From contig JAFSCX010000044.1 in the NCBI GenBank assembly GCA_017436525.1, positions 1,267-65,266 on the forward strand: DNA of 64,000 bases. Direction: 5' to 3'. Source of the stretch: Clostridia bacterium. GTDB lineage: Bacteria; Bacillota; Clostridia; Oscillospirales; QAKW01. Within the stretch, counting starts at the first letter, position 1; every line of letters begins with the position of its first letter. The translations under genes were made by a program, and so were the position numbers. The notes beneath the pieces were generated by a model. The model ran no database searches. It had not been told where the DNA came from and saw only the letters and a program-made list of their open reading frames with translations. Below, piece after piece: positions 1 through 64,000 of the stretch.

Positions 1-108
1 TGTAAACCATCAATTTTGCACCATTTCCGAAACAGACCCGTAGAATGGAGAGAAGATTGAACCGCTTTTTCGGCTCAATCTTCGAGATAATCGAAAGGAG
101 AATCGCAA

Positions 109-345
109 ATGGACGATTTTGATCTGCGGGATCTGCTGTCTCCCCCTCTGCGCCATTGCGCCGAAAACCAAGGCCGGCCCGCAACCCATAAAGAGCCCTC
201 CCTTGAGCCCATGGTCTTGGGAATGGCTTATGTACGCCCTCAAATTTGGGAGGATCTTTATGACACGGAGGATGCTTTTCGCAACGGCACCATCTTCCGC
301 GGATTAGACTATCCCTTTATGGGAAGAGGAGGGAATAAAGAATGA
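109..345 (+). CDS. cotJA: spore coat-associated protein CotJA
   Basis: 78-aa ORF. The C-terminal LGMAYVRPQIW..YDTEDAFRNGTIFRGLDYPF resembles the CotJA family signature. It overlaps the next ORF by 4 bp, as in cotJ operons. Confidence 0.8.
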   Translation: MDDFDLRDLLSPPLRHCAENQGRPATHKEPSLEPMVLGMAYVRPQIWEDLYDTEDAFRNGTIFRGLDYPFMGRGGNKE

Positions 346-593
346 GCGAGCAGGAAAGAATGATGCAGGCGGTTTATACCAATGGATTTGCCGCCGATGA
401 TGCCCGCCTCTTTCTGGATACCCATCCTCAAAGCCGCGAGGCACTGGATTATTATAAAAAGAAAATAGAGCTCTATAAAATCGCGCGGAATCGCTATGAG
501 GAAAAATACGGCCCCATCAGCGTAGAAAATGCCGCCGTCGGTGATCGCTGGGGCTGGGCAGAGCAACGCTGGCCCTGGGAAGGAGGAGAATGA
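342..593 (+). CDS. cotJB: spore coat protein CotJB
   Basis: 83-aa ORF with FAADDARLFLDTHPQSREALDYY, matching the CotJB motif (LYLDTHP..AL). It lies between cotJA and the cotJC start. Confidence 0.85.
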   Translation: MSEQERMMQAVYTNGFAADDARLFLDTHPQSREALDYYKKKIELYKIARNRYEEKYGPISVENAAVGDRWGWAEQRWPWEGGE

Positions 594-596
594 GTT

Positions 597-689
597 ATGT
601 GGAAATATGAAAAACGCTTGCAATACCCTGTAGACATTAAAAAGCCCGACGCGCGCCTTGCCAAGGTCATCATGTCGCAGTTTGGAGGT
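597..689 (+). pseudogene. cotJC: cotJC 5' fragment (codons 1-31), interrupted by prophage insertion
   Basis: ATG at 597 gives MWKYEKRLQYPVDIKKPDARLAKVIMSQFGG, which parallels the CotJC (Mn-catalase-family spore coat protein) N-terminus MWVYEKKLQYPV...EQYGG as I recall it. After G31 the frame runs into phage DNA (LNCKRL) and stops at 708-710. Confidence 0.85.
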
Positions 690-710
690 CTTAACTGCAA
701 AAGGTTATAA
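665..710. other. attL (host arm / central GG 687-688 / phage arm)
   Basis: GGAGG (684-688) is shared with attR (34290-34294). The phage arm carries AAAGGTTATAA (700-710), the exact reverse complement of TTATAACCTTT at 34271-34281. Confidence 0.75.
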
Positions 711-834
711 TTTTATATAGTCAATGGTGAAAGGTCAAAGCCGAGAAATGTCGAACTACGCCCGCAAAAGACGATGATCGGGAAGATTCGATATTTTTCA
801 CTATCATTTAGTTAACCCATATAGGAGGATTAAA

Positions 835-1179
835 ATGACCAACACCATCTATCAATTACTACATCATTTAAGTGCAACCGGTAACTACCGAGGCTTTAAG
901 CTCACGGTGATTGCACTGAGGCTTGTTTTGCAAGATGAAGATTGGCTTCTTCAGATTACCGAGTTATGCCGAGAGGTTGCAAGAATCGCAGGCTGCCCCG
1001 AATGTACCGTAGAGCGAAACATCCGGACGCTGATCAATCGGGTGTGGAAAAATTGCTCGAAACGATTGATTGAGATCGCCGGCTTTCATATGTATGCGCC
1101 GCCCAATGTATCCGAATTCTTGGATATCCTTGCAAATCATATCCGCCGCACCTGCCGCGTTTCGATTTCAAAAGAATAG
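835..1179 (+). CDS. Spo0A C-terminal (DNA-binding) domain-only protein, prophage-encoded
   Basis: 114 aa. YRGFKLTVIALRLVL..LLQITELCREVA....CTVERNIRTLINRVW....IEIAGF.....PPNVSEFLDILANHIR aligns motif by motif with the Spo0A effector domain (KGY.YLREAI..LLGSITK.LY..IA....VERAIRHAIEVAW....FGY...KPTNSEFIA). There is no receiver domain. RBS AGGAGG lies upstream. Confidence 0.75.
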   Translation: MTNTIYQLLHHLSATGNYRGFKLTVIALRLVLQDEDWLLQITELCREVARIAGCPECTVERNIRTLINRVWKNCSKRLIEIAGFHMYAPPNVSEFLDILANHIRRTCRVSISKE

Positions 1180-1182
1180 AAG

Positions 1183-1217
1183 AAAGGCTCTCCTTTGCGG
1201 GAGAGCCTTTCTTTTTT
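1183..1217. terminator. bidirectional intrinsic terminator
   Basis: AAAGGCTCTCC-tttgc-GGGAGAGCCTTT hairpin followed by CTTTTTT. It sits between the convergent 835-1179 (+) and 1216-10626 (-) genes. Confidence 0.8.
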
Positions 1218-4200
1218 AATCCTCTTCGTGAGCCTTCTTATAAGCTTTGATCTTCGCGACCGTCTCCCAGCCCGTAGAAACCGAGAACGGATTATTCTTT
1301 GCAGAGGTCGAGCCGGTAAAGAGTTGCCAGAGAATTGCCTGCTGGCGCCGAGTCAGGCCATCGGTGGAAGCAATGGCCGCTTGAATCCTGCCATTAGATG
1401 CACTATTCTTACCTGCCGCATCATTGGCATCCTCAAGATTCTCTTTGACCATGATAAATTGATCAAGAGAAATATCATGCTCCGTTCCGATTGCAATCCT
1501 GCGCCGATCGGAATCAGATGCAAATAGGCTCATTGCATAAAGTTTTTCGCTCTCATCAACATCGGCGCTTGCAATCGCCTTATACTTTTGCAGATAAGAG
1601 ATACTTTCCTCGCCCTGCTCCGGTGCTATCGCCTCAAGACCTCTCGCGATCTTAACAGCACTTTCTTTTGGAAGCCCCTCACCAATCATTTTGGCCGCCT
1701 TATCGGTATCCACCGAAGAATCGAAATAAATATCATAGAAGGTATCAAAATCAATATTATTCTCTTTTACCACCTTTTGAGCCCGCTCATAGGTGCTCTT
1801 CCCTTCGATCTGCAGAGCCATTTCGGCACCATAGATCTCTCGATTCACCTCCCGATAAATCTCTTCGGCAGATGCTGAAGGATCATTGGCCAGACGCTCA
1901 TCCACTGCTTTGATATACCGTTCATACTCTTCTTCTGATTGAAGCAAAAGAGCATTTCTTGCAGCATATTGGATTTTCAATGCTTCTTCCTTATCCTTTT
2001 TACTAAGAGAGACATTGCCCTGAATCTGCTTGATTTCCTTGCTGATCTCGGAGATCGCCTTAGCTTTATGATTCCACCACCGATATTTCACCTCATCGGC
2101 AGCGGTTGCCTTGCTACTGTTCTTCTTTTCCGTCAGCAGATCCTTTGTATCATAAAAATCACCCTGCAGACGATTAGAATACTCCGAATCAATAACAAAT
2201 GCTTTAGTCAGGAAATTCTGCTGGCTTGCCACCGAAAGCATGGGTAAAATAATATCTCCGGCAACACCGGTATAAGAATCCAGCAGATAATTGATCTTCT
2301 TGGGAGAGATATTCAATGCTCCGCCGATCGCAATAGAGAACTTATCGGTAGTGGCATCATACTGCTCCGCCTTGGGATCATCTTGCATGCTCTGGGGCAC
2401 AATATCTCCGCCATACCAATTTTTATTGAAAGCAATGGCGGTCAGCGCAGATGCAAAGACATTATCCGTCAGCGGATTCATCGGTGCAACCTGATCGGCG
2501 GCCGTGGAGATAAATTCACCCCAGCCAATCTCTTCTCCCTCGATCAACTGCTTAATCCGATATATCGGCATCCCCATTACGGAAAGAACTCTTCCTTTCG
2601 GAATCTTCAGCCAAGAATGATCTCCCGCTTTTATCAGGAAATTTACATCCTTATCCCGCTGCTTGATCTTCTCATATTCATCATCATCTCCGAAAAGAAT
2701 ATCATTGATCAGCGAAGGAGCGATTCCCAAAAGGGCAACCTTTGCAATCAGCCCCACCCATTGGCGGGCGCTTTTTGTCTCTGTCAGCAGGCGGCAAGCT
2801 TTGGACCATCCCTGAATGCTTGGGTTAAAGAAGGGTACCCAATTCTGATTTAAGCGCTTCCCAAGCGTTCCGCTCCGGCCGAAATTAACCGTAATATCCG
2901 CAGCGTTATACATAGCTTCCATCAAGCTATCCATGCTGCCATCGCCTTTTTTAACTGTGGCCATAAATTCCGCCAATCTCGGTGCCTGCTCTATGGCGCG
3001 ATTCAACCATTCAATTCTGTTACCGATATTCCGCTTGATCCATCCGCCTTCCTCTTTGATGATCCCTTGATTATAATCGAATACAGAAGAATAAGTGCCT
3101 CCAAGCGCCTGATACTTCTGCCAATACTCTCCGTTTCGTGCAATCTCCTTCCATGCTGCAGGGTAGTTTCGCAAGAATCCTTTTAGATCCTTCGAATAAA
3201 GAGAAGCATCCTGAATATCTCTTGCAAAGTTTCTCACCGCAAAGGCAGGGTTGTAGCTGGTGATCAACGCTTTATAGAGATTAACCGCTTTATGAGACTG
3301 CTCTTCCAGCCAAAATGTTTTTTCTTTTTCCGGCGAGAGTGCCTTGACCGCCTCCAAGAGCTCCGGCGTTACCGAAAGGGTGTATTGAGTGCCATGGTCA
3401 TATACCATAAAAAGATTTTCCCACTCCTCTTGTTGGAAGGGATCCATCTTGTCGATTGCACCCTCAAACTCCGAAAGCCCGATCATACGATCGGCAGATT
3501 GCTCAAAGTCAACCACCTCTTTGAACTTTCCTTGGCGCGCAAGATCCAAGAGCCTCATTCCAAACCGATTCTTGCTTCCCTCACGCACCACCGATAAAGT
3601 CTGATCGGCGATCTGCTTATGGAGCGGCACCAAATCGGCCACACCGTCCTCCGCTCTGCCTACCGTCTTTCCGATGGATGCCCGATTGCTCTTTCTCGCC
3701 TCAACGCTCTCTTCCGCTTGCACCCTGCGGGTCGGCACATAATGAGGATAAATCGCCCTCAGCTCCTCGGCAAAATCCTTGGAAATCAATCCGCTATCCA
3801 CTCGATATTGCAAAAGATTATCAAGATATCGCCGCACTGCATCTCCAAGCTCCTTAAATTCCGGATGCTCTCGAAGGAGATCCTGCGCCTTACCTTCGCT
3901 GACCTCGGCAGTAACATCAGGGCCGAATACAGGAATATTTCGAATTTCCTCCATCCGCTCCTTAAAATCCAATGCCTTGATATATTCCAACGCTGCAGGC
4001 TGAGATGGATCGCTCCAATCTCCCGCTTTTCTGCGAATATCCCGTTCCGATAGATTGGCAAATTCCGGATAACATTCCGCAATCAGCTCAAAATCTGCCC
4101 GAGCCTGCTCGGTTCTTTCAATGCTCTCGCGGCTCATGCGGTCGATATTATGAAGATGGTAAAGGTAATATTGGAATTGCTCATAATAAGCCTTACCCTT

Positions 4201-7200
4201 CTTCATGATCGGCGAGAAAATCTCATTGAGCCCTTTTCCAATGGTATCGCCAAATATATTGGTCTGCTTGTTTTGAATCATGCTGATTCCCGCATTGGAG
4301 GAAGAACGTGCCATATTGAAATATTGATAGAGATGCTCATCCCCTTTTCTTCGGCCAATATCATAAACCGCATCGCCGGAATCTACCAGCTTCCGCTGGA
4401 TCATATTCCAGCTCTCGCTCATCTTCTCTCCAAAGGTCTTGCGTTCCTCCTGCACCTCAGTAGAAACGCCCGCCTCCGGTGAAGCATTTTCCTCCGCAAA
4501 GCTCGAAGCGGTTCGGGAAAGAAGCGCCATATAACTGCTTGCGTTTTGGCTTGCTCTCTTTGCCTCGCCGCTCTCCATCTCAAAGAGCGCATCGATCTCC
4601 GCCTGCCGATCGGCCGCAAACTGCGCTTGTTCAAAGGGATCCATATCGACAAAGTCTTTGGCGAAATCTGCACCATCATTCTGCGCCGCCACCTCCTCCG
4701 AGGTAAAGAGGGAATCAATGGCATCTGTTTCTGGATCAAAATCCGTTCCGGGGCGGATCTGATCTCCGCCATTTTTCCAGCCATATTCCCTCGCCCGCTG
4801 CTCCTTTACCTTGTTTTCCAACTGAGCGATGATATCCCCGCTCACCTTGCTCTCGCCAAGATGCTGCTCAATGGCTCCCAATACCTTCCGCAGCATCTCC
4901 GCCGATTCGATATCGGTATCCGCCAAGCGATCCACTCCAGCATATGCATTTTCTAAAAAAGCGTCGGCATCCACGCCTCCAAGTCCTTGGGCTTCTTGCA
5001 AAATTCCCTCTTGGCGGTAAAGCTCTGCCAGCTCCACTACCACATCATTGCGGCCGGGGGCAATTAAGGAAGAGACTTTTCGCTGTTTTGGAGTGGAATT
5101 ATTTTTTTCTTGACTATTTTGATTGTTTTGTGATATATTATTATTGGAAGTATTCATTCCATAGCTAGCGGCAATTGGCGCCGTCGGCTCACTGGTTTGG
5201 ATGCTTCTGTTTTTTATTCTAACAATATTTCCTTTTCTCAATTCTTTTTGGATATACCCGCGCAGATCTTCTTTACCAAATACAGTAGCCACCTTATTCA
5301 CATCTATCATCACTCTGTTGCAGTTTGCGTGTTCATTAATATAAACAGGGACATTGATAGTATCTCCGTTTTGATTTTTATGTTGAGAGATAAGGAGAAA
5401 ATATTTTTCTCTTCTGTTTGGATTATCAGCGTTTTTGGTTCCTCGATACGCCTCCGTAACATCCTCTAAGCTATCCATAACCTTCAAAAACAGAGTATCT
5501 CCAAGGCCGTGATAATTAGTTTTACCGTCAACCTTTAACCCCATTGCTTGCGCTTCTTTTTCAGTAAGGATGTTTTCTCTGATATGCGACGCCTTCATGG
5601 CCATCGGAAGATTTTTAGCACCTTTTTGAGAAACTACAATTGACGGTGTAGTTTCTGTTAGCTCAATATCGCCTCCATAATATTTATTGTTTATCGCCTT
5701 TTTAACCTCGGTCGCCGCTCCGTCTTTTAATGAATATTTCATCGCCCCCTCAAGATCCACCGCACCTTCCGCCGCCTGATAATTGGAAGCCGCATCGAGG
5801 GCGGCATCTTCAAAAAGCGCATAGAATTGATCCAATACGCCTTCCATCTGCTGCAGGGCTTGCGCCTCGGCAGATGCGGGGGCGTAATTATTTTTGGAAT
5901 ATTCTGCACGGATTCTTTTCAAAAGGCTTTTGATATGATTGATGATCCGGCTGAAAAGGCTCTGATCCTTCTGCTTCAGTGCGGCAAGCTTCTCCACCGC
6001 CTTGCTATCCAGCAGCATCCGCTCGCAGGCATCACAAACGACCTCCTCATAAGCCAAAGCGGGATCCTCGATCCCTAAAGCCTCTTGCTTTGCCTTAACC
6101 AGCTCATCCATGGAGATCCCATGCTCCCCATATTGCTCCTCTAAGAATTTTGCAAAGGCATCGAATTTTTCTACCGACCACTGCTTAATAAAGTGGGTCA
6201 GTTCATGGCTCATGGTTAAAGCGATGGTCTTTCGATCATCCAAATTCTTCTGCAGATCTAAATGGATGCTGCTATCGGCCTCATTAAAGAAACCATTTGC
6301 ATTAGCGCCATAAGTACCTTCAATAGTGGAATCATAGAAAACAATATCAATCCCGATGGCATTGGCAACCACTTTTGCAAGCTTCACCGCTTGCTTTTGG
6401 GATTCGGTGATGGCTTCTGCCCCCTTTTCAAAACGCACCGCGCCGGTACCAGCCACCGCCTCGGGTGCTTCCGCTTGCTCATCATAGATCATCTCCCGAG
6501 CGATTCTTTGCTCCTGCTCAGTTACTCGATTTTCATTGCAAAAAGCCTCGATCTGCTTCCGCACCGCCGCAAGCTCTGTCCGATCAACCGTATAGGCTTC
6601 CTGCGTTAGCATAACGGAATAATACCGAGCGCAAAACTCATCCTCTGCCATTGAGCGTGAATAATCCAAGCCGCTCACAGCCTTTTGCTGCAGAATGGTA
6701 TTGATCTCCTCTGCAACACCCTCTTCTCCGAGGGTGTTTTTTGCTGCCTGCAGGATGGTTTCTCGAAAGTTCTTTCCCTTTTCCGGCTCCAGCTGCATGA
6801 TCATCTGATAGGCCTGATGGCCGATGGCATAAAAAATCCCCTGATCCAGATCGGTAAGATTCACCGCCATTAAGCCGGAAGCAAGAAAATCTCCCGTTTG
6901 ATGATGATCGGTAACAAGGAAATGAATCCCGCTCATCTCCGAGAGAATATTCAAGGTCTCTGCCGCCTCTTGCTGGGTTTCATTCAAATCAGCTCTGCCT
7001 TCCACGATCACGCCTTCTTTCATGAAGCCTGCCATGGAATCATAATATAAGATCTGCTCAATGGCTTGGGTATCGAATTCCCCGAAAGTATCCTTAAAGA
7101 GGGCAAGGCGGGCTTTAGAAACCTTTCCATTCTCATCGGTAAAGGAAGCAAGGCGGGCAAGGAGTGCGATCTGCCGAGGGGAGATATCCTTTCCCAAGAG

Positions 7201-10200
7201 TTCCTCTCCCATCATCCCCTCAAGGATCGAAAGCAGCCGCTCATCCTTGGCAATGGTCGAAGCTTCTTCTAAGGTGAGGGTTTTTGCAGTCAGCACCTTG
7301 CGGAAGATCTCCTTCGCCCGCTTGATCTCGGCAGGATCTGCACCTTCCATATTGGCCTCGATCATGGTGGAAAGAGTTTTGGCCGCGCCCTTCACTCTGC
7401 GCTTGCGGATGCTCTTTTGGATATTTACAATATCCTTTGCCGAAACGAACGCTGCAGCCCCCTCTTTCCCTTTATATCGGGGTTGCTGATTCTGCTTCGC
7501 TTCTTTGATCTTAAGGGCTGTTTTATTCTCAAGCTGCGCTCCGAGGGAGATCAGCTGATCCACCTCGCCAAGCTGCAGGGTGCGGGCCGCTTCGATTTCT
7601 ATGGCACGATTTTCAAAAGGAGCATAAGCCACCGAGAAGGCACCGCCGGTAATGGCGCCCAAAAGGAAGCTTCTGCCGGCCTCTTCCCAATCGATTTCTT
7701 CCAGCTCAGCATCAGAGATCCCATTAAGATCGGAAGCGATCTTAGAAAGGAAAGGGCTGATCACCTCCTGCAGGAATTCCTCAAAGCCTTCAGCGCCCAT
7801 GGAGGAGGCGATCTTGATAGCGGTTTTTGCGCCTTTGGTAAGTGCAAGCTTCTCAATGCTGCCCTTCAGCTTTGTAAAGAGCCCATTTTTCGAAGTGAGC
7901 CCCGGAATACCACCCAAGATCTTCTCCATTGCCACCTCTGCGGTACCCGATAGCACACCGTGGGTCAGCGCTTCATCAGACCGCTTGCCTGCGGCAATAT
8001 CCTCGGTATAGGTGGTGGCCATGGATTTGGCAAAGATATAACCGGAGGCTGCCGCCTGCCCCACGACCGGCACAAAGGAAACCGCTACCGCAGGCACCAT
8101 ATCTAAAATAGTATAGCCACCCATGTAGATCGTCTCCAATGCCTCGCCGCCGAATCCCATCTGATCCAGTTTTTCTACCGTTACCTGATGAGAAGCGGTC
8201 CCCAAGGTTCCCGCCATCCGCTCATAACTGCCTGCGGCCATATTTTCAAGCATATAGCCGCCTTGTGTTAAGAAACGGGTCAAGCCGGAAAATGCACCTT
8301 TTGTTCCTGCCCACCAATCATTGAGGGAATCAGCCTCAGCTAAAAGGGCCTGCTCCCGCACATTGGCATAATAGGAGAAAGCAAGCTCATGCTCCCCTTC
8401 TGCCAAAAGGGCAAGGACCCGATCCGCCTGCTCTTTTTCAAAGAAGCCGTAATCTCCTTTTGCAAATCCTTCCACATCGGTTTCAAAATCCCGATAATTG
8501 CCATCAAAATATTTTCCTCCATGGCGATATTGCTTCGCAATTTCCGAAAATCCCTCCAAGGAAAATTCCTTCGCTTTTTCTGCCGCCTGATCATCCGGAA
8601 TCAGTTCTTCTGCATATTGCACCACATTCCGATGATAAGCGCCGGTAATCTTCTGCTCTTTTTGGGAAAGCTCTCCGATCTCACCCTGCACCCTTGCAAG
8701 AGTTTCCTCGTTGCCCTCAAGCACACCGGGGAGCCGCTCACCGTCCCGCGTAATATAAACCGCCTTTCCGTCTGCATCATATTCCAGCCGCAAGGTCATC
8801 TGATCCCGTGCATATTGAGCATTCCCGCTCATGATGGTGCTATATTGCATCAGATCTTCCCAACGCCGGCGCACATCGGAATGAAGCTTGCTCACCTTCT
8901 CGGCCCAATTCTTGCCGGCATAAGATTTAGCCCATTGCTCCACTTCTTGATCCTCGGCAGCATTCTTCTCATTGGTCTTTCGGTTCTCAATATATTTTGC
9001 AAGTTTATCAGTTTCTTTTTTATACTCCGAATATTTCTTTTCTTGACCATCCACAATAACATCCGCCAACGAATTCTCTGCATAGTTCGTTTTCTTCAGC
9101 CATTGCACATATCCGGGAAGCCGTGCATTGATCATTTTTTCCTGTTCAGCCTGCAGTGCCTCTAACTCCTCAACAGAATACCCTCCATAGATATCATCCA
9201 TCTTCCGGTATTCTTTTTGGCTCTCATAGGATTCTTCATTCTCCTCATAAGTAACAGCATATTCCTGCATCTGTTTCAAAGCAGGAAGGCTCTTTTTAAG
9301 ATATTCCGCAGCGCCGGAGACAATCTCCTGCTGATCTACGGTGAGATCTACATTCTTCAAAGCATTCTCCAAAGCGGCAACCATACCCTCCGAGGTCTTG
9401 ATATGAATCTCAAGTTCCTTTTTCTCCTCATCGGAGAGTTTCTCCAGCTGATCAAATTTTTCTTTTGCCTTGGTATAGATCTGCTCTGTGGCGGCGGTGG
9501 TGCTGCCGATCCCTTTCTCCAAGCGGTCCAGATAATAAGAATAGGCAGCGTTACGATCCTCAACCGTCTCCGCTTCTTGAAGCATCACATAAGCATCCGC
9601 GATGCGGAAGGTTTCCTTTTCCTTTGCACTCTCAAGGGAACCGGCAGTATCAATGATCTTTTCCAGCCTCTTCACCGTCTCCTTCGCCCATTCAGGCGCC
9701 TTTTCCTGCACTTGAACCGATAAGGCTTCCTTCTTGGTTTTTACATTTTTTACCGAAGGAGCAGCAAGCTTCTCAAGGGCGGTATATCCTTCAGCAGTCA
9801 TTCCCGAAAGCCGTTTCTTGAGCACCCGCTCTTCCATGGCATAATCAAAATACCGCAAGGCCGCCTCCATCTGGCTCCTGCTTCTGCTATCAATTCCGCT
9901 TCGGAATGCAATCCATTCCCGCGCCTCTTGAAGATCCTTAAAGGATTGCCCCGTTTTTTCGGCATACTCAATCGCTTCCCGAACTCCCGATTTAATCTTT
10001 TCGGGTGTTTCATCATCAACAGAAACCTTTTCTTTTTTCTGCTCCACCTTCTTTTGAATCGATACCGTCTCTCCGGCCTTAATAGCCGCAATCGCCTGCT
10101 CATAATCCGCCTTCGCCTTAGCAGCCTTGGCTTTGGCGGCCTGTTTTTGCTGAAATTCCGCGTTTTTCTTCTCGGCAAACGTTCTTACCACGCTATCCTT

Positions 10201-10626
10201 AAAGCCGAGATCTGCCGAAAAAGAGGGATCGTAGATCCCAAGCGCCAGCATATCCATTGCCTCTTGCCGGCGATCGGCAAGCTCTTGCGCTTCCACCGAG
10301 CGAATAGAGCGGCGCTCCTGCTCAACCAAGGAACGATCGGCGCGGCGTTTTTGCTCTGAGCGGTTTCGCTCTGATCGTTCAAAGGAAAGGCGGCTTTGCT
10401 CCATGGAGATTTCCTGCCCCGCCTGCGCCATAGCGATCTGCGCCGCCCTATTTTGGGCTGCAATCTCCTCATCACGGCGGATTTTGGCCGTTTCTGTTTT
10501 GGTTTTAAGGATATTTCGCCCCGAAATGGCGGAAAGAGCCGTCCGAGAGGACTCGGAGGCTCTTTCAAATTCATTCATCATCTGATCCCTTGCTAAAAGG
10601 ACTTGCTTCAAAGTATTATCGCTCAT
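1216..10626 (-). CDS. giant (3136 aa) multidomain virion/ejection ('polyvalent') protein with Zn-metallopeptidase motif
   Basis: Single uninterrupted ORF and last gene of the structural operon. It has an N-terminal K/E/R-rich coiled-coil region, a Gly/Ala-rich hydrophobic segment (..YMGGYTILDMVPAVAVSFVPVVGQAAASGY..), an HELTH motif at nt 6193-6207 (aa 1474-1478) inside ..NGFFNEADSSIHLDL....ALTMSHELTHFIKQW, and a large C-terminal region (..VNFGRSGTLGKRLNQNWVPFFNPSIQGW..). Confidence 0.7.
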   Translation of the reverse strand: MSDNTLKQVLLARDQMMNEFERASESSRTALSAISGRNILKTKTETAKIRRDEEIAAQNRAAQIAMAQAGQEISMEQSRLSFERSERNRSEQKRRADRSLVEQERRSIRSVEAQELADRRQEAMDMLALGIYDPSFSADLGFKDSVVRTFAEKKNAEFQQKQAAKAKAAKAKADYEQAIAAIKAGETVSIQKKVEQKKEKVSVDDETPEKIKSGVREAIEYAEKTGQSFKDLQEAREWIAFRSGIDSRSRSQMEAALRYFDYAMEERVLKKRLSGMTAEGYTALEKLAAPSVKNVKTKKEALSVQVQEKAPEWAKETVKRLEKIIDTAGSLESAKEKETFRIADAYVMLQEAETVEDRNAAYSYYLDRLEKGIGSTTAATEQIYTKAKEKFDQLEKLSDEEKKELEIHIKTSEGMVAALENALKNVDLTVDQQEIVSGAAEYLKKSLPALKQMQEYAVTYEENEESYESQKEYRKMDDIYGGYSVEELEALQAEQEKMINARLPGYVQWLKKTNYAENSLADVIVDGQEKKYSEYKKETDKLAKYIENRKTNEKNAAEDQEVEQWAKSYAGKNWAEKVSKLHSDVRRRWEDLMQYSTIMSGNAQYARDQMTLRLEYDADGKAVYITRDGERLPGVLEGNEETLARVQGEIGELSQKEQKITGAYHRNVVQYAEELIPDDQAAEKAKEFSLEGFSEIAKQYRHGGKYFDGNYRDFETDVEGFAKGDYGFFEKEQADRVLALLAEGEHELAFSYYANVREQALLAEADSLNDWWAGTKGAFSGLTRFLTQGGYMLENMAAGSYERMAGTLGTASHQVTVEKLDQMGFGGEALETIYMGGYTILDMVPAVAVSFVPVVGQAAASGYIFAKSMATTYTEDIAAGKRSDEALTHGVLSGTAEVAMEKILGGIPGLTSKNGLFTKLKGSIEKLALTKGAKTAIKIASSMGAEGFEEFLQEVISPFLSKIASDLNGISDAELEEIDWEEAGRSFLLGAITGGAFSVAYAPFENRAIEIEAARTLQLGEVDQLISLGAQLENKTALKIKEAKQNQQPRYKGKEGAAAFVSAKDIVNIQKSIRKRRVKGAAKTLSTMIEANMEGADPAEIKRAKEIFRKVLTAKTLTLEEASTIAKDERLLSILEGMMGEELLGKDISPRQIALLARLASFTDENGKVSKARLALFKDTFGEFDTQAIEQILYYDSMAGFMKEGVIVEGRADLNETQQEAAETLNILSEMSGIHFLVTDHHQTGDFLASGLMAVNLTDLDQGIFYAIGHQAYQMIMQLEPEKGKNFRETILQAAKNTLGEEGVAEEINTILQQKAVSGLDYSRSMAEDEFCARYYSVMLTQEAYTVDRTELAAVRKQIEAFCNENRVTEQEQRIAREMIYDEQAEAPEAVAGTGAVRFEKGAEAITESQKQAVKLAKVVANAIGIDIVFYDSTIEGTYGANANGFFNEADSSIHLDLQKNLDDRKTIALTMSHELTHFIKQWSVEKFDAFAKFLEEQYGEHGISMDELVKAKQEALGIEDPALAYEEVVCDACERMLLDSKAVEKLAALKQKDQSLFSRIINHIKSLLKRIRAEYSKNNYAPASAEAQALQQMEGVLDQFYALFEDAALDAASNYQAAEGAVDLEGAMKYSLKDGAATEVKKAINNKYYGGDIELTETTPSIVVSQKGAKNLPMAMKASHIRENILTEKEAQAMGLKVDGKTNYHGLGDTLFLKVMDSLEDVTEAYRGTKNADNPNRREKYFLLISQHKNQNGDTINVPVYINEHANCNRVMIDVNKVATVFGKEDLRGYIQKELRKGNIVRIKNRSIQTSEPTAPIAASYGMNTSNNNISQNNQNSQEKNNSTPKQRKVSSLIAPGRNDVVVELAELYRQEGILQEAQGLGGVDADAFLENAYAGVDRLADTDIESAEMLRKVLGAIEQHLGESKVSGDIIAQLENKVKEQRAREYGWKNGGDQIRPGTDFDPETDAIDSLFTSEEVAAQNDGADFAKDFVDMDPFEQAQFAADRQAEIDALFEMESGEAKRASQNASSYMALLSRTASSFAEENASPEAGVSTEVQEERKTFGEKMSESWNMIQRKLVDSGDAVYDIGRRKGDEHLYQYFNMARSSSNAGISMIQNKQTNIFGDTIGKGLNEIFSPIMKKGKAYYEQFQYYLYHLHNIDRMSRESIERTEQARADFELIAECYPEFANLSERDIRRKAGDWSDPSQPAALEYIKALDFKERMEEIRNIPVFGPDVTAEVSEGKAQDLLREHPEFKELGDAVRRYLDNLLQYRVDSGLISKDFAEELRAIYPHYVPTRRVQAEESVEARKSNRASIGKTVGRAEDGVADLVPLHKQIADQTLSVVREGSKNRFGMRLLDLARQGKFKEVVDFEQSADRMIGLSEFEGAIDKMDPFQQEEWENLFMVYDHGTQYTLSVTPELLEAVKALSPEKEKTFWLEEQSHKAVNLYKALITSYNPAFAVRNFARDIQDASLYSKDLKGFLRNYPAAWKEIARNGEYWQKYQALGGTYSSVFDYNQGIIKEEGGWIKRNIGNRIEWLNRAIEQAPRLAEFMATVKKGDGSMDSLMEAMYNAADITVNFGRSGTLGKRLNQNWVPFFNPSIQGWSKACRLLTETKSARQWVGLIAKVALLGIAPSLINDILFGDDDEYEKIKQRDKDVNFLIKAGDHSWLKIPKGRVLSVMGMPIYRIKQLIEGEEIGWGEFISTAADQVAPMNPLTDNVFASALTAIAFNKNWYGGDIVPQSMQDDPKAEQYDATTDKFSIAIGGALNISPKKINYLLDSYTGVAGDIILPMLSVASQQNFLTKAFVIDSEYSNRLQGDFYDTKDLLTEKKNSSKATAADEVKYRWWNHKAKAISEISKEIKQIQGNVSLSKKDKEEALKIQYAARNALLLQSEEEYERYIKAVDERLANDPSASAEEIYREVNREIYGAEMALQIEGKSTYERAQKVVKENNIDFDTFYDIYFDSSVDTDKAAKMIGEGLPKESAVKIARGLEAIAPEQGEESISYLQKYKAIASADVDESEKLYAMSLFASDSDRRRIAIGTEHDISLDQFIMVKENLEDANDAAGKNSASNGRIQAAIASTDGLTRRQQAILWQLFTGSTSAKNNPFSVSTGWETVAKIKAYKKAHEED

Positions 10627-11249
10627 GATTTATTCTCCTTATATTTTCTGTAGTATTCCTTCAGGACCGAGATCGGCCGCCCGATCTGTTTGGCGATTTC
10701 CGCATTGATTACGCCGGCCCGCACCATCTCCCACGCCTCATTTTTAAGCTGAGCCGCTTGATTTGCATGATAGGTCCGATCGGAATTTGCTTGATCCGCC
10801 TTAAACTGCCGATCTGCATTTTCCTTCTGCCAAGCAAAATCCCGCTGATCCGTCTCAAAGGAAAGCTTGCCCTGCTCCATTTCAATAATATTGGCCGATT
10901 TTTGAAGCTCACCCTCCGCTCGGGCCTGCTCTTTTTGAATCCCAAGCTGAGAGATCTGCCGATCCCGCTCCAGCAGAGCATTGGTACGATTGGTATTATA
11001 ATTTGCCGCAAGAGCTACCGCCGCGCTCTCAGAGGCACCGCCGGTGATCCCCGCAGCCTTTTGCGCTTGGGCCTGCAGCCTCTTTTGCCGCTCATTTTGC
11101 AAATATAGACTCTGCAATTGATCCGCCGCCGAATCTCTCACATCGCTGATCTGCGCATCATAAGCGTTGCCTTGCGCCGCCACGCTTTGATCAATGGCCG
11201 CATTTTTCTTTTTGTATGCCTCAATGAGGCTCTTATTGCTTACTGCCAT
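10623..11249 (-). CDS. Q/A/K-rich virion internal protein (hypothetical)
   Basis: Start chosen at MAVSNKSL (ATG 11249) behind AGGAGG, rather than the upstream ORF-track start. It overlaps the giant ORF by 4 bp. Coiled-coil-like composition. Its position corresponds to internal virion proteins of podoviruses. Confidence 0.5.
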   Translation of the reverse strand: MAVSNKSLIEAYKKKNAAIDQSVAAQGNAYDAQISDVRDSAADQLQSLYLQNERQKRLQAQAQKAAGITGGASESAAVALAANYNTNRTNALLERDRQISQLGIQKEQARAEGELQKSANIIEMEQGKLSFETDQRDFAWQKENADRQFKADQANSDRTYHANQAAQLKNEAWEMVRAGVINAEIAKQIGRPISVLKEYYRKYKENKS

Positions 11250-11251
11250 GT

Positions 11252-13417
11252 TTATTCCTCCTGCACATAATCCAGCCCCCATTGATTCAAAATGAGGGTT
11301 TTATTGATCAAATCGTTTGAAAAACGAAGCTTAAACCGTGTTGCTTTTTTGATTCTAATCTTGCGCTTAATATCTAAATTCTTCGGCGCCGTTGCATAGG
11401 TGAAGAATTGATAATCTATATCATCATAATCAAAGGAGCAAAGGGCGCCGTCATAATCAAAAAGAATCTTCCAATCCTCTTGATTTTTCTTTCCTTCCAC
11501 CCGTACTACCGAATCAACGCCCGCCAAAAGATCCGGAAGAAGCCCCAGCCTTCTGAAATTCTTTCTGAGGTAAAATTTCGTGCCGAGGATCCATGGCGTT
11601 TCCCAAAAAGCTTTGATCGCTGTTCCTTCGCCGGTGGAATTCACATCCTTATAGTGTTCCTTCTTTGTCCCATCGGTCCACTTTAGATGTCTATTATTTT
11701 TAACCATCATCAATTGACCATCTTCATCGATAAAAGCAAAATCAGCATCAAAGCCATCCATCCGATACCCTTCATATTGGTGGGCAGCGTAGGGCTTATC
11801 GCCTTCCGTATTCGGTTGATTCTCATCAAAGAGCCAGCAGATCCCGCTCTCGCAGAATACCAGCAAAAAGCGCCCCATCCCCAGCATAAAGCGAGGCCTG
11901 TCTGCAAGCATCTTTTTATCCACCGTAGCGGATCGATGCTCCGCATATCGCTCCGAATATTGATCCTTGGAGGTTACTGCGATCACCCCATCCTCCGAAA
12001 GATATACAAGCTCACCGCCGAAGACCTCTACATTTCCGATGTTAAGCGGTTTTGGCGCCGGTACAAGGTTGCCGACCGTAAAGAGCGCATCCGTCGCGAA
12101 TAAGCTTCCTTCTCCGTCGCTCACCTGCCCGCTCACAAAATAGATCCCCTTCTGCGTCAGTGCCACCAGATGATCGGCAATCCCCGAAAGCGCCATCACC
12201 TGCGATCCCTGCTCAAGATCAATATGGCTCGACTCCATAATATAGTAAGGATTCTCCATTTCAGAATAATAGATCTTGTTATTAAATTCTCCGCCGCCCA
12301 AAAATAATCGATCCTTGAAGCCCGCCACGCCATAGGTGGTCGCGCATTTTGCGGCGCAAAGATCATAAAAAGCCTTTCGAAAACCTTTTCTTATGTATGT
12401 AATCCTTACATTGTCCTGCCCTTCAATGGGGCTGGGGGGAATCTTATTGTTGTGTTCGGTGCCAATCTTATTTCCTTCTTCATCCTTGTTGCTTTCCGGT
12501 CGTAGCCAAAGATAATTTCCCGAAGCGCGATACCCATCAACCGTTTTGCCGCCGTCTTCAAAGGGCCTCCGCACCCATTTTGTAGTTTCACCATCCCCCT
12601 CTTCCACAGTGCAAGATACCAGCACCTCCACACAAAACACATCGTTGAGTTGCTCGCCTCTGTACACATCCGAATCTTCTTCCTCGGGCTCAAGTAGCAA
12701 GTCCGCATCCACCTCTCCTTGAAGATGAAACGTTGTCTCTCCCTGAATCACCTCTTCGCCGTTCACGATTACCGTTTTCTTTTTAACACAAAAGCTTTCG
12801 GTTACCCACGGGCTCAGAAGATTGATTCCTTCGAAAGGAGTGCCGCCGCCAAGGGGATCGCAGCCATGCATCACGATCGGAGTTTTAACATATTTATCGT
12901 CATATTTAATGCTATTACCATCATCAAAAAGAACCCATTTTTCCTCGTCTGCTCTGAATTCATAATAAGATAGATTACTGGAATATATCCTCACAATTCT
13001 CTCTTCAACAATTAGCATATCAGACGCAGTTTCGTTTTCGGCTGCAAAAACAAGAATTTTATCACCTTGCTCGAGTATAAGTGGTCTCCTCGCGTTCCTA
13101 AGGATCTGTTTCCATTTATTAATACCGTCGGAGTTGTACGAAAAATACACTACAAAAATTTTGTCGTCTATGCCTTGGACTACTTTACAGCAACCTTTTT
13201 CCTCAATCAATCGATAACTCCAGTTCTCAGGAGTAAATTCAGAAGAAATCGATGCATCTCCCGCATCCCACACACCGGGGCGCTTGCGGATCTGGCCCAC
13301 CGCACCGGGGATCATATTCAGCGAATCAGTGGCTCTGTAGAGATCGACCCGATCCTCCGGTACCGAGACATCGATTCCCCGAAATTGGTTGATTTTAATA
13401 GAGTTTTGCTCTGCCAC
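11252..13417 (-). CDS. large tail/nozzle-like structural protein (721 aa)
   Basis: Follows the adaptor-like gene in the structural operon. Its size and position correspond to tail tubular protein B/nozzle of T7-like podoviruses. No motif-level identification was made. Confidence 0.45.
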   Translation of the reverse strand: MAEQNSIKINQFRGIDVSVPEDRVDLYRATDSLNMIPGAVGQIRKRPGVWDAGDASISSEFTPENWSYRLIEEKGCCKVVQGIDDKIFVVYFSYNSDGINKWKQILRNARRPLILEQGDKILVFAAENETASDMLIVEERIVRIYSSNLSYYEFRADEEKWVLFDDGNSIKYDDKYVKTPIVMHGCDPLGGGTPFEGINLLSPWVTESFCVKKKTVIVNGEEVIQGETTFHLQGEVDADLLLEPEEEDSDVYRGEQLNDVFCVEVLVSCTVEEGDGETTKWVRRPFEDGGKTVDGYRASGNYLWLRPESNKDEEGNKIGTEHNNKIPPSPIEGQDNVRITYIRKGFRKAFYDLCAAKCATTYGVAGFKDRLFLGGGEFNNKIYYSEMENPYYIMESSHIDLEQGSQVMALSGIADHLVALTQKGIYFVSGQVSDGEGSLFATDALFTVGNLVPAPKPLNIGNVEVFGGELVYLSEDGVIAVTSKDQYSERYAEHRSATVDKKMLADRPRFMLGMGRFLLVFCESGICWLFDENQPNTEGDKPYAAHQYEGYRMDGFDADFAFIDEDGQLMMVKNNRHLKWTDGTKKEHYKDVNSTGEGTAIKAFWETPWILGTKFYLRKNFRRLGLLPDLLAGVDSVVRVEGKKNQEDWKILFDYDGALCSFDYDDIDYQFFTYATAPKNLDIKRKIRIKKATRFKLRFSNDLINKTLILNQWGLDYVQEE

Positions 13418-13952
13418 GTATAATCACCTTCGCTTTCTTCGTGGTATTCTTTGCCCGCTCCATCATGGCAATCTGATCATTATATTGCTGCATAAATACA
13501 TTGTAGGCCCGCGCCTCGCTTTCCAGCTCCCGATCTCTGGTAAGAGCGGCCACCCGATAGCAAAGGGCGTTATGGTATTCTCGCGGAAGCTGAATCACCG
13601 TCTCGCCGTCATCATCGTCAATTTCATTCGGGTAGGCTTTATAGTAAATGGTGTAGACGCCGTTTTCACTGCCATAGAGGGTAACACCCGGCACAAACCC
13701 TTCCGCCGTCTCCGCCAGCTCCTCTTCGTAGCTCCCGCCCTTTATTCTCTCAATGGCGTAGCAATCCTCCGGAAGAGCAATCGTCTCTCCGGCCTCAGCA
13801 CCGACCACCGTCTTTTTATGTATAAAGCCCCATTGGGTGGCGATCTCCCGCTGAGCACTATCGATCAGCCGATACATTCGATCATTATAATCGCTGACCC
13901 CCACCTCATCCAAAAGCCTCAATACCTGCGCTTCACATTCTGCCACTGTCAT
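13395..13952 (-). CDS. head-tail connector/adaptor (gp6-like) protein
   Basis: Start at MTVAECEAQVLRLLDE (ATG 13952) behind AAGGAGGA. The N-terminal pattern (..eAkaqlRl.d..) is typical of gp6-like head-tail connectors. It lies immediately downstream of the capsid gene. Confidence 0.5.
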   Translation of the reverse strand: MTVAECEAQVLRLLDEVGVSDYNDRMYRLIDSAQREIATQWGFIHKKTVVGAEAGETIALPEDCYAIERIKGGSYEEELAETAEGFVPGVTLYGSENGVYTIYYKAYPNEIDDDDGETVIQLPREYHNALCYRVAALTRDRELESEARAYNVFMQQYNDQIAMMERAKNTTKKAKVIIRGRAKLY

Positions 13953-14061
13953 AATAAAGATCCTCCTTGCCTTTATTTTCATATCAAAAGCGAGCCGCCG
14001 CTCCTCATATCAAAATAAAGGGCTTGTCCCTCCCGCTCAAAGGAGCGGGAGGGAACGATTC

Positions 14062-14880
14062 TTATTTATGGGCTTTAATTACATAAAGCTCCTTGGGGCG
14101 TACAATCTTACCGCCGAAAACGTTAAGGCCCTTTACCGCATCGGAGAAGAACTTCTCAGGGCGATATGCCTCAGTCTCATCGATGCAGGAGGCAAAGGCA
14201 ATGGCACGATTGGTGCGGATCATGCAGTAATCATCGACGCCGTCGTTGTAGAGGCAGTTGCTCATGCGCACCTTTGCCCCGTCATACATACCAACGATAC
14301 CGCGGTTGATAATATCCACATTATCGGTTTTGAGTTCCACAATATCATCGCGGAACAGCTGATAGAAGAAGGGAGAAACCTCAATATAAACGCTGTCGTC
14401 CAGCGCCACATCGTGCTCTCTCAGCACCAACAGGCCATTATCCACTGCAGCCTTGGCGGCCTTCGGGGTGCTGATAGAAATAGAATTAGAAATGTAACTG
14501 GCACCTTGAGCCAAAGAGCCAACGAATTTTTCACGATGCCACAGCATCTTGCGGCCTGCCTCAACCATGATAGATTCCATCAGACCATCCATGCTCTGCA
14601 TCCGGTCGATATCATCTACCATAAAGTTGAAGGCCCTGGCCTGATCCAAATCCAGATAAACGCTGTTTCCATCCCCCAACACCTGAGGATCGTCCAAACC
14701 TTCGTTTTGAGAATAGTCAAAAACATCGGGAGAGAGTGCATCCAAGATTTTAACCCTGGCCCCCTGCTTAGCTTCACCCTCAAACTTTCTGTTGCAGGCA
14801 TCAACCAACTTCGATTTCTTTTCCAGCTCATGCTGAATAAATTTGCTCCAAATAATGGGCTTAAAATTTGCATAACTCAT
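14062..14880 (-). CDS. major capsid protein
   Basis: 272 aa with a strong RBS (AGGAGGA). It follows the acidic scaffold-like gene directly, has no TM segments, and has a typical MCP position. Confidence 0.7.
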   Translation of the reverse strand: MSYANFKPIIWSKFIQHELEKKSKLVDACNRKFEGEAKQGARVKILDALSPDVFDYSQNEGLDDPQVLGDGNSVYLDLDQARAFNFMVDDIDRMQSMDGLMESIMVEAGRKMLWHREKFVGSLAQGASYISNSISISTPKAAKAAVDNGLLVLREHDVALDDSVYIEVSPFFYQLFRDDIVELKTDNVDIINRGIVGMYDGAKVRMSNCLYNDGVDDYCMIRTNRAIAFASCIDETEAYRPEKFFSDAVKGLNVFGGKIVRPKELYVIKAHK

Positions 14881-14898
14881 GATAAAAATCCTCCTAAA

Positions 14899-15672
14899 TT
14901 ATCGTAATCCTCGAAGGCTGCGAAGAGCCTTCTTCAAAATGCTCGGATCATCAAGATCCTTGCCGGTCAGATGATCCAACTCCTCGCCGGTAAAATCTCT
15001 ACCGGTCTCATCCGTGCCGCCAACCTTTCCGGGTGAGGGCGGCATTGCGGCGGCCTGCGCCGCTTTCTTTCCCTGCAAGAGATAATAAGCATCCACGCCG
15101 GTGATCCCTCGCTCTACCAAGTCGGTATACCCTTCCAAGGATTCCAGACTCTTGACATTGGGATCCACCGCCTGAATCGCCGCAAGATCCTCTTGCATCT
15201 GTCTTTGTACTCTGTAGCTTTCCGCATCGGCAGCATCCTGCTCCGCTTTACGTTGAAGTTCCTGATAATATCGGGAGCCCTTCACCAGCCGCTCCTCGGC
15301 GGCCGCGGCAGTCTCCTGTTCGGTGCGGTATTCCTCCAGAGTTTGTCCCTTATGATCAGCCTGAAGCATCTCTAAAGCCTCGCTCGCATCCTTCGGCTGC
15401 AGTCCTTTGGATCGGGCAAGAGCCATGATTCCTTCCGATTGGCTGTCATAAGAATCTGCCTTTCGGCGCAGCTTTGCGTAGTGATCGTTCTTCCCTCGCG
15501 ATTGCTTAGGCTTCTCACTACCCTCGGTCGGTTGATTTCCTTCCGTCGCTTGCTGCTCGGCCCCCTGCTGAGCAGACTCCTCCTGCGGAGCCACGACCTC
15601 CGCCGCCGCTGCGTTATCAGCGGTTTCTGCTGCGGTTTCCGCAGCAGTACCCATGATTTGATTCTCTTCCAT
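14899..15672 (-). CDS. capsid scaffolding protein
   Basis: Acidic, Ala/Glu/Gln-rich and predicted helical (..AAETAAETADNAAAAEVVAPQEES..). It is immediately upstream of the MCP. Start taken at MEENQ (15672) behind AAGGAG; the alternative start is 15690. Confidence 0.65.
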   Translation of the reverse strand: MEENQIMGTAAETAAETADNAAAAEVVAPQEESAQQGAEQQATEGNQPTEGSEKPKQSRGKNDHYAKLRRKADSYDSQSEGIMALARSKGLQPKDASEALEMLQADHKGQTLEEYRTEQETAAAAEERLVKGSRYYQELQRKAEQDAADAESYRVQRQMQEDLAAIQAVDPNVKSLESLEGYTDLVERGITGVDAYYLLQGKKAAQAAAMPPSPGKVGGTDETGRDFTGEELDHLTGKDLDDPSILKKALRSLRGLR

Positions 15673-15757
15673 GGTTATCTCCTTTCCCATGATTAGAGCA
15701 CTCTCGGCTCACGCTTTCGGTGCGAAATTTAATCATATTCCCAAGCGTTTGGGAATA

Positions 15758-16492
15758 TCAAAGCATCTCAAGGCGCTGCAAAACCAGCGCAAGCTGTGCC
15801 CGTGTTACCGGCTCATTGGGATTAAAGTTGCCCTTATCATCCCCTACCATCAGGCCCGCTTTGGTTACCTTCTCCACAGCCTCTCTCGCCCACTTGGGGA
15901 TCTCTTTTGCATCGTTATAGGCCACCGCTCTCACCTCCTCCTTATAAGGGATTCCAAGGCTTTTCAAAAAGCCTTTTGCAATCGCTTTTCCGAAAGCCTT
16001 CTGCTCTGCAGCGGTATCGATTGCCGCAAAATCCTTTTTATTATCGATAAATGCGCTCTCGATGATCACGGCAGGAGCTTTGGTATTCCGGATAAAAGCA
16101 AAATAATCTTTGCCGTCGGAGCGAGCCTTCGTCTTGCACCCTCGGCTGTTCTGCCCCGCTTCCTCCAAAGCTTCAAGGATATCGGTGCCAAGGGTTCTGC
16201 CCCTGCCGCCGGATACCGAATGAAACACCTCTGCACCATCCCCGCCGCCGGCATTGATATGGAGATCTGCCGCAAGATCAGGTCCAAAGGAATTACATTC
16301 ATTCACCTTGGCGGCAATGGTCATATCCTTATCCTTCTCCCGCGAGATCTTCACCGTTACGCCATGCCGACGCAGCTCCTCGGCGCAAGCCTTCCCGATA
16401 GAAAGGGCAATCTCTTTTTCCTTAAAACCACCGGACACCGCCCCCGAATCTGCGCCGCCGTGGCCGATTCCCAAATAAACCTTCGCCATCAT
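15758..16492 (-). CDS. endolysin: N-acetylmuramoyl-L-alanine amidase (Amidase_3) with C-terminal SLH domain
   Basis: GIGHGGADSGAV....EKEIAL....ADLHINAGGGDGAEVFH are amidase_3 motifs. The C-terminal YNDAKEIPKWAREAVEKVTKAGLMVGDDKGNFNPNEPVTRAQLALVLQRL is an SLH repeat. Confidence 0.9.
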   Translation of the reverse strand: MMAKVYLGIGHGGADSGAVSGGFKEKEIALSIGKACAEELRRHGVTVKISREKDKDMTIAAKVNECNSFGPDLAADLHINAGGGDGAEVFHSVSGGRGRTLGTDILEALEEAGQNSRGCKTKARSDGKDYFAFIRNTKAPAVIIESAFIDNKKDFAAIDTAAEQKAFGKAIAKGFLKSLGIPYKEEVRAVAYNDAKEIPKWAREAVEKVTKAGLMVGDDKGNFNPNEPVTRAQLALVLQRLEML

Positions 16493-16728
16493 TTTGCTCC
16501 TTTCAGCTTATGCATGTATCCATCCGCTTCGATCGCCTCTTTGGTGAAGGAATTATTCTTCCACCAGCTCCAAAGGCTTGTCCCTACCGTTACGAGAATT
16601 GAAATCCCTTCATAAAGCTCTTCATCGCTGAAGGGCAAAGGATTCGCCCCCAACACCGTAAGAAGCTGATTGATCAATGCGATGATCAATGCAAATGTTC
16701 TGATAATTGTCATTTTTGAAATATTCAT
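16489..16728 (-). CDS. holin (phiLC3/SPP1-type)
   Basis: 79 aa with two hydrophobic helices and the WWKNNSFTKEA signature of this holin family. It overlaps the endolysin gene by 4 bp. Confidence 0.85.
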   Translation of the reverse strand: MNISKMTIIRTFALIIALINQLLTVLGANPLPFSDEELYEGISILVTVGTSLWSWWKNNSFTKEAIEADGYMHKLKGAK

Positions 16729-16973
16729 TTTGCTTTCTCCTTTTCGATTACTTTGATTCGCGCCTCATGGTCGCTCAGTTTTTTTCCGTGCTCATCCAGC
16801 TCATGAAAGATCTCCTTGTGGGTCTGCCGGCTGTTGTTTTCAAATTTATTGAAGGTTCCCTTAAGACCATTCACCGCGCCCACCAATTCTCCGGCCGCCT
16901 TCGAAAACCTAAAAACCGCCGTTAGCACCGCCACCGCAAAAGATGCCGCCGCAACGATTACCGCCCAATTCAT
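16725..16973 (-). CDS. small membrane protein (N-terminal TM + coiled coil), lysis-associated
   Basis: 82 aa. MNWAVIVAAASFAVAVLTAVF is a TM segment, followed by a charged helix. It is translationally coupled (ATGA overlap) to the holin. Confidence 0.45.
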   Translation of the reverse strand: MNWAVIVAAASFAVAVLTAVFRFSKAAGELVGAVNGLKGTFNKFENNSRQTHKEIFHELDEHGKKLSDHEARIKVIEKEKAK

Positions 16974-17215
16974 TCCTCGCTCACCTCCCCGCTCAAAAGC
17001 GCTGCGCTATCTTCTGTAGGTGCATCAACCTCATACCACCCATCAACACAATCTACATCAACAACAGCTCGCAAATCTTCACCATTAAGGGTGATCGCCT
17101 TTCCTTCATCGGCAATGATGCGGAATAACTCTGTATAAGTGCAATCCGGTCTCTCTGTGGAAACCGTAACACCGCCGCCCTCTCTCTCATATCTGTATAA
17201 GGTTTTGATCTCCAT
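16970..17215 (-). CDS. hypothetical protein
   Basis: 81-aa ORF in an operon, with a 4-bp overlap downstream. No recognisable motif. Confidence 0.4.
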   Translation of the reverse strand: MEIKTLYRYEREGGGVTVSTERPDCTYTELFRIIADEGKAITLNGEDLRAVVDVDCVDGWYEVDAPTEDSAALLSGEVSEE

Positions 17216-17217
17216 GA

Positions 17218-17823
17218 TTATTCCTCCTTGTAGTTATAATTGATGGTTGCATTGGTAGCACCCCAAGGAGCATTTGCTACCTCACCCTCCGCCCAGGGGA
17301 CGTTTATAACGGTTAGGTTATCGCATTTTTGAAAAGCGTTGCTTGCAATGCTCATCGGTGTACTCCTAAATGTTATATTTGTTAATCCTTTGCAACCGCT
17401 AAAAGCAAGAGAATATATTTTTGTAGTATTTAATTTTGTAAGTGCGATTTTCTCGCAACCATAAAAAGTCGCCGCGCAAATAGCACCTTGAAATTTCAGC
17501 AATTCCGTTAAAACAAGATTTTTGCAATTATAAAAGGCATACTCGCCAATCCATGTAATCTCGTTAATGCCCTCAACGCTTTCGAGATTTTCGTGGTTCA
17601 TAAATGCATATTGTTGTATACTTGTTATTCCCTCGGGCAAGGTAAAATGTGTTGCAGTTTTCCGCCAATACTCTTCCCATTGACTATCTCCACCGCCTGT
17701 TTGAATATTAGAGATTGCAGCAGGGAGATCGCCCACTAATATCAGGTCGCTTGTTCCGCTCTTCTCCCGAACTGCATCAGCAATGTCGGTCAAGGTTTTT
17801 TCTTGGATGATGTATGCACTCAT
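17218..17823 (-). CDS. BspA-type leucine-rich-repeat protein (virion appendage candidate)
   Basis: Repeats of the form I..I..YAF..C.NL (ITSIQQYAFMNHENLESV, ITWIGEYAFYNCKNLVLT, FYGCEKIALT, IYSLAFSGCKGLTNI, IASNAFQKCDNLTVI). AT-rich gene that overlaps the fibre-like gene by 4 bp. Confidence 0.7.
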   Translation of the reverse strand: MSAYIIQEKTLTDIADAVREKSGTSDLILVGDLPAAISNIQTGGGDSQWEEYWRKTATHFTLPEGITSIQQYAFMNHENLESVEGINEITWIGEYAFYNCKNLVLTELLKFQGAICAATFYGCEKIALTKLNTTKIYSLAFSGCKGLTNITFRSTPMSIASNAFQKCDNLTVINVPWAEGEVANAPWGATNATINYNYKEE

Positions 17824-19226
17824 ACACTCACCTCCTCAGCAAGAGTGAACGAACCGATAATATCCTCTTTAATCGTTACACGCTCATTTTCTAATATTTC
17901 TGCCAAGCGAGTAGGGCTTATAGCGGTTTTATCCTCCTGCTCTTTCGTCATGACCAGGGTTGCTTTTCGGGGGCAGCCCCCTTCAAATAGGTTTCCCGCC
18001 TTCCACATGGTTGCCGCAAGTTCTTGGTCGGCTAAATCATCAGGAAACGTGAAGGGGCTTGTCGCGGAATCTTTAACATACATCTGGGTTTCTTGCGAAA
18101 GATCCGGGAGACCCATATAGATATACCTGATTTCCGTTTCAGATACGATCTTTACATCATCGGAGGGGAGAGCGTAAGTGATTGCTTTTTCAGTAATATC
18201 CTCCTCATAAATTTGCGTAGGCGGGAAAAGAGAATCGATCACTTTTTCTTTGGTGGTCAGTTCTCCATCCTTCGATGAAACACTTCCGGCATATACTGCA
18301 TTGCCTTCCCAATCCAATGTATAAGCATTGGATCGTTCATCATCAGAATCGCCAGTGCCATTGCCCACAATATCAGCATATTTTTCATCAAAATCCTTCT
18401 CATTGAATTTTCCGGCCACTCGCTGTGCGTTAGATCCGGCATAAGTCCCTTCGCCTGTTTCAACCGAATTTTCACCGCTCCCTTTTCGAATTGGAAGCCC
18501 ATCCAACGCCTCCTTAACCCCTTTTCCGCTGATAGGATCCTCACTTTCGGCATTATAGGAGTCCCGCACAACATCCTTTCCAAGATAAGTGTTTTCAGCA
18601 TCTACCTTTTTAAGATAATCTGCCTCCGCGCTTTCTTTTCTCAGAAAGGCTTCGGAAGCCAATTGCTCAACCACAGATTCCCTTGGAAATGCAGTCAACC
18701 CAAACGGGTAGCTTAAATCCATCAATGCACTTTGAAATAAATACGAATAGCTGGTATAGAATAAATCCCCTGTATCTTTTGCTCTCAAAAATACTTTTGT
18801 ATTCTTTTGCTCTTCCGTTATATCATTAATGTTTTCAATCCCCATCGCTTGGGCTATAGCTATCGGTCCTACGATTCTCATCGATTCGCCGTTTGGAATG
18901 CTGACAAAAATATCGTTTTTTCTAAGATAATCCTTTTCTGCCGCTGTTTTTTCAAGATAAGTTTCTTTCGCATCACTTTTACTGAGATAAGCATTTTTAA
19001 TTCCATTGAGTACATTGGTAATCGCCCGCAGCCATGGTAAAAACACATGAAGGTTGATATAATCATAAAACTTTTTTACCCGCGCGCTTGTCTCTCCCTC
19101 AACGTAATCCTCCTGCTCTTGATGAAGGTAATCATTGATTTCACTTTTATCCACCGTAGCAATCGTTCCATCATCATTTTCAAAAGATTTGATATTATCG
19201 TCCAAGTTCTTCGCCTTAAGCGCCAT
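17820..19226 (-). CDS. tail fibre/appendage-like protein
   Basis: 468 aa. ..ADIVGNGTGDSDDERSNAYTLDWEGNAVYAGSV.. resembles the GNG..(x)RSNA.tldw.GN motif that recurs in phage fibre proteins. Located after the portal gene. Confidence 0.5.
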   Translation of the reverse strand: MALKAKNLDDNIKSFENDDGTIATVDKSEINDYLHQEQEDYVEGETSARVKKFYDYINLHVFLPWLRAITNVLNGIKNAYLSKSDAKETYLEKTAAEKDYLRKNDIFVSIPNGESMRIVGPIAIAQAMGIENINDITEEQKNTKVFLRAKDTGDLFYTSYSYLFQSALMDLSYPFGLTAFPRESVVEQLASEAFLRKESAEADYLKKVDAENTYLGKDVVRDSYNAESEDPISGKGVKEALDGLPIRKGSGENSVETGEGTYAGSNAQRVAGKFNEKDFDEKYADIVGNGTGDSDDERSNAYTLDWEGNAVYAGSVSSKDGELTTKEKVIDSLFPPTQIYEEDITEKAITYALPSDDVKIVSETEIRYIYMGLPDLSQETQMYVKDSATSPFTFPDDLADQELAATMWKAGNLFEGGCPRKATLVMTKEQEDKTAISPTRLAEILENERVTIKEDIIGSFTLAEEVSV

Positions 19227-19229
19227 CTC

Positions 19230-20903
19230 TTAAAATCCTCCTTCCATCATGCCAAAAAAATCATTTTCAGCAGAAGCTCCTTCCAAAGCAGCAAGTTCCT
19301 GCTCCTCCTGAATCTCATCGGTTATAGCCTCTGCCTTAAGATTCTCCATTTCCATCGCTTTCTCTTGGTTTTCTTTTCGAAGCGCCTTGATCTTTGCGAT
19401 TGGAAGATTGCTTGCATCATCCGCTAAATCCAAAAATTCTTCAAAGGTGATACACCCTTTATCAAGCAGCATATAAAGGTTATTGGTTCTGGCATACACC
19501 GTATCCGGTAAAGCCGAGCTCACCTCCGCCTTAACATCCGTGCAAAGCGTCTTCATCTCCTCGGCGCTGATCCTTCCGTTTTTTCCCTGATAGCCGGTTG
19601 GATTATAGGCTTTGATCATGTGATACCAAAGGATCGCAACATCCTCAACCATTTGCTGAAATGCTGCAATCGCCCGATTCAGCGGAATATCTGCTTGATT
19701 CTGCACCGCCTTAATAGCGGCGCCCGAGGCCTGCTCGGGATTGATGTTGCCCAGAGCCGCATCTCCCGCGCCGGCAAGTTCCTTGGCCATGGAGATCATC
19801 TCATTTTCCAAATTCACAACATCACTGCTGACCCCCGCCGGCTGGATATATCCAAACGCATCCTTAATCGAAGCAAGGCCCTGCGTATCATGCATCTCGA
19901 TCGTAGCGCCCACTTGATCCAAGAGGGAAGCATCATCGATCATATCTTTGTTGTATACCCTTGTGGGATAGCAGCATTGCTCCACTACATCCGTGCGGCG
20001 CACCAATGTTTTATTGATCTCGATCTGATTCGGAATCATATTCTTGACAGTACCAAGCCCTCTCGCCTTGCCCTGCTGCCTTGCCACCACATAAGGCACC
20101 AACGGATAATAATCCAATCCCTTGATCACCTGCATCGGCTGAAAGATTACATCCTTGGTGCATCTGCAGAAAGCAATTCCTGCATCTGTCCGTTCAAAAT
20201 ATAGGATGCAGGTGGTCATATCATCCCCCTGCTGCTCCGTTTTATTGCCGGTGGTCAGATGAGCATCGCTTCGCTCATCCGAAAGAATCTGATCAATCAG
20301 CCCTTTATCGACACCATTCTTTTTCGCCTCTCGGCGCACATCCCGCACCGCCAGCCGTTCCTCGATGATGATATAGGGTTGCTCCTGCAGATCCTCCTCT
20401 TCCTCGTTTCCGAGAAATACGCGGGATCCCGGCAAAACCTGAACGATTTTCTTTCGGCGGACGCATCTTGTAATCTTATCGCCTTGCGTAAAGAAGCTTC
20501 CGTCATGAAAATATAGAAAGGCGGTCCCTTCTACAAATCCATTCTGTGTGATATCCCAACACCGATCCTCCATCTTGCTGAAATCCCAAGCAGACCTCAC
20601 CTGCTCATTCAAAGCTTCCATAATGCCCTTCGGATCTTCACCATTGACAGAAAAAGTAATGATTTTTTCTGCCATGGCGACACGCGCCGTCTTAAAATTC
20701 ACAACAGGATCAATGACATTGTAGAAAGGCAGCGGCGAATCTGAATTCTTGATGCCGTTCCATTGATCTCCCTCAAAGAATCTCCAGCACTTTTCTGCAT
20801 CAGCAAATCTGCCGCAAAGGCGCCCATATTCGAGCCCCCGCTCAAATTTCCGCCAAAGGTCCTGCGCCTCCCATTGGCATTCTTTATCCTGCATAGGTAT
20901 CAA
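19230..20903 (-). CDS. portal protein
   Basis: 557 aa, immediately downstream of the large terminase. FFEGDQWNG-type N-terminal motif and acidic C-terminus. The size is typical of portals. Confidence 0.7.
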   Translation of the reverse strand: MIPMQDKECQWEAQDLWRKFERGLEYGRLCGRFADAEKCWRFFEGDQWNGIKNSDSPLPFYNVIDPVVNFKTARVAMAEKIITFSVNGEDPKGIMEALNEQVRSAWDFSKMEDRCWDITQNGFVEGTAFLYFHDGSFFTQGDKITRCVRRKKIVQVLPGSRVFLGNEEEEDLQEQPYIIIEERLAVRDVRREAKKNGVDKGLIDQILSDERSDAHLTTGNKTEQQGDDMTTCILYFERTDAGIAFCRCTKDVIFQPMQVIKGLDYYPLVPYVVARQQGKARGLGTVKNMIPNQIEINKTLVRRTDVVEQCCYPTRVYNKDMIDDASLLDQVGATIEMHDTQGLASIKDAFGYIQPAGVSSDVVNLENEMISMAKELAGAGDAALGNINPEQASGAAIKAVQNQADIPLNRAIAAFQQMVEDVAILWYHMIKAYNPTGYQGKNGRISAEEMKTLCTDVKAEVSSALPDTVYARTNNLYMLLDKGCITFEEFLDLADDASNLPIAKIKALRKENQEKAMEMENLKAEAITDEIQEEQELAALEGASAENDFFGMMEGGF

Positions 20904-21072
20904 TCTCCTCTCTCAATGCTTCTTTTTTAGCCCTCAGCGCCTGCATCTGCCGCCTTGCCTTCCTCTCCTTCATCGGTACCCATTTCGGCGCCAAAAACAA
21001 AACTAAAAAGACAAAAAATGCTGTCTGCACGATCAGCAAAAGCAATAAAACAATGAAAATTCCGATTTCCAT
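20884..21072 (-). CDS. small membrane protein
   Basis: 62 aa with one strong TM (IGIFIVLLLLLIVQTAFFVFLVLFL) and a basic tail. Located between terL and portal. Confidence 0.4.
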   Translation of the reverse strand: MEIGIFIVLLLLLIVQTAFFVFLVLFLAPKWVPMKERKARRQMQALRAKKEALREEIDTYAG

Positions 21073-21081
21073 TTTTCCTCC

Positions 21082-22491
21082 TTAAATTGGCTTGATCCGC
21101 CTGCCTTTTCCGCCGGCATGAGGTTTCGGCCGCTGAAATTCAAAATCATATCGCGGCGCGGGCTTTGGCATCGTTTTTTCTCTCGGCCGCCCTGCGAAGA
21201 AATATCGCAGCGCATCCGGCGCATGAGTCAGTTCATGGGGCTCTGTTGCCACATCGTTGGGATCGTGGGGATCCACCGCCACCGCAGGCAGCGTACGGAT
21301 CAAATGCCTGCAGCAGGAAAAGATCTTGAGATCTGCAGTCCTTCCGCCCTGCTCGTCCGTTTTTACCTGCAGCATTTCCTTCAGGTGTAGCCATCCCGCC
21401 ACCCTGCTGCTCTTTACCTGCCGCAGAGGTACACCATTTTCCCGAAACACCTCTGCAATGGATTTGCCCGTATCGCGGCTTTTGCCCCAAAGATCGGGCG
21501 GGGCAAAGATGCTGCGCACCGTATAGCCTGCCATCAATCCTTTAATGGCAGCGGCCGCTTCCGATACAATCAGCCCCTTATGCTCTCCATCCGGATGCTG
21601 ATTGCCATCGTAAAACTCATCCACCACGTAGAATTTATTTCCCGGCGCCACGCCCACCAAAAGCGCCGCCAGCATATCTAAGCCATAGTCGATTGCCACA
21701 TAAAATTGCCAATCGCTTGGGATATTCCCTTTGGTAAAGAGCGGATCCACCACATGGACCTCCCGCTCAAAATTATCAAAATACTGCCCGTCAAAGAGAT
21801 CCCATTCCCCATAGAGCAGTGCTTTTTTATTTCGATCATCCAACGTTTCAAGATTCCGCAGATATCCCTCATCGTTTTCCATCAGAAAAGCATTGTCTTG
21901 CACCTTTGCCGGAATAAAGATCCTTGTCCCGGTATAAATACCCTTTTTGTTGTACCCTTCAAAAACCGTATCCGGTGGCGCAGGATCAATAAAACGCTCC
22001 TTTACCCAAGTGTGTCCCACCCCGCCGGGGTTGGTACTGCTCTTGATACTACGCGGAAAAGGCGCTGTTCCCCGCAAGCGGGAAAACATATAGATATACA
22101 TAAACTCCGTAAAATGGGTCAGCTCATCAAAGCGGATCACATCGTATTCCGCGCCCTGATACCGATAAACATCGGCCTCCTTATCCATGTATCCAAAATC
22201 AATGATCGATCCGTTGTTGAATTTTCCAGAGTGCTTGCTTGCGTTGTATTTGAAAAGCTCCCGAGGCAAATTACCCTCGAAATATCGGATGATGCTCTGC
22301 TCTAACTCAGGAAAGGTGCGCCGGAAGATGATCTGCCTGCTGCCGGGATATTTCCCCGCATAGATCACCGCATCCAAAAACTGCCCAAAACTCTTTCCGC
22401 CTCCTGCCGCTCCACCGTAAAGAACCTCATCTGCATCGGCAAATACAAATTGCTCCTGCCGCTTGGTATATTGAAAATTAAGCTGCCGCAC
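21082..22491 (-). CDS. terminase large subunit
   Basis: Walker A in LYGGAAGGGKSFG, a Walker B-like VIRFDELTHF, and a C-terminal nuclease-like region. GTG start overlaps the terS stop. Confidence 0.9.
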   Translation of the reverse strand: MRQLNFQYTKRQEQFVFADADEVLYGGAAGGGKSFGQFLDAVIYAGKYPGSRQIIFRRTFPELEQSIIRYFEGNLPRELFKYNASKHSGKFNNGSIIDFGYMDKEADVYRYQGAEYDVIRFDELTHFTEFMYIYMFSRLRGTAPFPRSIKSSTNPGGVGHTWVKERFIDPAPPDTVFEGYNKKGIYTGTRIFIPAKVQDNAFLMENDEGYLRNLETLDDRNKKALLYGEWDLFDGQYFDNFEREVHVVDPLFTKGNIPSDWQFYVAIDYGLDMLAALLVGVAPGNKFYVVDEFYDGNQHPDGEHKGLIVSEAAAAIKGLMAGYTVRSIFAPPDLWGKSRDTGKSIAEVFRENGVPLRQVKSSRVAGWLHLKEMLQVKTDEQGGRTADLKIFSCCRHLIRTLPAVAVDPHDPNDVATEPHELTHAPDALRYFFAGRPREKTMPKPAPRYDFEFQRPKPHAGGKGRRIKPI

Positions 22492-22492
22492 C

Positions 22493-22900
22493 TTATTCCT
22501 CTCTTCGCTCTACCTTGATCGAGAATCCATTTCCCTCGATCTCCCGCTTCTCCGTCAGCTCTCCGCAGAGCTTGGCCTGCAGCTCTACCGCCTTGGCAGC
22601 ACCCCGCAGATCCTTCTCCTCGATGCTCTTGCGATAGATCCGCTCCGCCTTTGCAAGCAATGTATTTTTATTCACATTGATTTCCTCGGCCACCGCCTCC
22701 TGCAAGGCATCCCGATAGGCCCGCACTGCAGGCTCCAAAAGCCAGCGGCTGGCAATCGTTGAAGCACTTCTTCGATTTTCTGTAACGCCCGCCCGAATGA
22801 TCGCCTCTACCCGATCCTCGCACTCCATCAAATGCTCCACAAATACCGCTCTCTTCCCTTTGCAAGCCTTTTTCAACTCTTTCAAGCGCTCCTGATCCAC
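22493..22900 (-). CDS. terminase small subunit
   Basis: 135 aa. An N-terminal HTH-like segment (FVEHLMECEDRVEAIIRAGVTENRRSASTIASRWL) resembles Terminase_2/P27-family small subunits. Directly upstream of terL. Confidence 0.75.
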   Translation of the reverse strand: MDQERLKELKKACKGKRAVFVEHLMECEDRVEAIIRAGVTENRRSASTIASRWLLEPAVRAYRDALQEAVAEEINVNKNTLLAKAERIYRKSIEEKDLRGAAKAVELQAKLCGELTEKREIEGNGFSIKVERREE

Positions 22901-22982
22901 CCGCTCACCTTCTTTCTATCTAACATCCTAAAGCAAAAAACGATTTCTACAGTCCAACTTTCAAATTCACCCTTGACAAAAG

Positions 22983-23015
22983 AAAAAGCGCACCGAGATG
23001 GTGCGCTTTTTCTTT
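22983..23015. terminator. hairpin terminator between regulator gene and packaging operon
   Basis: AAAAAGCGCACC-gagat-GGTGCGCTTTTT, with A/T runs on both sides. Confidence 0.7.
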
Positions 23016-23018
23016 TGC

Positions 23019-23297
23019 CTATAAACTTTCCGGAAACTCCTCATAATACCGCTTGATCTTACGCTTCAATGTGCTTTCCGATACATAAAACCGCCTGCAA
23101 GCCGTCTGCAGCCCGATCTCCCGCGTCATAAAGGCAAAGAGCGCCTCCCAATAGTCCTCCCCGCCGATCCGCTTGCAATGATCAATAATCTTCTTCTGCT
23201 GCCCCTCTGTCAGCTCTCCGAAGCGCTTGGAGGCAAAATAGATATACCCCTGCCGCTGATAGGATACCCGAATTGCCTTCCGATACCGAAATGCCAT
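23019..23297 (-). CDS. putative late-gene transcriptional regulator (C-terminal HTH, sigma region-4-like)
   Basis: 92 aa. ..LQTACRRFYVSESTLKRKIKRYY.. is HTH-like. It sits immediately upstream of the terminase genes, as RinA/ArpU-type activators do. Confidence 0.4.
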   Translation of the reverse strand: MAFRYRKAIRVSYQRQGYIYFASKRFGELTEGQQKKIIDHCKRIGGEDYWEALFAFMTREIGLQTACRRFYVSESTLKRKIKRYYEEFPESL

Positions 23298-23579
23298 GTT
23301 GATCCCCTCCCTTCTCTGCCTTTCAATGTTCCCGCACTATGCGCATAAATAATCCGCCCGCGCCCCACGCGAGCAATGTCAACAATTCTCAACAAAACAC
23401 GCCAAAAAGAGCGTTCAGGTTCTCCTGCGCTCTTTTCATCAATCCTCAAAGCTCCGCTCTCCCCGATCAGACCCTTGACCTTACGCCTGCGGCGCTTCTC
23501 TCTTTTCACCCTGCCCCTTCCCTTCAAGAGAAAGCGAAACCGCTTCTCTCTCGAGGGGAGGTGTTTTGGTTCTAAAACT

Positions 23580-24344
23580 TTACACATCTACAAGGCACTT
23601 CCAACGGGCCTCTCGGTCCGCCTTCTTTTTCTTTGGATCTATTATATATTTGAAGTAAAAGTACCCGTATTTGGTCTTTTTACTCTCAACCAATATGTAC
23701 CCCTTCGGAGCTCTCGGAGGCTTTTTCTCGTTGTATTCTCGCAATGCTACGGTTGCTTCCTCCCGCTCAGGACGCTTTGCGTTGCGCGTCATCTTCCATC
23801 GATGGCCACCCTGTTCCTCCGTCCAATGGTTAAAAAGGTAATTGGCAAGACCTGTATAATCCTGACCGTGGTCTACGCCTTTATATGTATTGTGTGCCCG
23901 AAGATTCACAATCCGCTTGATCTCTCCGCATTTCCACTTCTGCCCGATATATTCCGCAGGTATTCCCAAAGATACCATGTGGAAATGGATCCGCTCCGTG
24001 CTCTTACCACGTCCCATATAAAGAAAGATCACTGCATCAGGATATTTATACCGAAGCCGCCGCATATAATTGGCGGCGATCCGATCTGCATCTCTAAAAT
24101 CATGAACCTCGTGAAAATCATCAAAGGTTAGTGTGCTGTAGAGAGCTTTGGGTGAAAAATTTTCATTAAAAAGTCGGGTATGATTGCGTCGTGAGATCTC
24201 AACCCGATGTATTGCACGCTCTTCTTCATTTTCAAATCGGATCGTCGGCTCCGCTTTTCCAATATTTTTTGCTTTCGCCGAAATATGATAGACCTCCTGC
24301 TCACAAACACAGCCGGAAAATGTCCTTCTTTTTACCCTAAGCAT
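23580..24344 (-). CDS. HUH-superfamily rolling-circle replication initiator (Rep)-like protein
   Basis: Three ordered motifs: YSTLTFD (motif I, FxTLT-like), RIHFHMVSL (HUH) and GLANYLFNH (catalytic Tyr candidate). Confidence 0.55.
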   Translation of the reverse strand: MLRVKRRTFSGCVCEQEVYHISAKAKNIGKAEPTIRFENEEERAIHRVEISRRNHTRLFNENFSPKALYSTLTFDDFHEVHDFRDADRIAANYMRRLRYKYPDAVIFLYMGRGKSTERIHFHMVSLGIPAEYIGQKWKCGEIKRIVNLRAHNTYKGVDHGQDYTGLANYLFNHWTEEQGGHRWKMTRNAKRPEREEATVALREYNEKKPPRAPKGYILVESKKTKYGYFYFKYIIDPKKKKADREARWKCLVDV

Positions 24345-24385
24345 CCTCTCTTTTTCCTTTCCTTTAATAGCTCCTCAAAATGCCC

Positions 24386-24423
24386 TAAAATCCGCAGGGC
24401 CTTTCAGCCCTACGGATTTTTTA
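24386..24423. terminator. hairpin upstream of rep (terminator and/or origin candidate)
   Basis: AAAATCCGCAGGGC-ctttca-GCCCTACGGATTTTTT: an 11-bp stem with one mismatch, flanked by A and T runs. Confidence 0.55.
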
Positions 24424-24426
24424 GCT

Positions 24427-24756
24427 TTACGCCGTAGCTTTTCTCTGCTCCTTGCGGATCAATTTAATATCAGCTTTGTCCCATTTAATAGTTACTGTCC
24501 CGCCATGGGGAAGTGTGGCCGAAACCTGCAATAGCCGCCCTGTGCCAACATCCTCAATCAGATTCAGAATCATTTCAACAGATATCTCATCCAAAGGCTC
24601 AAAATCAATCTCTGCCTTTTGGCGGTTGATTAGGTCAAGGCTTTCTATCAAAATCCATTTAGGCACACCATCGCAATATGCTCTAAAATTGCCCGTATTG
24701 TTTTGATTTATAAAAATTTCGTTGTCCAAAGCCTTTACAATATCGTTATCGGTCAT
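24427..24756 (-). CDS. hypothetical early protein
   Basis: Start chosen at MTDNDIVKAL (24756) behind a GGAGG-like RBS. In an operon with neighbouring small ORFs. Confidence 0.4.
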   Translation of the reverse strand: MTDNDIVKALDNEIFINQNNTGNFRAYCDGVPKWILIESLDLINRQKAEIDFEPLDEISVEMILNLIEDVGTGRLLQVSATLPHGGTVTIKWDKADIKLIRKEQRKATA

Positions 24757-24937
24757 TGAACTCCGCCCTCCGCCAATTCGGCTTCTCGGTGAAGGAAACA
24801 CCCCTCACATCCGAATATTCGGGATCCGCCGCTTCGATCTTTTCCACCGCCTTCTCCAGATCCTCTGCAAAGACCGTTCCGGTGCGAACGAATTCACCGC
24901 CATTTTCATAAGTATAATCAATTACAAACTTATACAT
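24746..24937 (-). CDS. hypothetical early protein
   Basis: 63-aa ORF, overlapping its neighbours by a few nt (translational coupling). Confidence 0.35.
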   Translation of the reverse strand: MYKFVIDYTYENGGEFVRTGTVFAEDLEKAVEKIEAADPEYSDVRGVSFTEKPNWRRAEFNDR

Positions 24938-25385
24938 TTTTTTCCTCCTGAAATTGTTTCATTAATCTTTTCTCAATCTCATCCATTCCGCTCTCCTCAG
25001 CTGCAGCCTGATAATAGCTTTCAAACTGTTCGCCGAAGAGTGTGGAAGGTCTGAGATAGATCTTCATCTTCGGATCCCGCCCCCACGCATCATTGCAGGT
25101 GCGGATCACTCTCTTGAGATCTTCTACCGAATATCCTTCTGAAAGCCGGCGAGAGATCAAGAGCGCCGTTTCCGCATTTTCTGCCGAAAAACTCTTTTTG
25201 CAGATCCCGTTGAGGGCATCCAAAACGCTGCGAATCTCAACGCTGTAATTCGGAAACTCCTCTCCTGCCGGCTCCTTGGCAAGAGCACCAAGCACCCGCT
25301 CACAAGCGCGGATCAGCACTCCCGTCTGCCGATGCAGCCCCATAAGCTGCCGCTTCATCACCAAAACCTCATCTCTTAGATTCAT
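24930..25385 (-). CDS. phage conserved C-terminal (DnaD-like) replication-associated protein
   Basis: ..GYSVEDLKRVIRTCNDAWGRDPKMKIYLRPSTLFGEQFESY resembles the 'conserved phage C-terminus' / DnaD-like domain (..W......yl.P.TLF....FekY). Confidence 0.55.
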   Translation of the reverse strand: MNLRDEVLVMKRQLMGLHRQTGVLIRACERVLGALAKEPAGEEFPNYSVEIRSVLDALNGICKKSFSAENAETALLISRRLSEGYSVEDLKRVIRTCNDAWGRDPKMKIYLRPSTLFGEQFESYYQAAAEESGMDEIEKRLMKQFQEEKNV

Positions 25386-25741
25386 ATCTTCGCTCCCAAT
25401 GCTCGATCAATCTGCTTCATCAGAAGGCCTGTCTCCCGCTCAATGAAAGCCTTGGTACATCCGCCATCATGCATCATGCGTACATGAGCGGCAAGATCCT
25501 CTGTCAGCTCTACGGTCTCCAACTGTAAAAGAGTTCTCTTATAATTACCGGTTGTCGTTCCCTTGGGTATCTTTCCGGCACGCTTCAACACATCAATTAC
25601 CGTCTTGATATCGCAGCCCGTCAAATCGGCAGTAACTTGAATCTGCTTCACAGGATCCTTACACCGCATAAACGAATCAATAATCTCATCCTCCCTGCTC
25701 ATCAGCGCACGCCCCCAATCCTTCCATGCATTTTGCTGCAA
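25382..25741 (-). CDS. hypothetical early protein (start uncertain: 25741 TTG or 25702 ATG)
   Basis: ORF in an operon with a 4-bp overlap downstream. Possible HTH (IKTVIDVLKRAGKI). Confidence 0.35.
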   Translation of the reverse strand: MQQNAWKDWGRALMSREDEIIDSFMRCKDPVKQIQVTADLTGCDIKTVIDVLKRAGKIPKGTTTGNYKRTLLQLETVELTEDLAAHVRMMHDGGCTKAFIERETGLLMKQIDRALGAKI

Positions 25742-26027
25742 AAGCCTTAAATATTTCTATCACCCATAGATGATATTCCTTCTTCTTCCCTTTGAGTTTT
25801 TCAATATTACGCATCAATCGCTCTTCCATGAATTCCCCAAAGGTCCGATAGTAGGTCGCCAAAGCGATTGCATCCTCTGTCGTCATCTCTTGAAATCGAC
25901 CTTGGTCTAATTTCAAAAGCTGGCAAAAAACACTCTCAATCGCCTCTTCGCTCCGCTCCGTTTCCATTGCTTCTCCAAGTTCAACAAAAGCCTTTATCGC
26001 CGCTCTTGCATCAATTATTCCTGCCAT
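25686..26027 (-). CDS. hypothetical early protein
   Basis: 113-aa acidic ORF in an operon. Confidence 0.35.
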   Translation of the reverse strand: MAGIIDARAAIKAFVELGEAMETERSEEAIESVFCQLLKLDQGRFQEMTTEDAIALATYYRTFGEFMEERLMRNIEKLKGKKKEYHLWVIEIFKAFAAKCMEGLGACADEQGG

Positions 26028-26239
26028 ACCGGCTCCACCTCCTCCATTCGAAAACTATGTAGGGCATTCTTGCCCTTCTCTAAAATATCGCAATAGGGCA
26101 GCTCCTTCCCGTCTCGATCCTTCCGATAGCCAACCGCCGCCACCGTTCCGGCAACGATCCGCTCATAGGTGGGCTCCTGTACCTTCGCCATCACCTTCCG
26201 GCCGGAAACCAACGCCGCCCGAAGTTCAAAGAATTCCAT
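26015..26239 (-). CDS. hypothetical early protein
   Basis: Start chosen at MEFFELRAAL (26239) behind AAGGAAGGA. Confidence 0.35.
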   Translation of the reverse strand: MEFFELRAALVSGRKVMAKVQEPTYERIVAGTVAAVGYRKDRDGKELPYCDILEKGKNALHSFRMEEVEPVWQE

Positions 26240-26675
26240 CGTATCCTTCCTTTCTGTCAAAAACTGTACCAATTACTTTGGCACGCTCCGCAAAGAAATT
26301 ATCAAGATCATCAGTTGCACCATTTTCCGTCCAAGCAACCTCAAAGCGACAAAGCGCATCATTCCAACGAACAATGAAATCTTCTCCTTCACCATCATCT
26401 CCGTAAAACCGGCAAATATCTCCTTCAAAGATAATTCCGCGCTTTGCCTTCATTCCGGTGCAGCTTCCTATTGTCTCCGGTATAACATTCCAGATTCGGC
26501 TCTTTTTGCCAAAATTTCGAATATAATAAACGGTTACCTCTCCTTTAGAGGCTACAATTCTTAAGTTACCTTTTACCCACCAACCTTTGATGAGTTGACC
26601 ATTTATGTAAATATTTTCTGATCCGCTTGAATCTTCATGAAATCCACGAAAAACAAATCTACTCTTTGAATTCAT
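26226..26675 (-). CDS. YopX-family phage protein
   Basis: ..VIPETIGSCTGMKAKRGIIFEGDICRF....VIGTVFD matches the YopX pattern (v.peTvgq.TGl.Dk.G..IyEGDI ... viGNi.d). Confidence 0.7.
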   Translation of the reverse strand: MNSKSRFVFRGFHEDSSGSENIYINGQLIKGWWVKGNLRIVASKGEVTVYYIRNFGKKSRIWNVIPETIGSCTGMKAKRGIIFEGDICRFYGDDGEGEDFIVRWNDALCRFEVAWTENGATDDLDNFFAERAKVIGTVFDRKEGYDGIL

Positions 26676-27696
26676 TCATTTCCTCCTTGATTCTTTTATC
26701 CATCGCAACGGATAGATTGTAACAATTTCCATGGGATATGTGATTCTTCCAAGCATTATAGGAAGCATTAAATTTATCTTTAGATAACCTTCCGCTCGCA
26801 ACCAACTTGGCCATTTTCAGATATTTGCGCTGGGCATTTCGCTTATTTTGATTTTTCAGCTTGCGGATCGCTCTGCCATTGGACGTTATATAGGTATGGA
26901 ATCCAAGATAATTAACCCCGTTTTTGAATGGAAATATTTGTGTTTTTTCGTTAAGCGTCAGATCCAGTGTTTTCAAAAACTCTGCGATCACCTCAAGGCA
27001 ATATTTCAGATATTCTTTGCTCGGATGTATTAAGTAGAAATCATCCATATACCTGCCGTAAAACTCTATTCCCAGTTCTCCCGTTATCAGCTTGTCCATG
27101 CCGTCTAAATACAACAGTGCCAAGCCTTGGTTGATCTGATTACCAAGCGGAAGGCCTTTGCCCTCGGTGCTATCAATAAAAAGATTGATCAACCAACAAA
27201 TATCTGGATCATACGAAAAATAAAAATCAACCATATCCTTTAATTGCTCATGGGAGATGTTATAAAAGAATTTTGAGATATCGCATTTAAGGATATAACC
27301 ACTTTTTTCATACCTACCGTAAAAAGCTCTCATCTGATCAGATAATCGATCAAGACCGAAGAGCGTTCCTTTCCCTTTTTGTCCGGCACAATTATCATAC
27401 AGAAACACCTCCTGCAGTTTCGGCAAGAGTACGTTATCGCAAAGGCTATGTTGTACAACCTTATCTTTGAAAGATGTTGTTTTAATGATCCGTTCTTTTG
27501 GCTCATACACCTTAAATTCATGATAATCAGATATCCGGTAGGTTTTATCTTTCAATTGCTGTATCAATGAATTAATTCCATCTAAGGCCATCACATTAAA
27601 CCTTGCGGCACTCTTTTTATAACCCTTGCCGCTTTTGGCTTTACGGTAAGCCTTATACAGATTGTTAAAGTCAATTACTTTCTCAAACTCGGTCAT
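26659..27696 (-). CDS. diversity-generating retroelement (DGR) reverse transcriptase
   Basis: 345 aa with RT motifs, including GLPLGNQINQGLALLYL (DGR-type I/LGxxxSQ-like motif 4) and YGRYMDDFYL (YMDD). It lies immediately 3' of an Avd gene and a TR that matches two VRs. Confidence 0.9.
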   Translation of the reverse strand: MTEFEKVIDFNNLYKAYRKAKSGKGYKKSAARFNVMALDGINSLIQQLKDKTYRISDYHEFKVYEPKERIIKTTSFKDKVVQHSLCDNVLLPKLQEVFLYDNCAGQKGKGTLFGLDRLSDQMRAFYGRYEKSGYILKCDISKFFYNISHEQLKDMVDFYFSYDPDICWLINLFIDSTEGKGLPLGNQINQGLALLYLDGMDKLITGELGIEFYGRYMDDFYLIHPSKEYLKYCLEVIAEFLKTLDLTLNEKTQIFPFKNGVNYLGFHTYITSNGRAIRKLKNQNKRNAQRKYLKMAKLVASGRLSKDKFNASYNAWKNHISHGNCYNLSVAMDKRIKEEMNEFKE

Positions 27697-27806
27697 ACAA
27701 CACGCCTTCTTTTTTGTTTATCCATACGGAAAGGCTGTATGTTCTTTTGATGAAGTGGTGTTCTGATTTCGGCTTTTGCCTACTCTGTCTGACGATCCAC
27801 CAATAC

Positions 27807-27871
27807 GGGCGCACGCCGTTATTGTTGTTGTAGTTGTTGTTATTGTTGATGTTGCCGCGGGGCGAGACACA
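27807..27871 (-). repeat. DGR template repeat (TR)
   Basis: Coding-strand sequence: TGTGTCTCGCCCCGCGGC AAC ATC AAC AAT AAC AAC AAC TAC AAC AAC AAT AAC GGCGTGCGCCCG. There are 22 adenines in the central 36 nt. The invariant flanks are identical to VR1 and VR2. Confidence 0.9.
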
Positions 27872-28268
27872 AAAAATACAACACACAGCCTATATTTAAT
27901 CTTTTTTTCTCTTTGCTCCTCCAAGCAATAGCCATATACTTAACATCAGAAGTAATCTTGGACCAATAAGATGCCGAATGATCCGCAAGCAACCCTAAAT
28001 TCATTGATAATTCAATAAAGAATAGCAGCTCATCGCAATAGGTTATAGCTCTCGTGATAGTTTCACAGCGTTGTCGCTTATCGGTAACATTATTGATCCG
28101 GTTCGCCTCAAAAAGCGTCTCGTAGATCTCCAAGCTCTTAATCTGAATCTTATCTACAAGAGAATGGCGATATTTCTTTGGATATCTATTGCAATTAGAT
28201 GTCAATTTGAAAGAATGTACCGCCAATTCCTTAGCCTTGACGATTACCTTCAATTCAGTATCTGCCAC
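27840..28268 (-). CDS. avd: DGR accessory variability determinant (Avd), four-helix-bundle family
   Basis: 142 aa with a GTG start. ..NRYPKKYRHSLVDKIQIKSLEIYETLFEANRI... resembles Avd and 23S-rRNA-IVS four-helix-bundle proteins. It lies between the targets and the TR, and its 3' end overlaps the TR. Confidence 0.8.
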   Translation of the reverse strand: MADTELKVIVKAKELAVHSFKLTSNCNRYPKKYRHSLVDKIQIKSLEIYETLFEANRINNVTDKRQRCETITRAITYCDELLFFIELSMNLGLLADHSASYWSKITSDVKYMAIAWRSKEKKRLNIGCVLYFLCLAPRQHQQ

Positions 28269-28273
28269 GATCC

Positions 28274-28813
28274 TCAGTCCTCACAAGATACAGAGATTGA
28301 AGATACAAAGCACAAAATCGGGCGCACGCCGAGACAGTCGTCGTTGCAGTCGCCGTCATTGAGGATGCCGCCGCGGGGCGAGACACAAAGTCGCCAAGAA
28401 GGATCACAGTGCGGCAGCGCAGTATCTGCAGTAGCAAGCCACCACCAATCATTTACCTTGTACATATCAAACAAATCAACATGCTTCCGGTAAAAATCAA
28501 AGGTCGGGATGCTGATTTTCGAATTTATTTTTCCATATCCTTTCAAGCCATCCAGCGTTGTAAGATCGGTTTCAAAATCACAAATATTTTCAGCACCCAC
28601 TTCTTTTTCGATCATTGGCAGAAACTCTTTATTCAGCCGTTCTAAAACCTTACTTTTTGAAAAATCATTGTTGCCATACTCAGATTTGAAAGCAACACCC
28701 TTTGCGACAACCGTAATTTTTCCATCATTATCCTCCATCTTGATGAAGGACTCTCCACCTACCCGGAAGGACTTTCCAATTTCAACTTCACTTAATTTAA
28801 CAGTATTTTTCAT
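28274..28813 (-). CDS. DGR target protein 1 (C-type-lectin/FGE-like variable C-terminus)
   Basis: Start at MKNTVKLSEV (28813) behind GGAGG. The C-terminus ..WWWLATAD....CVSPRGGILNDGDCNDDCLGVRP.. carries VR1. Paralogous to target 2. Confidence 0.85.
   Translation of the reverse strand: MKNTVKLSEVEIGKSFRVGGESFIKMEDNDGKITVVAKGVAFKSEYGNNDFSKSKVLERLNKEFLPMIEKEVGAENICDFETDLTTLDGLKGYGKINSKISIPTFDFYRKHVDLFDMYKVNDWWWLATADTALPHCDPSWRLCVSPRGGILNDGDCNDDCLGVRPILCFVSSISVSCED
28320..28387 (-). repeat. DGR variable repeat VR1 (68 nt, one codon longer than TR)
   Basis: Flanks are identical to the TR. All 14 substitutions relative to the TR fall at TR adenines. There is one extra GAC codon in the AAC run. 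Confidence 0.85.
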
Positions 28814-28814
28814 A

Positions 28815-29435
28815 TTATTTTTCCTCCACTTTAGATACAAAGATATTAGAATTTAAGATACAAAACGGGCGCACGCCGCTAATGATGTCGTAGCTGTCGC
28901 TATTGTGGATGCCGCCGCGGGGCGAGACACACTTCACCCATGAACTATTATCATGCTTCGGAGTGCTATATGCCGTAGCAGTCCACCACCAATCGTCGAT
29001 CTTATATTCATCCAGAAGATCAACATATTTTCTATAAAGATTTGCGGTAAGTAAAGACATTTTCCTTTCAATGCTGCCATAACATTTCAAACCATCATCA
29101 GCAGTCAGATTCACCGTATGTTTAATAAGGTTCTCCTCGCCGATGATCTTTTCGATCTCGCACCCAAAATCTTTGCAAATAGCATCTACATTTGAGCCAT
29201 CATAATTGTTGTTTTCACCAAAAAATTCACTATTACGATACAGAGCCTTAAGAATCACCGCCGCGGCATTTTCAGACTGCTCAAGTACGATAAATTCGTA
29301 GTCGCCAACCTTAAATGTTTTCCCTGCCTCAATATCCGCAAGTTTGATTTGCGTTTTTTCAAAGCTACGCTTGATCTCCTCAGCCTGCTCAGCGGTTAAT
29401 TCGATTTTCTTTCCGTTCAACATCATGTAATTCAT
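28815..29435 (-). CDS. DGR target protein 2 (paralog of target 1)
   Basis: 206 aa. The C-terminus ..WWWTATAY....CVSPRGGIHNSDSYDIISGVRP.. carries VR2. Confidence 0.85.
   Translation of the reverse strand: MNYMMLNGKKIELTAEQAEEIKRSFEKTQIKLADIEAGKTFKVGDYEFIVLEQSENAAAVILKALYRNSEFFGENNNYDGSNVDAICKDFGCEIEKIIGEENLIKHTVNLTADDGLKCYGSIERKMSLLTANLYRKYVDLLDEYKIDDWWWTATAYSTPKHDNSSWVKCVSPRGGIHNSDSYDIISGVRPFCILNSNIFVSKVEEK
28867..28931 (-). repeat. DGR variable repeat VR2 (65 nt, same length as TR)
   Basis: 10 substitutions relative to the TR, all at TR adenine positions. Flanks GTGTCTCGCCCCGCGGC and GGCGTGCGCCCG are identical. Confidence 0.9.
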
Positions 29436-29517
29436 TTTCTAAAACTCTCCTTGCAAATATTCTCCCCTCATGCTAAAATATACATGAGGTTCATTCTTGA
29501 CCGTTTGTCCTCGTTTC

Positions 29518-29550
29518 GCCGCTGAGCAGTTCCTTTGCTCAGCGGCTTTT
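29518..29550. terminator. GC-rich hairpin at the upstream edge of the DGR cassette
   Basis: GCCGCTGAGCA-gttcctt-TGCTCAGCGGC, with TTTT on the + strand and AAAA on the other side. Confidence 0.5.
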
Positions 29551-29551
29551 C

Positions 29552-29944
29552 TCATACAATCTCCAAAAATCCGGGGTTATCAATGGCATTGCCGATGATC
29601 TCAAAATTGGAAGATGGCTCTTCAAAGAAATTGATCTGCCGCCCATCCTTGGTCATCAGAGCAAACATTCCATCTTCCTCTGCATATTCCACCACTCCGG
29701 CAAGGCCTCTCTCCTTATCCAGGATAATATCCTGATCGAAGAGTACCCGCTCATCCTTTGCTTGCAACCCGCTGCAGGCGCATACCGTTTTCGGATCCAC
29801 CGGATAGCAGAATACCTTGTCCCCCTCAAAGCCGTAGATCGCAGGACCAATCTCCGGTACCGTCGGATGCTTCGGCAGATAATAGCCTTCCACCCATCCC
29901 TGCGCCGCCTTTCCGCGGCAAATCAAATGCTTCTTCTCGTTCAT
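29552..29944 (-). CDS. YopX-family phage protein (second copy)
   Basis: ..VDPKTVCACSGLQAKDERVLFDQDII....FEIIGNAIDNPGFLE fits the YopX pattern. Confidence 0.65.
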   Translation of the reverse strand: MNEKKHLICRGKAAQGWVEGYYLPKHPTVPEIGPAIYGFEGDKVFCYPVDPKTVCACSGLQAKDERVLFDQDIILDKERGLAGVVEYAEEDGMFALMTKDGRQINFFEEPSSNFEIIGNAIDNPGFLEIV

Positions 29945-30240
29945 TTTTCTTCAACCTCTCTTTCATCATTTGTATTTGCTTCAATGAACATAAAAGCCAA
30001 AAATAATCCGGCGCCGCCCACCATAAATAGCGGCACCCGCCAAAGCGGTCCCTCATAGCTGCAGGCCGCCACCGTGAAAATCCCCGAAAGGATCATCCCC
30101 ATCATGCTCAAGCCATTCACCATCAGCCGCATCACCGGCCGCCATCCTCGGCGGTCTTTTTCTTTTTTTAGTATGTATAGATTTTTCATCCTTAAGCTTG
30201 TCCTTCCCAAGCGCCTGAGGCGCTTTTTAGATAAATCCAT
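29941..30240 (-). CDS. small membrane protein (start uncertain)
   Basis: Two hydrophobic segments (LSMMGMILSGIFTVAA, VPLFMVGGAGLFLAFMFI). 4-bp overlap downstream. Confidence 0.4.
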   Translation of the reverse strand: MDLSKKRLRRLGRTSLRMKNLYILKKEKDRRGWRPVMRLMVNGLSMMGMILSGIFTVAACSYEGPLWRVPLFMVGGAGLFLAFMFIEANTNDEREVEEK

Positions 30241-30526
30241 GCTCCCGATCGTATTCCTTCACCATCTCACTCTGGCAGAATTTATGATATTCCTCCGGAT
30301 GATCCGTCCAATATTGGCTGATCACCTTCGAGAGCCGCCGCTCCCGCTTTGCTTTATGCGCTGCCTTCTGCTCCTCGCTCATTTCCTCAAAGCGGATATA
30401 CTTCTGATCCCGCTCCTCCGGCGCCACATCCTCATAATTCAGATCCTCCTCCGGATTCCTTGGAAAATAACAAACGCAGGGCAGAATATCATTCCGCTTA
30501 CGCTTCTTCTTTGTCTCGGCCATCAT
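30227..30526 (-). CDS. hypothetical early protein (charged, 99 aa)
   Basis: First ORF after the cro-like gene on the early (-) strand transcript. Confidence 0.35.
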   Translation of the reverse strand: MMAETKKKRKRNDILPCVCYFPRNPEEDLNYEDVAPEERDQKYIRFEEMSEEQKAAHKAKRERRLSKVISQYWTDHPEEYHKFCQSEMVKEYDREHGFI

Positions 30527-30586
30527 CAGCCCTCCTTTCTTATTACCTCTATTCCGCCCACCGCTTGGCCTATGCCCTGAACTTCC

Positions 30587-30775
30587 TTAGCCTTCCACAC
30601 CATAAAGCTCATCCAAGGTGCACCCCAACGCCCTCGCCAACTCCGGCAGCTGCTTCGCACGAGGACTCCGCACACCGCTCTCCCACTGACAAACCGTTGT
30701 CTGCCCCACCTTCATCACTTGGGCTAACTCACTTTGAGTTAGCCCTTTTTCTTTTCGAATTTCTTTAATCCTCAA
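30587..30775 (-). CDS. Cro-like XRE-family HTH regulator
   Basis: TTG start (30775) lies 7 nt after AGGAGG. LRIKEIRKEKGLTQSELAQVMKVGQTTVCQWESG is a canonical XRE HTH. The longer ORF-track start was rejected. Confidence 0.75.
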   Translation of the reverse strand: MRIKEIRKEKGLTQSELAQVMKVGQTTVCQWESGVRSPRAKQLPELARALGCTLDELYGVEG

Positions 30776-30813
30776 GTCATCACCTCCTAAAAAGCAAAAT
30801 ATTCTTTCGCTCT

Positions 30814-30831
30814 GTGATATTAAAATATCAC
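30814..30831. promoter_or_regulatory. operator: perfect 18-bp palindrome overlapping the early-promoter -10
   Basis: GTGATATTAAAATATCAC. Related half-sites TTGTGATAT (30905-30913) and TTGTGAGAAT (30866-30875) are present. Minus-strand promoter: TTGACA (30845-30850), 17 nt, TGaTATTTT (-10 at 30822-30827). Confidence 0.65.
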
Positions 30832-30887
30832 GATATGAAAGATTTGTCAAGTATTTTATTTCGTTTTGTGAGAATTTTCTTTTTGTG

Positions 30888-30916
30888 TTGATTTGCTTCA
30901 CATTTTGTGATATTTT
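30888..30916 (+). promoter_or_regulatory. candidate repressor (cI-like) promoter
   Basis: TTGATT, 17 nt, TGaTATTTT (extended -10), with the -10 overlapped by the GTGATAT half-site. Confidence 0.5.
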
Positions 30917-30941
30917 TAGAATTATAAGGAGGCGAGTTATT

Positions 30942-31367
30942 ATGTTTGAAAAAAATCTCAAGCAATTACGAAAAGAAAGAAATCTCACCCAAACCGAATT
31001 GGCACTTCATCTTCGGGTTTCTCTGGGCGCTATTGGTAATTGGGAAGCAGGAAACCGTACACCCGATGCACAAATGCTTTTAACCATCGCTGACTATTTC
31101 GGCGTTTCTACAGATCGCCTTTTGCGTGATCCAAATTTCACAGACACCCCTTTCTCCCAAAAAGAAAAACGGTTGATCTCTGCATATAGAAATCAACCGG
31201 ATATTCAATTAGCGGTAGATCGGCTCTTGGGGGTTGATACCCCACTGAAATTAATATCGGAAAATAAAAGCGCGGCTTTGGGAGGAGACGAGACCCCAAT
31301 TATCTCCAATGCAAGTTCTAACGAAATTGCATCAACAATCAGAAAAATAAAAAAAGAAGGGGAATAA
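30942..31367 (+). CDS. CI/ImmR-like XRE-family repressor
   Basis: ATG 30942 behind AAGGAGG. MFEKNLKQLRKERNLTQTELALHLRVSLGAIGNWEAGNRTP is an XRE HTH, followed by a C-terminal extension. Divergent from the cro-like gene. Confidence 0.8.
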   Translation: MFEKNLKQLRKERNLTQTELALHLRVSLGAIGNWEAGNRTPDAQMLLTIADYFGVSTDRLLRDPNFTDTPFSQKEKRLISAYRNQPDIQLAVDRLLGVDTPLKLISENKSAALGGDETPIISNASSNEIASTIRKIKKEGE

Positions 31368-31373
31368 ATTAAA

Positions 31374-31961
31374 ATGAATTTAGCAGAATTAGCTCAGAAA
31401 TTATATTTCGACGCTAAAAAGAGAACCCCTTTTACAGTTTCACCAGAAACCTTTCGATCACTTGCCGAACATTCCTTTTATACCGAAGATGAAATTAACG
31501 AAATGATTGTGAATTGTAATTTTCATATATGGAGTAGACGAACAACGCGTTTCTTAGCAAGAGCAAGCGAATATGGCATTTATTTTTCATGCCGCAACAA
31601 AACCACCATATCTGAATTAAAAAGTGCCATGGAGCAAACTTCTTCCTTGTTAAAAAGCGAAATTTCAATAAGTGCACATTTAAGCACAATGGATATCCAT
31701 CATCAAGTTGACATCGAGCTTGATAATATCGCTCGCATTTACATTTATCATCAAAACCGAATTATTTATTCAAACAAGCACTTTTTTAATAAACATGGCA
31801 AAACGATCTTCGAAAAAGAAATTGCTCTGCGCAAAGAATTAGAGACCGAAGAAACTCAACGGATTGCAGCAGAGGGCGGCACTACCATTCCCGTAACCCC
31901 AAAAGTAGACGAAAATACTTTAGTCCAGCTATATAAAAAGGCTTCGAAAGAGAAAAAATAA
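31374..31961 (+). CDS. hypothetical protein (195 aa) in the lysogeny operon
   Basis: AT-rich ORF 6 nt after the repressor gene. No motif recognised. Confidence 0.5.
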   Translation: MNLAELAQKLYFDAKKRTPFTVSPETFRSLAEHSFYTEDEINEMIVNCNFHIWSRRTTRFLARASEYGIYFSCRNKTTISELKSAMEQTSSLLKSEISISAHLSTMDIHHQVDIELDNIARIYIYHQNRIIYSNKHFFNKHGKTIFEKEIALRKELETEETQRIAAEGGTTIPVTPKVDENTLVQLYKKASKEKK

Positions 31962-32030
31962 ATAGAACTATAGATTTTCGACATTATTTGCGGTAACCTT
32001 AAGTTAAATCATTATTAACGGAGGTTACCC

Positions 32031-32759
32031 ATGAAGCTGTTGAAATTTTATCTTCGCTATTTTCTTTTTCGTTCTACAAAAAAACTCAAAAACATCATTC
32101 AGATCATCGAATCCCAGGGCTTTCATGTTTTTTCCTACCTTTTAGAGGATGAGAAAGACGATACAACCATCCTCATTAACCAATGGGGATGCCATGAGCA
32201 CGCAAAGCACCACAGCGCTTTTATCATTTCCAACTCGTTTGCCAAAGGTCTCTTTATCAAAGAAAACCTAAATGACGATGATCGTCTTGAATTATATTTT
32301 CATGAAGAAGCCCACATTTTATACGATCATCCCTTCTATGATGGCTATACCAACAATACCACCGTTCAGCAGGAAAAGGTTGCTAATTTCTTCCTCTTCC
32401 GCCTGCGATTGCTGAAGGCAGCGACCTACACCCTGTTCTTTGCTGCTCTTTTATCTGCAGCCTTCCTACTCCACCCGCTCAAGGGTGCGGAGGTTGCCGA
32501 TGAGGAGCCCCAAGCAGTTCTGCAGACCGCCGTCTACACTGCACCGGAGGAGGATCCGATCCCTGCAGATCTGCTGATCGCCGAAGCCTCGGCAGAGCCG
32601 GCAATCAAACCCACCGGCGCCACCGTCTATATCACCCCCTCCGGTGAACGCTATCACCGCCCCGATTGTTACCACATCGAAGGCCGCACCACCCTGCCCT
32701 TGACTATCCCCGAAGCGGAGCAATTCAACAAAACCCCTTGTAAAACCTGTCAACCTTGA
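32031..32759 (+). CDS. ImmA/IrrE-like metalloprotease fused to a TM segment and a C-terminal Cys/His module
   Basis: ..AKGLFIKENLNDDDRLELYFHEEAHILYDH matches the ImmA/IrrE pattern (HExxH). Then comes TM ATYTLFFAALLSAAFLL, an acidic/Pro linker, and ..VYITPSGERYHRPDCYH....PCKTCQP. Confidence 0.6.
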   Translation: MKLLKFYLRYFLFRSTKKLKNIIQIIESQGFHVFSYLLEDEKDDTTILINQWGCHEHAKHHSAFIISNSFAKGLFIKENLNDDDRLELYFHEEAHILYDHPFYDGYTNNTTVQQEKVANFFLFRLRLLKAATYTLFFAALLSAAFLLHPLKGAEVADEEPQAVLQTAVYTAPEEDPIPADLLIAEASAEPAIKPTGATVYITPSGERYHRPDCYHIEGRTTLPLTIPEAEQFNKTPCKTCQP

Positions 32760-32774
32760 AAGGAGGTGAAAACT

Positions 32775-34226
32775 ATGGAAATCTTTGCAGGCTATATCCG
32801 CGTCAGCACTGATGATCAAACCGAATACTCCCCCGATAGCCAGATGAAGCTCCTGCGGGAACGCGCCGAAAAGGACGGCGGCATGATTCCGGAAGAATAT
32901 ATGTTCGCAGATCCCGGCATCAGCGGCAAGGATGCCGCCCACCGCCCCGAATTCAACCGCATGATTGCTTTAGCAAAGCAAAAAGATCCCCCTTTTCGGA
33001 GGATCTATGTTTGGAAATTCAGCCGCTTCGCCCGCAACCAAGAGGAAAGCATTGTATTTAAGAATATGCTCCGCAAAAACGGAGTAGAGATCGTCAGCAT
33101 CTCCGAGCCTTTAGTGGAGGGTGCCTTCGGCTCCCTGATAGAGCGCATTATCGAATGGCAAGATGAATATTACCTGATCAACCTTTCCGGCGAGGTAAAG
33201 CGCGGCATGATGGAAAAAGCAAGCCGCGGCGAGGCCATGTGCCGGGTATTCGGTCTCGATATCAAAGATCTCTCCTATGTCAAAAATGCCGATAACCCCC
33301 ATGTGGTTGATATCTTTGAATCCTTTGATCAAGGAGAGAACCTTCGCTCTATCGCCAAGCGTCTCGATGCCGCAGGGGTACGCACCCCAAGAGGAAACTC
33401 GCCCGATATTCGCTTTGTGGAATATATCCTTCGCAACCCTATCTATATTAAAAAGCTTCGATGGAGCTCCGAGGGAAATCCTTGCTCCAAGCGCCGCTAT
33501 GACGATCCAAACATTAAGATTTTCGATGCAAAAGCACCTCGCACGGTTTCCGATGAGCTTTTCTATCGAGTGCAAAAGCGCCTCGATGATCGCAAGGCAC
33601 TCTATGCCAGATCGGACCGCCCCAATACCGGCCGCCCTTGGCTCCTAAAAGGAATTGCCAAATGCGACTGCGGCGGATCCTTAGTGTTTGCATCTGCCAA
33701 AGAGCCCTCTGTTCAATGTAATAACTATAACCATATGCGCGGTTGCACCGTCAGCCACCATATTTCCCAAAGAAAACTGTTTGAATCCTTTGTAATCGGT
33801 CTTAGAAACTGCTGTGCCCTCGATCGCTACGATACCGATCCCGATGCACCTATCAAAAAAGCCTCCGAAAGCGCCCCCGCCGATTTTCAAAAACTCATCG
33901 CCGCCGAGGAGCGCAAGCTCGCTCGCTGCGCCGCCGCCTTTCAGGCCGGCATTGATACGATGGAGGAATACGCAAAAAATAAGGCCGAGATCCAAAAGCG
34001 AATCAACGCCCTTGAGCAGGAAGCTTCCCGCCAAGCGAATAAACTCTCCCCCGAATCAGCAAAAGCCGCCTCTATCGAGGATTACCGCACCCGCACCATG
34101 GCGCTGATCCACACCCTTGAAGATCCGGAGATCCCTATCCCCTTAAAAAACGATGCCACCCGCTCCCTGATCTCCCGCGTCGTCTTCCACAAACCGGATA
34201 ACACCCTATCCATCTTCTTCAAATAA
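32775..34226 (+). CDS. large serine recombinase (prophage integrase)
   Basis: ATG 32775 lies 8 nt after AGGAGG. AGYIRVSTDDQ carries the catalytic Ser motif of the resolvase domain. A recombinase/zinc-ribbon region (CDCGGSL....C..YNHMRGC) and a C-terminal coiled coil follow. It is the last gene before attR. Confidence 0.9.
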   Translation: MEIFAGYIRVSTDDQTEYSPDSQMKLLRERAEKDGGMIPEEYMFADPGISGKDAAHRPEFNRMIALAKQKDPPFRRIYVWKFSRFARNQEESIVFKNMLRKNGVEIVSISEPLVEGAFGSLIERIIEWQDEYYLINLSGEVKRGMMEKASRGEAMCRVFGLDIKDLSYVKNADNPHVVDIFESFDQGENLRSIAKRLDAAGVRTPRGNSPDIRFVEYILRNPIYIKKLRWSSEGNPCSKRRYDDPNIKIFDAKAPRTVSDELFYRVQKRLDDRKALYARSDRPNTGRPWLLKGIAKCDCGGSLVFASAKEPSVQCNNYNHMRGCTVSHHISQRKLFESFVIGLRNCCALDRYDTDPDAPIKKASESAPADFQKLIAAEERKLARCAAAFQAGIDTMEEYAKNKAEIQKRINALEQEASRQANKLSPESAKAASIEDYRTRTMALIHTLEDPEIPIPLKNDATRSLISRVVFHKPDNTLSIFFK

Positions 34227-34270
34227 CCACCCCTTGAAATCTCAAAATCGACCCTTTACCATACCTATTT

Positions 34271-34316
34271 TTATAACCTTTAACATTTCGGAGGCCCCGA
34301 TGGAGAACTGGGCGCA
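34271..34316. other. attR (phage arm / central GG 34293-34294 / host arm)
   Basis: TTATAACCTTT-aacatttcgga-GG, then cotJC sequence. It mirrors the attL phage arm: the reconstructed attP has 11-bp inverted repeats placed 11 nt either side of GG. Confidence 0.75.
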
Positions 34317-34802
34317 TCTCAGCGTTATCTTTCCCAGCGCTATTCCATGCCCTATCGGGAGGTTTCCGCCCTGCTCACCGATATCGGTACCGAGGAGCTG
34401 GCCCATATGGAAATTGTATCTACCATTGTGCGGCAGCTCTTAAAGGGGCTCTCTGCCGATGAGATCCAAGCCCAAGGCTTTGCCGACTATTATACCGACC
34501 ATACCGCCGGAATCTGGCCGCAGGCGGCAAGCGGTGAGCCTTGGAGCGCCACCACCTTCCAATCCAAAGGAGATCCCATCACCGATCTTTTTGAGGATAT
34601 GGGCGCGGAGCAAAAGGCCCGTACCACCTATGATAACCTGCTGCGGTTGATTAAGGATCCGGATGTACGGGATCCCATCAAATTCCTCCGCCAGCGGGAG
34701 ATCAACCATTTCCAACGTTTCGGTGAAGCCCTCGGCCAAGTCCGCCGCCATCTGGACAGCAAAAACTACTATCGCTTCAACCCTGCCTTTGATAAAAAAT
34801 AA
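34290..34802 (+). pseudogene. cotJC: cotJC 3' fragment (resumes at Gly30/31)
   Basis: In-frame GGPDGELGASQRYLSQRYSMPYREVSALLTDIGTEELAHMEIV....KGDPITDLFEDMGAEQKARTTY....FLRQREINHFQRF is the CotJC/Mn-catalase family. No start codon or RBS of its own lies upstream. Confidence 0.9.
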
Positions 34803-34807
34803 AAGGC

Positions 34808-34849
34808 TCCCCCACCTGCTCCTCTCTGATAAGCAGGTGGGGGATTTTT
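34808..34849 (+). terminator. cotJ operon terminator
   Basis: CCCCCACCTGCT-cctctctgata-AGCAGGTGGGGG followed by ATTTTT. Confidence 0.85.
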
Positions 34850-34898
34850 GCATAATTCCTTTTCTTCTTCCATATATTAAATACACATATAGGAAGAG

Positions 34899-35378
34899 GT
34901 GATTTTTTTGAAAAAAGTTTCTTGGAAATTGATCATCATCAGCATCTTGATTGCGGAAGGGGTGGGGCTGCTCTCCTCCTTTTTGGCAGGCGGCACCGCC
35001 GTCTACAAGGACCTCAATCAACCGCCCTTTGCCCCGCCCGGCTGGGTCTTCCCCATTGCATGGGGAATCCTTTACGCCCTGATGGGGGCTGCTGCCGCGC
35101 TGATTCCCACCGCCCGCGCCTCCGATGAAGATAAAAAGAGAGCGCTGACCCTCTACGGCCTGCAGCTTCTTTTTAATTTTTCCTGGAGCATTATTTTCTT
35201 TCGATTTGAATTATATTGGCTCTCGGTGGTCATTATTTTGATTTTGCTGATTTTAGTAACCCTCACTCTTCTGCGCTTTTGGCAGATCCGCCCATTGGCG
35301 GGGGCACTTCTGATCCCCTATCTCCTCTGGCTGCTCTATGCCACCTATCTGAACATCGGCGTTGCATTGCTCAATTAA
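34899..35378 (+). CDS. tspO: TspO/MBR family tryptophan-rich sensory protein
   Basis: PPFAPPGWVFPIAWGILYALMG and LLFNFSWSIIFF motifs. Five TM segments. Confidence 0.85.
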   Translation: MIFLKKVSWKLIIISILIAEGVGLLSSFLAGGTAVYKDLNQPPFAPPGWVFPIAWGILYALMGAAAALIPTARASDEDKKRALTLYGLQLLFNFSWSIIFFRFELYWLSVVIILILLILVTLTLLRFWQIRPLAGALLIPYLLWLLYATYLNIGVALLN

Positions 35379-35381
35379 ACT

Positions 35382-35423
35382 AAAAAGCGGTAAAAAATCA
35401 AATGATTTTTTACCGCCTTTTTT
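35382..35423. terminator. bidirectional terminator
   Basis: GCGGTAAAAAATCA-aat-GATTTTTTACCGC with flanking A/T runs, between convergent genes. Confidence 0.75.
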
Positions 35424-35850
35424 AATTTAAGATTTGAAATTTTCCGATTACGGGAAGTTCCTTTTTCTCTCCTTTACATGCATTCACAATCCCGATGATT
35501 GCCAATACCAAAAGAAGCAATTCTGCAAGTTCCAACAGCTCTCCCACGATTCCGAATCCGAGAACGGCAAAAATACCGCCCACAATTCCGCTCACAATTC
35601 CCCACGCCAGCTCCACAATAAAGAGGACTAAGCCCTGATTGGCATGGAAGCGGGCAAAGGGGCGCTCCTTGGCCGCAAAAATCGGGATCAATACCAAGAG
35701 CCCGAAATAGGAAAGGACAGCCATCAGCTTATCATCACCGCCGACCTTCTCTTCCGCAGCCGCAGGAGATTCCCCTTGGGAAGCGCCGCAGAAGGGGCAA
35801 AAATTTTGATTTTCTTCGATTTCTTTTCCGCATTGACCGCAAAAAGCCAT
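35422..35850 (-). CDS. zinc-ribbon + DUF4870-like membrane protein
   Basis: CGQCGKEIEENQNFCPFCG zinc ribbon, followed by LSYFGLLVLIPIFAAKERPFARFHANQGLVL. Confidence 0.75.
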   Translation of the reverse strand: MAFCGQCGKEIEENQNFCPFCGASQGESPAAAEEKVGGDDKLMAVLSYFGLLVLIPIFAAKERPFARFHANQGLVLFIVELAWGIVSGIVGGIFAVLGFGIVGELLELAELLLLVLAIIGIVNACKGEKKELPVIGKFQILN

Positions 35851-35911
35851 TTTTCATCCCTCCATATTTTTCTATATTCCATTTTATCCAAAAACGCAAA
35901 TATTGTCAATA

Positions 35912-36220
35912 TCACAAAAAGAATTCCGTTACAAAAACGGCTGCGCAAGAAAGAAGCGCCACCGGCAAAAGCCCCAGATCAAAGCAAGCGCTTACCACTG
36001 CAACTCCCAAGCCGATCGCGGCTGAGATGGGAGAGGCAGTCGATTGCAGGATAGCCGGAAAGGTCATTGCCGCAAGGACGGCATAAGGGATATAATGCAA
36101 AAAGGAGCGGATAAACCGATTAGTAATCTTTTTGCGAAAAATCGCCAGCGGCACCATCCGCACAAGATAGGTTACCACCGCCATGACGATGATATGAAGA
36201 ATCAAAGGTAAAATTTCCAT
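35912..36220 (-). CDS. azlD: branched-chain amino acid transport protein AzlD
   Basis: Start at MEILPL (36220) behind GGAGG. Small 4-TM protein immediately downstream of azlC. Confidence 0.75.
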   Translation of the reverse strand: MEILPLILHIIVMAVVTYLVRMVPLAIFRKKITNRFIRSFLHYIPYAVLAAMTFPAILQSTASPISAAIGLGVAVVSACFDLGLLPVALLSCAAVFVTEFFL

Positions 36221-36224
36221 CCGC

Positions 36225-36914
36225 TTAATCCTCCACCGGCCGAACGACCGCCCCAAACACTGCCGCAAGGCAAGCGCAGATAATGATGCAGAATCCATCC
36301 GACAGCCGATTGATCAGCGGCAGCCATTCAAAGGCGCAAGAAAGCGCCACCGCCACCGCCACAACGCCGATCACGGCAAGGCTTTTTTTCATGGCGGGAA
36401 TCACAATCGCCACAAACATTCCGTAGATGGCGATTCCAAAAGCCGAAAGGATCGCCGCGGGCAAGAGTGCGCTTGCCGAGGCACCGGCCAAAGTCCCGCC
36501 GGACCAGCAAAGCCAAGGAAGGGTCATCAGCCCATAAAAATATGCAGGAGTGATTGCACCTTTCTGACCGGAAGCAAGAGCAAAAATCTCATCGGTATTT
36601 CCAAAGGCCATAATCAGCCGCTCAAAGGGGCGAACGCCCTCTTTAAGCTTTTGGGAAAGGGAGATAGACATCAGCGCATAGCGAAGATTGATGATCAGCT
36701 GGGTCAGGGCATTTTCCAAATAACTGCCTGCCGCTAAAATGACAGTGAGCCCTGCAAACTGCCCCGCAGAGGTCATATTGCTCATGGAAATGGCCACCGC
36801 CGCCCAAATCGGCATCCCCGATTGCACCGCGGCCATGCCAAAAGCCATCGACACGGAAAAATAGCCAAGCCCAATCGGCAATCCATCCCTGAATCCTTTC
36901 CAATATTCATTCAT
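36225..36914 (-). CDS. azlC: AzlC family branched-chain amino acid exporter component
   Basis: Start at MNEYWKGFRDGLPIGLGYFSVSMAFG behind GAAGGAAGG. SNMTSAGQFAG is a typical AzlC motif. Confidence 0.8.
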   Translation of the reverse strand: MNEYWKGFRDGLPIGLGYFSVSMAFGMAAVQSGMPIWAAVAISMSNMTSAGQFAGLTVILAAGSYLENALTQLIINLRYALMSISLSQKLKEGVRPFERLIMAFGNTDEIFALASGQKGAITPAYFYGLMTLPWLCWSGGTLAGASASALLPAAILSAFGIAIYGMFVAIVIPAMKKSLAVIGVVAVAVALSCAFEWLPLINRLSDGFCIIICACLAAVFGAVVRPVED

Positions 36915-36967
36915 GATTTGCGCCTTCCTTCTCTTTCTCATTAAGGGCTATTCTATCATATTGCAAC

Positions 36968-37011
36968 AAAAAAATCAACCTGCACTTCATAAGAAGTGCA
37001 GGTTGATTTTT
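36968..37011. terminator. bidirectional terminator
   Basis: ATCAACCTGCACTTC-ataa-GAAGTGCAGGTTGAT flanked by A and T runs. Confidence 0.8.
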
Positions 37012-38461
37012 AACCTACTATTTCTTTCAAAAGTTTCTGATTGCAAGGGGTCATGGTGCGCATATATTCCTCAATATAGGGGGTAATGATATCATAACCG
37101 GAAGCGCTGATATGGACCATGTTTTTGGTATCATATGTATGCTTTTCGGTGGTCAAATCCAGCTCATGGGTAATCTCCTTATGATTATACATATCAAAAT
37201 AGGTAATACCCCATTTTTCGCAGATCTTCTTGGCGGTATTAAAATATTCGCTCATATCGGCGCAGCGGCCGGGCTTTGCGGCAGGCATCTTAAAATTCAT
37301 CAAGTAGCCGATCGCAGCCGTATCGCCGTAATATTTCACTGCATTATAAAGATTCCATTCCAAGCCGCCTGCATAGGTGCTCAGATCGAATTCATCGGGA
37401 TCAAAGCCATCGGAGATCAACCCTACTTCGGCACTCTCCCACGCATCGTTTACCCCGCCATGGATCAAGACATAATCAAAATCTTCATTCTTACTCTTGA
37501 GAATCTGATCGACAATCCAAAGATTCCGCGCAGTAGAGAGGGAGGAGCCGCTTACACCGTTATTGATGGCTTCCATGCCGGTAAGGGTCAATCGAGAAGC
37601 CCAACCGCCGGAGCCCACACAGATGGAATCGCCCACAAATAAGCCTCTCTTCCCATAAAGGCAATCGCTGAAATAGCCGGAATTCACACCGGTCAGCTTT
37701 TCAAAATCCTTCATGGAGAAGGTATTATTGCGCGCGATTACAAACTCTCCCTTTACAGAAGAGGGCACATTCAGCACTACTTTCTCCGCATTTTTTGGCA
37801 CTGCATAAGTATAAATCTTCATGCCGCCCTCAAAGGTGGCCTCTTCCTCCAGCAGCGTAGCATTGATCAGCTCCACCGCTTTTCCATTTTTATCGAAAGC
37901 AAAGCCGACCACAACCTGCGCAGGGGTAACCGGCCCAAAGGTCAGAGAATCGCCGTATTTCACGCCTACCTCATCAGATAGGCAGGTGCCCTGCTGAATT
38001 CCTTTTTTGCCTTTAAGATTGAGGCCCATATTATTGCTCTTGGCCACAAACAGATTCTTCAGCGCCTCTTCGGGAGAGACAGGAGCAGAATCACCGGAAG
38101 GTTCTTCATCGGTGGAGGAATCGGAGTCTTTGGAAGGCTGATCGGAGGAATCATCGGGAGAACTATCCTCTTTTTCATCGGAAGAATCATCCCCTTGGTT
38201 TTGATTCTGATTTTGGTTTTGGTTTTGATTTTGATTATTATTCGAAGAAGAATCTCCGCCATCGTTGGAATTGCCGGAAGAAGATTCCTGATCATCGGAA
38301 GAGTTGCTTCCACTGCCGCCGCTGATAATGCCGCCGCCCGAAGAAGCCTCGCCTTCCACATAAGAATCCGCAGAAGCGCTTTCCTCTTGGGGCTTTGCTC
38401 CGCAGCCTGCAAGCATGGAAAGAAGCATCGCTAAAATCATAATCCCTGCGAATCTTTTCAT
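37010..38461 (-). CDS. lipoprotein with disordered S/D/N/Q-rich linker and C-terminal SGNH/GDSL hydrolase domain
   Basis: Signal peptide plus lipobox MLSMLAGC. (NQ)7 run. GLFVGDSICVGSGGW (block I), GVSGSS and IHGGVNDAW (block III/V-like) are SGNH motifs. Confidence 0.75.
   Translation of the reverse strand: MKRFAGIMILAMLLSMLAGCGAKPQEESASADSYVEGEASSGGGIISGGSGSNSSDDQESSSGNSNDGGDSSSNNNQNQNQNQNQNQNQGDDSSDEKEDSSPDDSSDQPSKDSDSSTDEEPSGDSAPVSPEEALKNLFVAKSNNMGLNLKGKKGIQQGTCLSDEVGVKYGDSLTFGPVTPAQVVVGFAFDKNGKAVELINATLLEEEATFEGGMKIYTYAVPKNAEKVVLNVPSSVKGEFVIARNNTFSMKDFEKLTGVNSGYFSDCLYGKRGLFVGDSICVGSGGWASRLTLTGMEAINNGVSGSSLSTARNLWIVDQILKSKNEDFDYVLIHGGVNDAWESAEVGLISDGFDPDEFDLSTYAGGLEWNLYNAVKYYGDTAAIGYLMNFKMPAAKPGRCADMSEYFNTAKKICEKWGITYFDMYNHKEITHELDLTTEKHTYDTKNMVHISASGYDIITPYIEEYMRTMTPCNQKLLKEIVG
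38195..38236 (-). repeat. hexanucleotide (CAAAAY)7 tract encoding (NQ)7
   Basis: The + strand reads TTGGTTTTGATTCTGATTTTGGTTTTGGTTTTGATTTTGATT. Confidence 0.8.
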
Positions 38462-38475
38462 ATTGTCGCCATCCT

Positions 38476-39393
38476 TTACTTAATTTTCTTCAGATCATAT
38501 GGTGTTGTCTGATAGACAAAATAATTGAGCCAATTGCTATAAAGCAGATTAGCGCAGGAGCGCCAGGTTACCTTGGGCTTCTTGGTGGGATCATCATCGG
38601 GATAATAATTTTTGGGGATACTGATGGGGCGGCCAAGGCCCAAATCCCGCTGATATTCGCTATCCAAGGTCATGGCATCATATTCCGAATGGCCGGTGAT
38701 AAAAATCTGCTTTCCCTTCTTGGTGGCCACTGCATAGACCCCCGCCTCCTTGGAGGAAGCAAGAATCTTCAACTCAGGAACCGCCTCAATTTTTTCTCTC
38801 GCCACGGTTGTATGGCGGGAATGGGGGACCATAAAGGTATCATCGAAGCCGCGGAAAAGAATGGACTTTTTATGATCCAGCTTATGGGGAAAGATGCCAA
38901 ACATCTTCTCGGGCAGCGGCTCTTTATCAATCCCAAAATGATAATAAAGCCCCGCTTGAGCGCCCCAGCAGATATGGAAGGTGCTATGGACATGGGTCTT
39001 GCTCCATTCCATGATCTCGCAGAGCTCTTCCCAATATTCCACCTCTTCAAAGGGAATCTGCTCCACCGGCGCACCGGTAATGATCAGACCATCAAAATTC
39101 CGATCCTTCACATCATCGAAGGTCTTATAGAAGGAAAGCAGATGCTCTTTGGATACATTCTTGGATTCATGGCTTTTGGTATGGATCAGCTCCAGCTCCA
39201 CCTGCAGAGGCGTATTTCCAAGCAAGCGGGAAAGCTGCGTCTCTGTCTCCACCTTTTTGGGCATCAGATTCAAAAGCAGAATCTGCAAGGGGCGGATCTC
39301 TTGGACCTGCGCCCGTGTCTCTGTCATGACAAAGATATTTTCTTTTCTCAATACATCCGTTGCCGGTAAGGCATTCGGGATTTTAATCGGCAT
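38476..39393 (-). CDS. metA: homoserine O-acyltransferase MetA
   Basis: [23 protein letters not shown]....[12 protein letters not shown]....HICWGAQAG shows full-length family similarity. Confidence 0.9.
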
Positions 39394-39417
39394 AGGGTAA
39401 TCCCCCTTTATTCATCA

Positions 39418-40701
39418 TTATACATTTGCCAAAGCGTTCTCAATATCGGCGATCAGATCCTCTGCATTCTCAAGACCGACAGAGAACCGTACCAAATCGC
39501 CGGGAACTCCTGCAGCAATCAATTCCTCATCGCTCATCTGCCGATGGGTGGCGGTGGCGGGATGGAGACAGCAGCTTCTGGCATCGGCCACATGGGTCTC
39601 AATCGCAGCAATCTTCAGCCCTTTCATAAATTCGGCAGCGGCCGCTTTCCCGCCCTTTACGCCGAAGCTGATGACACCGCAGCTTCCCTTGGGCAGATAT
39701 TTCTTGGCCCGCTCATGCTCGGGATCTCCCTCCAGACCGGGATAGCGCACCCAGCCTACCTTGGGATGATCTTTCAGATACTCAGCGATTCTTTGCGCAT
39801 TCTCGCAATGGCGCGCCATCCGCACATGGAGGCTCTCCAGCCCAAGATTCAAAAGATAGGCGCTTTGCGGAGATTGGACGCAGCCAAGATCCCGCATCAG
39901 CTGAGCGGTGGCCTTGGTAATGAACGCCCCTTCCAAGCCGAAGCGCTCGGTATAGGTTACGCCGTGATAGCTATCATCAGGGGTGCAAAGTCCGGGGAAT
40001 TTTTCGGGATATTGGGTCCAATCAAATTTTCCGGAATCTACAATGCAGCCGCCTACTGCCGCACCATGGCCATCCATATATTTGGTGGTGGAATGGGTTA
40101 CGATATCGGCGCCCCATTCGATGGGCCGGCAATTTACGGGGGTAGCAAAGGTATTATCAATAATCAAGGGCACCCCATGGGCATGGGCGGCATTGGCAAA
40201 CCGCTCGATATCCAAAACATTCAAAGCAGGGTTGGCAATGGTCTCGCCAAAGACTGCTTTGGTATTGGGGCGGAAGGCTGCCTCTAATTCCTCATCGGAG
40301 CAATCGGGGGCCACAAAAGTAAAATCAATTCCCATCCGCTTCATGGTAACGGCAAAAAGATTATAGGTGCCGCCATAGATGGCAGAACTCGCCACAACGT
40401 GATCCCCGATGGAAGCAATATTAAATACTGCGAAGAAGGAAGCCGCCTGCCCGGAGCCGGTCAGCATAGCGGCGCTGCCGCCTTCCATCTCGCAGATCTT
40501 GGCTGCCACAGTATCGCAGGTGGGATTTTGCAATCTGGAATAGAAATAGCCGCTGGCCTCCAAATCAAAAAGCTTGCCCATATCCTCGCTGGTGGCATAC
40601 TTAAAGGTGGTGCTCTGAATAATCGGCACCTGACGGGGCTCCCCATTGCCGGGGGTATAGCCCCCTTGGACACATTTGGTCTCGATCTTAAAATCGCTCA
40701 T
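39418..40701 (-). CDS. metY: O-acetylhomoserine aminocarboxypropyltransferase/sulfhydrylase (MetY family)
   Basis: PLP-dependent Cys/Met-metabolism family: FKYATSEDMGKLFDL..GYFYSRLQNPT and HSTTKYMDGHG (PLP lysine). Confidence 0.9.
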   Translation of the reverse strand: MSDFKIETKCVQGGYTPGNGEPRQVPIIQSTTFKYATSEDMGKLFDLEASGYFYSRLQNPTCDTVAAKICEMEGGSAAMLTGSGQAASFFAVFNIASIGDHVVASSAIYGGTYNLFAVTMKRMGIDFTFVAPDCSDEELEAAFRPNTKAVFGETIANPALNVLDIERFANAAHAHGVPLIIDNTFATPVNCRPIEWGADIVTHSTTKYMDGHGAAVGGCIVDSGKFDWTQYPEKFPGLCTPDDSYHGVTYTERFGLEGAFITKATAQLMRDLGCVQSPQSAYLLNLGLESLHVRMARHCENAQRIAEYLKDHPKVGWVRYPGLEGDPEHERAKKYLPKGSCGVISFGVKGGKAAAAEFMKGLKIAAIETHVADARSCCLHPATATHRQMSDEELIAAGVPGDLVRFSVGLENAEDLIADIENALANV

Positions 40702-40718
40702 GTTATATTCCTCCTAAA

Positions 40719-40960
40719 TAAAAAATCTCAAGGCTGATTTGCCTTGAGACGAAAAAATTTCCGCGGTACCACTCAATTTGCACAATTTCTTGCGCCGCTC
40801 TTTATGCCTTAACGCAGCATCTGCGGGCGCGCCCTACCTATCGAACGCACCGGCTCAAAAGCCATAGACCCCCTGCCTCTCTCAGCTTGCCGCACTCGCA
40901 CCGACCGGCGGCTCTCTTCTTTGCCGAAATTCCGCAGAATCCTCTTCATCACAGCCATTA
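40719..40960 (-). promoter_or_regulatory. T-box leader (tRNA-sensing riboswitch) of the metY-metA operon
   Basis: Minus strand shows GTGATGAAGAGG (GA/K-turn-like), AGAGAGCCGCCGGTCGGTGCGAG (AG bay plus distal-loop consensus) and AAATTGAGTGGTACCGCGG (T-box sequence, 40761-40779). A terminator TCTCAAGGC-aaatca-GCCTTGAGA+TTTTTT (40719-40750) follows. Confidence 0.75.
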
Positions 40961-40965
40961 ACTGC

Positions 40966-40994
40966 ATTATATCAATATAAAATCTATTTGTCAA
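40966..40994 (-). promoter_or_regulatory. sigma-A-type promoter of the met operon
   Basis: Perfect TTGACA (40989-40994), 17 nt, TATAAT (40966-40971) on the minus strand. Confidence 0.75.
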
Positions 40995-41092
40995 TATTGA
41001 AAAAAATACCCAATCTCTTTGAGCCCTTGAAAATCTTTTTTCAATTTGGTATAGTATGAATAAACGATTTTTTTGATAAAGGAGCGAATTCG

Positions 41093-41677
41093 ATGGATCG
41101 TATTCTTTTGCATATCTGCTGCGCCCCCTGCTCGGTGGCGGTCATCGAGCAATTAAAGGAAGAGGGCCTCTCCCCCACAGGCTTTTGGTATAATCCCAAT
41201 ATCCATCCCTATCAGGAATATAAAGCCCGCAGAGATACCCTGATCGAATATGCCAAATTGATTGGGCTTCCCCTTCATATCAAAGAAGAATACGGATTGG
41301 ATGCCTTTACCAAGGCGGTAAGCCCGAATATTGAGCAGCGCTGCAATTATTGCTATGCGGTGCGGATGGAAGAGACGGCAAGGGCCGCAAAAAACTTGGG
41401 GTTCTCCGCCTTTACCACCAGCCTCACTGTCTCCCCTTATCAAAATCATGAGCTGATTCATAAGGCGGCCCAAGCGGCGGCAAAGCGCCACGGAGTTGCC
41501 TATCGGCCCTATGATTTCTCGCCCCGCTTTCGCCAAGGGCAGGCAAAGGCAAGAGAACTTGCGCTTTATATGCAGAAATACTGCGGCTGCATTTATTCCG
41601 AGGAGGAGCGCTATCAATCAAAGATCCAAAAGGATCTTAACCGCTTTGAGAAAGAGAATTTTTTTGAAAATAAATAA
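41093..41677 (+). CDS. queH: epoxyqueuosine reductase QueH (DUF208)
   Basis: LLHICCAPCS, CNYCYAVRMEETA and YCGCIYSEEE are conserved Cys motifs of QueH. Confidence 0.85.
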   Translation: MDRILLHICCAPCSVAVIEQLKEEGLSPTGFWYNPNIHPYQEYKARRDTLIEYAKLIGLPLHIKEEYGLDAFTKAVSPNIEQRCNYCYAVRMEETARAAKNLGFSAFTTSLTVSPYQNHELIHKAAQAAAKRHGVAYRPYDFSPRFRQGQAKARELALYMQKYCGCIYSEEERYQSKIQKDLNRFEKENFFENK

Positions 41678-41680
41678 AAA

Positions 41681-41711
41681 AGTCGAAGGAAAAATCCTTC
41701 GACTTTTTTTC
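41681..41711. terminator. bidirectional terminator
   Basis: AGTCGAAGGA-aaaa-TCCTTCGACT followed by TTTTTTT and preceded by AAAAA. Confidence 0.85.
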
Positions 41712-41713
41712 TT

Positions 41714-42355
41714 TTATAATTTAGAAATGCCGTAGCTATTGACCAAAGCATCCAATTTTACCCCATTATTGCATAACGGGCATTCATGGGAATGATAGCT
41801 TTGATAGCCCTCCAGATCCTTCGGGCCAAAGACGGCTCTTACAGGAAGATCATCGCATTGATCGATGGTCGAGAAGAAGGCAGAGACGCCGGAAACCTTG
41901 CCGCCGTAATAACGCACTGCATTGATGGCGCTCTGGGCCATCTTGCCCGATGCGATTGTAGCCGCGAGGATCATCACATTCTTTCCTGCGATCATCGGCA
42001 CAATATTATCCCGAAAGAAGATCTGGTTGCCGCCCGTAATCTCGGGAGTTACCACATAGATGGTCTTATGGGAATTCATATTGGCAAAATCGCCCTTGGA
42101 AAGGCTGTCTGCAAGGCATGCGCCGATGACCTCGGTACCATCTAAGCAAAGGATGGTATCCACGACGGTATCTGCATAATAATAAGAGCAAATCTTCTCA
42201 GCAACCGCTCTTGCCTCGGAAAGGCGGGCTTTTTGCCATGCCACATCAATATAATAATTGCTATGGCGATTCCCTGTCGCAAAATGGCCTGCTGCTACTC
42301 TTAAATGAAGATCCGTACCCTTGCTTGCATATTTCAAGATATCCAAAGTTGACAT
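41714..42355 (-). CDS. phosphoribosyltransferase-family protein
   Basis: PRPP-loop-like KNVMILAATIASGKM. Overall type-I PRTase-like layout; substrate unknown. Confidence 0.6.
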   Translation of the reverse strand: MSTLDILKYASKGTDLHLRVAAGHFATGNRHSNYYIDVAWQKARLSEARAVAEKICSYYYADTVVDTILCLDGTEVIGACLADSLSKGDFANMNSHKTIYVVTPEITGGNQIFFRDNIVPMIAGKNVMILAATIASGKMAQSAINAVRYYGGKVSGVSAFFSTIDQCDDLPVRAVFGPKDLEGYQSYHSHECPLCNNGVKLDALVNSYGISKL

Positions 42356-42423
42356 GCTTGATCCTCCTTCAATGCTTTTATATTATTATATTACACTATT
42401 TTTGCTTTTACTGCAAGATTTTT

Positions 42424-43527
42424 TTACTGCTGATAGACACATTCCCCGCCGATAAAGGTGGCATAGATCCTGCATTCCTCATCCAGCAGGATAAAATCCG
42501 CAAGATTGCCCTCCTTGAGGCAGCCCATCTCCGAAAGACCCAAAAGGCGGGCGGGGTTTTCTGTGGCCATCATCAGGGCCTCCGGCAGCGAGACCTCACC
42601 GAAGCGGGCCATATTTCGGACTCCTTCATTGAGCCGCAATACCGAGCCTGCCAAAGTGCCGTCCAAAAGCCTTGCCGCCCGATCCTTCACCACCACCGGC
42701 TGACCGCCCAGTGCATAGCGCCCATCGGGCAGCCCTCCTGCCTCCATGCAATCGGTAATGAGGCAGATCCGCTCTTTTTTCAGGCGGGTGAGGATGGGGA
42801 AAAGATGAGGCGCCACATGGATGGTATCGGCAATCAATTCAATATAAGCATCCCCTTCGAGGGCGGCGCCGATGACCCCTGCATCCCGATGATGAAGGGG
42901 CGGCATGGCATTGAAGAAATGGGTGGTGCTTTGAGCACCGCCTTCATATGCCGCCTTTGCTTGGGCATAGGTAGCGGTGGTATGGCCCACCGATAAGATG
43001 ACCCCTCGCTCCTTCATCGCCTTGGCAAAGGATTGATCTTGATCCTGCTCCGGCGCATAGGTAACCAAGCGCACGACATCCTCTACTATTTTCTCTTGCG
43101 GGGGCAGGATATATTCCTCATTCTGCGCCCCTTTTTTTGCGGGATGGATAAAAGGCCCTTCCATATGAGCACCCAAAATTCTGGCCCCGCTTTTTGCTTT
43201 CATCCCTTCGCGAATCCGCCCAAAGGCCGCAGAAATCTCCTCGGCCTCTTGGGTCATGGTGGTGGGCAGGAAAGCAGTAACGCCGTTTTGAGGAAGTTTT
43301 TTTGCCATCCCTTCGGGGGAATGGGTCATGGTATCCTCTCCCTCGTAGCCATGGATATGCTGATCGATCAGCCCCGCAGAAAGATAAAGGCCGCCGCCAT
43401 CGGTAATCTTGGCGCCATGGGGAATTTCCTTGGAAAAGCCCACAATCCGATCTCCCTCATAAAGAAAGACCGACTCTTCTAAAATCTTTCCGCCTTTTAC
43501 GATTTTTACATTCTTAATTGCATTCAT
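42424..43527 (-). CDS. nagA: N-acetylglucosamine-6-phosphate deacetylase
   Basis: Start at MNAIKNVKIV (43527). GLIDQHIHGYEG and THFFNAMPPLHHRDAGVIGA are NagA motifs. Confidence 0.85.
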   Translation of the reverse strand: MNAIKNVKIVKGGKILEESVFLYEGDRIVGFSKEIPHGAKITDGGGLYLSAGLIDQHIHGYEGEDTMTHSPEGMAKKLPQNGVTAFLPTTMTQEAEEISAAFGRIREGMKAKSGARILGAHMEGPFIHPAKKGAQNEEYILPPQEKIVEDVVRLVTYAPEQDQDQSFAKAMKERGVILSVGHTTATYAQAKAAYEGGAQSTTHFFNAMPPLHHRDAGVIGAALEGDAYIELIADTIHVAPHLFPILTRLKKERICLITDCMEAGGLPDGRYALGGQPVVVKDRAARLLDGTLAGSVLRLNEGVRNMARFGEVSLPEALMMATENPARLLGLSEMGCLKEGNLADFILLDEECRIYATFIGGECVYQQ

Positions 43528-43538
43528 CTCAATATTCC

Positions 43539-44132
43539 CTATTTTTTCGAAACGGCTTCTACTACGCGGAAGATGGCGGGAGCAACCAAAAGATTCACTG
43601 CCAGCTCCAGCAGAAAATTCCAACCTGCGCAGACAAAAATAAGAAAATAAAGCACCGTAGTCCCTTCTCCCACAAAGTTGGCCGCTAAAATATCAGAAAG
43701 GGTCAGCGCACCCAAAATAAAGAGGCCTGTATTGATGATAGGCGCAGCAGCCGCCGCGCAAAAGACCCCGCCGTATCTGCTCTTCTTAGAAACGAGCTTA
43801 TAAACAAGGCCTGCTCCGAGGCCTGCAAAAAGGCCCTTCCCCAAGCAGATGGCACCGGTCATCCAAGGGGCATTTTGAAAGAGGGTGGCGGTGAAAAAGT
43901 CTGTCCCGCTGATTCCTGCGGAAAGGGTAATGATTCCAAAGAACAGCCCAAGGACCGCGCCGCCCCAAGGGCCAACCATGATCCCGCCCAATACAATGGG
44001 GATCAGCACCAGTGAAAGGGACGTCGCCCCGATCTTAATGCCGCTGCCCCAAAGCTGGAGCACCAATACCAAAGCCAATAAAATGGCCATCTGCACCATC
44101 TTCAAGGTGCGTTGCTTTGCTGCTTGATTCAT
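43539..44132 (-). CDS. ECF-transporter S component (substrate unknown; adjacent to coaX)
   Basis: Start at MNQAAKQ (44132) behind AAGGAG. About six TM helices with a Gly-rich S-component-like pattern. Confidence 0.6.
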   Translation of the reverse strand: MNQAAKQRTLKMVQMAILLALVLVLQLWGSGIKIGATSLSLVLIPIVLGGIMVGPWGGAVLGLFFGIITLSAGISGTDFFTATLFQNAPWMTGAICLGKGLFAGLGAGLVYKLVSKKSRYGGVFCAAAAAPIINTGLFILGALTLSDILAANFVGEGTTVLYFLIFVCAGWNFLLELAVNLLVAPAIFRVVEAVSKK

Positions 44133-44228
44133 CGCAAATTCTCCTTTTCGGGACTTCACCCGATGCTGACGCCCTGCCCTTATTTTACAGGTGCATCGCA
44201 GTTCTTTTTTATATCAAAGCATGGTTGC

Positions 44229-45011
44229 TTATGATATCTTGATTTTACGGGTCTTCCCATAAATAATGCGAAGGCCTTTTAAGGTAAGATGCGGATCTTT
44301 TTCAAAGCCGAGAGTCGTATGGGGCAGGATCAAAGAGGCAAGGCCGCCTGTCGCAATCAGCCGAGGCGCGCCGCCTAATAGAGCGCGAAAACGCTCTGCA
44401 AAGCCTTCTATTGCGTATACATGCCCCAAAAGCACACCATTGGCAATGCAATCCGCTGTATTCTTTCCGATCAGTTCCTTGCCCGCTTGCAACGGCACTG
44501 CAGGCAGTTGGGCGGCGGAGGCACGAAGGCTCTCAGCCGAAGCGCGAAGCCCTGTCAGAATTGCGCCGCCCAAAAGCTCATTTTTGGCGTTTACCGCAAA
44601 GATGGTCGTGGCGGTGCCGAAATCCGCAATGATAGCACCTTCTTGGCTTTTTGCGGCGGCTGCCGCCGCATTGGCGATAATATCCGCCCCAACCTCTGCG
44701 GGGGAATCGGTCCGCACTGAAATCCCTGTCCGGACCCCTGCGCCAAGCTCCAAGATCCGGCAGGAGCAAAGCGCCTGCATGGCAGAAGCCATAAGCGGCG
44801 TCAGCGCGGGGACCACCGACGCAATGGCGCAATCGGTAATTTTTGAGAGTTCTATTTTCCTCTCCTTCAGCCCCATGCGCAGGGCATTGGCATATTCATC
44901 GGCAGAACGCGGCTCCAAGGCCGAGAGGCTCATGGTAAAGATCGGCTCTTCTTCCGCCGAAAATCCGCCGATTTTAATATTCGAATTTCCGATATCTATC
45001 GCGATTAACAT
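44229..45011 (-). CDS. coaX: type III pantothenate kinase
   Basis: MLIAIDIGNSNIKIG N-terminus and ..ADFGTATT.. motif. Confidence 0.9.
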   Translation of the reverse strand: MLIAIDIGNSNIKIGGFSAEEEPIFTMSLSALEPRSADEYANALRMGLKERKIELSKITDCAIASVVPALTPLMASAMQALCSCRILELGAGVRTGISVRTDSPAEVGADIIANAAAAAAKSQEGAIIADFGTATTIFAVNAKNELLGGAILTGLRASAESLRASAAQLPAVPLQAGKELIGKNTADCIANGVLLGHVYAIEGFAERFRALLGGAPRLIATGGLASLILPHTTLGFEKDPHLTLKGLRIIYGKTRKIKIS

Positions 45012-45012
45012 A

Positions 45013-45912
45013 TCAATCGATCTCTTTCATTAATTCAGCAATTTTGGGGGCGATGGCAAGATCCTCGGAGGAGGCAGTAGCACCGCCTGCGGCGCTTGCT
45101 AATTTCAAGGCATATTCATAGCCCCGATCAAGGCCTGCCAAAAAGCCTGCCACCATGGAATCTCCCGCTCCTACCGTATTGACAGGCTTTCCGCCCACTG
45201 CAGGCATTGTATGAATTTTACCCTGCTCATCCAAAAGCAGAGCCCCTTCGCTCCCAAGGGAGACCAATACATTTTGAGCGCCTTTTTCCCTCAGCTCGGC
45301 CGCCGCATTTGCAATCTCTTCCCGCGTGGGAAGGGCTCTGCCTGCCAGCTCCTCCAGCTCCCGATGATTGGGCTTGATTAAAAAGGGCTTATAGGGCAAT
45401 CCATTCTCCAAAAGAGAGCCGGTGGCATCCACCACGCAGCGCACCCCTTTGCCGGCAAGTGCGCCCATCATCTCAGAATAAATATCCTTCGGCACAGAGG
45501 CGGGCACACTTCCTGCCAGCACCAAGAAATCCCCTTCCTTGAGCGCCCCCAGCTTTTCCATCATCGCCGCCAAAGCTTCCTTTGGAATTTCGGGGCCGCC
45601 GGCGTTGATCTCCGTCTCCTTCTCAGCCTTGAGCTTGAGATTGATGCGGGTACGCCCCTCGGGCAGGCGGATAAAATCCGCCTTGATTCCCTTCTTGAGA
45701 AGGCCCGCTTCCAGCGCTTCCCCTGTAAACCCCGCAATAAAGCCGAGAGCGGTATTCTCCACCCCCAGCTCCTTCAAGACCAAAGAAACATTGATGCCCT
45801 TGCCGCCAAAATACAGTTCTTCCTTTTGCGCGCGATTGGTCTGCCCCTCCTCCAAACGGGAAAGAAAAACCACATAATCAAGGGCAGGATTAAAGGTTAC
45901 GGTATAAATCAT
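45013..45912 (-). CDS. 1-phosphofructokinase-family (PfkB) hexose-phosphate kinase
   Basis: MIYTVTFNPALDY, GGKGINVS and GAGDSMVAGF are PfkB signatures. Confidence 0.85.
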   Translation of the reverse strand: MIYTVTFNPALDYVVFLSRLEEGQTNRAQKEELYFGGKGINVSLVLKELGVENTALGFIAGFTGEALEAGLLKKGIKADFIRLPEGRTRINLKLKAEKETEINAGGPEIPKEALAAMMEKLGALKEGDFLVLAGSVPASVPKDIYSEMMGALAGKGVRCVVDATGSLLENGLPYKPFLIKPNHRELEELAGRALPTREEIANAAAELREKGAQNVLVSLGSEGALLLDEQGKIHTMPAVGGKPVNTVGAGDSMVAGFLAGLDRGYEYALKLASAAGGATASSEDLAIAPKIAELMKEID

Positions 45913-45976
45913 CTTCCATCTGATTCCTTTGAGACATCATTTTTCATTGCCATTATATCTTATTTTCATAAAAGCG

Positions 45977-46525
45977 TCAACTGCACAGACTCTTTGCGAT
46001 CTCTTTAATCTGAGCCTCTAAAGAGGCATCCTCTTTGGCGGGGCGGAAATCGGTATCGGAAGCAACGACCTTTGGGATCTCTCCCTCTACGCCCATCTCC
46101 CGCAAAAGGATTTCTGCGGTGCGAAAAGCAGCCTCTTTGCCGCCGCTGCCTCCGCCTGCCAGCAAAACCGCTCCTTTTTTACCCCAAAAGGAAGCACCCT
46201 CGCCCCGAAATTTGCGGGCAGAAAAAAAGCACTGCATACGGCTCATAGCAGAGAGGAAGGGGCCGGGCAGAGTGCCGAACCAAATGGGAGACGCAAGGAC
46301 CACTGCATCTGCCACCTGAATGATCTGCGCATAGGGCTCAAAATCATCGCCAAGGGCGCAGCCCTTCTGCTTTCGGCAGGCTCTGCAATCGATGCAGGGG
46401 GCAATTTTTTCATCAGTAAGGCGAAGGATTTCCACCTCGCCGGGCAAATGCTTTGCCAGAAGAGCAGCCATATAAGCAGTATCCCCCTCCTTGCGAGGTG
46501 ATGCATTTAAGATCAATATTTTCAT
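45977..46525 (-). CDS. iron-sulfur flavoprotein / NADPH-dependent FMN reductase family
   Basis: MKILILNASPRKEGDT flavodoxin-like N-terminus and a CIDCRACRKQKGC cluster motif. Confidence 0.75.
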   Translation of the reverse strand: MKILILNASPRKEGDTAYMAALLAKHLPGEVEILRLTDEKIAPCIDCRACRKQKGCALGDDFEPYAQIIQVADAVVLASPIWFGTLPGPFLSAMSRMQCFFSARKFRGEGASFWGKKGAVLLAGGGSGGKEAAFRTAEILLREMGVEGEIPKVVASDTDFRPAKEDASLEAQIKEIAKSLCS

Positions 46526-46608
46526 TGTTTTTTTCCCAAGAATTGCCTCCTCAAGGGAGGGGCAATTCCATTATTCCTTAATTATGTCATTACAGACATT
46601 TTTCAAGA

Positions 46609-47277
46609 TTATTTTTCGACCTTTGAAAGAAGCGCATAGGTTTGCTCCGAGGGCTTTGCCACAAAGCGATTGATGGGCACGCCCATGGAAGAAAAGCGCT
46701 CTTCATACTCGGTCATGATATTGGGCGTATCGGTTGCATGAAGATCATAGGTCAGCTCCGATAGCTCAAAGCCCAAATCCTTGAATTCTTCCACCGAAAA
46801 ATCAAAAAGATCCCGATTATCCGTCTTAAAGCAGATCTTGCCCCCCTTCTTCAAAAGGGGCAAATAGCACTTCACCATCCGCCGATGGGTCAGCCTGCGC
46901 TTGGCATAGCGGCTTTTAGGCCAAGGATCGGAAAAATTAAGATAGATGATATCCATGGATTCTTCCGGCATATATTCCAAAAGATCTTCCGCATTGAGGC
47001 AGAAAAATTTGATATTGGAAAGCCCCTTGGCAAGGGCCTTCTCCATCCCCATGATCAGGCAATCTTTCACCCGCTCAATGGAAATATACTGCCGATCGGG
47101 GTTTTCCCGGGCATGGGCCACGATAAAGCGCCCCTTTCCCGAGCCGATCTCCATTTCAATGGGCTTCTTTGGATCAAAATGGCTGTAGAACTGCTCTTTG
47201 AGCCCCTCGGTCTCGATGGTCCACCCCGCGCACCGCTCAAAGCGCAGGTCTCCGTTTTTCTTTTTTCTCATCCGCAT
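46609..47277 (-). CDS. trmB: tRNA (guanine46-N7)-methyltransferase
   Basis: EIGSGKGRF SAM motif and NFSDPWPKSRYAKRRL signature. Confidence 0.9.
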   Translation of the reverse strand: MRMRKKKNGDLRFERCAGWTIETEGLKEQFYSHFDPKKPIEMEIGSGKGRFIVAHARENPDRQYISIERVKDCLIMGMEKALAKGLSNIKFFCLNAEDLLEYMPEESMDIIYLNFSDPWPKSRYAKRRLTHRRMVKCYLPLLKKGGKICFKTDNRDLFDFSVEEFKDLGFELSELTYDLHATDTPNIMTEYEERFSSMGVPINRFVAKPSEQTYALLSKVEK

Positions 47278-47289
47278 GATTCTATTTCC

Positions 47290-48396
47290 TCAGGTTTCAT
47301 TAAAATTTCTGTAATAGGCAAGCAAGAGATCGATCATCTCTCCATAGCTTTTGGTGCCGCTCTCCTGCCCGTTGGATTGCAAATATCCTTCATAGATTGC
47401 CCCCGATGCATTGCTGATCGGAGTCCCCCGATAGGGCTTCCAATATTCATCCTCACACCGAATATCCGAAAGCACCCTCTGATCGCAAAGCTTTGCGATT
47501 TTTTGAGCCAATGCCTGATCCTCTTTATAAAGGGCGGAGAAGGCATATTCAAAGGCCAGCAGAGAGCCGCTGTAGCGAAAATCCTCCCGCTCCGATTTTA
47601 AGCAGGCAAGATAGGCCAGAAAGTTTGCCTCGTCCTCCCGCATAAAGCCGCGAAAATGAGTCAGCTCATGGCACATGGTAGCGGGAATGGTAAAGGCCGG
47701 CACATCCACATTGATTCCCGATTCAAAGGGGATATAGATTCCCGTTGTCAGCACCATGGAGAAAATCTTCGAGGTCAAAAGCGGCTTATTACGCACATTC
47801 GCCGCCTGCAATACGGGGATCTCCTCCCCCAATGCCCGATAGGCATCCCTTGCAGAACGGGCGGTTTCATAAAAGCCCTCATCCGAAAGGGCGGCCACAC
47901 CCTGCGCATCCTCTTCCATCTGCCGGCGATAAAAATTACAATCGTATATCAAAATTTCGCAAAGATCATAAAGTTCCTCTTTGCTGCTCTCCCGCACCGA
48001 AAGATCCAAGTATTCGGTAATGGACGAGCGATGATAATTGAGCCCCATGAAAAGGACAAAGCAAAAATAGACAACGCTTGCTCCCCCTGCAAGATTCAGA
48101 AAGAGCCGCCAGAGGCGGTTTTTTCTTTTTTCCTTTTTGCGGATCAGCTGCGCTATTTCCCATCCAATATAAAAAAGCAGCGCGCCGCCTCCCAAAAGGA
48201 TCAAAATTTCCAGCACCGAAAAGGGCAAAAGGGAGAGCAACCACCCCATTGAATTGGCAAAAACAGGGTAGATTTTGGTGGCATAAACGGTTTCTACCCA
48301 ATCTCCGTGAACCTGCGCCATCAAGGTCAAAAGCAGGCCCAAGGGAGCAAGTAAAAGAAGCCATATTCTTTTGTATCGAAAAATTCTCTTGATCAT
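47290..48396 (-). CDS. DUF3810-family membrane metalloprotease-like protein
   Basis: N-terminal TMs and MCHELTHFRGFMREDEANFLAYLAC. Confidence 0.75.
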   Translation of the reverse strand: MIKRIFRYKRIWLLLLAPLGLLLTLMAQVHGDWVETVYATKIYPVFANSMGWLLSLLPFSVLEILILLGGGALLFYIGWEIAQLIRKKEKRKNRLWRLFLNLAGGASVVYFCFVLFMGLNYHRSSITEYLDLSVRESSKEELYDLCEILIYDCNFYRRQMEEDAQGVAALSDEGFYETARSARDAYRALGEEIPVLQAANVRNKPLLTSKIFSMVLTTGIYIPFESGINVDVPAFTIPATMCHELTHFRGFMREDEANFLAYLACLKSEREDFRYSGSLLAFEYAFSALYKEDQALAQKIAKLCDQRVLSDIRCEDEYWKPYRGTPISNASGAIYEGYLQSNGQESGTKSYGEMIDLLLAYYRNFNET

Positions 48397-48470
48397 AAAT
48401 TCAGTATACCATAAACCAAAGAAAAGTCAAAAAAATCTTTTATGAATAATATAAACAGAGGTGATTCCAT

Positions 48471-49058
48471 ATGAATTTTACATTACAAACGACAAACGGT
48501 CCCTTCCGATACCCTGAAGATCTCGAAAATCTCTGGACCGTCCTTTTCTACTACGGCAAGGATTTCACACCTGTCGCCGCCACCGAGCTTGCCGCCCTTG
48601 CCGCTTTGCAGGAGGAATTTGCCCGCCATCAAGGGCGCATCCTTGCCATCGGCCCCGATTCCCTCTCGGCTCATCTTGCCTTCTTAGATTCTTTGGCACG
48701 CTATCGCTTTGAGCAGCGCCCTACTCCGCCCATCGCCTTTCCCCTTGCCACCGAGGAAGGGCTGCCCTTTCTTCCCCTGCCGGATCGAAAATATATTTGG
48801 CTTCTCTCCCCCGCGGGAGAGATGATGGCGCATTTTTCTTATCCTGCCGATACGGGTGTCAATTTCACAGAGGTCCTGCGGACCCTCATTGCCCTGCAGC
48901 AGGATCGGCCCACTCCCCATGCTTGGGTCCCCGAAGCGCCCACGCTTCTGCCGCCCCCTGCCACCCGCGAAGAGCAGATCACCCATATCAACCGGATCGA
49001 ATCGGCCGGCAACTATTGCATCGATTGGTATATCTGCTTTGAAGGAGATCCGGAATAA
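48471..49058 (+). CDS. peroxiredoxin-fold protein lacking the peroxidatic cysteine
   Basis: ..WTVLFYYGKDFTPVAATELAAL.. corresponds to the Prx motif DFTPVCTTE, with Cys replaced by Ala. Confidence 0.7.
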   Translation: MNFTLQTTNGPFRYPEDLENLWTVLFYYGKDFTPVAATELAALAALQEEFARHQGRILAIGPDSLSAHLAFLDSLARYRFEQRPTPPIAFPLATEEGLPFLPLPDRKYIWLLSPAGEMMAHFSYPADTGVNFTEVLRTLIALQQDRPTPHAWVPEAPTLLPPPATREEQITHINRIESAGNYCIDWYICFEGDPE

Positions 49059-49096
49059 AAAATGCCCGCGGAAAAAACTTCCGCGGGCATTTTTTA
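49056..49096. terminator. bidirectional terminator
   Basis: ATGCCCGCGG-aaaaaactt-CCGCGGGCAT with flanking A/T runs. Confidence 0.8.
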
Positions 49097-50452
49097 GTTT
49101 CTCAAAGAATGAATGGGGGCAGGGATTCTGCCGCCGCGATTGATAAATTTTTCGCTGCTTTCCTGATGGACGGGCATAATAGGTGCTTCGCCCAGCAGAC
49201 CGCCGAATTCCACCACATCCCCTACGCCTTTTCCGATGGCAGGGATTACACGTACGGCGGTGGTCTTATTATTGATCACCCCGATGCTGATTTCATCGGC
49301 AATAATGGCCGAGATGGTGGAGGCAGAGGTATCGCCGGGGATGGCGATCATATCAAGGCCCACCGAGCAGACAGCCGTCATCGCCTCCAGCTTATCAAGG
49401 GTCAATACCCCTTCGGAGGCGGCGCGGATCATGCCCGCATCCTCCGAGACGGGGATAAAGGCGCCGGAAAGGCCGCCCACATGGGAGGAGGCCATAGTGC
49501 CCCCCTTCTTAACCGCATCATTGAGCAGCGCAAGGCAGGCGGTGGTGCCATGGGTGCCGCAACGCTCCAAGCCCATCTCCTCTAAAATATGGGCCACCGA
49601 ATCTCCGACAGCCGGAGTCGGCGCCAAGGAAAGATCGACGATCCCAAAGGGCACATTCAGGCGGCGGCAGGCTTCATTGGCCACCATCTGACCCATGCGG
49701 GTGATCTTAAAGGCGGTCTTTTTCACCACATCGGCAATCTCGGTAATATTGGCATCCGGCATCTTTTTGATGGCGCTGCTGACCACACCGGGGCCGGAAA
49801 CGCCCACATTGATGACGCACTCCCCTTCGCCCACGCCATGGAAGGCGCCTGCCATAAAGGGGTTATCCTCGGGCACATTGGCAAAGACCACCAACTTGGC
49901 GCAGCCGATGGAATCCTCCTCGGCTGTTGCCTCAGCGCACTCTTTGATGATCTCGCCCATCAGCTTGACCGCATCCAGATTGATGCCGGCTTTGGTGGTT
50001 GCCACATTGATGGAAGAGCATACATTGGTGGTCTCCTTCAATACCCGAGGCAAAGAGCGAATCAGATTCAGATCACTCTCAGTGGCCGCTTTATGGACCA
50101 AAGCAGAAAATCCGCCGATAAAATTGATGCCGCAGGCCTCTGCCGCCCGCTGAAGGGCATGGGCCACTTTAACCATATCCTCCACCGAATAGCCGGGGGT
50201 AACCAGCCCGATGGGGGTAACCGAAACACGCTTATTGATGATGGGAATTCCATAGGTACGGGCGATTTCCTCCCCTGTGGCCACCAGATTGCCTGCAAGG
50301 CGGGTAATCTTCTCATAGATTCGCTCGCAAAATTGATCGGGATCCCGATCCACGCAATCCAGCAGGGAAATGCCCATGGTGATGGTGCGGATATCAAGAT
50401 GCTCCTCATCGATCATCTTGATGGTTTCCATGATATCGCTATGGTTTAGCAT
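49094..50452 (-). CDS. UPF0210 (DUF711) family protein
   Basis: Start at [11 protein letters not shown] (50452) behind [20 protein letters not shown] is a family N-terminal motif. Paired with the upstream ACT gene, as is usual. Confidence 0.85.
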
Positions 50453-50462
50453 GGCAACCTCC

Positions 50463-50732
50463 TTATATACGATGCATGGAGTCGAAAACATCCTCATGCA
50501 TGACATGGATGATCAGCCCCATCTCCTTGCCCGCCTCTTCCATTTCCTTGGCAAAATCAGCAAAATGCTTCTCGGAAGAGCGCACCTCTACCCACATAAT
50601 CATGGTAAAGGTCTCATGCAATACCTTTTGGGTAATATCGTTGATATTTATATTGTTCTCAGCGCAGATGGCGGAAAGGCGGGCAATAATTCCCACGCAA
50701 TCTCTGCCGATTACTGAAATGACAGCGTTCAT
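50463..50732 (-). CDS. ACT domain protein (UPF0237)
   Basis: [20 protein letters not shown]. 89 aa, upstream partner of UPF0210. Confidence 0.85.
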
Positions 50733-50856
50733 TTTCTTTAAGCACCTCTTTCAAAAAATCTCTCCTTTTATTTTACCATTTTTTCCTTGAAAAGCAATCC
50801 TTTATTGAAATTTTCCTCATTTATGGTAGAATAATAAAAAAGAAAGGAGAGATTTC

Positions 50857-51741
50857 ATGAATTCTGTAACCCTTCGGGCCTATGCAAAGATCAATCTCAG
50901 CTTGGATGTTACCGGCAAGCGGGAGGATGGCTATCATCTTCTGGAATCGGTCTTTCAGGGCATCTCTCTTTATGATAATATCAAGGTCTTCAAGGAAAAG
51001 GGAAGCGGCGGCATCTCCATCCGCTGCAATGTCCCCTATATACCCACCGATGAGCGCAATATTGTCCATAAGGTCGCTTCCGCCTTTTTCAAAGCGGCAA
51101 ACATTGAAAATTATCAAATTTCCATCGAGCTGAATAAAACCATCCCCTCAGGGGCGGGCTTCGGCGGCGGAAGTGCCGACGGTGCGGCGGTTTTTTCCGC
51201 CCTCTGCCGCCTTTATCAGCATCCCTTCTCCATTGAGGAGGCGATTGATATCCTTACCCCCTTGGGCGCAGATATTCCCTTCTTCTTATATAGCGGCACC
51301 ATGCTGGCAAGGGGGATCGGCGAAATTCTCTCCCCCGCTCCCGCCTTAAAGGATTGCTTTATTGTCCTGGCAAAGCCCAAGGCCGGCGCCTCCACCAAGC
51401 TGATCTTCCAAAAGCTGGCGGAAGAAGGAATTCAAAAGCGCCCTGATACCCAAAAGGTGCTTCAGGCTTTAGAAACAGGCGATCTTCCGGCGCTTGCCGC
51501 CTCCACCGCCAATGTATTGGAAAATGCCACTATCCCCTACTGCCCCAAGATCCAGGATTTGAAGGGTATTCTCTTGGAAAACGGAGCGATCCTTTCCATG
51601 ATGAGCGGAAGCGGCAGCGGCGTATTCGGCCTCTTTGAGGATGAGAGCGCCGCAAAAAAAGCAGCGAGAGCCTTGCGGCGCACCACCCGCTTTGTGCATA
51701 TTGCGCGGCCGGTTTGCCGCCCGATGAAAACCACATTCTAA
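50857..51741 (+). CDS. ispE: 4-diphosphocytidyl-2-C-methyl-D-erythritol kinase
   Basis: AYAKINLSLDV and IPSGAGFGGGSADGAA (GHMP kinase motif). Confidence 0.9.
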   Translation: MNSVTLRAYAKINLSLDVTGKREDGYHLLESVFQGISLYDNIKVFKEKGSGGISIRCNVPYIPTDERNIVHKVASAFFKAANIENYQISIELNKTIPSGAGFGGGSADGAAVFSALCRLYQHPFSIEEAIDILTPLGADIPFFLYSGTMLARGIGEILSPAPALKDCFIVLAKPKAGASTKLIFQKLAEEGIQKRPDTQKVLQALETGDLPALAASTANVLENATIPYCPKIQDLKGILLENGAILSMMSGSGSGVFGLFEDESAAKKAARALRRTTRFVHIARPVCRPMKTTF

Positions 51742-51744
51742 TAC

Positions 51745-51775
51745 AAAAAAAGGACTCGTCTTGAGTCCTTTTTGT
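51745..51775. terminator. bidirectional terminator
   Basis: AAAAAAAGGACTC-gtctt-GAGTCCTTTTT between the convergent ispE and asnA. Confidence 0.85.
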
Positions 51776-52789
51776 TTATAAAATGGGAATTCCTGCTTCC
51801 TTGCAGATTCTCTTTGTCTGCTCATCCCAAATGGATGCCTGCACCTCGCCGATATGGGCGCTGCCCATCAGCAGCATGCAAAGGCGGCTTTGGCCCACAC
51901 CTCCGCCGATGGTATAAGGAAGTTCCCCCTTAAGGAGTGCGCTATGGAAGGGAAGGCTTGAGCGATCCTCACAGCCTGCCATTTTCAGCTGCTTTTGAAG
52001 GCTCTCTGGGCTTACGCGGATTCCCATGGAGGAAATCTCAAAAGCCTGCTGCAAAGTCTCGTTCCAGAAAAGAATATCACCGTTGAGATCCCAATCATCA
52101 TAATCGGGCGCACGGCTATCGTGGGGCTTGCCGGATTTTAAGGCTCCTCCGATCTTCATTAAAAAGACCGTCTTATGCTCTTTCACAATGGCATTTTCCC
52201 GCTCCTTGGCAGAGAGATCGGGATAGCGGTCCTCCAGCTCCTGAGTCGTAATATAAGTAACCTCACGGGTAATGGCAGGGCGGATATTCAGCTGGGGAAA
52301 CATAATCCGAAGGGTCTGATCGGTCTCGCAAATAGCGCCCACAATCTTTTCTACTACGTTCTTTAAGTATGCTTCGGTGCGGTCTTCTTTTTGGATGATT
52401 TTTTCCCAATCCCATTGATCCACATAGATGGAATGAAGATTATCCAGCTCTTCATCTCTGCGGATCGCATTCATATCGGCATAAAGGCCGGTATCAATGG
52501 AAAAACCATATTCTTTCAGCGCGAGGCGCTTCCATTTGGCAAGGGAATGGACCACATCCGCATTGGTGCCGGTATCTCGGATTTCAAAGCGCACCGGCCG
52601 CTCCACGCCGCTCAGATCGTCATTTAATCCGGAGGCGGTTTCCACAAATAAAGGGGAGGATACCCGCCGAAGATTCAGCGCGCCGCAAAGCATATCTTCA
52701 AAAAGCCGCTTGACCAAGCCGATGGCTTTTTGGGTATCATAAAGGGATAAAACAGGGCGATAGCCCTCGGGGATCTTCACTTGACTCAT
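51776..52789 (-). CDS. asnA: aspartate--ammonia ligase
   Basis: Full-length AsnA-like sequence: ..[18 protein letters not shown]...., [20 protein letters not shown]. Confidence 0.9.
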
Positions 52790-52823
52790 TTTTTCAGATA
52801 ACTACCTTTCTTTTTTGAAAAAA

Positions 52824-54023
52824 TCATTTCTCGCGATGCTCCCGCCGCAGGATGCTATGGGCAGGAAGGGAAAAAGGAACTCTCACCCGCATTTGGGCAT
52901 GAGGCGCGCTCTCGATGGGCGCTCCGCTTTCATCTTCCATTGCGGAAATGACGATTTTTTGAGGCTCTTGATCGGGGGAAAGAATCCATAAGGGCTCCCC
53001 CACCGAGAATTTATTTTTTTGAATCAGCCAGCCCTCTTGCTCATCGGCCACCGCCACCACATCGGTGGTGCGCCGATAGCCGCTATCGGCAGGGTTTTGG
53101 GCATCGGCATCGGGGGTGCCGAAGAAAAAGCCGGTGGTATAATCCCGATGGGAGACCGCCTTCAGCTCTTCCAAAAGGCGCTCATCAAAGGGCTTGCCCG
53201 CTTTCAGATCATCCAGCGCTTTTCGATAGGCTCTGGCGGTGCAGGCGGCATAATAAAAGCTCTTCATCCGCCCCTCGATTTTAAGGGATTTGACCCCTGC
53301 CTCCTCCAGCTCTTTCAGATAAGGCATCAGGCATAGATCCTTGGAATTTAAGAGATAAGTGCCCCGCTCATCCTCTTGGATGGGGAAATATTCCCCCGGC
53401 CGCTGCTCTTCCATCAAGGCATAATTCCAGCGGCAAGGATGGGAGCAAGCGCCCCGATTGGCGCTGCGATCGGTCATGGCGGCTGATAGCAAGCATCTGC
53501 CGGAATAGGAGATGCACATCGCTCCGTGAACAAAGCACTCCAATTCCAGCGAGGAAGGAATTTTGCTGCCGATGGAGCGGATCTGCTCCAATGTAGCCTC
53601 CCTTGCCAATACCAATCGGCAAGCGCCCAGCTCATGATAGGCCATGGCCGCCTCATAATTGGTAACATTGGCTTGGGTAGAAATATGGATGGGGATGCTT
53701 GGCGCATAGCGCTTGGCAAGGCGAAGGATCCCAAGATCCGCGATAATCATTCCATCCGGACGCAAGGATTCTAAAAATTCCAAAAAGGCAGGCAAGGCTT
53801 TAAGATCCTCTTCCGTGGGATAAATATTGACCGCCACATAGATCTTTTTCCCCGCCTGATGGCAGAAATCCACCGCCTCTTGAAGCTGCTGCTCATCAAA
53901 ATTGCCCCCTGCCGCCCGCAGAGAAAAGGAGCGGAAAGCGCAATAAACCGCATCAGCCCCATACCAAACGGCATATTTCAACTTTTCAAAATTGCCTGCC
54001 GGCGCTAAAAGTTCCATGCTCAT
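52824..54023 (-). CDS. U32-family peptidase
   Basis: ELLAPAGNFEKLKYAVWYGADAVY N-terminus and the E.FVHGAMCISYSGRCLLS motif. Confidence 0.85.
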   Translation of the reverse strand: MSMELLAPAGNFEKLKYAVWYGADAVYCAFRSFSLRAAGGNFDEQQLQEAVDFCHQAGKKIYVAVNIYPTEEDLKALPAFLEFLESLRPDGMIIADLGILRLAKRYAPSIPIHISTQANVTNYEAAMAYHELGACRLVLAREATLEQIRSIGSKIPSSLELECFVHGAMCISYSGRCLLSAAMTDRSANRGACSHPCRWNYALMEEQRPGEYFPIQEDERGTYLLNSKDLCLMPYLKELEEAGVKSLKIEGRMKSFYYAACTARAYRKALDDLKAGKPFDERLLEELKAVSHRDYTTGFFFGTPDADAQNPADSGYRRTTDVVAVADEQEGWLIQKNKFSVGEPLWILSPDQEPQKIVISAMEDESGAPIESAPHAQMRVRVPFSLPAHSILRREHREK

Positions 54024-55282
54024 ACTACGGTCTCCGTCCCTCGGGGAGATTCTGCCTTTTTAAGATCATTGCGATGATCCGCCAGACTCTCGGAAAAATA
54101 CATTTCCCCCGTCTCGTCGGTTACAAAATATAAAGCATCGGTCTCCTCCGGAGAAAGCACCGCTCCAATGGCGTCCTTGCCCGGATTGCTAATGGGGCCG
54201 GGAGTAAGCCCTTCATTAAGATAGGTATTATAAGAATCCCGCGCCGTAAGATCCTCAGTTGTGATCTTCTCATGGCCGGCGGGTAAAATATAGGCAACCG
54301 TTGCTTGAGATTGCAGATAGGGGAAATCGCTCTTTAAGCGGTTGAAATAAACCTGCGCGCCCTTGGCAAGCTCCTTGCCGCCCTCCTCCTGCAGGATGGA
54401 GGCTAAGGTGATCAGCTCATCCAAAGAATATTTACTTCTCTTGATCAGCTTTTTATTTTCTTCGGTAAGGACCTGCTCCTCAAAGCGGTCCAGAATCCGC
54501 TCCACCACAGCCAAAGCCGATTCTCCTTTGACCATTTCATATTCGCCGGGATAGAGATACCCTTCCAGGCGATAATTACGCTCGGGCAGTTTTTTCAAGA
54601 AAGAATAATCGGAGAAATCATAGGTCTGCAATACCTTCTCCAGTTCTTCTCTCTTAAGATACTTTTTGGAATCGCAAAGATCTGCCACCAGCTCTTCCTG
54701 GGTCTGCCCTTCATGGATTTCGAAGGAAAGAACCTTCTTATCCTCAGAAGTTGCCCGCAGGGTGGCGATGATATGATTATAATCATCCTTGCAATTGACC
54801 GTAAACTCCCCATGCTCATATTTACCATCTGCTTTTTTCAGCATGCTGTAGAGCCGAAAGACAACAGGATGCTCAATGATCCCCGCCTTTTTCAATTCTC
54901 TTGCAATGGCGCCGGTGGAGCTGCCCTCCTCCAGCGTAACGACCACTTCCTTATCGGGGCGGATCAGACCCAAAACCTCATTCCCAACGCCGCAAAGGTA
55001 GGCGGCCAAAAAGATGCTGACCACCAAAATGCAGCTATAATAGATCAAGGTATTGCGATATTGCAGGAGATTTTCTTTGGAAAAGAGCATTTTAGCTTGA
55101 AATTTTTTAGGCCGCGCTGCCGGCTGCTCCAAAGGCCGCTCTTCCTTGATCTGATCTTTCACTAAAGGCTTTTTAGGGGCAGGATAAGAGCCTGCCGGAT
55201 TTTTAATTTTCTTGGCGGGGGATGCGCCGCCGGCTCCCGGATATGCACCGGTTATATTGCGTTTTTTCTGATCCATGTTCAA
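54020..55282 (-). CDS. mltG: endolytic murein transglycosylase MltG (YceG-like)
   Basis: N-terminal basic region plus one TM, then a YceG domain (..ASILQEEGG.., ..YNTYLNEGLTPGPISNPG..). Confidence 0.85.
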   Translation of the reverse strand: MNMDQKKRNITGAYPGAGGASPAKKIKNPAGSYPAPKKPLVKDQIKEERPLEQPAARPKKFQAKMLFSKENLLQYRNTLIYYSCILVVSIFLAAYLCGVGNEVLGLIRPDKEVVVTLEEGSSTGAIARELKKAGIIEHPVVFRLYSMLKKADGKYEHGEFTVNCKDDYNHIIATLRATSEDKKVLSFEIHEGQTQEELVADLCDSKKYLKREELEKVLQTYDFSDYSFLKKLPERNYRLEGYLYPGEYEMVKGESALAVVERILDRFEEQVLTEENKKLIKRSKYSLDELITLASILQEEGGKELAKGAQVYFNRLKSDFPYLQSQATVAYILPAGHEKITTEDLTARDSYNTYLNEGLTPGPISNPGKDAIGAVLSPEETDALYFVTDETGEMYFSESLADHRNDLKKAESPRGTETVV

Positions 55283-55370
55283 AACTCCTCAGAAATGATG
55301 CTTTATTGTTGTTTATAATTATACAGCATAATTATACATGATAGTTTGCGGAAAGTAAAGCAAAAAAATA

Positions 55371-55395
55371 CACCTTCGTTTGCAAAACGAAGGTG
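55371..55395. repeat. 25-bp palindromic hairpin, copy 1 (T-run on minus strand: terminator-like)
   Basis: CACCTTCGTTTGCAAAACGAAGGTG, identical to 55690-55714. Followed on the minus strand by TATTTTTTT. Confidence 0.8.
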
Positions 55396-55646
55396 TATGC
55401 AGACTGTCAAAAAAGGCACAGACCGCAGAAAATAAGAGAATAAAAGAATTCTGCTAATTCTGTAAATCCACATGGAAAAAGAAATCCCACTCTTTTTCCT
55501 TGCTTCTTGTTATACGAAAAAATCCACATGGCAATGCGGATTTTGATTAAAGCTTTCTGCTTTCCGCCGATCTGCTCTCTACCGTACCTATGTACGCCGA
55601 CGAGAACAGATCGACGAAATCTGCACTCTTTTTTGAGAGTCTCCCA

Positions 55647-55684
55647 GCGTGTCAAAACCCTCCGCAGGAGTTTTTTGACACGCT
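55647..55684. repeat. palindromic repeat element (dispersed; second partial copy at window end)
   Basis: AGCGTGTCAAAA-ccctccgcaggag-TTTTTTGACACGCT. Its right arm is the reverse complement of 63980-64000. Confidence 0.7.
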
Positions 55685-55689
55685 AAATG

Positions 55690-55714
55690 CACCTTCGTTT
55701 GCAAAACGAAGGTG
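55690..55714. repeat. 25-bp palindromic hairpin, copy 2
   Basis: Identical to 55371-55395. Lies just downstream of the stop of the 55722-56780 gene. Confidence 0.8.
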
Positions 55715-55721
55715 CATAAAA

Positions 55722-56780
55722 TCAGATGCGGTCTTTAATTAAAATGCCCTCGGCGGAAGATTTGAAGGCAGCTTCCATGATCTTCATGGAACGGCGTGCT
55801 TCATCGGGCTGGACAGCGACCTTCGAATAATCGCCGCTCTCCATTGCATCTACCAGCATTTCATGAAGCATATGATTGGATGATTTCTCGGCAATATCCA
55901 CATGATAGGTCTCGGTAGTACCCTTGGGTCTGGCTGCCATGGTGCGGGTGGGGCCTGCGGCAGTATAGACAATGCCCATCTCCCAATCCATTTCGGTATC
56001 CAACTCTCTTACTACTTCGGCACCGCTGGACCAATCCTGAATGGTCATGGAGCCGCCGTCGCAGTTGATATACCAGCGAGGCAGGGTGGTGAAATGATGG
56101 GTGCCGATCTCAATCAAAGCGTTGACCCCGTTTTCGAATTTCATCATCAGCTTGAAGTTATCGTCCACTTCCTCATATTTCAGCTTCAGCACCTGCGCAT
56201 AAAGCTCTACTACAGGGCTATCGATCAGCATCAAAAGCTGGTCGATGAGGTGAACGCCCCAATCCAGCATCATGCCGCCGCCTGCAACTTTCGTGCATCT
56301 CCAATCGCCGGGAATGCCGCGGGCGCCCTGCACACGGCTCTCAATGAAGAAGGGAGTACCGATTTTTTTATTTTGGATGATATCTTTGACAATTAAGTAA
56401 TCGCGATCCCAACGACGGTTTTGATGGACGGTAAAGATCTTGCCCGTCTCCTTGGCTACTGCCAAGACCTCTTCCAACTCCTCGGAATCCATCATAACCG
56501 GCTTCTCGCAAAGGACATGCTTCCCCGCTCTCAATGCCTTGATGGCATATTCCTTATGGAAATTATTGGGGGTGCTGATCAGCACCAGATCAATCTCGCG
56601 ATCCTGCAGCATCTCCTCGGCAGTCTCATAGGCGATCAACCCAAATTCTTCTAAATCCTCGTATTTCTTGGGGTTAATATCATAAACACCCTTTACTTCC
56701 ATACGGGAAATTTTATTCGTTACCAACTTTTCATGGAAATGGCCCATGCCACCCCATCCGATAATACCCATCTTAAACAT
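55722..56780 (-). CDS. Gfo/Idh/MocA-family oxidoreductase
   Basis: MGIIGWGGMGHFH Rossmann N-terminus and the HVLCEKPV motif. Confidence 0.85.
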   Translation of the reverse strand: MFKMGIIGWGGMGHFHEKLVTNKISRMEVKGVYDINPKKYEDLEEFGLIAYETAEEMLQDREIDLVLISTPNNFHKEYAIKALRAGKHVLCEKPVMMDSEELEEVLAVAKETGKIFTVHQNRRWDRDYLIVKDIIQNKKIGTPFFIESRVQGARGIPGDWRCTKVAGGGMMLDWGVHLIDQLLMLIDSPVVELYAQVLKLKYEEVDDNFKLMMKFENGVNALIEIGTHHFTTLPRWYINCDGGSMTIQDWSSGAEVVRELDTEMDWEMGIVYTAAGPTRTMAARPKGTTETYHVDIAEKSSNHMLHEMLVDAMESGDYSKVAVQPDEARRSMKIMEAAFKSSAEGILIKDRI

Positions 56781-56898
56781 ATAAATCTTCCTCCGGTTTA
56801 TGTTCTGATGTAAAAATTCTACATCCTTTTTCCTATAAATGCAATCTAAAAAATAAAAAACATCAAAAAATCAATCCATTCACGCAAATTCATATGAT

Positions 56899-57034
56899 GA
56901 TAGAAAAGGCAAAAAATAAAATAAAAGCGACCCAAACGAGTCGCTTTTGTTCCTTATTCTTTGGTTTTTGGCAGAGAAAAAATCAAAAAATTCTTTTTTC
57001 CCTTTTTGCCTTTTCGGTCTGCGCCGATACCGCA
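56899..57034. repeat. 136-bp MITE-like element, copy 1
   Basis: Terminal inverted repeats GATAGAAAAGGCAAAAA ... TTTTTGCCTTTTCGGTC. Internal hairpin AAAAGCGAC-ccaaacga-GTCGCTTTT. About 97% identical to copy 2. Confidence 0.75.
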
Positions 57035-57121
57035 CTTGATTAAGACCTGCAGGATTGGATGCAGAATTCGTCGAAAAAATCCCGACGGCGTATATAGATA
57101 CGCCGAGCGGTTTTTTCGGCG

Positions 57122-57257
57122 GATAGAAAAGGCAAAAAATAAAATAAAAGCGGCCCAAACGGGTCGCTTTTGTTCCTTATTCGTCGGTTTTTGGCAGAGA
57201 AAAAATCAAAAAATTCTTTTTTCCCTTTTTGCCTTTTCGGTCTGCGCCGATACCGCA
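57122..57257. repeat. 136-bp MITE-like element, copy 2
   Basis: Direct repeat of 56899-57034 after an 87-bp spacer. Only a few substitutions (gcgAcc/gcgGcc, gAgtc/gGgtc, ttcTTTgg/ttcGTCgg). Confidence 0.75.
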
Positions 57258-57261
57258 GGTC

Positions 57262-58227
57262 TTACGCCCAAAATACGTCAGCGTTGAGATCCTCAAACAT
57301 CATGGCTTCTTTCAGTACATTGATTGCCTTCTCCAAGCCTTCCTCGGTACTCATCAGCGCATCCTCATGCTCGATGGATACAGTGCCTTCATAGCCCACA
57401 AGACGCAGCTGGCTCATCATCTTCTTCCAGGTGAGCATATCATGGCCATAACCCAGAGAGCGGAAATACCAACGACGCTCAGCAAGATTCCCGAAGGAGC
57501 CGGGATCCAATACACCGTTTTTCTTGATCTCTGCTTCATCCAGATAGACATCCTTGGCATGGAAATGATGGATCGCACCCTTCAATTCCTTGATTGCCTC
57601 CACGGGATCAATGCCCTGCCAGAACAGATGGGAGGGATCAAAGTTTGCGCCGATAATATCGCCTACTGCTTCGCGCAGCTTCAGCAAGGTCTTGGGATTA
57701 TAAACGCAGAAGCCGGGATGCATCTCGAAGGCGATTTTCTTGATGCCATGGGCTTTGGCAAATTCTGCGGTCTCTTTCCAATATTTGATGATAATATCCC
57801 ATTGATAATCCAAAATTTCGCCGAAATCATTGGGCCAGGCGCAGGTAACCCAGTTGGGATATTTAGAGCCTTCGCTATCGCCGGGGCAGCCGGAGAAGCC
57901 GATAATGGTATCGACGCCCATGGCCTCGGCAAAAAGGATGGCGCCGATGAACTCATCATGATACATCTTGGCCTCTTCCTTATTGGGATGGACAGGGTTG
58001 CCATGGCAGGAAACCGCCGCAGCGCTCAGGCCGTATTTGGCCATAATATCCTTCATTTCCTGAATCTTTTCGGGCTGATCCATAATGGTATTGGGATCGG
58101 TATGATGCTTGCCGGTGGTGCCGCCGCAAGCAAGCTCCAGCGTCTGCACCCCTAATTTGCTCAGATAAGCGCAGGTCTCCTCAAAAGAGCGATCTCTGAA
58201 AAGAGCGGTAAATACGCCGAGTTTCAT
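57262..58227 (-). CDS. sugar phosphate isomerase/epimerase (xylose-isomerase-like TIM barrel)
   Basis: MKLGVFTALFRDRSFEE...., ..FEMHPG.., ..SIEHED.. show the typical family layout. Confidence 0.8.
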   Translation of the reverse strand: MKLGVFTALFRDRSFEETCAYLSKLGVQTLELACGGTTGKHHTDPNTIMDQPEKIQEMKDIMAKYGLSAAAVSCHGNPVHPNKEEAKMYHDEFIGAILFAEAMGVDTIIGFSGCPGDSEGSKYPNWVTCAWPNDFGEILDYQWDIIIKYWKETAEFAKAHGIKKIAFEMHPGFCVYNPKTLLKLREAVGDIIGANFDPSHLFWQGIDPVEAIKELKGAIHHFHAKDVYLDEAEIKKNGVLDPGSFGNLAERRWYFRSLGYGHDMLTWKKMMSQLRLVGYEGTVSIEHEDALMSTEEGLEKAINVLKEAMMFEDLNADVFWA

Positions 58228-58291
58228 GATAAAATTCCTCCTGAATGTAGATATTTCTTAATTCAAAGTATAAAGCAAGGCTTGGAAAAAA

Positions 58292-59479
58292 TCAATCCTT
58301 TTTAGCCTTTTTAATCATCTTTTTATCGATGGTAATAACCGCAAAATGATCCGGCCTTGCCGAGCAGAGGCGATCTGCAACCTTGGCACGCACCTGCTCA
58401 TCGCTCATAAAGAATCCAAAGGGCAATACAATGTCGAAAAGAATATTGGTATGGGTAGGGCCTTTTACCAATCTCAGATCATGAAAATCCAATTCTTCAT
58501 CGATGGCCGCCAGAATCTCGGTAATTTCTTCCCGCAGGATATGCAACTGAGGATCGTTGGTTACAATCGGATCCATATGGATGGTCAGAAAAATACCACG
58601 ATTGATGCGGAATTCCCGCTCAATATTATCGATCAGATCATGGCTTTCCAATACATCCCGATGAGCAGGCACCTCCGCATGAAGAGAGGCAAATAATCGG
58701 CCCGCACCGTAATTATGGACCTCCAGATCATGGACGCCTACAATCCCTTCATAGCCCATCACAGCCGCCTTGATCTCTTCGGCCAGATCTTCATCTGCTC
58801 CCTCACCTACCAAGATCTGAATGGTTTCCCACATCAGGGTAAGCCCCGAATAAAGGATCAAAATTGCCACCGCAACGCCCATCAGCCCATCGGCATTATA
58901 GCCGATCACCGGAGTCAGCAATACAGAGATCAAAATAGCAAGAGTCGCCGCAACGTCATTGCGGCTATCCTTCGCCCCTGCATACAGTGTCTCGCTATCG
59001 ATGGCTTTTCCCATCTTCCGATAAAAGAAATATTGCCAAAGCTTCAAAAGCACCGAGAGAATCAGCGCTGCCAGCATGGGCAGAGTAATCTTTGCCTCTT
59101 CGGGAGCAAAGATTTTCGGGAAGGATTCCCGAATCAGCAAAAAGCCTGCCACCGCCATCACCACCGCGATCAGCAAGGTGGTGATATATTCCATTCTTCC
59201 GTGGCCGTAAGGGTGATCCTCATCGGCTTGCTTGGCGGCAAGGCGAAAGCCCACCAAGGTCAGCACCGAGGAAAGGCCGTCGGTCAGATTATTGATTCCG
59301 TCTGCCACAATGGCAATGGCGCCGAAAATCGTGCCGATCAGAATCTTCCCTCCTGCCAGCAGCAGGTTGGTAACGATTCCAACCGCTCCCGCCACCGAGC
59401 CATAGCGGGCGCGGACCAGCGGATCGGCGGTATTCCGATAATCTTGAATGAATAATTTTTGGATCAATTTAGTAATCAT
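58292..59479 (-). CDS. cation diffusion facilitator family transporter
   Basis: Six TMs with ..ADGINNLTDGLSS.. and ..DSRNDVAAT.. (CDF TM2/TM5 Asp/His sites), plus a C-terminal cytoplasmic domain. Confidence 0.85.
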   Translation of the reverse strand: MITKLIQKLFIQDYRNTADPLVRARYGSVAGAVGIVTNLLLAGGKILIGTIFGAIAIVADGINNLTDGLSSVLTLVGFRLAAKQADEDHPYGHGRMEYITTLLIAVVMAVAGFLLIRESFPKIFAPEEAKITLPMLAALILSVLLKLWQYFFYRKMGKAIDSETLYAGAKDSRNDVAATLAILISVLLTPVIGYNADGLMGVAVAILILYSGLTLMWETIQILVGEGADEDLAEEIKAAVMGYEGIVGVHDLEVHNYGAGRLFASLHAEVPAHRDVLESHDLIDNIEREFRINRGIFLTIHMDPIVTNDPQLHILREEITEILAAIDEELDFHDLRLVKGPTHTNILFDIVLPFGFFMSDEQVRAKVADRLCSARPDHFAVITIDKKMIKKAKKD

Positions 59480-59491
59480 AAAATCTCCCTT

Positions 59492-59527
59492 AAAAAAGAG
59501 CAGGCGGACCTGCTCTTTTTATTTTTT
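59492..59527. terminator. terminator after the SLH-glucosaminidase gene
   Basis: AAAAAAGAGCAGG-cgga-CCTGCTCTTTTTATTTTTT. Confidence 0.8.
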
Positions 59528-61517
59528 ATGAAAGGGGTTGCTCTACAGTTGTTTGCTGAACCGGTGAAGTCTCTGCAGGGAGATCCTGCACAGGCGCATC
59601 CTGCAGCGTCTCTAAGGACGGCATATTCCGATAAACCGGCACAATGAAATGCGCCTTGGCATTGGGATCCGAATAGGCCTTTTTCAAAAGAACAGCCTCT
59701 TTCTTCGGCGCACCCTTATCCGACATATAGGCACTATCGGTCATATAGGCATAGCGCATGAAATAAGGGGTAACATCTCCCCGATCCAGATACCACTCTT
59801 TAATCCAGCTGGCCCCGCCGATAATGGCTTTTTGGGGCGTATTCCATCCATAATTCTTGGCTGCCACCATCGCATAATTGGGATTGCTGTTGTAGGCATA
59901 AATTCCATAGAAATTATAATGGGTTGCGCCCAGAGGATAGGTCTCATATTTATTTTCGGGCTTCACCGAATTGGGTACATATACATTGGGGACCACATCC
60001 ATCCCCTTTGCAAAGGCGGATGTGCCAAAGCCGGTTTCCAAGGCGATGCGGCAAGTAATATAAAGCGGATTCATCATTACCGATTTGGAGGCAGTCAGAA
60101 TCTCGGCCACCATTTCCTTTTCATTCAAGGCTGCGCCGTCCAGCTCTTCCCAAAGATCCTCGATCTGCTTCGCCGTCCAACTACCGAATTTATAAGTATC
60201 GATGTCCAGAAAGGCATAAATATCATTTTCATTGAAATAGTTCAGCGGATCTACAAGCTCTTGCGTAGAATTGTATTTCGCAGGGGCGCTTGCATAATCC
60301 ACCCCCACATCCACAAAGCTGAAGGTCCAATTCGGATGCGCTTTTTTCAAAGCTTCAATGCCTTCCTTATAGCGTTCCGGCATTTCCACCTCATCATAAG
60401 CCCATTTGACATAATCTTTATGAATATATCCTTTTTGACCGCCGTTGACAATCTGCACCCGGCACCAATCGCCTTCCATCCCATAGTAATAGATACGGGT
60501 ATTATTGGCAGCAATGGTCTTCACCACACTATGCTCCGAGCCGGCACCGCTGCGCATATTTACATTGGCACCTTTGGTGCGGGCGAAGGTATAATCAGCA
60601 TGAGAAGCATCGGTGATATCAATGGTATATTTCTTCTCGCCGATGGTCAAATAGATTTTTGCACGGCCTGCTCCGAGATCCAGCGGATCTCCAATCTTAT
60701 AAGGGGTAGTGCTATAGGGATTGGCCTCGGTGGGATAATGCTCCACCGCTAATTGAAGCGGTTCGGTCCCATTATATTTATTAATGCTGCATTTCTTAAA
60801 ATTCGCATTGGTTACCACATAATAATCCTGATCGGCGCGGAAATTGAGATAAAATCCGCTCACTTCCAAAATAGGAGCCGGCTGAGTCGATTTATGATAA
60901 CGATAAATAACGGCTGCCGCCTCTGCGCGGGTGGCATTATTGAGGGGATGGAATTTCCCTTCAGAGCCCACTATGATCCCTGCAGCGGCGCATTTATTGA
61001 CGGAAGAGCGGGCCCAAGAGGCAATTTTTGCTCCATCCTGAAAGCTGGGCCCACCGCCTTCGGGCAAGCTTCTTCCCAGCACCTTTTCGATGGTGCGGAC
61101 CAACATGGCGCACATTTCCTGGCGGGTGATATTTCGATCGGGGGCAAACTGCGTGGCGCTCACTCCGCTGACTACCCCTGCAGCATAGGCCCAGGCGATA
61201 TATTTACGCCCCCAATGCTTCCCCCCTACATCCTTGAAAGGAATCTCTCCGTAACCGCTCACATCTGCATTGCAGAGATTGGCCATGGCGGTGGCAAATT
61301 GAGCGCGGGTAATTTTTTTGGTCGGCTTAAAAGCATAATCGCTCATTCCGACAAAAAGGTTGTAATCCACCGCTCCTGCCACATCGTTATAATACCACGC
61401 TTTCGGATTCACATCCTCAAAGCGGTCTGCAGGTGCTGCGGCCGCCTCAAAGGTGATGGTGCTGAAAAGCAGCGCAATCACCATCATCAGTGCAATAAAA
61501 TTCTGTCTCTTCATCAT
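59526..61517 (-). CDS. S-layer-homology (3x SLH) + SH3 + GH73-like glucosaminidase cell-wall protein
   Basis: Signal peptide and three SLH repeats (FEDVNPKAWYY.., FKDVGGKHWGRKYIAWA.., FQDGAKIASWARSSV..). SH3-like VNMRSGAGSEHSVVKTI...GDWCRVQ. C-terminal ..ETGFGTS..NFYGIYAY.. region. Confidence 0.8.
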   Translation of the reverse strand: MMKRQNFIALMMVIALLFSTITFEAAAAPADRFEDVNPKAWYYNDVAGAVDYNLFVGMSDYAFKPTKKITRAQFATAMANLCNADVSGYGEIPFKDVGGKHWGRKYIAWAYAAGVVSGVSATQFAPDRNITRQEMCAMLVRTIEKVLGRSLPEGGGPSFQDGAKIASWARSSVNKCAAAGIIVGSEGKFHPLNNATRAEAAAVIYRYHKSTQPAPILEVSGFYLNFRADQDYYVVTNANFKKCSINKYNGTEPLQLAVEHYPTEANPYSTTPYKIGDPLDLGAGRAKIYLTIGEKKYTIDITDASHADYTFARTKGANVNMRSGAGSEHSVVKTIAANNTRIYYYGMEGDWCRVQIVNGGQKGYIHKDYVKWAYDEVEMPERYKEGIEALKKAHPNWTFSFVDVGVDYASAPAKYNSTQELVDPLNYFNENDIYAFLDIDTYKFGSWTAKQIEDLWEELDGAALNEKEMVAEILTASKSVMMNPLYITCRIALETGFGTSAFAKGMDVVPNVYVPNSVKPENKYETYPLGATHYNFYGIYAYNSNPNYAMVAAKNYGWNTPQKAIIGGASWIKEWYLDRGDVTPYFMRYAYMTDSAYMSDKGAPKKEAVLLKKAYSDPNAKAHFIVPVYRNMPSLETLQDAPVQDLPAETSPVQQTTVEQPLS

Positions 61518-62239
61518 TACATTTCCCAGTTATGTGCCACTTCCTGCACATCATCATCATCGTCCAGCGCATCCAGAAGCAGCTGCATCTTAAAGCGATC
61601 CTTTTCATCGGTAAGGCTCACATTATTATCTGCAATACGGGTGATCTCGGCGGTGGCGAATTGATAGCCGGCCTCCTCCAACGCTACGCGGACAGCAGAA
61701 AACTGCTCCGGGGCAGTGGTAATTTCAAAGGCTTCTCCTTCGCTATCGAAATCATCGGCACCGCTATCCAGCGCACACATCATCAGCTCATCCTCATCCA
61801 CATCTTCCTTCTCGATGATGATCAGGCCGCATTGCTTAAATTGCCAAAGCACACTGTTGCTGGCGCCTAAATTGCCGCCGAATTTATCGAAATAATGGCG
61901 CAGAGAGGCGGCGGTACGATTACGGTTATCAGTCAGGCAATCCACCACTACCGCAACCCCGCCGGGGCCGTAGCCTTCATAAACCAAGGATTCATAATTG
62001 CTGCTATCGCCCTCACCTGCGGCTTTTTTGATGGCGCGCTCAATATTATCGTTGGGCACATTGGCGGCCTTTGCCTTGGCAATGGCGTCTGCAAGGCGGG
62101 AATTGGCGGCAGGATTGGCGCCCCCTTCCTTTACAATGACCATGATCTCTTTTGCCATTTTGGTAAAGATCTTTGCCCGCTGGGCGTCGGTCTTTCCTTT
62201 CTTATTTTGAATGTTATGCCATTTGGAATGTCCGGACAT
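61517..62239 (-). CDS. yebC: YebC/PmpR-family transcriptional regulator
   Basis: MSGHSKWHNIQNKKGKTDAQRAKIFTK is a canonical family N-terminus. Confidence 0.9.
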   Translation of the reverse strand: MSGHSKWHNIQNKKGKTDAQRAKIFTKMAKEIMVIVKEGGANPAANSRLADAIAKAKAANVPNDNIERAIKKAAGEGDSSNYESLVYEGYGPGGVAVVVDCLTDNRNRTAASLRHYFDKFGGNLGASNSVLWQFKQCGLIIIEKEDVDEDELMMCALDSGADDFDSEGEAFEITTAPEQFSAVRVALEEAGYQFATAEITRIADNNVSLTDEKDRFKMQLLLDALDDDDDVQEVAHNWEM

Positions 62240-62381
62240 GAATTTTCGCTCCTTATCGATATTTTTCTCATTCTACATCATACCATAAGTCGGCCCCGAT
62301 TTCAAGAGCGAAATAATGGTTGAATTCACCATTTTTCCATGATATAATCGAGATGAAAATCAATCTTGGGAGTTTCCTTTT

Positions 62382-62933
62382 ATGAAGAATAAGAATCTTA
62401 AAAAAACCATCCTGTTCGGTGTGCTGATTTTAATCTTGATGCTGATCGGCCGCCCCACCGCCTTCGGCTATCTTCATCCCGCCGATCCGCTGGTGCTGCT
62501 GGCCGCTCTGATGCTTCCCGCCCCATCCGCCATGCTGGCGGCAGGAATTGCCGGAGCCGCCGCCGATCTTTTGAAAGGCTATTATCTGCTGGCCCCCCTT
62601 ACGCTGATCCTGCGCATTTTAATGGTCCTTTTGGTCAAAAAGCTCACCGCCCTTTCCCCTTCCGAAAAGCATGAGGAATTGCTTGCCGCGCCTGCCGCCT
62701 TTTTGCCGGTCCTCCTCTATTTCTTAGGCGAGCTGGTCTTCGGCCTCTTGGCAGGCACCAAAGAAGCCGCTTGGGCTTCCGCTTTGGGCACTTTGCCTAA
62801 GAATTTGATCCAAGCCGCCGCAAGCGTCTTGCTTTTCATTTTTATCTACGATATGGTCAAAGGTTTCTCTGCCGCCCGCGCTCAGATGAAGGCGGAAAAG
62901 GCATCTTCGGAAAGGAGCGAGAACGATGAATAA
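62382..62933 (+). CDS. integral membrane protein (ECF S-component-like)
   Basis: 183 aa with 5-6 TM helices. No specific motif recognised. Confidence 0.5.
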   Translation: MKNKNLKKTILFGVLILILMLIGRPTAFGYLHPADPLVLLAALMLPAPSAMLAAGIAGAAADLLKGYYLLAPLTLILRILMVLLVKKLTALSPSEKHEELLAAPAAFLPVLLYFLGELVFGLLAGTKEAAWASALGTLPKNLIQAAASVLLFIFIYDMVKGFSAARAQMKAEKASSERSENDE

Positions 62934-63942
62934 ATTGCGTTTTGCCATCGCAGGCTACGGCTCCATCGCCAAGGTCCATGCCTTAGCCTCCTGCCAGGCC
63001 GCCCTCTTTTTTGAGCAGGAGACCATCCCCGAGCTGGTGGGCGTCATGAGCCGCACACCAAAAGAATGTGGGCTCCCCCTTGTGAAGCATTATACCTCCC
63101 TGGAGGAGATGGTTCTCGCCACTCGCCCCGATTTTTTGGATCTTTGCATGCCCCACCATCTGAGAGAAGATGCGGTGGCCTTTGCCGCCGAGCGGGGATT
63201 GCCCATCTATTGCGAAAAGCCCTTGGCCTCCTCGCTGGAGCAAGCGGAGCAGCTGGCGGCTCTTGCCCGCGATCTGCCTACCGCCATGGCCTTTGAATAT
63301 CGCTTCATCCCTGCAGTAACGTTAATGAAGCGCAATCTTCATTTGATTGGAAAGCTCATTGATTTCAGAGCCGTCTATTTCCATGACACCTATCTTCTGC
63401 CTCGGGCAAAAACTTGGCGGATGACTTTGGAAAACGGCGGCGGTGCCCTTTTGGATTTAGGGGTCCATATGCTGAATCTTTTGGAATATCTTTTAGGGCC
63501 CTTGGAATACCGAAAGGCGGAAAAAACCATCTATTTCCCCGATCGCAATGAGGTCGATGAATATGGCATCATGCATCTTTCCAATGGCGAAGTCTTGGGC
63601 ACCATAGAGGCTTCCCGCGTTCATGCCAATGAGGGGCGCAATAAAATGGTTACCCTCTATGGAGAGACCGGCTCTCTGACCCTTGATCTGGATCGCCCCT
63701 ATGAGCTGCGCCATTATGATCTGCCCACCAAAACGACCACCATCCTTCGGGCAGATGATGCACTCCTCCAAGAGCTGATGTATCCCGCACCTCGGCAGAG
63801 CTTGGGCTTCTATCAGGATTCTCATACCTGCTCCCTTTTGCATTTTGCCAAATTCCTTTATACCGGCGAGGAGGACCCCCTGATCTCCACCTTTGAGGAC
63901 GGTCTTTCCGCTCAGGAATTACTCTCTCATATTTTAGAATAA
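62926..63942 (+). CDS. Gfo/Idh/MocA-family oxidoreductase
   Basis: LRFAIAGYGSIAKVH Rossmann N-terminus and IYCEKPLA motif. Confidence 0.8.
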   Translation: MNKLRFAIAGYGSIAKVHALASCQAALFFEQETIPELVGVMSRTPKECGLPLVKHYTSLEEMVLATRPDFLDLCMPHHLREDAVAFAAERGLPIYCEKPLASSLEQAEQLAALARDLPTAMAFEYRFIPAVTLMKRNLHLIGKLIDFRAVYFHDTYLLPRAKTWRMTLENGGGALLDLGVHMLNLLEYLLGPLEYRKAEKTIYFPDRNEVDEYGIMHLSNGEVLGTIEASRVHANEGRNKMVTLYGETGSLTLDLDRPYELRHYDLPTKTTTILRADDALLQELMYPAPRQSLGFYQDSHTCSLLHFAKFLYTGEEDPLISTFEDGLSAQELLSHILE

Positions 63943-63947
63943 AACAT

Positions 63948-63976
63948 GGCGGCAAGGACGAAATATCCTTGCCGCC
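63948..63976 (+). terminator. hairpin after the oxidoreductase gene
   Basis: GGCGGCAAGGA-cgaaata-TCCTTGCCGCC. The T-run is weak (TTCA). Confidence 0.5.
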
Positions 63977-63979
63977 TTC

Positions 63980-64000
63980 AGCGTGTCAAAAAACTCCTGC
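63980..64000. repeat. partial copy (cut by window end) of the palindromic repeat seen at 55647-55684
   Basis: AGCGTGTCAAAAAACTCCTGC is the exact reverse complement of 55665-55684 plus one base. Confidence 0.65.

What the first reader, a model, noticed from the sequence alone, without database searches (positions are those of the whole stretch)
597..34802. A 33.6-kb prophage splits the sporulation gene cotJC at codon 31, and precise excision would rebuild the ORF
Seen in sequence:
- The ORF at 597 reads MWKYEKRLQYPVDIKKPDARLAKVIMSQFGG. It then loses family similarity and stops at 708-710.
- At 34290 the same reading frame resumes as GGPDGELGASQRYLSQRYSMPYREVSALLTDIGTEELAHMEIV... and runs to 34802.
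- Joining at the shared GGAGG gives ...SQFGGPDGELGASQRYLSQRY..., which parallels the B. subtilis CotJC N-terminus as I recall it (...EQYGGADGELAAALRYLNQRY...).
- cotJA and cotJB sit intact just upstream. Everything between the two halves is phage.

Established knowledge: skin (in sigK) and SPbeta (in spsM) are elements with large serine recombinases. They excise in the mother cell to reconstitute sporulation genes.

Inference: this is either a developmentally excised intervening prophage of that class, targeting a mother-cell coat operon, or a plain insertional knockout of cotJC. I cannot check from here whether a cotJC-borne element has already been described.
Basis: partly seen in the sequence, partly recalled or inferred. 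Interest (0 to 1): 0.85.

Follow-up and report, generated by a model that had tools for sequence, protein, structure and literature searches.

The report
Temperate phage inserted in spore-coat gene cotJC
A complete 33.6-kb temperate phage sits inside the spore-coat gene cotJC of an uncultured gut Clostridia bacterium, belongs to a large, apparently undescribed family of gut phages that use this same spot, and would restore the gene exactly on excision, but whether it leaves during spore formation is untested.

Summary
cotJA (109-345) and cotJB (342-593) are intact. cotJC is cut within codon 31 at a shared GGAGG (684-688 and 34290-34294). Joining the halves gives a 199-aa Mn-catalase/CotJC that is 95% identical, end to end, to intact 199-aa proteins in syntenic cotJABC loci of related MAGs.

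The insert (689-34289) is an apparently complete podovirus-like prophage. Its large serine recombinase (LSR, 32766-34226) lies next to attR.

New here: this is one member of a large family.
- Of 139 assessable LSR relatives (35-79% identity) from gut and rumen metagenomes, MAGs and IMG/VR, 86 abut a cotJC fragment broken at the same place.
- About 30 more carry a palindromic attP centred on GG with a cotJC-like core.
- Four lineages are seen both integrated and free.

Sporulation-timed excision, as in SPβ or skin, cannot be tested here. No RDF or σE/σK promoter was found, and no empty site of this strain is in public assemblies. I put it at about 50%.

cotJC has been mentioned in passing as an interrupted gene (Abe 2013 as cited; Galperin 2022), so this is a new member of a known kind.

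A side lead: a phage Spo0A-effector-domain gene lies immediately after cotJC', with no predicted terminator between them in the window.

The parts
109..345 (+). cotJA, intact
   Evidence: Pfam PF11007 CotJA, E 1.2e-13.
342..593 (+). cotJB, intact
   Evidence: Pfam PF12652 CotJB, E 8.5e-25. The exact protein is found on 14 public contigs, and every one that reaches the junction carries the prophage.
597..710 (+). cotJC 5' fragment. Host codons 1-31 lie at 597-688, followed by 6 phage-derived codons and a stop.
   Evidence: Translation. Truncated fragments of 33-37 aa that break after SQFGG occur in nine further sequence variants, several from named MAGs.
660..715 (.). attL. The core GGAGG lies at 684-688, and the inferred crossover dinucleotide GG at 687-688. 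The P' arm reads TCTTAACTGCAAAAGGTTATAA.
   Evidence: Comparison of attL, attR and the empty site. The central GG is inferred from the symmetry of attP sites in relatives.
749..755 (+). Consensus Spo0A box TGTCGAA between attL and the Spo0A_C-like gene
   Evidence: It is not enriched in the window as a whole (3 found, 5.2 expected), so it is only suggestive. Relatives carry a 0A box inside a TTGACA-N17-TATAAT promoter beside attP.
835..1179 (+). Phage gene for a stand-alone Spo0A C-terminal (effector) domain protein of 114 aa. It has the same orientation as cotJ and is followed by a bidirectional terminator at 1180-1213.
   Evidence: Pfam PF08769, E 1.8e-18. It matches phrog_24603. It aligns to the Spo0A C-domain structures 1FC3 and 1LQ1, including the VERxIR helix. 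No terminator is predicted between 710 and 835. The position next to attL is conserved in L009-11, L182-184 and L188.
1216..10626 (-). 3136-aa polyvalent protein (LPD38 domain), probably an ejected or tail-associated virion protein
   Evidence: Pfam PF18857, E 2e-31. It matches phrog_14770.
10623..22900 (-). Virion and lysis module, with these genes:
- 219-aa and 721-aa tail-like proteins;
- SU10-type adaptor (13395-13982);
- major head protein (14062-14880);
- amidase with SLH domain (15758-16492);
- SPP1-type holin (16489-16728);
- LRR protein;
- P22-like portal (19230-20903);
- large terminase (21082-22491);
- small terminase (22493-22900).
   Evidence: A related set of structural genes occurs in prophage L012, which sits at the same cotJC site.
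23019..30988 (-). Early and replication region:
- replication initiator (23580-24344);
- YopX-like genes;
- diversity-generating retroelement, with RT at 26659-27696, Avd at 27840-28268, TR at about 27801-27873, and VRs at 28340-28389 and 28861-28933 in two target genes;
- Cro-like HTH protein (30587-30988).
30885..32759 (+). Lysogeny operon upstream of the recombinase: a cI-like HTH repressor (30885-31367) and two ORFs of unknown function (31374-31961 and 32031-32759)
   Evidence: Pfam HTH_3. The two unknown ORFs have no credible family match and are not conserved in relatives.
32766..34226 (+). Large serine recombinase (486 aa), reading towards attR
   Evidence: Pfam Resolvase (E 3e-25) and Recombinase (E 4e-14), plus a below-cut-off Zn_ribbon_recom match (20.4 bits against a 25.3 cut-off). 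The catalytic motif YIRVSTDDQ is conserved in alignment A1. Relatives abut cotJC.
34262..34320 (.). attR. The P arm reads TTATAACCTTTAACATTTC. The core GGAGG lies at 34290-34294.
   Evidence: The half-sites of the reconstructed attP match at 17 of 22 positions as an inverted repeat (my reading of the sequence).
34290..34802 (+). cotJC 3' fragment (codons 30-199 plus stop)
   Evidence: Gene callers annotate only a 151-aa remnant starting at the ATG at 34347 (P0131).

Best explanation
The element is an apparently complete temperate phage, integrated by its own large serine recombinase (LSR) into a conserved attB inside cotJC.

**Shown**
- The attB covers the codons for (F/Y)-G-G-P, with crossover at the GG that begins codon 31.
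- A whole family of gut and rumen Clostridia phages uses this attB.
- Because LSR recombination is conservative, attL x attR recombination restores a full-length cotJC and a circular phage with a palindromic attP.

**Inferred**
- The recombinase is made continuously from the repressor operon.
- An unidentified phage RDF supplies directionality.
- Excision accompanies prophage induction.
- Excision probably (about 50%) also occurs in the sporulating mother cell. Lysogens would then still make CotJC-containing spores, while the forespore chromosome keeps the prophage, as with SPβ/spsM and φ3T/kamA.
For: - **Junction.** The two halves join exactly in frame, and related genomes have a syntenic empty site.
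- **Recombinase.** An LSR with the catalytic serine motif lies next to attR.
- **Phage modules.** Packaging, head, adaptor, lysis, replication and lysogeny-switch genes are all present.
- **Family.** Of 139 assessable LSR relatives, 64 are followed by a 3' cotJC fragment and 22 by a reversed 5' fragment.
- **Free forms.** About 30 more relatives have a palindromic attP centred on GG/CC with a cotJC-like core.
- **Both states.** Four lineages at 95% LSR identity or more occur both integrated and as attP. L015, at 79% identity, shows LSR-attP-Spo0A_C.
- **Recurrent site.** Different prophage types occupy the same break point in other MAGs.
- **3' halves.** Roughly 49 of 57 assessable lysogens keep an open 3' cotJC frame (after my hand correction of five script artefacts).
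- **Precedent.** The tested prophage(-like) elements in mother-cell sporulation genes named in the papers read here excise during sporulation (PMC4191935, PMC6957869, PMC5595907). For yin in yabG, excision was growth-phase dependent and excised copies were detected at every time point (PMC10747680).
Against: - No excised form of this strain exists in public data. The exact joined protein is absent from the 15-billion-protein collection. The junction pattern found nothing in JGI metagenomes or IMG/VR.
- The contigs that carry this prophage are 100% identical to the window, so they are one strain and say nothing about long-term retention.
- No RDF was recognised.
- A crude σE/σK consensus scan found nothing upstream of the recombinase or of small prophage genes.
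- About 8 of 57 lysogens in the family have a shortened 3' cotJC.
- CotJC-type catalases are dispensable for coat assembly in C. difficile (text quoted in PMC11222575), so a knockout may simply be tolerated.
Confidence: 0.5

Rival explanations
1. Plain lysogeny in a 'safe harbour'. The phage family uses cotJC only because the site is conserved and the gene is not needed in growing cells. Excision happens only on ordinary prophage induction. Lysogens sporulate without this CotJC.
For: - No sporulation-type promoter or RDF was found.
- CotJC-like catalases are dispensable for coat formation in C. difficile (PMC11222575).
- Some family lysogens have truncated 3' fragments.
- Free attP forms in IMG/VR viral contigs and metagenome assemblies need only ordinary induction to explain them.
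Against: - In the tested cases read here, sporulation-gene-borne elements are excised during sporulation or in a growth-phase-dependent way.
- Most lysogens keep the 3' half intact.
- CotJC is widely conserved among spore formers (bioRxiv 10.1101/2022.02.25.481979), which argues for a fitness value.
Confidence: 0.4
2. A domesticated or defective intervening element of the skin type. It no longer makes virions and is kept only as a developmental switch.
For: Many described intervening elements are defective prophages (PMC4191935 and PMC6957869).
Against: - All expected phage modules are present as long open frames, including the terminases, portal, head protein, lysis genes and a DGR whose VR/TR differences fall on TR adenines.
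- Relatives are found as free attP-bearing genomes.
Confidence: 0.06
3. Assembly artefact: a chimeric contig that joins phage and host sequence.
For: The source is probably a metagenome assembly. Upstream context differs between L001 and L002.
Against: - The same attL junction was assembled independently in at least five samples (L001-L005), 99.9-100% identical to the window.
- Equivalent attL and attR junctions occur in dozens of unrelated assemblies.
- The junctions fall exactly at a recombinase-type core.
Confidence: 0.01

Closest known systems
SPβ in spsM (SprA/SprB) and φ3T in kamA of Bacillus subtilis
   Same: Each is an active temperate phage that uses a large serine recombinase to sit inside a mother-cell sporulation gene. 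Each has a short overlap core (5 bp in φ3T) flanked by imperfect inverted repeats. The recombinase gene lies at one end of the prophage, and excision restores the reading frame (PMC4191935, PMC6957869, PMC5499854).
   Different: - The target gene (cotJC), host class (gut Clostridia) and phage type (about 34-kb podovirus-like against about 130-kb siphovirus) all differ.
- No RDF and no sporulation promoter were identified.
- Excision during sporulation has not been shown.
- The recombinase resembles other large serine recombinases only at family level (best curated hits are the CcrB, CcrC and XisF models, far below their cut-offs). I did not compare it directly with SprA.
skin elements in sigK (SpoIVCA/Skr in B. 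subtilis; CD1231/CD1234 in C. difficile), vfbin (spoVFB), vrin (spoVR), gin (gerE), yin (yabG)
   Same: Each is an intervening element with a serine recombinase in a sporulation gene, and its removal rebuilds the gene.
   Different: Most of those elements are defective or are not phages, and they are proven developmental switches. This one looks like a complete phage, and its timing is unknown.
Previously listed cotJC interruptions (Abe et al. 2013 as cited by Kohm et al., bioRxiv 10.1101/2021.11.22.469490; Laceyella sacchari in Galperin et al., bioRxiv 10.1101/2022.02.25.481979)
   Same: The same gene is reported as split by a mobile element.
   Different: Those are one-line mentions in Bacilli-type genomes, and I found no analysis of recombinase, att sites or spread. 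I could not read Abe 2013, so overlap with the family described here is unknown.
Large serine integrases of phages (Bxb1, φC31, A118, TP901-1)
   Same: The domain order is the same. attP is short and palindromic with a non-palindromic central dinucleotide. Directionality depends on an RDF.
   Different: No close sequence relative has been characterised. The best hit in GenBank phages is 37% identical and comes from a metagenomic genome (PQ006094).

Membership tests
Sporulation-gene intervening prophage with developmental excision (SPβ/skin class) | [quoted passage not shown] | tested here: met
   cotJC is split within codon 31, downstream of cotJA and cotJB. Mother-cell (σE) expression is taken from B. 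subtilis cotJ (established knowledge) and was not tested in this organism.
Sporulation-gene intervening prophage with developmental excision (SPβ/skin class) | The element encodes a site-specific (usually large serine) recombinase next to an att site. | tested here: met
   The LSR at 32766-34226 ends 63 nt before the attR core.
Sporulation-gene intervening prophage with developmental excision (SPβ/skin class) | Precise excision restores an intact, family-typical reading frame. | tested here: met
   The joined ORF is 199 aa, 95% identical with 100% coverage to intact proteins. Its DNA is collinear with an empty site.
Sporulation-gene intervening prophage with developmental excision (SPβ/skin class) | A cognate recombination directionality factor is encoded by the element. 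| tested here: inconclusive
   - No ORF matches a known RDF family.
- The neighbours of the recombinase are not conserved in relatives.
- The attP-adjacent Spo0A_C gene also occurs beside a tyrosine integrase (L193), which argues against it being the RDF.
Sporulation-gene intervening prophage with developmental excision (SPβ/skin class) | A sporulation-specific (σE/σK) promoter drives the recombinase or the RDF. | tested here: inconclusive
   The regex scan found no σE/σK-like site before the recombinase or the small prophage ORFs. The scan is crude, and the consensus for this host is unknown.
Sporulation-gene intervening prophage with developmental excision (SPβ/skin class) | Excision occurs in the mother cell during sporulation. 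| not testable with these tools
   This needs cultures or raw reads. Assemblies hold no attB or attP of this strain.
Large serine recombinase | An N-terminal resolvase domain with the catalytic serine, a recombinase domain and a zinc ribbon. | tested here: met
   PF00239 and PF07508 pass their curated cut-offs. PF13408 is a weak match (20.4 bits against a cut-off of 25.3). YIRVSTDDQ is conserved.
Large serine recombinase | Short att sites with imperfect dyad symmetry around a non-palindromic central dinucleotide. | tested here: met
   The reconstructed attP has arms matching at 17 of 22 positions around GG (my reading of the sequence). Relatives score up to 19 of 20 against a shuffled maximum of 14.
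cotJC-targeting LSR phage family (defined here) | An LSR homolog lies directly beside a cotJC fragment broken at the FGGP/YGGP codons, or beside an attP with that core. | tested here: met
   86 of 139 assessable loci are integrated, and about 30 have such an attP. The window shares the break point.
Diversity-generating retroelement (side feature) | RT, Avd, and a template repeat with variable repeats that differ at template adenines. | tested here: met
   RT (PF00078), Avd (phrog_3206, NF033474), one TR and two VRs are present. By my reading of the printed alignment, all core mismatches between VR2 and TR fall at TR adenines.

The most novel reading that the evidence does not exclude
Integration into cotJC rewires a phage gene.

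**What is seen**
- In the subclade with 75% or higher LSR identity, the first prophage gene after attL encodes a stand-alone Spo0A effector-domain protein.
- In most members it starts 18-37 nt after the cotJC' stop, has its own ribosome-binding site, and leaves no room for a promoter.
- In the free phage it is therefore read from a phage promoter across attP. In three relatives that promoter carries a Spo0A box.
- In the lysogen it would instead be read from the host cotJ operon promoter, which is mother-cell specific in B. subtilis.

**Novel reading**
The phage uses this fusion to sense or hijack sporulation. It might trigger its own excision or induction, or alter the Spo0A regulon, exactly when cotJ is switched on.
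Probability: 0.15. Interest if true: 0.8.

Novelty: new member of a known kind. Interest (0 to 1): 0.5.

Why it matters
**What it adds**
- Prophages that split sporulation genes and leave in the mother cell are a textbook case of phage-host co-option. Almost all studied examples come from Bacillus and a few pathogenic clostridia.
- This locus, and the family found around it (hundreds of LSR matches in each of the two scans, with 45 LSR clusters at 95% identity that abut cotJC), show the same architecture to be common in uncultured gut and rumen Clostridia, which are thought to rely on spores for transmission between hosts.

**If excision is sporulation-timed**
- cotJC would join sigK, spsM, kamA, spoVFB, spoVR, gerE and yabG as a developmentally rebuilt gene.
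- The family would offer many natural attB/attP/LSR sets for study and for genome engineering.

**If it is not**
- The family is an example of phages choosing a conserved but dispensable sporulation gene as a landing site.
- Lysogens should then show measurable changes in spore coat catalase.

**Annotation**
- Split cotJC genes in MAGs are currently called as 34-37-aa and 151-aa 'manganese catalase' fragments.

Tried and rejected
- **Excised form of this strain.** The exact joined CotJC is not in the 15-billion-protein collection. A degenerate pattern matching attB, attP, attL and attR of this phage-host pair found nothing in JGI metagenomes or IMG/VR.
- **Long-term retention.** I hoped the 14 contigs carrying the exact CotJB would show it. 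The four long ones that were read (L001-L004) are 100% identical to the window over 6.6 kb, so they are one strain and carry no such information.
- **Sporulation promoters.** Regex scans for σE and σK consensus promoters gave no hit before the recombinase or the small ORFs. The only strict σE-like hit lies upstream of the host TspO gene.
- **Spo0A_C protein as RDF.** I considered this because of its conserved place beside attP. It is weakened because an 81%-identical copy sits beside a tyrosine integrase on a related phage backbone (L193). Other copies lie in an early phage region or in plain chromosomal context.
- **Spo0A box enrichment.** There is none in the window as a whole: 3 found against 5.2 expected.
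- **ORFs upstream of the recombinase.** The 195-aa and 242-aa ORFs have no credible match in Pfam, PHROGs, NCBIfam or PADLOC (one weak Cas5b hit at E 9e-5), and they are not conserved in relatives.
- **Other searches.** No cultured phage has a close recombinase. Rfam found nothing at gathering score.
- **Literature.** Abe et al. 2013 could not be read.

Full report
**1.

The ORF at 597 reads MWKYEKRLQYPVDIKKPDARLAKVIMSQFGG, then LNCKRL and a stop at 708-710. At 34290 the frame GGPDGELGASQRYLSQRY... runs to the stop at 34800-34802.

Both junctions carry GGAGG (684-688 and 34290-34294). Joining through one copy gives a 600-nt, 199-codon ORF.

- That protein matches Pfam Mn_catalase over residues 1-181 (E 3e-48).
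- It aligns across the junction with solved Mn catalases.
- It is 94-95% identical over 100% of its length to four intact 199-aa proteins.
- Two of those proteins lie in syntenic loci: TrkA-TrkH-two small genes-cotJA-cotJB-cotJC...TspO (L007 from GCA_045544255.1, and L008).
- With the insert removed, the window aligns to these loci as a single 992-nt block at 84% identity across the junction.

The insertion is therefore precise, with no loss or duplication beyond the core. cotJA and cotJB are intact. The break falls after the second base of codon 31. It separates the N-terminal 31 residues from the rest of the protein, including the conserved GEL and EExxH motifs.

**2. The insert is a complete-looking temperate phage**

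The insert spans 689-34289 (33,601 bp). Reading from attL, it contains:

- a 114-aa stand-alone Spo0A C-terminal-domain protein (835-1179, + strand) followed by a bidirectional terminator;
- on the minus strand, a 3136-aa polyvalent protein with an LPD38 domain and two tail-like proteins;
- an SU10-type adaptor and a major head protein;
- an amidase with an SLH domain, an SPP1-type holin and an LRR protein;
- a P22-like portal and the large and small terminases;
- a replication initiator and YopX-like genes;
- a diversity-generating retroelement: RT, Avd, one template repeat and two variable repeats in two paralogous targets. By my reading of the printed alignment, all core differences between VR2 and TR fall on template adenines;
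- a divergent Cro-like/cI-like switch;
- on the plus strand, the repressor, two unknown ORFs and a 486-aa large serine recombinase (32766-34226). It matches the Resolvase and Recombinase domains, with a weak zinc-ribbon match below Pfam's cut-off, and carries the catalytic motif YIRVSTDDQ.

The recombinase stops 63 nt before the attR core. The reconstructed attP is TTATAACCTTTAACATTTCGGA-GG-TCTTAACTGCAAAAGGTTATAA. Its half-sites match at 17 of 22 positions as an inverted repeat (my reading of the sequence).

**3. This is one member of a large family that targets the same codons of cotJC**

*Truncated N-terminal fragments.* Exact look-up of the 37-aa fragment showed a cluster of nine other sequence variants, 33-37 aa long, several from named MAGs. 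All break after SQFGG. Their contexts show different prophages at the same place:

- a prophage with a different, largely unannotated virion gene set (L009, L010);
- a podovirus-like phage with related virion genes but different cargo (L012);
- others (L182-188).

*Relatives in GTDB genomes*.

| Locus | LSR identity | What follows the recombinase |
|---|---|---|
| L016, L017 | 79%, 77% | cotJC residues 28-199 |
| L018 | 75% | a reversed 5' cotJC fragment |
| L019 (Vescimonas) | 40% | a 3' cotJC fragment |
| L015 | 79% | an intact attP (TTTATAACCATAAACAGTTCGGCGGTCTTAATTGTTAAAGGTTATAAA), then the Spo0A_C gene |

L015 is the unintegrated form that the reconstruction predicts.

*Wider search.* A profile of these recombinases pulled 80 loci from metagenomes and 80 from IMG/VR at 38-51% identity. 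More than 550 candidate stretches passed in each scan. The 166 loci held were classified as follows.

| Class | Loci |
|---|---|
| Recombinase followed within 400 nt by a 3' cotJC fragment | 64 |
| Recombinase followed by a reversed 5' cotJC fragment | 22 |
| Other | 53 |
| Flank too short to assess | 22 |
| Recombinase truncated | 5 |

- Of the 53 'other' loci, 34 have a 20+20-nt palindrome scoring 15 of 20 or better just after the recombinase gene. The maximum in shuffled sequence was 14. A few of the 34 are terminator hairpins.
- 21 of those 34 have a GGNGG or CCNCC core at the centre. Counting weaker palindromes by eye, about 30 in all have such a core.
- An example is ATATCTTTTTGGAGTATGGA-GG-TCCATCCTCCAAAAAGATAT. 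These are attP sites whose centre mimics the T(T/A)Y-GGN-GGY-CC of cotJC.
- Their symmetry places the central dinucleotide at GG. That is the first two bases of codon 31, at window 687-688. It is CC when the recombinase module is inverted, which explains the two orientations.
- Clustering gives 95 recombinase clusters at 95% identity, and 45 of them contain members that abut cotJC.
- In four clusters the same phage is seen both integrated and with attP.

The family is therefore made up of active temperate phages that enter and leave cotJC. I found no cultured representative. The best GenBank phage hit is 37% identical and comes from a metagenomic circular genome.

**4. How it most likely works**

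*Shown:*
- conservative, site-specific insertion at a conserved attB;
- a recombinase gene that directly follows the repressor and two unknown ORFs on the same strand;
- a reading frame that is restored on excision.

*Inferred from what is established for large serine integrases:*
- The recombinase alone carries out attP x attB.
- attL x attR needs a phage RDF, so the timing of excision equals the timing of RDF expression.

I could not identify the RDF. The two ORFs upstream of the recombinase have no family match and are not conserved in relatives.

Whether excision is tied to sporulation is open.

*For:*
- The tested elements of this architecture named in the papers read here excise during sporulation, or in a growth-phase-dependent way in the case of yin.
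- Most family lysogens keep an open 3' cotJC (about 49 of 57).
- CotJC is widely conserved in spore formers.

*Against or neutral:*
- No attB or attP of this strain is present in assemblies.
- The contigs that share this prophage are clonal.
- No σE/σK-like promoter was found.
- About 8 of 57 lysogens have shortened 3' fragments.
- CotJC-type catalases are dispensable for coat assembly in C. difficile.

I put sporulation-linked excision at about 0.5, plain lysogeny in a dispensable gene at about 0.4, a defective domesticated element at about 0.06, and an artefact at about 0.01.

**5. A lead worth following**

In the subclade with 75% or higher recombinase identity, the first prophage gene after attL is usually the Spo0A-effector-domain gene.

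- It has the same orientation as cotJ.
- It has its own ribosome-binding site.
- It starts only 18-37 nt after the cotJC' stop in L009-11, L182-184 and L188.
- L188 and L017 are the two ends of one prophage in one MAG.
- In the window the gap is 124 nt. It holds a consensus Spo0A box (749-755) and no predicted terminator.

In L015, L016 and L017 a consensus TTGACA-N17-TATAAT promoter with a Spo0A box in its spacer lies between the recombinase stop and attP, pointing across attP. L016 and L017 are lysogens, so there it now points into the 3' cotJC fragment.

Integration would therefore disconnect the gene from its phage promoter and fuse it to the cotJ operon, which is σE-dependent in B. subtilis (established knowledge).

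The protein keeps the Spo0A recognition-helix motif VERxIR. It is probably not the RDF:

- an 81%-identical copy sits beside a tyrosine integrase on a related backbone (L193);
- more distant copies occur elsewhere.

A lysogenic-conversion regulator acting on Spo0A-controlled promoters is the more likely role. This is inference.

**6. Comparison with what is known, and novelty**

The closest systems are SPβ/spsM and φ3T/kamA, which are active phages with a large serine recombinase in a mother-cell gene. Next come the skin, vfbin, vrin, gin and yin elements.

cotJC itself has been named as an interrupted gene:
- Abe et al. 2013, as cited in bioRxiv 10.1101/2021.11.22.469490;
- Laceyella sacchari in bioRxiv 10.1101/2022.02.25.481979.

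I found no experimental or comparative study of such elements.

The locus is therefore a new member of a known kind. The added value is the breadth of the family, its defined attB and attP, and the Spo0A_C fusion.

Interest is 0.5. The finding is solid and useful, but it is not surprising to a specialist unless the developmental or Spo0A link is demonstrated.

Noticed in passing
window 26659-29435 (minus strand): The prophage carries a diversity-generating retroelement. Its parts are the RT (26659-27696), Avd (27840-28268), an A-rich template repeat (about 27801-27873) and two variable repeats (28340-28389 and 28861-28933). The variable repeats lie at the 3' ends of two paralogous phrog_9958 genes. 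All core mismatches between VR2 and TR fall on template adenines.
   Followed up: yes
window 835-1179 and 749-755; L009, L015, L182-184, L188, L193: The phage encodes a stand-alone Spo0A C-terminal-domain protein (phrog_24603). Its position directly after cotJC' is conserved in several prophages. There is a Spo0A box upstream in the window, and Spo0A boxes lie inside a consensus promoter next to attP in L015-L017. An 81%-identical copy sits beside a tyrosine integrase on a related phage backbone (L193), which shows exchange of integration modules.
   Followed up: partly
window 1216-10626 (minus strand): A single 3136-aa ORF takes up 28% of the prophage. It has an LPD38 'large polyvalent protein' domain near its C-terminus and is otherwise unannotated. 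A related prophage (L012) has only a 768-aa protein that matches its two ends.
   Followed up: no
L018, L023-L032, L042, L056, L061-62, L068, L087, L108-112 and others: In 22 family members the recombinase gene lies at the attL side, convergent with the 5' cotJC fragment. This matches attP sites whose central dinucleotide is CC rather than GG relative to the recombinase gene, so the family integrates in both orientations.
   Followed up: partly
L021, L069, L075, L082, L096, L085, L122, L137: In about 8 of 57 assessable lysogens of the family, the 3' cotJC reading frame ends early. Three of them stop at the same place, near residue 82. This could be decay of the split gene, a second insertion or assembly error.
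   Followed up: no
window 55400-55687; L001/L002 4353-4748: An intergenic sequence of about 290 bp is flanked by copies of the hairpin ACACCTTCGTTTGCAAAACGAAGGTGT. It recurs at 87-98% identity about 1 kb upstream of the cotJ operon in other assemblies of the same strain. It sits where the upstream context of L001 and L002 diverges. It could be a small repeat element or a cause of misassembly. It has no Rfam match.
   Followed up: partly
window 34850-34878: The only strict σE-type consensus match in the first 36 kb (GCATA-N16-CATATATT) lies just upstream of the host TspO/MBR gene (34899-35378), which follows cotJC.
   Followed up: no
window 34347-34802 and 597-710: Public gene calls split this locus into a 37-aa and a 151-aa 'manganese catalase' fragment (P0121, P0131). 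Similar calls of 33-37 aa exist for nine other sequence variants, several from named MAGs. Split cotJC genes are therefore systematically mis-annotated.
   Followed up: yes

Follow-up and report, generated by a model that had tools for sequence, protein, structure and literature searches.

Within a 64,000-nucleotide stretch of DNA (the window), a serine recombinase inserted a prophage into the host gene cotJC, and the first gene inside attL is a stand-alone, receiver-less Spo0A effector domain. The interpretation that we hold, with slightly more than even confidence, is that this gene is a self-contained cassette of the moron type, carried on the attP side of the phage, and that its expression would be under 0A-box control. 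A receiver-less phage spo0A gene is in itself an already described type and is ordinary for phages of gut Clostridia. What is new here is that the cassette was placed next to attP in phages with different types of integrase, together with a 0A-box wiring that extends across the family.

The gene lies at 835..1179 on the plus strand, where an ATG at 835, with a strong ribosome-binding site (AGGAGG) at 823-828, starts an open reading frame of 114 aa. In a profile search, residues 5-103 were aligned to positions 1-104 of the 104 positions of Pfam Spo0A_C (PF08769), with an E value of 1.8e-18 and 66.9 bits (cutoff 25). The model of the full-length Spo0A equivalog, TIGR02875, was matched at positions 151-261 alone, with 24.8 bits against a cutoff of 200. 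Because this match was confined to C-terminal positions, the 114-aa protein is without a receiver domain, and the N-terminal receiver with its phospho-acceptor aspartate that marks a bona fide Spo0A response regulator was not found in it. The open reading frame was also matched over its full length by phrog_24603 (E 2.6e-18), a PHROG family of unknown function. A sequence search of the PDB returned the Spo0A C-domains 1fc3 and 1lq1 and nothing else. The AF2 model (pLDDT 88.9) was aligned by Foldseek to 1fc3_A with a TM score of 0.83 and an rmsd of 1.7 A; 1lq1 was matched as well, and no fold other than the Spo0A C-domain was obtained below E 0.1. The dN/dS ratio against the closest relatives, calculated without lineage L016, was 0.07-0.10, which indicates a real gene under purifying selection. 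The first-pass annotation had described the product as a Spo0A C-terminal DNA-binding domain lacking a receiver and had named an HMM or structural comparison as the place where that identification might fail; the Pfam, TIGR02875 and predicted-fold results all uphold it.

The Spo0A effector domain contains a helix-turn-helix and a sigma-A activator region (PMC4690370). As in the C-domain of Spo0A (1FC3, 1LQ1), a six-helix fold, the V-E-R-x-I-R motif of the recognition helix and the W, P and SEF positions were found in the 114-aa protein, whereas the identity was only 22-24% and both receiver and linker were missing. The subfamily signature is VERNIRT in place of the VERAIRH of Spo0A. Residues E60, R61 and R64 align with E213, R214 and R217 in the recognition helix of B. 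subtilis Spo0A, which we take to be its base-contact residues (1LQ1 paper; Zhao 2002). Across 146 single-domain representatives of the family, conservation was 94% for E60, 86% for R61, 97% for R64 and 98% for W71. The positions that correspond to the sigma-A-activating patch have been replaced. This patch presumably comprises B. subtilis residues 227-240, including S231 and F236 (Buckner 1998; Hatt and Youngman 1998). The aligned residues of the 114-aa protein (C74, R77, I79, A82 and M86) are unlike those of B. subtilis, and among the 146 representatives F236 was replaced by A in 84% and S231 by L in 78%, the family consensus at these positions being another conserved set than that of B. subtilis. 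Because of these substitutions in the patch, competition or repression at Spo0A sites would be a more probable role for the protein than canonical activation.

The family is large, with 1,525 clusters at 50% identity and an E value below 1e-10. The best-scoring 150 representatives were mostly stand-alone proteins of 107-130 aa, with a few fusions of 2-7 Spo0A_C repeats, and almost all of the best 80 genome hits came from Clostridia, apart from a few in metagenome bins assigned to other phyla. The family also includes chromosomal copies and tandem fusions for which a phage context was not obvious. A tblastn search of 50,697 GenBank phage records with the protein gave no match at E 1e-3, and a metagenome scan with the single protein recovered no relatives; an alignment-based metagenome scan recovered distant homologs alone (≤46% identity), and these were taken as a replication set. 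Truncated, receiver-less spo0A homologs have been described in human-gut phages (Schwartz et al. 2023, mBio, PMC10294663), and PF08769 is enriched on mobile elements of gut Firmicutes (PMC6907783). The genes in the former study resemble the present one in consisting of the effector domain only, in belonging to phages of spore-forming Firmicutes and in the phosphorelay-independent action proposed for them. That work is a sequence catalogue whose passages on these genes give neither genomic position nor regulatory DNA, whereas here the gene was mapped next to attP and a 0A box was found upstream of it (PMC10294663).

The left boundary of the prophage lies within a cotJ operon on the plus strand, consisting of cotJA (109-345; Pfam CotJA, E 1.2e-13), cotJB (342-593; Pfam CotJB, E 8.5e-25) and a 37-aa 5' fragment of cotJC (597..710), which matched the N-terminus of Mn_catalase (profile positions 1-32, E 3.5e-7). 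In this fragment, host DNA extends to about nt 689 (..SQFGG) and is followed by phage DNA up to the stop codon at 708-710. The 3' part of cotJC, from GGPDGELG to its stop, was located at 34290..34802 on the plus strand, and joining 597-689 to 34290-34802 gave a continuous CotJC of 199 aa. Since the joined parts read through in frame, precise excision would restore the gene. The attL site (681..711) is composed of the core TTTGGAGGTC at 681-690, which is also present in attR, and the attP right arm AAAGGTTATAA at 700-710; the attR site (34271..34296) is composed of the attP left arm TTATAACCTTT at 34271-34281 and the core TTCGGAGGCC at 34287-34296. The core common to both junctions is TT(T/C)GGAGG(T/C)C, and in the reconstructed attP, TTATAACCTTT-N24-AAAGGTTATAA, the GGAGG core is flanked by inverted arms that match perfectly over 11 bp.

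The prophage extends from about 689 to 34294 (33.6 kb) and looks complete, with terminase, portal, capsid and lysin genes. Its minus strand encodes the terminase, portal, major head protein, endolysin and replication initiator. On the plus strand, a lysogeny operon is headed by a repressor of the Xre/cI type (30885..31367; HTH_3, E 7.5e-15), followed by orf195, orf242 and the gene of a large serine recombinase of 486 aa (32766..34226; Resolvase, E 3e-25; Recombinase, E 3.8e-14), in which the match to Zn_ribbon_recom was weak and below threshold (E 6.7e-4, 20.4 bits against a cutoff of 25.3). In the circular form of the phage, the Spo0A_C gene lies directly downstream of the recombinase gene, and no terminator separates the two. 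No excised-form junction (attB or attP) was found in the assemblies examined, an exact search of IMG/VR found neither the reconstructed attP junction nor the conserved block upstream of the Spo0A_C gene, and scans of the window for Rfam families (gathering thresholds) and tRNA genes found nothing.

The prophage has two features of an intervening element, namely a frame-restoring insertion in a sporulation gene and an end-located serine recombinase with attP-type sites, and cotJC was also found split at the same GGPDGE site in other species. A skin-like element in cotJC has been described in Laceyella sacchari (Galperin et al. 2022, bioRxiv 10.1101/2022.02.25.481979). Like that element, skin in sigK and SP-beta in spsM, the present prophage carries a large serine recombinase at its end and lies inside a gene that is expressed in the mother cell in B. 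subtilis. It differs from these elements in being a complete-looking phage in a gut Clostridia host, and its excision during sporulation is a prediction from sequence.

Between the stop codon of the truncated cotJC and the ATG of the Spo0A_C gene there is a gap of 124 nt, and the gene lies on the same strand as cotJAB. A terminator scan found no plus-strand terminator-like site in 594-834, and the predicted RNA fold of 594-840 did not exceed that of shuffled sequences in stability (z -0.13). The one notable hairpin in this region is formed by pairing of two inverted 0A-like boxes, and we read it as a DNA site, not a terminator. Downstream of the gene, a bidirectional intrinsic terminator at 1180..1213 (14-bp stem, T runs on each strand) is shared with the convergent gene of a giant LPD38-domain phage protein of 3136 aa (1216..10626, minus strand), and all other long open reading frames from 1216 to 30988 are on the minus strand. 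The earlier description of the gene as having no plus-strand companion in the left arm of the prophage, and as separated from the cotJC fragment by a short terminator-free gap and from the virion genes by a strong two-way terminator, was therefore accurate.

The first-pass annotation had proposed from this arrangement that the gene is transcribed by read-through from the cotJ promoter during sporulation. In B. subtilis, the cotJ operon is transcribed by sigma-E in the mother cell, and a pulse of the protein produced there might trigger or regulate excision of the prophage. As the main mode of expression this is rather improbable, although read-through is physically possible in this lysogen given the attL position, the shared strand and the lack of an intervening terminator. 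The terminator after the gene would insulate the virion genes from such transcription, and the exact 114-aa protein, which was present on 17 contigs, was found integrated behind cotJ genes in 8/8 informative assembled contigs. Against it, control by sigma-E is known for the cotJ operon of B. subtilis only, and no convincing sigma-E promoter could be recognized upstream of cotJA. Inspection by eye gave no convincing sigma-H or sigma-E motif upstream of the open reading frame or of cotJA.

The genomic context of the closest relatives bears on how the gene is carried. In the four closest lineages, with protein identities of 85% (L191), 81% (L016), 77% (L028, representing L028-L030) and 73% (L192), the gene and an upstream block of about 89 nt were retained, and so was the convergent neighbor wherever the contig reached it; in L016 this neighbor was identified as LPD38, and the same terminator followed the Spo0A_C gene. 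The cassette in these four lineages adjoins not cotJC but attP DNA of the tyrosine-integrase type. A tyrosine integrase gene lies on the same strand 330-460 nt upstream in L016, L028/L029 and L192, and L191 aligns to the same kind of upstream region. In L016, the gene is preceded by a tRNA 3' fragment and, after this fragment, by a T-run hairpin (identified by eye). With the order integrase, attP, Spo0A_C, these relatives look like the unintegrated form of the phage. A homolog with 41% identity on the viral contig L017 lies in the order repressor, orf, serine recombinase, 227-nt gap, Spo0A_C and convergent lysin.

The arrangement integrase, attP, Spo0A_C, terminator and convergent late gene was thus found with both tyrosine and serine integrases. 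Because the layouts of L016, L028 and L192 involve tyrosine integrases and that of L017 a serine integrase, the comparison indicates that the place of the Spo0A_C gene across attP from the integrase is conserved whatever the type or target of the integrase. Among the lineages compared, landing behind cotJ was seen in that of the window only. Two other prophages, in L025 and L048, split cotJC at the same GGPDGE site (CotJC 68% and 61% identical, respectively), and there the distant Spo0A_C homologs are antisense to cotJ. The attP context of the four closest lineages, the antisense homologs and upstream DNA that belongs to the gene itself all speak against a design in which the gene is expressed by read-through. 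What stands of the earlier proposal is its physical feasibility in this lysogen; cotJ read-through appears to be a by-product of the recombinase insertion site in the present lineage.

The same comparison bears on the suggestion that the 114-aa protein serves the serine recombinase as its recombination directionality factor. Such factors of serine integrases vary widely and are not easily recognized, and the protein is small, is encoded beside attP and is the one candidate identified. Proteins 73-85% identical to it are, on the other side, paired with tyrosine integrases, and its fold is that of a sequence-specific helix-turn-helix transcription factor. An integrase was found within a few kb for a minority of the homologs at the first 110 loci, in a seed-based search of low sensitivity. 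This identity was rejected as hardly credible, as close homologs accompany tyrosine integrases and were not co-inherited with a cognate serine integrase. The related suggestion of the first-pass annotation, that the protein might be an excision trigger, found no support, the same protein traveling with tyrosine integrases.

The DNA immediately upstream of the gene was conserved together with it. In an alignment of five lineages, the sequences were unrelated until about 90 nt before the ATG and conserved from there, which delimits a non-coding block at 745..834 (plus strand). In this block the window sequence was 72-79% identical to each relative, compared to 40-59% at third codon positions of the open reading frame and about 40% in DNA farther upstream. 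Like the open reading frame, the block is under purifying selection, and since it is better conserved than third codon positions, the gene would bring its own regulatory DNA with it. The block opens with AAATGTCGAA, which holds a perfect 0A box, TGTCGAA (749-755), 86 nt before the ATG and conserved in the relatives. A weaker 0A-like sequence, AGACGAT, was found at 770-776, and an inverted one, TTCGATA (787-793; 6 of 7 positions of the box), lies within the invariant GATCGGGAA-N-ATTCGATATTTT. At 802-807 there is a TAT(C/T)AT hexamer, TATCAT in the window and TATTAT in the relatives, that could be a -10 element. The 0A box is TGNCGAA in Clostridium too (PMC4690370), and on this motif evidence a consensus 0A box is present in the putative promoter region of the gene.

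In the window as a whole such boxes were not over-represented: the perfect TGTCGAA occurred 3 times compared to 5.2 expected, and the relaxed TGNCGAA showed no enrichment (30 observed, 41 expected). The second perfect box of the prophage (31977..31983, minus strand) lies in a gap of 69 nt that precedes orf242 and the recombinase gene. This box could couple the protein to recombinase expression, and to that extent it speaks for a link to excision.

The enrichment of the box was evident in the family. Upstream regions of homologs were drawn from species-representative genomes, viral contigs and metagenomes. In 109 distinct regions of 200 nt, 35 perfect boxes were found compared to 2.8 expected; they were distributed over 33 of the 109 regions, nearly all in forward orientation and at -70 to -118, whereas only 19 of 516 control regions, taken from upstream of the remaining genes at these loci, contained a box (Fisher p 6e-15). 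In the metagenome set, which was fetched separately and was not de-duplicated against the first, a box was present in 27 of 64 regions (2.9 expected; 27 forward, 2 reverse), mostly at -85 to -104. When all 7-mers were scanned without bias, TGTCGAA ranked first (50/160 regions, 5/529 controls, p 3e-29), and the next-ranked 7-mers were overlapping variants of it; these sequences are not phylogenetically independent and comprise at least 20 clearly different upstream sequences.

Over the 160 distinct regions, the box was with few exceptions in forward orientation, and its usual distance from the start codon was 85-105 nt. In many homologs a second box follows 10 bp, or one helical turn, downstream (TGTCGAA-N4-GTC), compared to the one perfect and two imperfect boxes of the window lineage. 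This tandem spacing of 10 bp would correspond to the DNA on which a pair of Spo0A domains is bound in the 1LQ1 structure. The perfect box was present in just 30-40% of family members, and, judged by its orientation and its similar distance from the start, the 0A box belongs to the family as a whole.

These counts are also what would be expected of a phage-internal transcription factor built on the Spo0A_C fold, which would use TGTCGAA-type sites as operators of its own, to regulate itself and to control lysogeny or late genes, with no intended interplay with host sporulation. The boxes precede the family's own genes, the second box of the prophage lies inside the lysogeny operon, and the Spo0A_C gene points in the same direction as the repressor-recombinase operon, which it follows in the circular form; members of the family with no obvious phage context also fit. 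We nevertheless regard this possibility as unlikely, if the weightiest of the alternatives. The putative site is identical to the canonical 0A box of the host, and the recognition helix has the same residues as that of Spo0A, so cross-talk with Spo0A~P would be hard to avoid, and, moreover, the family is nearly confined to Clostridia (best 80 genome hits) and several members adjoin cotJ genes.

A precedent for such cross-talk exists in phi29, in which, as Meijer et al. are said to have reported in 2005, host Spo0A controls the phage through 0A boxes in the phage genome. In both phages, 0A boxes would tie phage expression to the sporulation state of the host, as is predicted for the present one; phi29 uses the host protein only, whereas the present phage also encodes a Spo0A-like DNA-binding domain. 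In its layout the cassette resembles phage morons, in that one gene, accompanied by upstream regulatory DNA and a terminator of its own, is placed between the last late gene and the att site and opposite to the late genes. It differs from them in that its promoter is putative and that in the circular form it directly follows the recombinase gene, with no terminator between.

In the self-contained cassette that we favor, the gene would be transcribed from its own promoter, with the putative -10 element at 802-807 deduced from conservation. Against this promoter, a sigma-70 scan of 594-834 found none on the plus strand, the -35 region being poor; the lack of the tandem pair in this lineage and the absence of a perfect box from most family members likewise weigh against the cassette model. 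Control of the promoter would run through the 0A boxes and could come from host Spo0A~P as sporulation begins, from the phage protein acting on its own gene, or from both. Phosphorylation would not be needed for the product to bind 0A boxes, whether in phage DNA or in that of the host, and the prophage could thereby both read and bias the decision of the host to sporulate. In the present lysogen, cotJ read-through may contribute to expression as well, incidental to the integration module that was acquired. The link to sporulation drawn in the first-pass annotation thus remains plausible, and it is better explained by the conserved 0A box upstream of the gene than by cotJ read-through. A more elaborate two-step circuit is a long shot: Spo0A~P would switch the genes on through the conserved upstream 0A box, the products, acting independently of phosphorylation, would then occupy 0A boxes and so latch or veto sporulation, and in this lysogen sigma-E read-through from cotJ and the 0A box of the recombinase operon would tie the protein to the mother-cell excision that rebuilds cotJC.

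The idea that phages may manipulate sporulation has been vague, and the 0A-box wiring makes it specific, in the form of induction by Spo0A~P, autoregulation and competition with Spo0A~P. Such a cassette would be relevant to spore formation and transmission of gut Clostridia and to the timing of temperate phage decisions in spore-forming hosts.

Three further loci, distantly related to this one, also have a stand-alone Spo0A_C homolog next to cotJ genes. In two of these, L025 (1972-3095) and L048 (5898-8342), a prophage splits cotJC at the same GGPDGE site, and in the third, L018 (5857-7212), the homolog lies just upstream of a cotJA-cotJB-cotJC operon, from which it is separated by a terminator. 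The L018 operon is uninterrupted past the split site, up to the contig end. The recurrence of Spo0A_C beside cotJ may reflect nothing beyond a shared preference for the att site. Some members of the Spo0A_C family (P0013, P0019, P0050 and P0098) are single polypeptides of 2-7 tandem Spo0A_C domains, an architecture that would suit arrays of 0A boxes as binding targets.

On the opposite side from attL, the cassette with the Spo0A_C gene (835-1179, + strand) is convergent with a conserved neighbour at 1216-10626, which encodes a 'polyvalent' LPD38-domain protein of 3136 aa and takes up 28% of the 33.6-kb phage genome. When the circular phage form was reconstructed (34227-34296 joined to 690-1213), no terminator was found from the recombinase stop codon to the Spo0A_C gene, and the terminator at 1180-1213 would in that form be the end of the lysogeny operon. 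Integration parts the recombinase gene from this terminator, a topology similar to that of lambda int/sib. A good sigma-70-like promoter (TTGACC-17-TAAAAT, 10/12 matches) was predicted at 710-738 on the minus strand, directed outward from the prophage over attL and antisense to cotJC', the 5' fragment of cotJC; in the circular form, its transcripts would enter the recombinase gene from the 3' end, in antisense orientation. On the host side, a hairpin with a perfect stem (GATTGAACCGCTTTTTCGGCTCAATC) was found at 55-80, in the leader between the cotJA RBS and the likely cotJ promoter region.

Elsewhere in the prophage, there is a diversity-generating retroelement at 26659-29435. Two of its genes are on the minus strand, one for a reverse transcriptase (26659-27696) and one for an Avd-like protein (27840-28268). 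The template repeat lies at about 27801-27873, and each of two paralogous genes carries a variable repeat at its 3' end (28340-28389 and 28861-28933). Mismatches between the template and variable repeats fall largely at plus-strand T, which corresponds to coding-strand A.

Just three perfect 0A boxes are present in the window, and the second of them (31977-31983) lies in an intergenic gap of 69 nt that precedes orf242 and the gene for the serine recombinase. The orf242 product contains an HExxH motif and appears ImmA-like. The position of this 0A box could link expression of the recombinase to Spo0A-type proteins.

Follow-up and report, generated by a model that had tools for sequence, protein, structure and literature searches.

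A 3136-residue large polyvalent protein encoded at the end of the structural operon of a gut Clostridia prophage

Giant polyvalent proteins of short-tailed phages

According to Iyer et al. 2017 (PMC5512222), the domain LPD38 is specific to polyvalent proteins of phages. The proteins in that study and the giant protein analysed here have in common a single polypeptide made up of many domains, a zincin MPTase hub, a MuF-C/PBECR predicted RNase, LPD38 and a neighbourhood of virion genes. There are three differences: a hydrophobic or membrane segment is not mentioned in that paper, whereas the giant protein has a hydrophobic block; the conserved unit that surrounds LPD38 extends to about five times the length of the Pfam domain; and the HExxH clade of the giant protein escapes PF18818. 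In Stx phage phi24B, gp47 (2811 aa) is virion-associated by mass spectrometry, abundant and invisible in cryo-EM, and it has been proposed to be an ejection protein carried in the capsid (10.64898/2026.04.10.717836). Like the giant protein, gp47 and its homologs of the 933W/VT2-Sakai type are giant single ORFs of temperate short-tailed phages. The LPD38 supermodule lies near the C-terminus in the Stx phages too (tblastn E 1e-14 to the VT2-Sakai type), and gp47 is also annotated with MuF-C and a metallopeptidase. However, identity between the two proteins is about 22 % and confined to the C-terminal module, the domains LPD5 and LPD1 of gp47 were not found in the giant protein, and the host of gp47's phage is Gram-negative.

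Mass spectrometry of virions identified 51 unique peptides of JC1 gp69, a Burkholderia phage protein of 4515 aa (PMC9144972), and this protein matches our LPD38 module by tblastn (E 1e-14). It is one of the 'DarB-like antirestriction proteins' of Bcep22-like and GP4-like phages (3224 aa in GP4), which share the C-terminal LPD38 module and whose gene, as in our case, ends the virion module as its last large gene and accounts for 20-30 % of the genome. The 'DarB' label of these relatives reflects size and context. The GP4 protein is without the hydrophobic block, this zincin clade and MuF_C, and since the block and the zincin clade are missing there, these modules are not a universal machine. 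In the E. coli phage PTXU04, knock-down of gp25 strongly lowers plating (PMC11879866), and in BFVD the polyvalent protein of this phage matches the fold of our LPD38 supermodule. Unusually large 3'-terminal ORFs of 8 kb, about 20 % of the genome, are found in prophages phi1 and phi4 of Clostridium clostridioforme LM41. We liken them to the giant gene by description, as ORFs of gut Clostridia prophages with polyvalent-domain similarity at the phage end; the similarity described there is to LPD3, whereas the giant protein has LPD38.

Other ejection systems are those of the virion RNA polymerases N4 gp50 and DEV gp71 and of the T7 gp14-gp15-gp16 ejectosome, in which small partner genes adjoin the giant gene after the tail genes, as they do here. 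Those proteins are present in virions and invisible in cryo-EM. DEV gp71 has an analogous layout, in which a transmembrane region is predicted on the N-terminal side of the enzymatic core and the C-terminal domain binds the tunnel protein. Unlike the N4, DEV and T7 systems, the giant protein has no lytic transglycosylase and no RNA polymerase motifs, and an outer-membrane pore and a periplasmic tunnel are not needed because the host is probably monoderm.

The giant gene and its operon

We analysed a stretch of 64,000 nucleotides (the window) from a spore-forming gut Clostridia bacterium that is Oscillospiraceae-like. Because host-like TspO and AzlC genes come next after a serine recombinase gene (32766-34226), we placed the prophage at ~1.2-34.3 kb, and the 9.4-kb gene therefore occupies about 28 % of it, in agreement with an earlier note on this DNA. 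The gene (1216..10626, minus strand) is the final gene of the late/structural operon and consists of an intact ATG-initiated ORF that encodes a 3136-aa large polyvalent protein. That note had described a single uninterrupted ORF at these coordinates, and we found the same: the protein is identical on 11 metagenome contigs from different samples, the full-length relatives P0002-P0006 (2788-3286 aa) are intact, with 35-55 % identity along their length and a common layout of N-terminal ~1350 aa, LPD38 module and C-terminal tail, and a GC1>GC2 coding signature is present in each module. Mis-assembly or frameshifting of the ORF was rejected on these observations. A Shine-Dalgarno sequence, AAGGAG (10635..10640, minus strand), was read 8 nt 5' of the ATG. 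An intrinsic terminator-like hairpin of 14 pairs with a T-run (1180..1213, minus strand) lies immediately 3' of the stop codon and faces a convergent Spo0A_C gene.

The operon runs in the order TerL, P22-like portal, MCP, SU10 adaptor, 721-aa ORF, 208-aa ORF and giant gene, and the gene order around the giant gene is kept in relatives. As had been claimed, the giant gene closes the structural operon, standing after a podovirus-type portal/adaptor set and before a terminator, and the operon has its P22-like portal and SU10-type adaptor without a separate tube or tape-measure gene; tube, tape-measure and chaperone genes were all absent among the operon ORFs scanned. Candidate receptor-binding/tail genes (a 468-aa ORF and a BspA-LRR ORF) and a separate SLH amidase are also encoded there. 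The upstream 208-aa ORF (10623..11249, minus strand) is Gln/Ala-rich and conserved in position in relatives. Its stop shares 4 nt (ATGA) with the giant-gene start, it is apparently translationally coupled to the giant gene, and its product is a possible partner of the giant protein. Its match to T7_gp14 (E 0.0034, 17.7 bits) falls below the 27-bit cut-off, and a search for a hydrophobic segment in it gave a maximum KD19 of 0.87 and no such segment. The 721-aa ORF, a 219-aa ORF and the portal, searched against the PDB for tail architecture, gave no matches, and neither did the neighbour proteins in tblastn against the GP4 region.

Modules of the giant protein

The N-terminal region, aa 1-760 (8347..10626, minus strand), is highly charged and poor in Pro and Gly (charged residues 34-37 %, Pro+Gly 5.3 %) and is probably helical. 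In several segments within aa 188-731 the heptad contrast exceeds the 99th percentile of shuffles. The charged stretches of the earlier note are thus present, and its coiled coils are supported indirectly, through composition and heptad contrast. In a blastp map this region is common to the closest relatives only, and the N-terminal 1365 aa gave no tblastn match among 50,697 deposited phage records. The region is followed by a Gly/Ala-rich hydrophobic block, aa 820-1020 (7567..8169, minus strand), which had also been noticed before: G+A makes up 0.24-0.27 of aa 700-1000, and Kyte-Doolittle hydropathy is above 1.5 at aa 837-865, the one segment of the block above a transmembrane-like threshold. 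The block carries the conserved motifs NM.PS.AVSF.P..GQ, SE..EE.LQ...P and LLGA..GG, and no Pfam model exists for it. In an exhaustive search it was found in 555 protein clusters at E<=0.001, mostly in proteins of 2000-4100 aa, where it begins at median aa 419, and the carriers hold RelA_SpoT+LPD38, ART-PolyVal, LPD3 or MuF_C. The AlphaFold model of aa 760-1860 has a pLDDT of 55 and is unreliable over the block (26-58). That the block acts as an ejection channel is something that we only infer.

Two zincin-like domains follow in tandem. In the upstream one, aa 1210-1352 (6571..6999, minus strand), H-Q-A-Y-Q stands in place of HExxH, and from this sequence the domain is presumably inactive. Its profile match is at 56.9 bits (E 1.4e-19), compared to at most 6.8 bits for 300 shuffles, and the region is a confident AlphaFold island with strands and then helices. 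The second one, aa 1399-1560 (5947..6432, minus strand), has HELTH as its HExxH site and a conserved downstream A-x-E-E helix. The intact HELTH is found at aa 1474-1478 (nt 6193-6207), in the context in which it had been reported. H95, E96, H99 and E149 (alignment numbering) are invariant in all 10 aligned sequences, and more than 100 HExxH-bearing copies of the domain occur among the collected proteins. The AlphaFold model (pLDDT 70-88) has a topology of helix, strands, HExxH helix and Glu helix, so that, as in MPTase-PolyVal, the HExxH helix comes after a small beta-sheet and is followed by a putative third-ligand Glu on a later helix. Yet the domain missed the threshold of Pfam MPTase-PolyVal (PF18818) with 16.8 vs 27.5 bits. 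PF18818 was matched by 4 of its 10 relatives (best E 0.0013), with the threshold still missed, and membership by transitivity was rejected, since none of 9 distant clade members matched. A fold search returned no solved zincin at E<=0.001 (collagenase H/G, lethal factor and BlaR1 had prob 0.06-0.44), and the profile match to ArdC was weak (E 0.58). The pairing of a seemingly dead and a seemingly live zincin in tandem would be a new, modest point.

An AT-rich inserted module had been described, and the composition bears this out: at aa 1641-1850 (nt 5077-5706) GC is 0.368 and GC3 0.33, compared to 0.483 and 0.51 for the whole giant gene. A MuF_C-family domain, a PBECR-type predicted RNase, occupies aa 1669-1808 (5203..5622, minus strand), inside this insert, and supplies a nuclease-type module of the kind that the same note had named for the class. 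Pfam MuF_C (PF18819) matched the insert at E 6.8e-4 and 20.2 bits, below the 27.6 cut-off. A profile built on a genuine MuF_C, the Pfam-positive P0125 (69 bits), with the near-identical P0015 left out, matched aa 1669-1808 with 72 bits (E 5e-22; shuffles <=7.6 bits), and the conserved YH.LG histidine is visible in the alignment. The insert is 53-57 % identical to P0015 only, and the AlphaFold model is unreliable over this region. The zincin and MuF_C region together matched a single unannotated faecal contig among deposited phages. A linker rich in Asn, Gln, Ser and acidic residues, aa 1851-2049 (4480..5076, minus strand), follows, with near-zero homolog depth.

The LPD38 supermodule, ~950 mostly helical residues at aa 2050-2990 (1657..4479, minus strand), is supported by Pfam, alignment and AlphaFold. 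Its Pfam core, aa 2648-2798 (2233-2685, minus strand), matched LPD38 (PF18857) at E 2.1e-31. An alignment of 32 sequences has 19 invariant columns, and the motifs VNFGRSGTLGKRL (aa 2580) and PFFNPSIQGW (aa 2598), both picked out previously, stand on near-invariant columns. The C-terminal region had been put at ~1400 aa; the conserved stretch is only ~1090 aa (aa ~2050-3136). The AlphaFold model of the supermodule (pLDDT 73.5, pTM 0.63) gave 72 BFVD matches with TM 0.5-0.66 over ~1000 columns and no match in the PDB, and tblastn matched the module in 370 phage records. These models suggest that the C-terminal unit adopts a single conserved fold of ~1000 residues, found in many phage proteins and without a solved relative. 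Homologs retain the C-terminal module and vary in their N-terminal effectors (ART, MuF_C, LPD3, PBECR, helicases, methylases). The helical tail, aa 2991-3136 (1219..1656, minus strand), is an independent module shared with P0006, P0033 and P0067, the last two of which match the giant protein in the tail only. Relative P0006 has the same N-terminus, tail and synteny, with the LPD38 module replaced, and LPD38 is therefore not the sole indispensable anchor in this lineage.

The two zincin-like domains, MuF_C, LPD38, the hydrophobic block and the tail are shared independently with different proteins, and the giant gene is encoded within a virion/structural gene neighbourhood. With this mosaic, this position and an LPD38 score of 109.9 bits vs a cut-off of 27, the assignment to the phage-type large polyvalent proteins stands.

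Role of the protein and alternative explanations

The explanation that we favour, and consider probable, is that the giant protein is a large polyvalent protein of a temperate podovirus-like prophage, made late, encapsidated and ejected, which combines a scaffold with a zincin pair and cargo. It would be made late as the last structural cistron, with which the observed position, coupling and terminator are consistent. A few copies would probably lie inside the capsid and be expelled through portal and tail at infection, as the homologs suggest. Its scaffold would consist of two parts, the first ~1350 aa with the hydrophobic block in them and the LPD38 supermodule of ~950 aa, and would most likely serve packaging and ejection and possibly membrane insertion. 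The most likely substrate of the zincin pair would be either the polyprotein, which it would process, or a target in the host or cell wall, which it would cleave, and the MuF_C predicted RNase would be an effector cargo acquired in a recent swap. All biochemical activities named here are predicted ones.

A likeness to T7 gp15/gp16 had been suggested, and it found no sequence or fold support: full-length phmmer, two profile searches and two Foldseek-PDB searches with T7, DEV and P22 ejection proteins in mind gave nothing significant, and neither the solved ejection/core proteins nor any other PDB entry showed sequence or fold similarity to the giant protein. The absence of polymerase motifs, and hence of any claim to a vRNAP, was upheld, as no RNAP family matched in Pfam or NCBIfam. 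The sole RNAP-like match was to a PHROG 'RNAP beta' (E 0.0085); it covers 60 residues of the charged N-terminus, where none of the stretches is significant by itself. An N4-like vRNAP was rejected in the absence of a single-subunit RNAP domain. Tape-measure identity was likewise rejected, with no TMP model matched in Pfam, PHROGs or NCBIfam.

In a narrower role, the protein could be purely an anti-defence effector carrier ('DarB-like'), packaged and injected only against host restriction or other immunity, with no structural or channel role in DNA delivery and dispensable without the relevant defences. Annotation of relatives as 'DarB-like antirestriction', the reading of polyvalent proteins as early-phase conflict effectors by Iyer et al. 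2017 (PMC5512222) and the free swapping of modules (the AT-rich MuF_C insert, the variable N-termini) all speak for it. However, a P1 DarB-type methyltransferase/helicase is not detectable, with no such Pfam match in whole-protein or segment scans, and extensive non-enzymatic parts are conserved in hundreds of clusters. The gene always comes after the adaptor and nozzle-position genes, the site of podovirus ejection proteins, and the knock-down of the PTXU04 relative strongly lowers plating on its ordinary host (PMC11879866), so that we regard this role as unlikely. The authors of the phi24B study suggest that the metallopeptidase may degrade peptidoglycan (10.64898/2026.04.10.717836), and an external tail or wall-penetrating protein (needle, fibre or tape-measure analogue), whose zincin digests Gram-positive peptidoglycan cross-links, would fit a gene placed after the tail adaptor and the 721-aa ORF and a hydrophobic block that recalls tape-measure segments. 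Against such a protein, which we consider very unlikely, no tape-measure, tail-fibre or peptidoglycan-hydrolase family was found in Pfam, PHROGs or NCBIfam, phi24B gp47 is absent from the external tail density (10.64898/2026.04.10.717836), and the operon already has the 468-aa ORF, the BspA-LRR ORF and the SLH amidase. Heterogeneous module composition and one degenerate zincin copy might point to a decaying or fused pseudogene-like ORF, or to one normally split by frameshift or processing, but a frame open for 9.4 kb on 11 contigs, intact relatives with identity spread lengthwise, the coding signature in every module, the strong RBS and the terminator make this hardly credible.

A more specific proposal, possible but in our view doubtful, is that the N-terminal ~1350 aa are an undescribed conserved 'delivery core', a single-polypeptide ejectosome with which gut Clostridia podoviruses would cross the Gram-positive wall and membrane, and to which LPD38, MuF_C and other modules would be attached as exchangeable cargo. 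P0006, which keeps N-terminus, tail and synteny and replaces the LPD38 module, is in line with this. The parts of such a core would be the charged helical arm, the hydrophobic block without a Pfam model and the zincin pair.

Returning to the late-made, encapsidated and ejected polyvalent protein, in many short-tailed phages such giant proteins account for a fifth to a quarter of the genome, and a question explicitly posed for phi24B gp47 is how they are packed, ejected and put to use. The class is already known, and the current picture of it is unchanged by the giant protein. The modest new points are the tandem zincin pair, the hydrophobic block in 555 protein clusters and the relative with LPD38 swapped out. 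The giant protein also adds evidence for a ~1000-residue conserved fold around LPD38, with no solved relative. With it, the modules of such a protein are cleanly mapped in a Gram-positive, gut-Clostridia lineage, and the widespread hydrophobic block and the zincin pair are concrete mutagenesis targets.

The giant gene and its operon

The giant ORF runs uninterrupted through window positions 1216-10626 (-) according to the ORF list and its translation, starts with ATG and encodes 3136 aa. A Shine-Dalgarno sequence (AAGGAG) can be read 8 nt upstream of its start on the same strand, the start is coupled to the preceding 208-aa ORF, whose stop it overlaps by four bases, and a hairpin terminator of 14 pairs with a T-run (1213-1180, -) lies directly 3' of the stop codon. 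We considered whether the ORF could be a mis-assembly or frameshift artefact. This is excluded, because 11 contigs from different samples carry the identical protein, its overall layout is common to intact relatives of 2788-3286 aa, and the coding signature GC1>GC2 is found in all modules of the gene. The items listed in the earlier note were all found in place and its observation is confirmed, namely HELTH at aa 1474-1478 (nt 6193-6207), the C-terminal motifs VNFGRSGTLGKRL at aa 2580 and PFFNPSIQGW at aa 2598, a Gly/Ala-rich hydrophobic block around aa 800-1000, and an AT-rich segment at aa 1641-1850 (nt 5077-5706), where GC3 is 0.33 vs 0.51 for the whole giant gene.

All genes upstream of the giant gene lie on the same (-) strand. 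Their order is large terminase, P22-like portal, 468-aa ORF, BspA-type LRR protein, holin, Amidase_3+SLH endolysin, a 263-aa ORF that has no family match and occupies the scaffold position, major capsid protein, SU10-type adaptor, 721-aa ORF, 208-aa ORF and, in late-operon position, the giant gene. No gene for a tail tube, tape measure or sheath was found in this operon, which makes it a podovirus-type module. In relatives P0005 and P0006 the order is kept and the giant gene again comes last. The holin and endolysin (15758-16728, -) are located mid-operon, between the portal/LRR and scaffold/capsid genes and not at the operon end; the holin is called as Holin_SPP1 in locus L002, and relatives have a Peptidase_M23+SLH endolysin in the slot of the Amidase_3+SLH one. 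The portal-holin slot (17218-19226, -, and its equivalent in loci L005 and L006) is hypervariable among relatives. Its occupants, probably receptor-binding or tail appendage genes, are the 468-aa and BspA-LRR ORFs in the window, two ~368-aa ORFs in L005 and, in L006, the gene of a Peptidase_M14 protein of 1041 aa.

Prophage extent, host and other elements of the window

The integrase end of the prophage is probably at a large serine recombinase with Resolvase, Recombinase and Zn ribbon domain matches (32766-34226, +); the genes that lie further out, TspO (34899-35378) and AzlC (36225-36941), resemble host genes. The prophage would therefore span ~1.2-34.3 kb, of which the giant ORF makes up ~28 %. 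Relatives with a taxonomic name belong to Oscillospiraceae, Oscillibacter, Faecousia, Vescimonas, Ruminococcus, Christensenellaceae and other gut Clostridia, and the spore-coat genes CotJA/CotJB are found in the flanks; this identifies the host as a spore-forming gut Firmicute. CotJA/CotJB and two small ORFs are linked to the giant gene in L002-L004 as well. Convergent to the giant gene, a 114-aa ORF (835-1179, +) comprises the Spo0A C-terminal DNA-binding domain (E 1.8e-18) and nothing else, and such an ORF is also linked to the giant gene in L002 (19448-21519), L003, L004 and the distant relative L006 (18396-18737) despite differing outer flanks. Instead of belonging to the host, this ORF may be carried by the prophage as a mimic of a sporulation regulator.

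The window also contains a diversity-generating retroelement (26659-29435, -), with a reverse transcriptase ORF (26659-27696, -; RVT_1, E 7.5e-17), a 71-nt template repeat (27801-27871, -) and a variable repeat 85 % identical to the template (28861-28931, -). A 206-aa ORF without Pfam match (28815-29435) carries the variable repeat at its 3' end, and all 11 mismatches between the repeats are at T on the + strand, corresponding to A on the coding strand. The giant ORF is not a target of this retroelement. A 254-aa ORF (23580-24344, -) has a match to the replication-associated REP_ORF2-G2P family that is sub-threshold (E 2.6e-4, 21.7 vs 27.8 bits), and on this sequence match may be the prophage replication initiator.

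Modules of the giant protein

On blastp comparison to 35 relatives the protein proves to be a mosaic whose blocks are shared independently with different relatives. The N-terminus (aa 1-~760) is strongly charged (34-37 % KRED) and poor in Pro/Gly, with a heptad contrast that beats shuffles in several segments; it is common only to the nearest relatives and has no match among 50,697 deposited phage records. The hydrophobic block (aa ~820-1020) has well-conserved motifs, and when 1.84 billion representatives were searched exhaustively with HMMER it turned up in 555 clusters at E<=0.001, mostly proteins of 2000-4100 aa with a median block start at residue 419. Its carriers hold differing polyvalent-protein domains (RelA_SpoT+LPD38, ART-PolyVal, LPD3 or MuF_C). 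There is no Pfam model for the block, and it is absent from the discussion in Iyer et al. 2017 (PMC5512222).

Two zincin-like domains follow. The one at aa 1210-1352 is degenerate, having HQAYQ in place of HExxH, and its profile match reaches 57 bits (E 1e-19) vs at most 7 bits for shuffles. Across an alignment of 10 sequences, the HELTH domain (aa 1399-1560) keeps both His and the Glu of its motif without exception, as well as a Glu further downstream. The AlphaFold model of this domain (pLDDT 70-88) has the order helix, strands, HExxH helix and later Glu helix, a predicted topology that agrees with the description of the zincin core in PMC5512222. The domain scores 16.8 vs 27.5 bits required for Pfam MPTase-PolyVal, none of 9 distant members of its clade reaches that threshold, and Foldseek gives sub-threshold zincin matches only. 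The clade is present in more than 100 of the giant proteins collected, usually ~300-500 aa after the hydrophobic block.

Inside the AT-rich insert is a MuF_C-family domain (aa 1669-1808), the type that Iyer et al. describe as a PBECR-type predicted RNase. It is sub-threshold against Pfam MuF_C, and a profile seeded on Pfam-positive MuF_C gives 72 bits here with the 57 %-identical copy in protein P0015 excluded. The AT-rich, foreign composition marks the domain as recently imported. A low-complexity linker (aa 1851-2049) leads to the LPD38 supermodule, a conserved unit at aa ~2050-2990 with 19 invariant columns in a 32-sequence alignment. Its AlphaFold model is mostly helical (pLDDT 73.5, pTM 0.63). 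Among predicted structures of viral proteins, 72 match it over ~1000 columns (TM 0.5-0.66), including those of E. coli phage PTXU04 and Ralstonia phage Alix, and the PDB has no match. The C-terminal tail (aa 2991-3136) also occurs without LPD38.

The LPD38-bearing C-terminal module is linked by tblastn to 370 phage records, from Stx, Ralstonia GP4-like, Burkholderia Bcep22-like, Vibrio, Bacillus megaterium, Shewanella and Pelagibacter phages. An alignment-based genome scan found it in at least 203 species-representative genomes, and the best 80 of these loci are almost all from gut Clostridia and other Bacillota. Proteins of this kind are thus established and common. Full-length relative P0006 (L005 10001-18826, 2941 aa) has the N-terminal 1344 aa, the C-terminal tail and the synteny as in the giant protein; its middle ~1450 aa are unrelated and have no Pfam domain, and profile comparison by hhalign also detects no LPD38 module there. 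This natural swap of modules may help to show what LPD38 does.

Comparison to known proteins and proposed role

Polyvalent proteins were defined by Iyer et al. 2017, where LPD38 is among the phage-type-only domains and the zincin MPTase is the main hub and proposed polyprotein processor (PMC5512222). The earlier note was right to assign the giant protein to this class, in view of Pfam LPD38 (E 2e-31), the mosaic modules and the structural-operon position. Homologous proteins are virion-borne: mass spectrometry shows JC1 gp69 (4515 aa, encoded by 22 % of the genome) to be associated with virions (PMC9144972), and phi24B gp47 (2811 aa, with LPD5, LPD1, LPD38 and MuF-C) is abundant in virions, invisible in cryo-EM and proposed by its authors as an encapsidated ejection protein (10.64898/2026.04.10.717836). 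Efficient plating of PTXU04 needs gp25 (PMC11879866). Similar 8-kb terminal ORFs have been noted in Clostridium clostridioforme prophages. The comparison to the T7 core made in the earlier note is not supported, as neither sequence nor fold similarity to T7 gp14-16 or DEV gp71-73 was found and the likeness is in layout only; the upstream 208-aa ORF has a sub-threshold gp14 match and its protein is not hydrophobic.

By analogy, the predicted role as an ejection channel agrees with the published proposals for relatives. A few copies of the protein would be enclosed in the capsid, to be expelled upon infection. The non-enzymatic conserved parts, namely the N-terminal region with its hydrophobic block and the LPD38 supermodule, would function in packaging and ejection and possibly at the membrane, the HELTH domain may process either the polyprotein or a target in the host or cell wall, and MuF_C would be a cargo nuclease. 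Simple models are limited by P0006, which has no LPD38, and by the GP4 giant protein, which differs from the window protein in having neither the hydrophobic block nor its HELTH-zincin clade. The incremental points are a widespread hydrophobic block for which Pfam has no model, an LPD38 unit that is, as modelled, a ~1000-residue fold without solved relative, and, as judged from sequence, an apparent pair of dead and live zincins and a compositionally foreign MuF_C insert.
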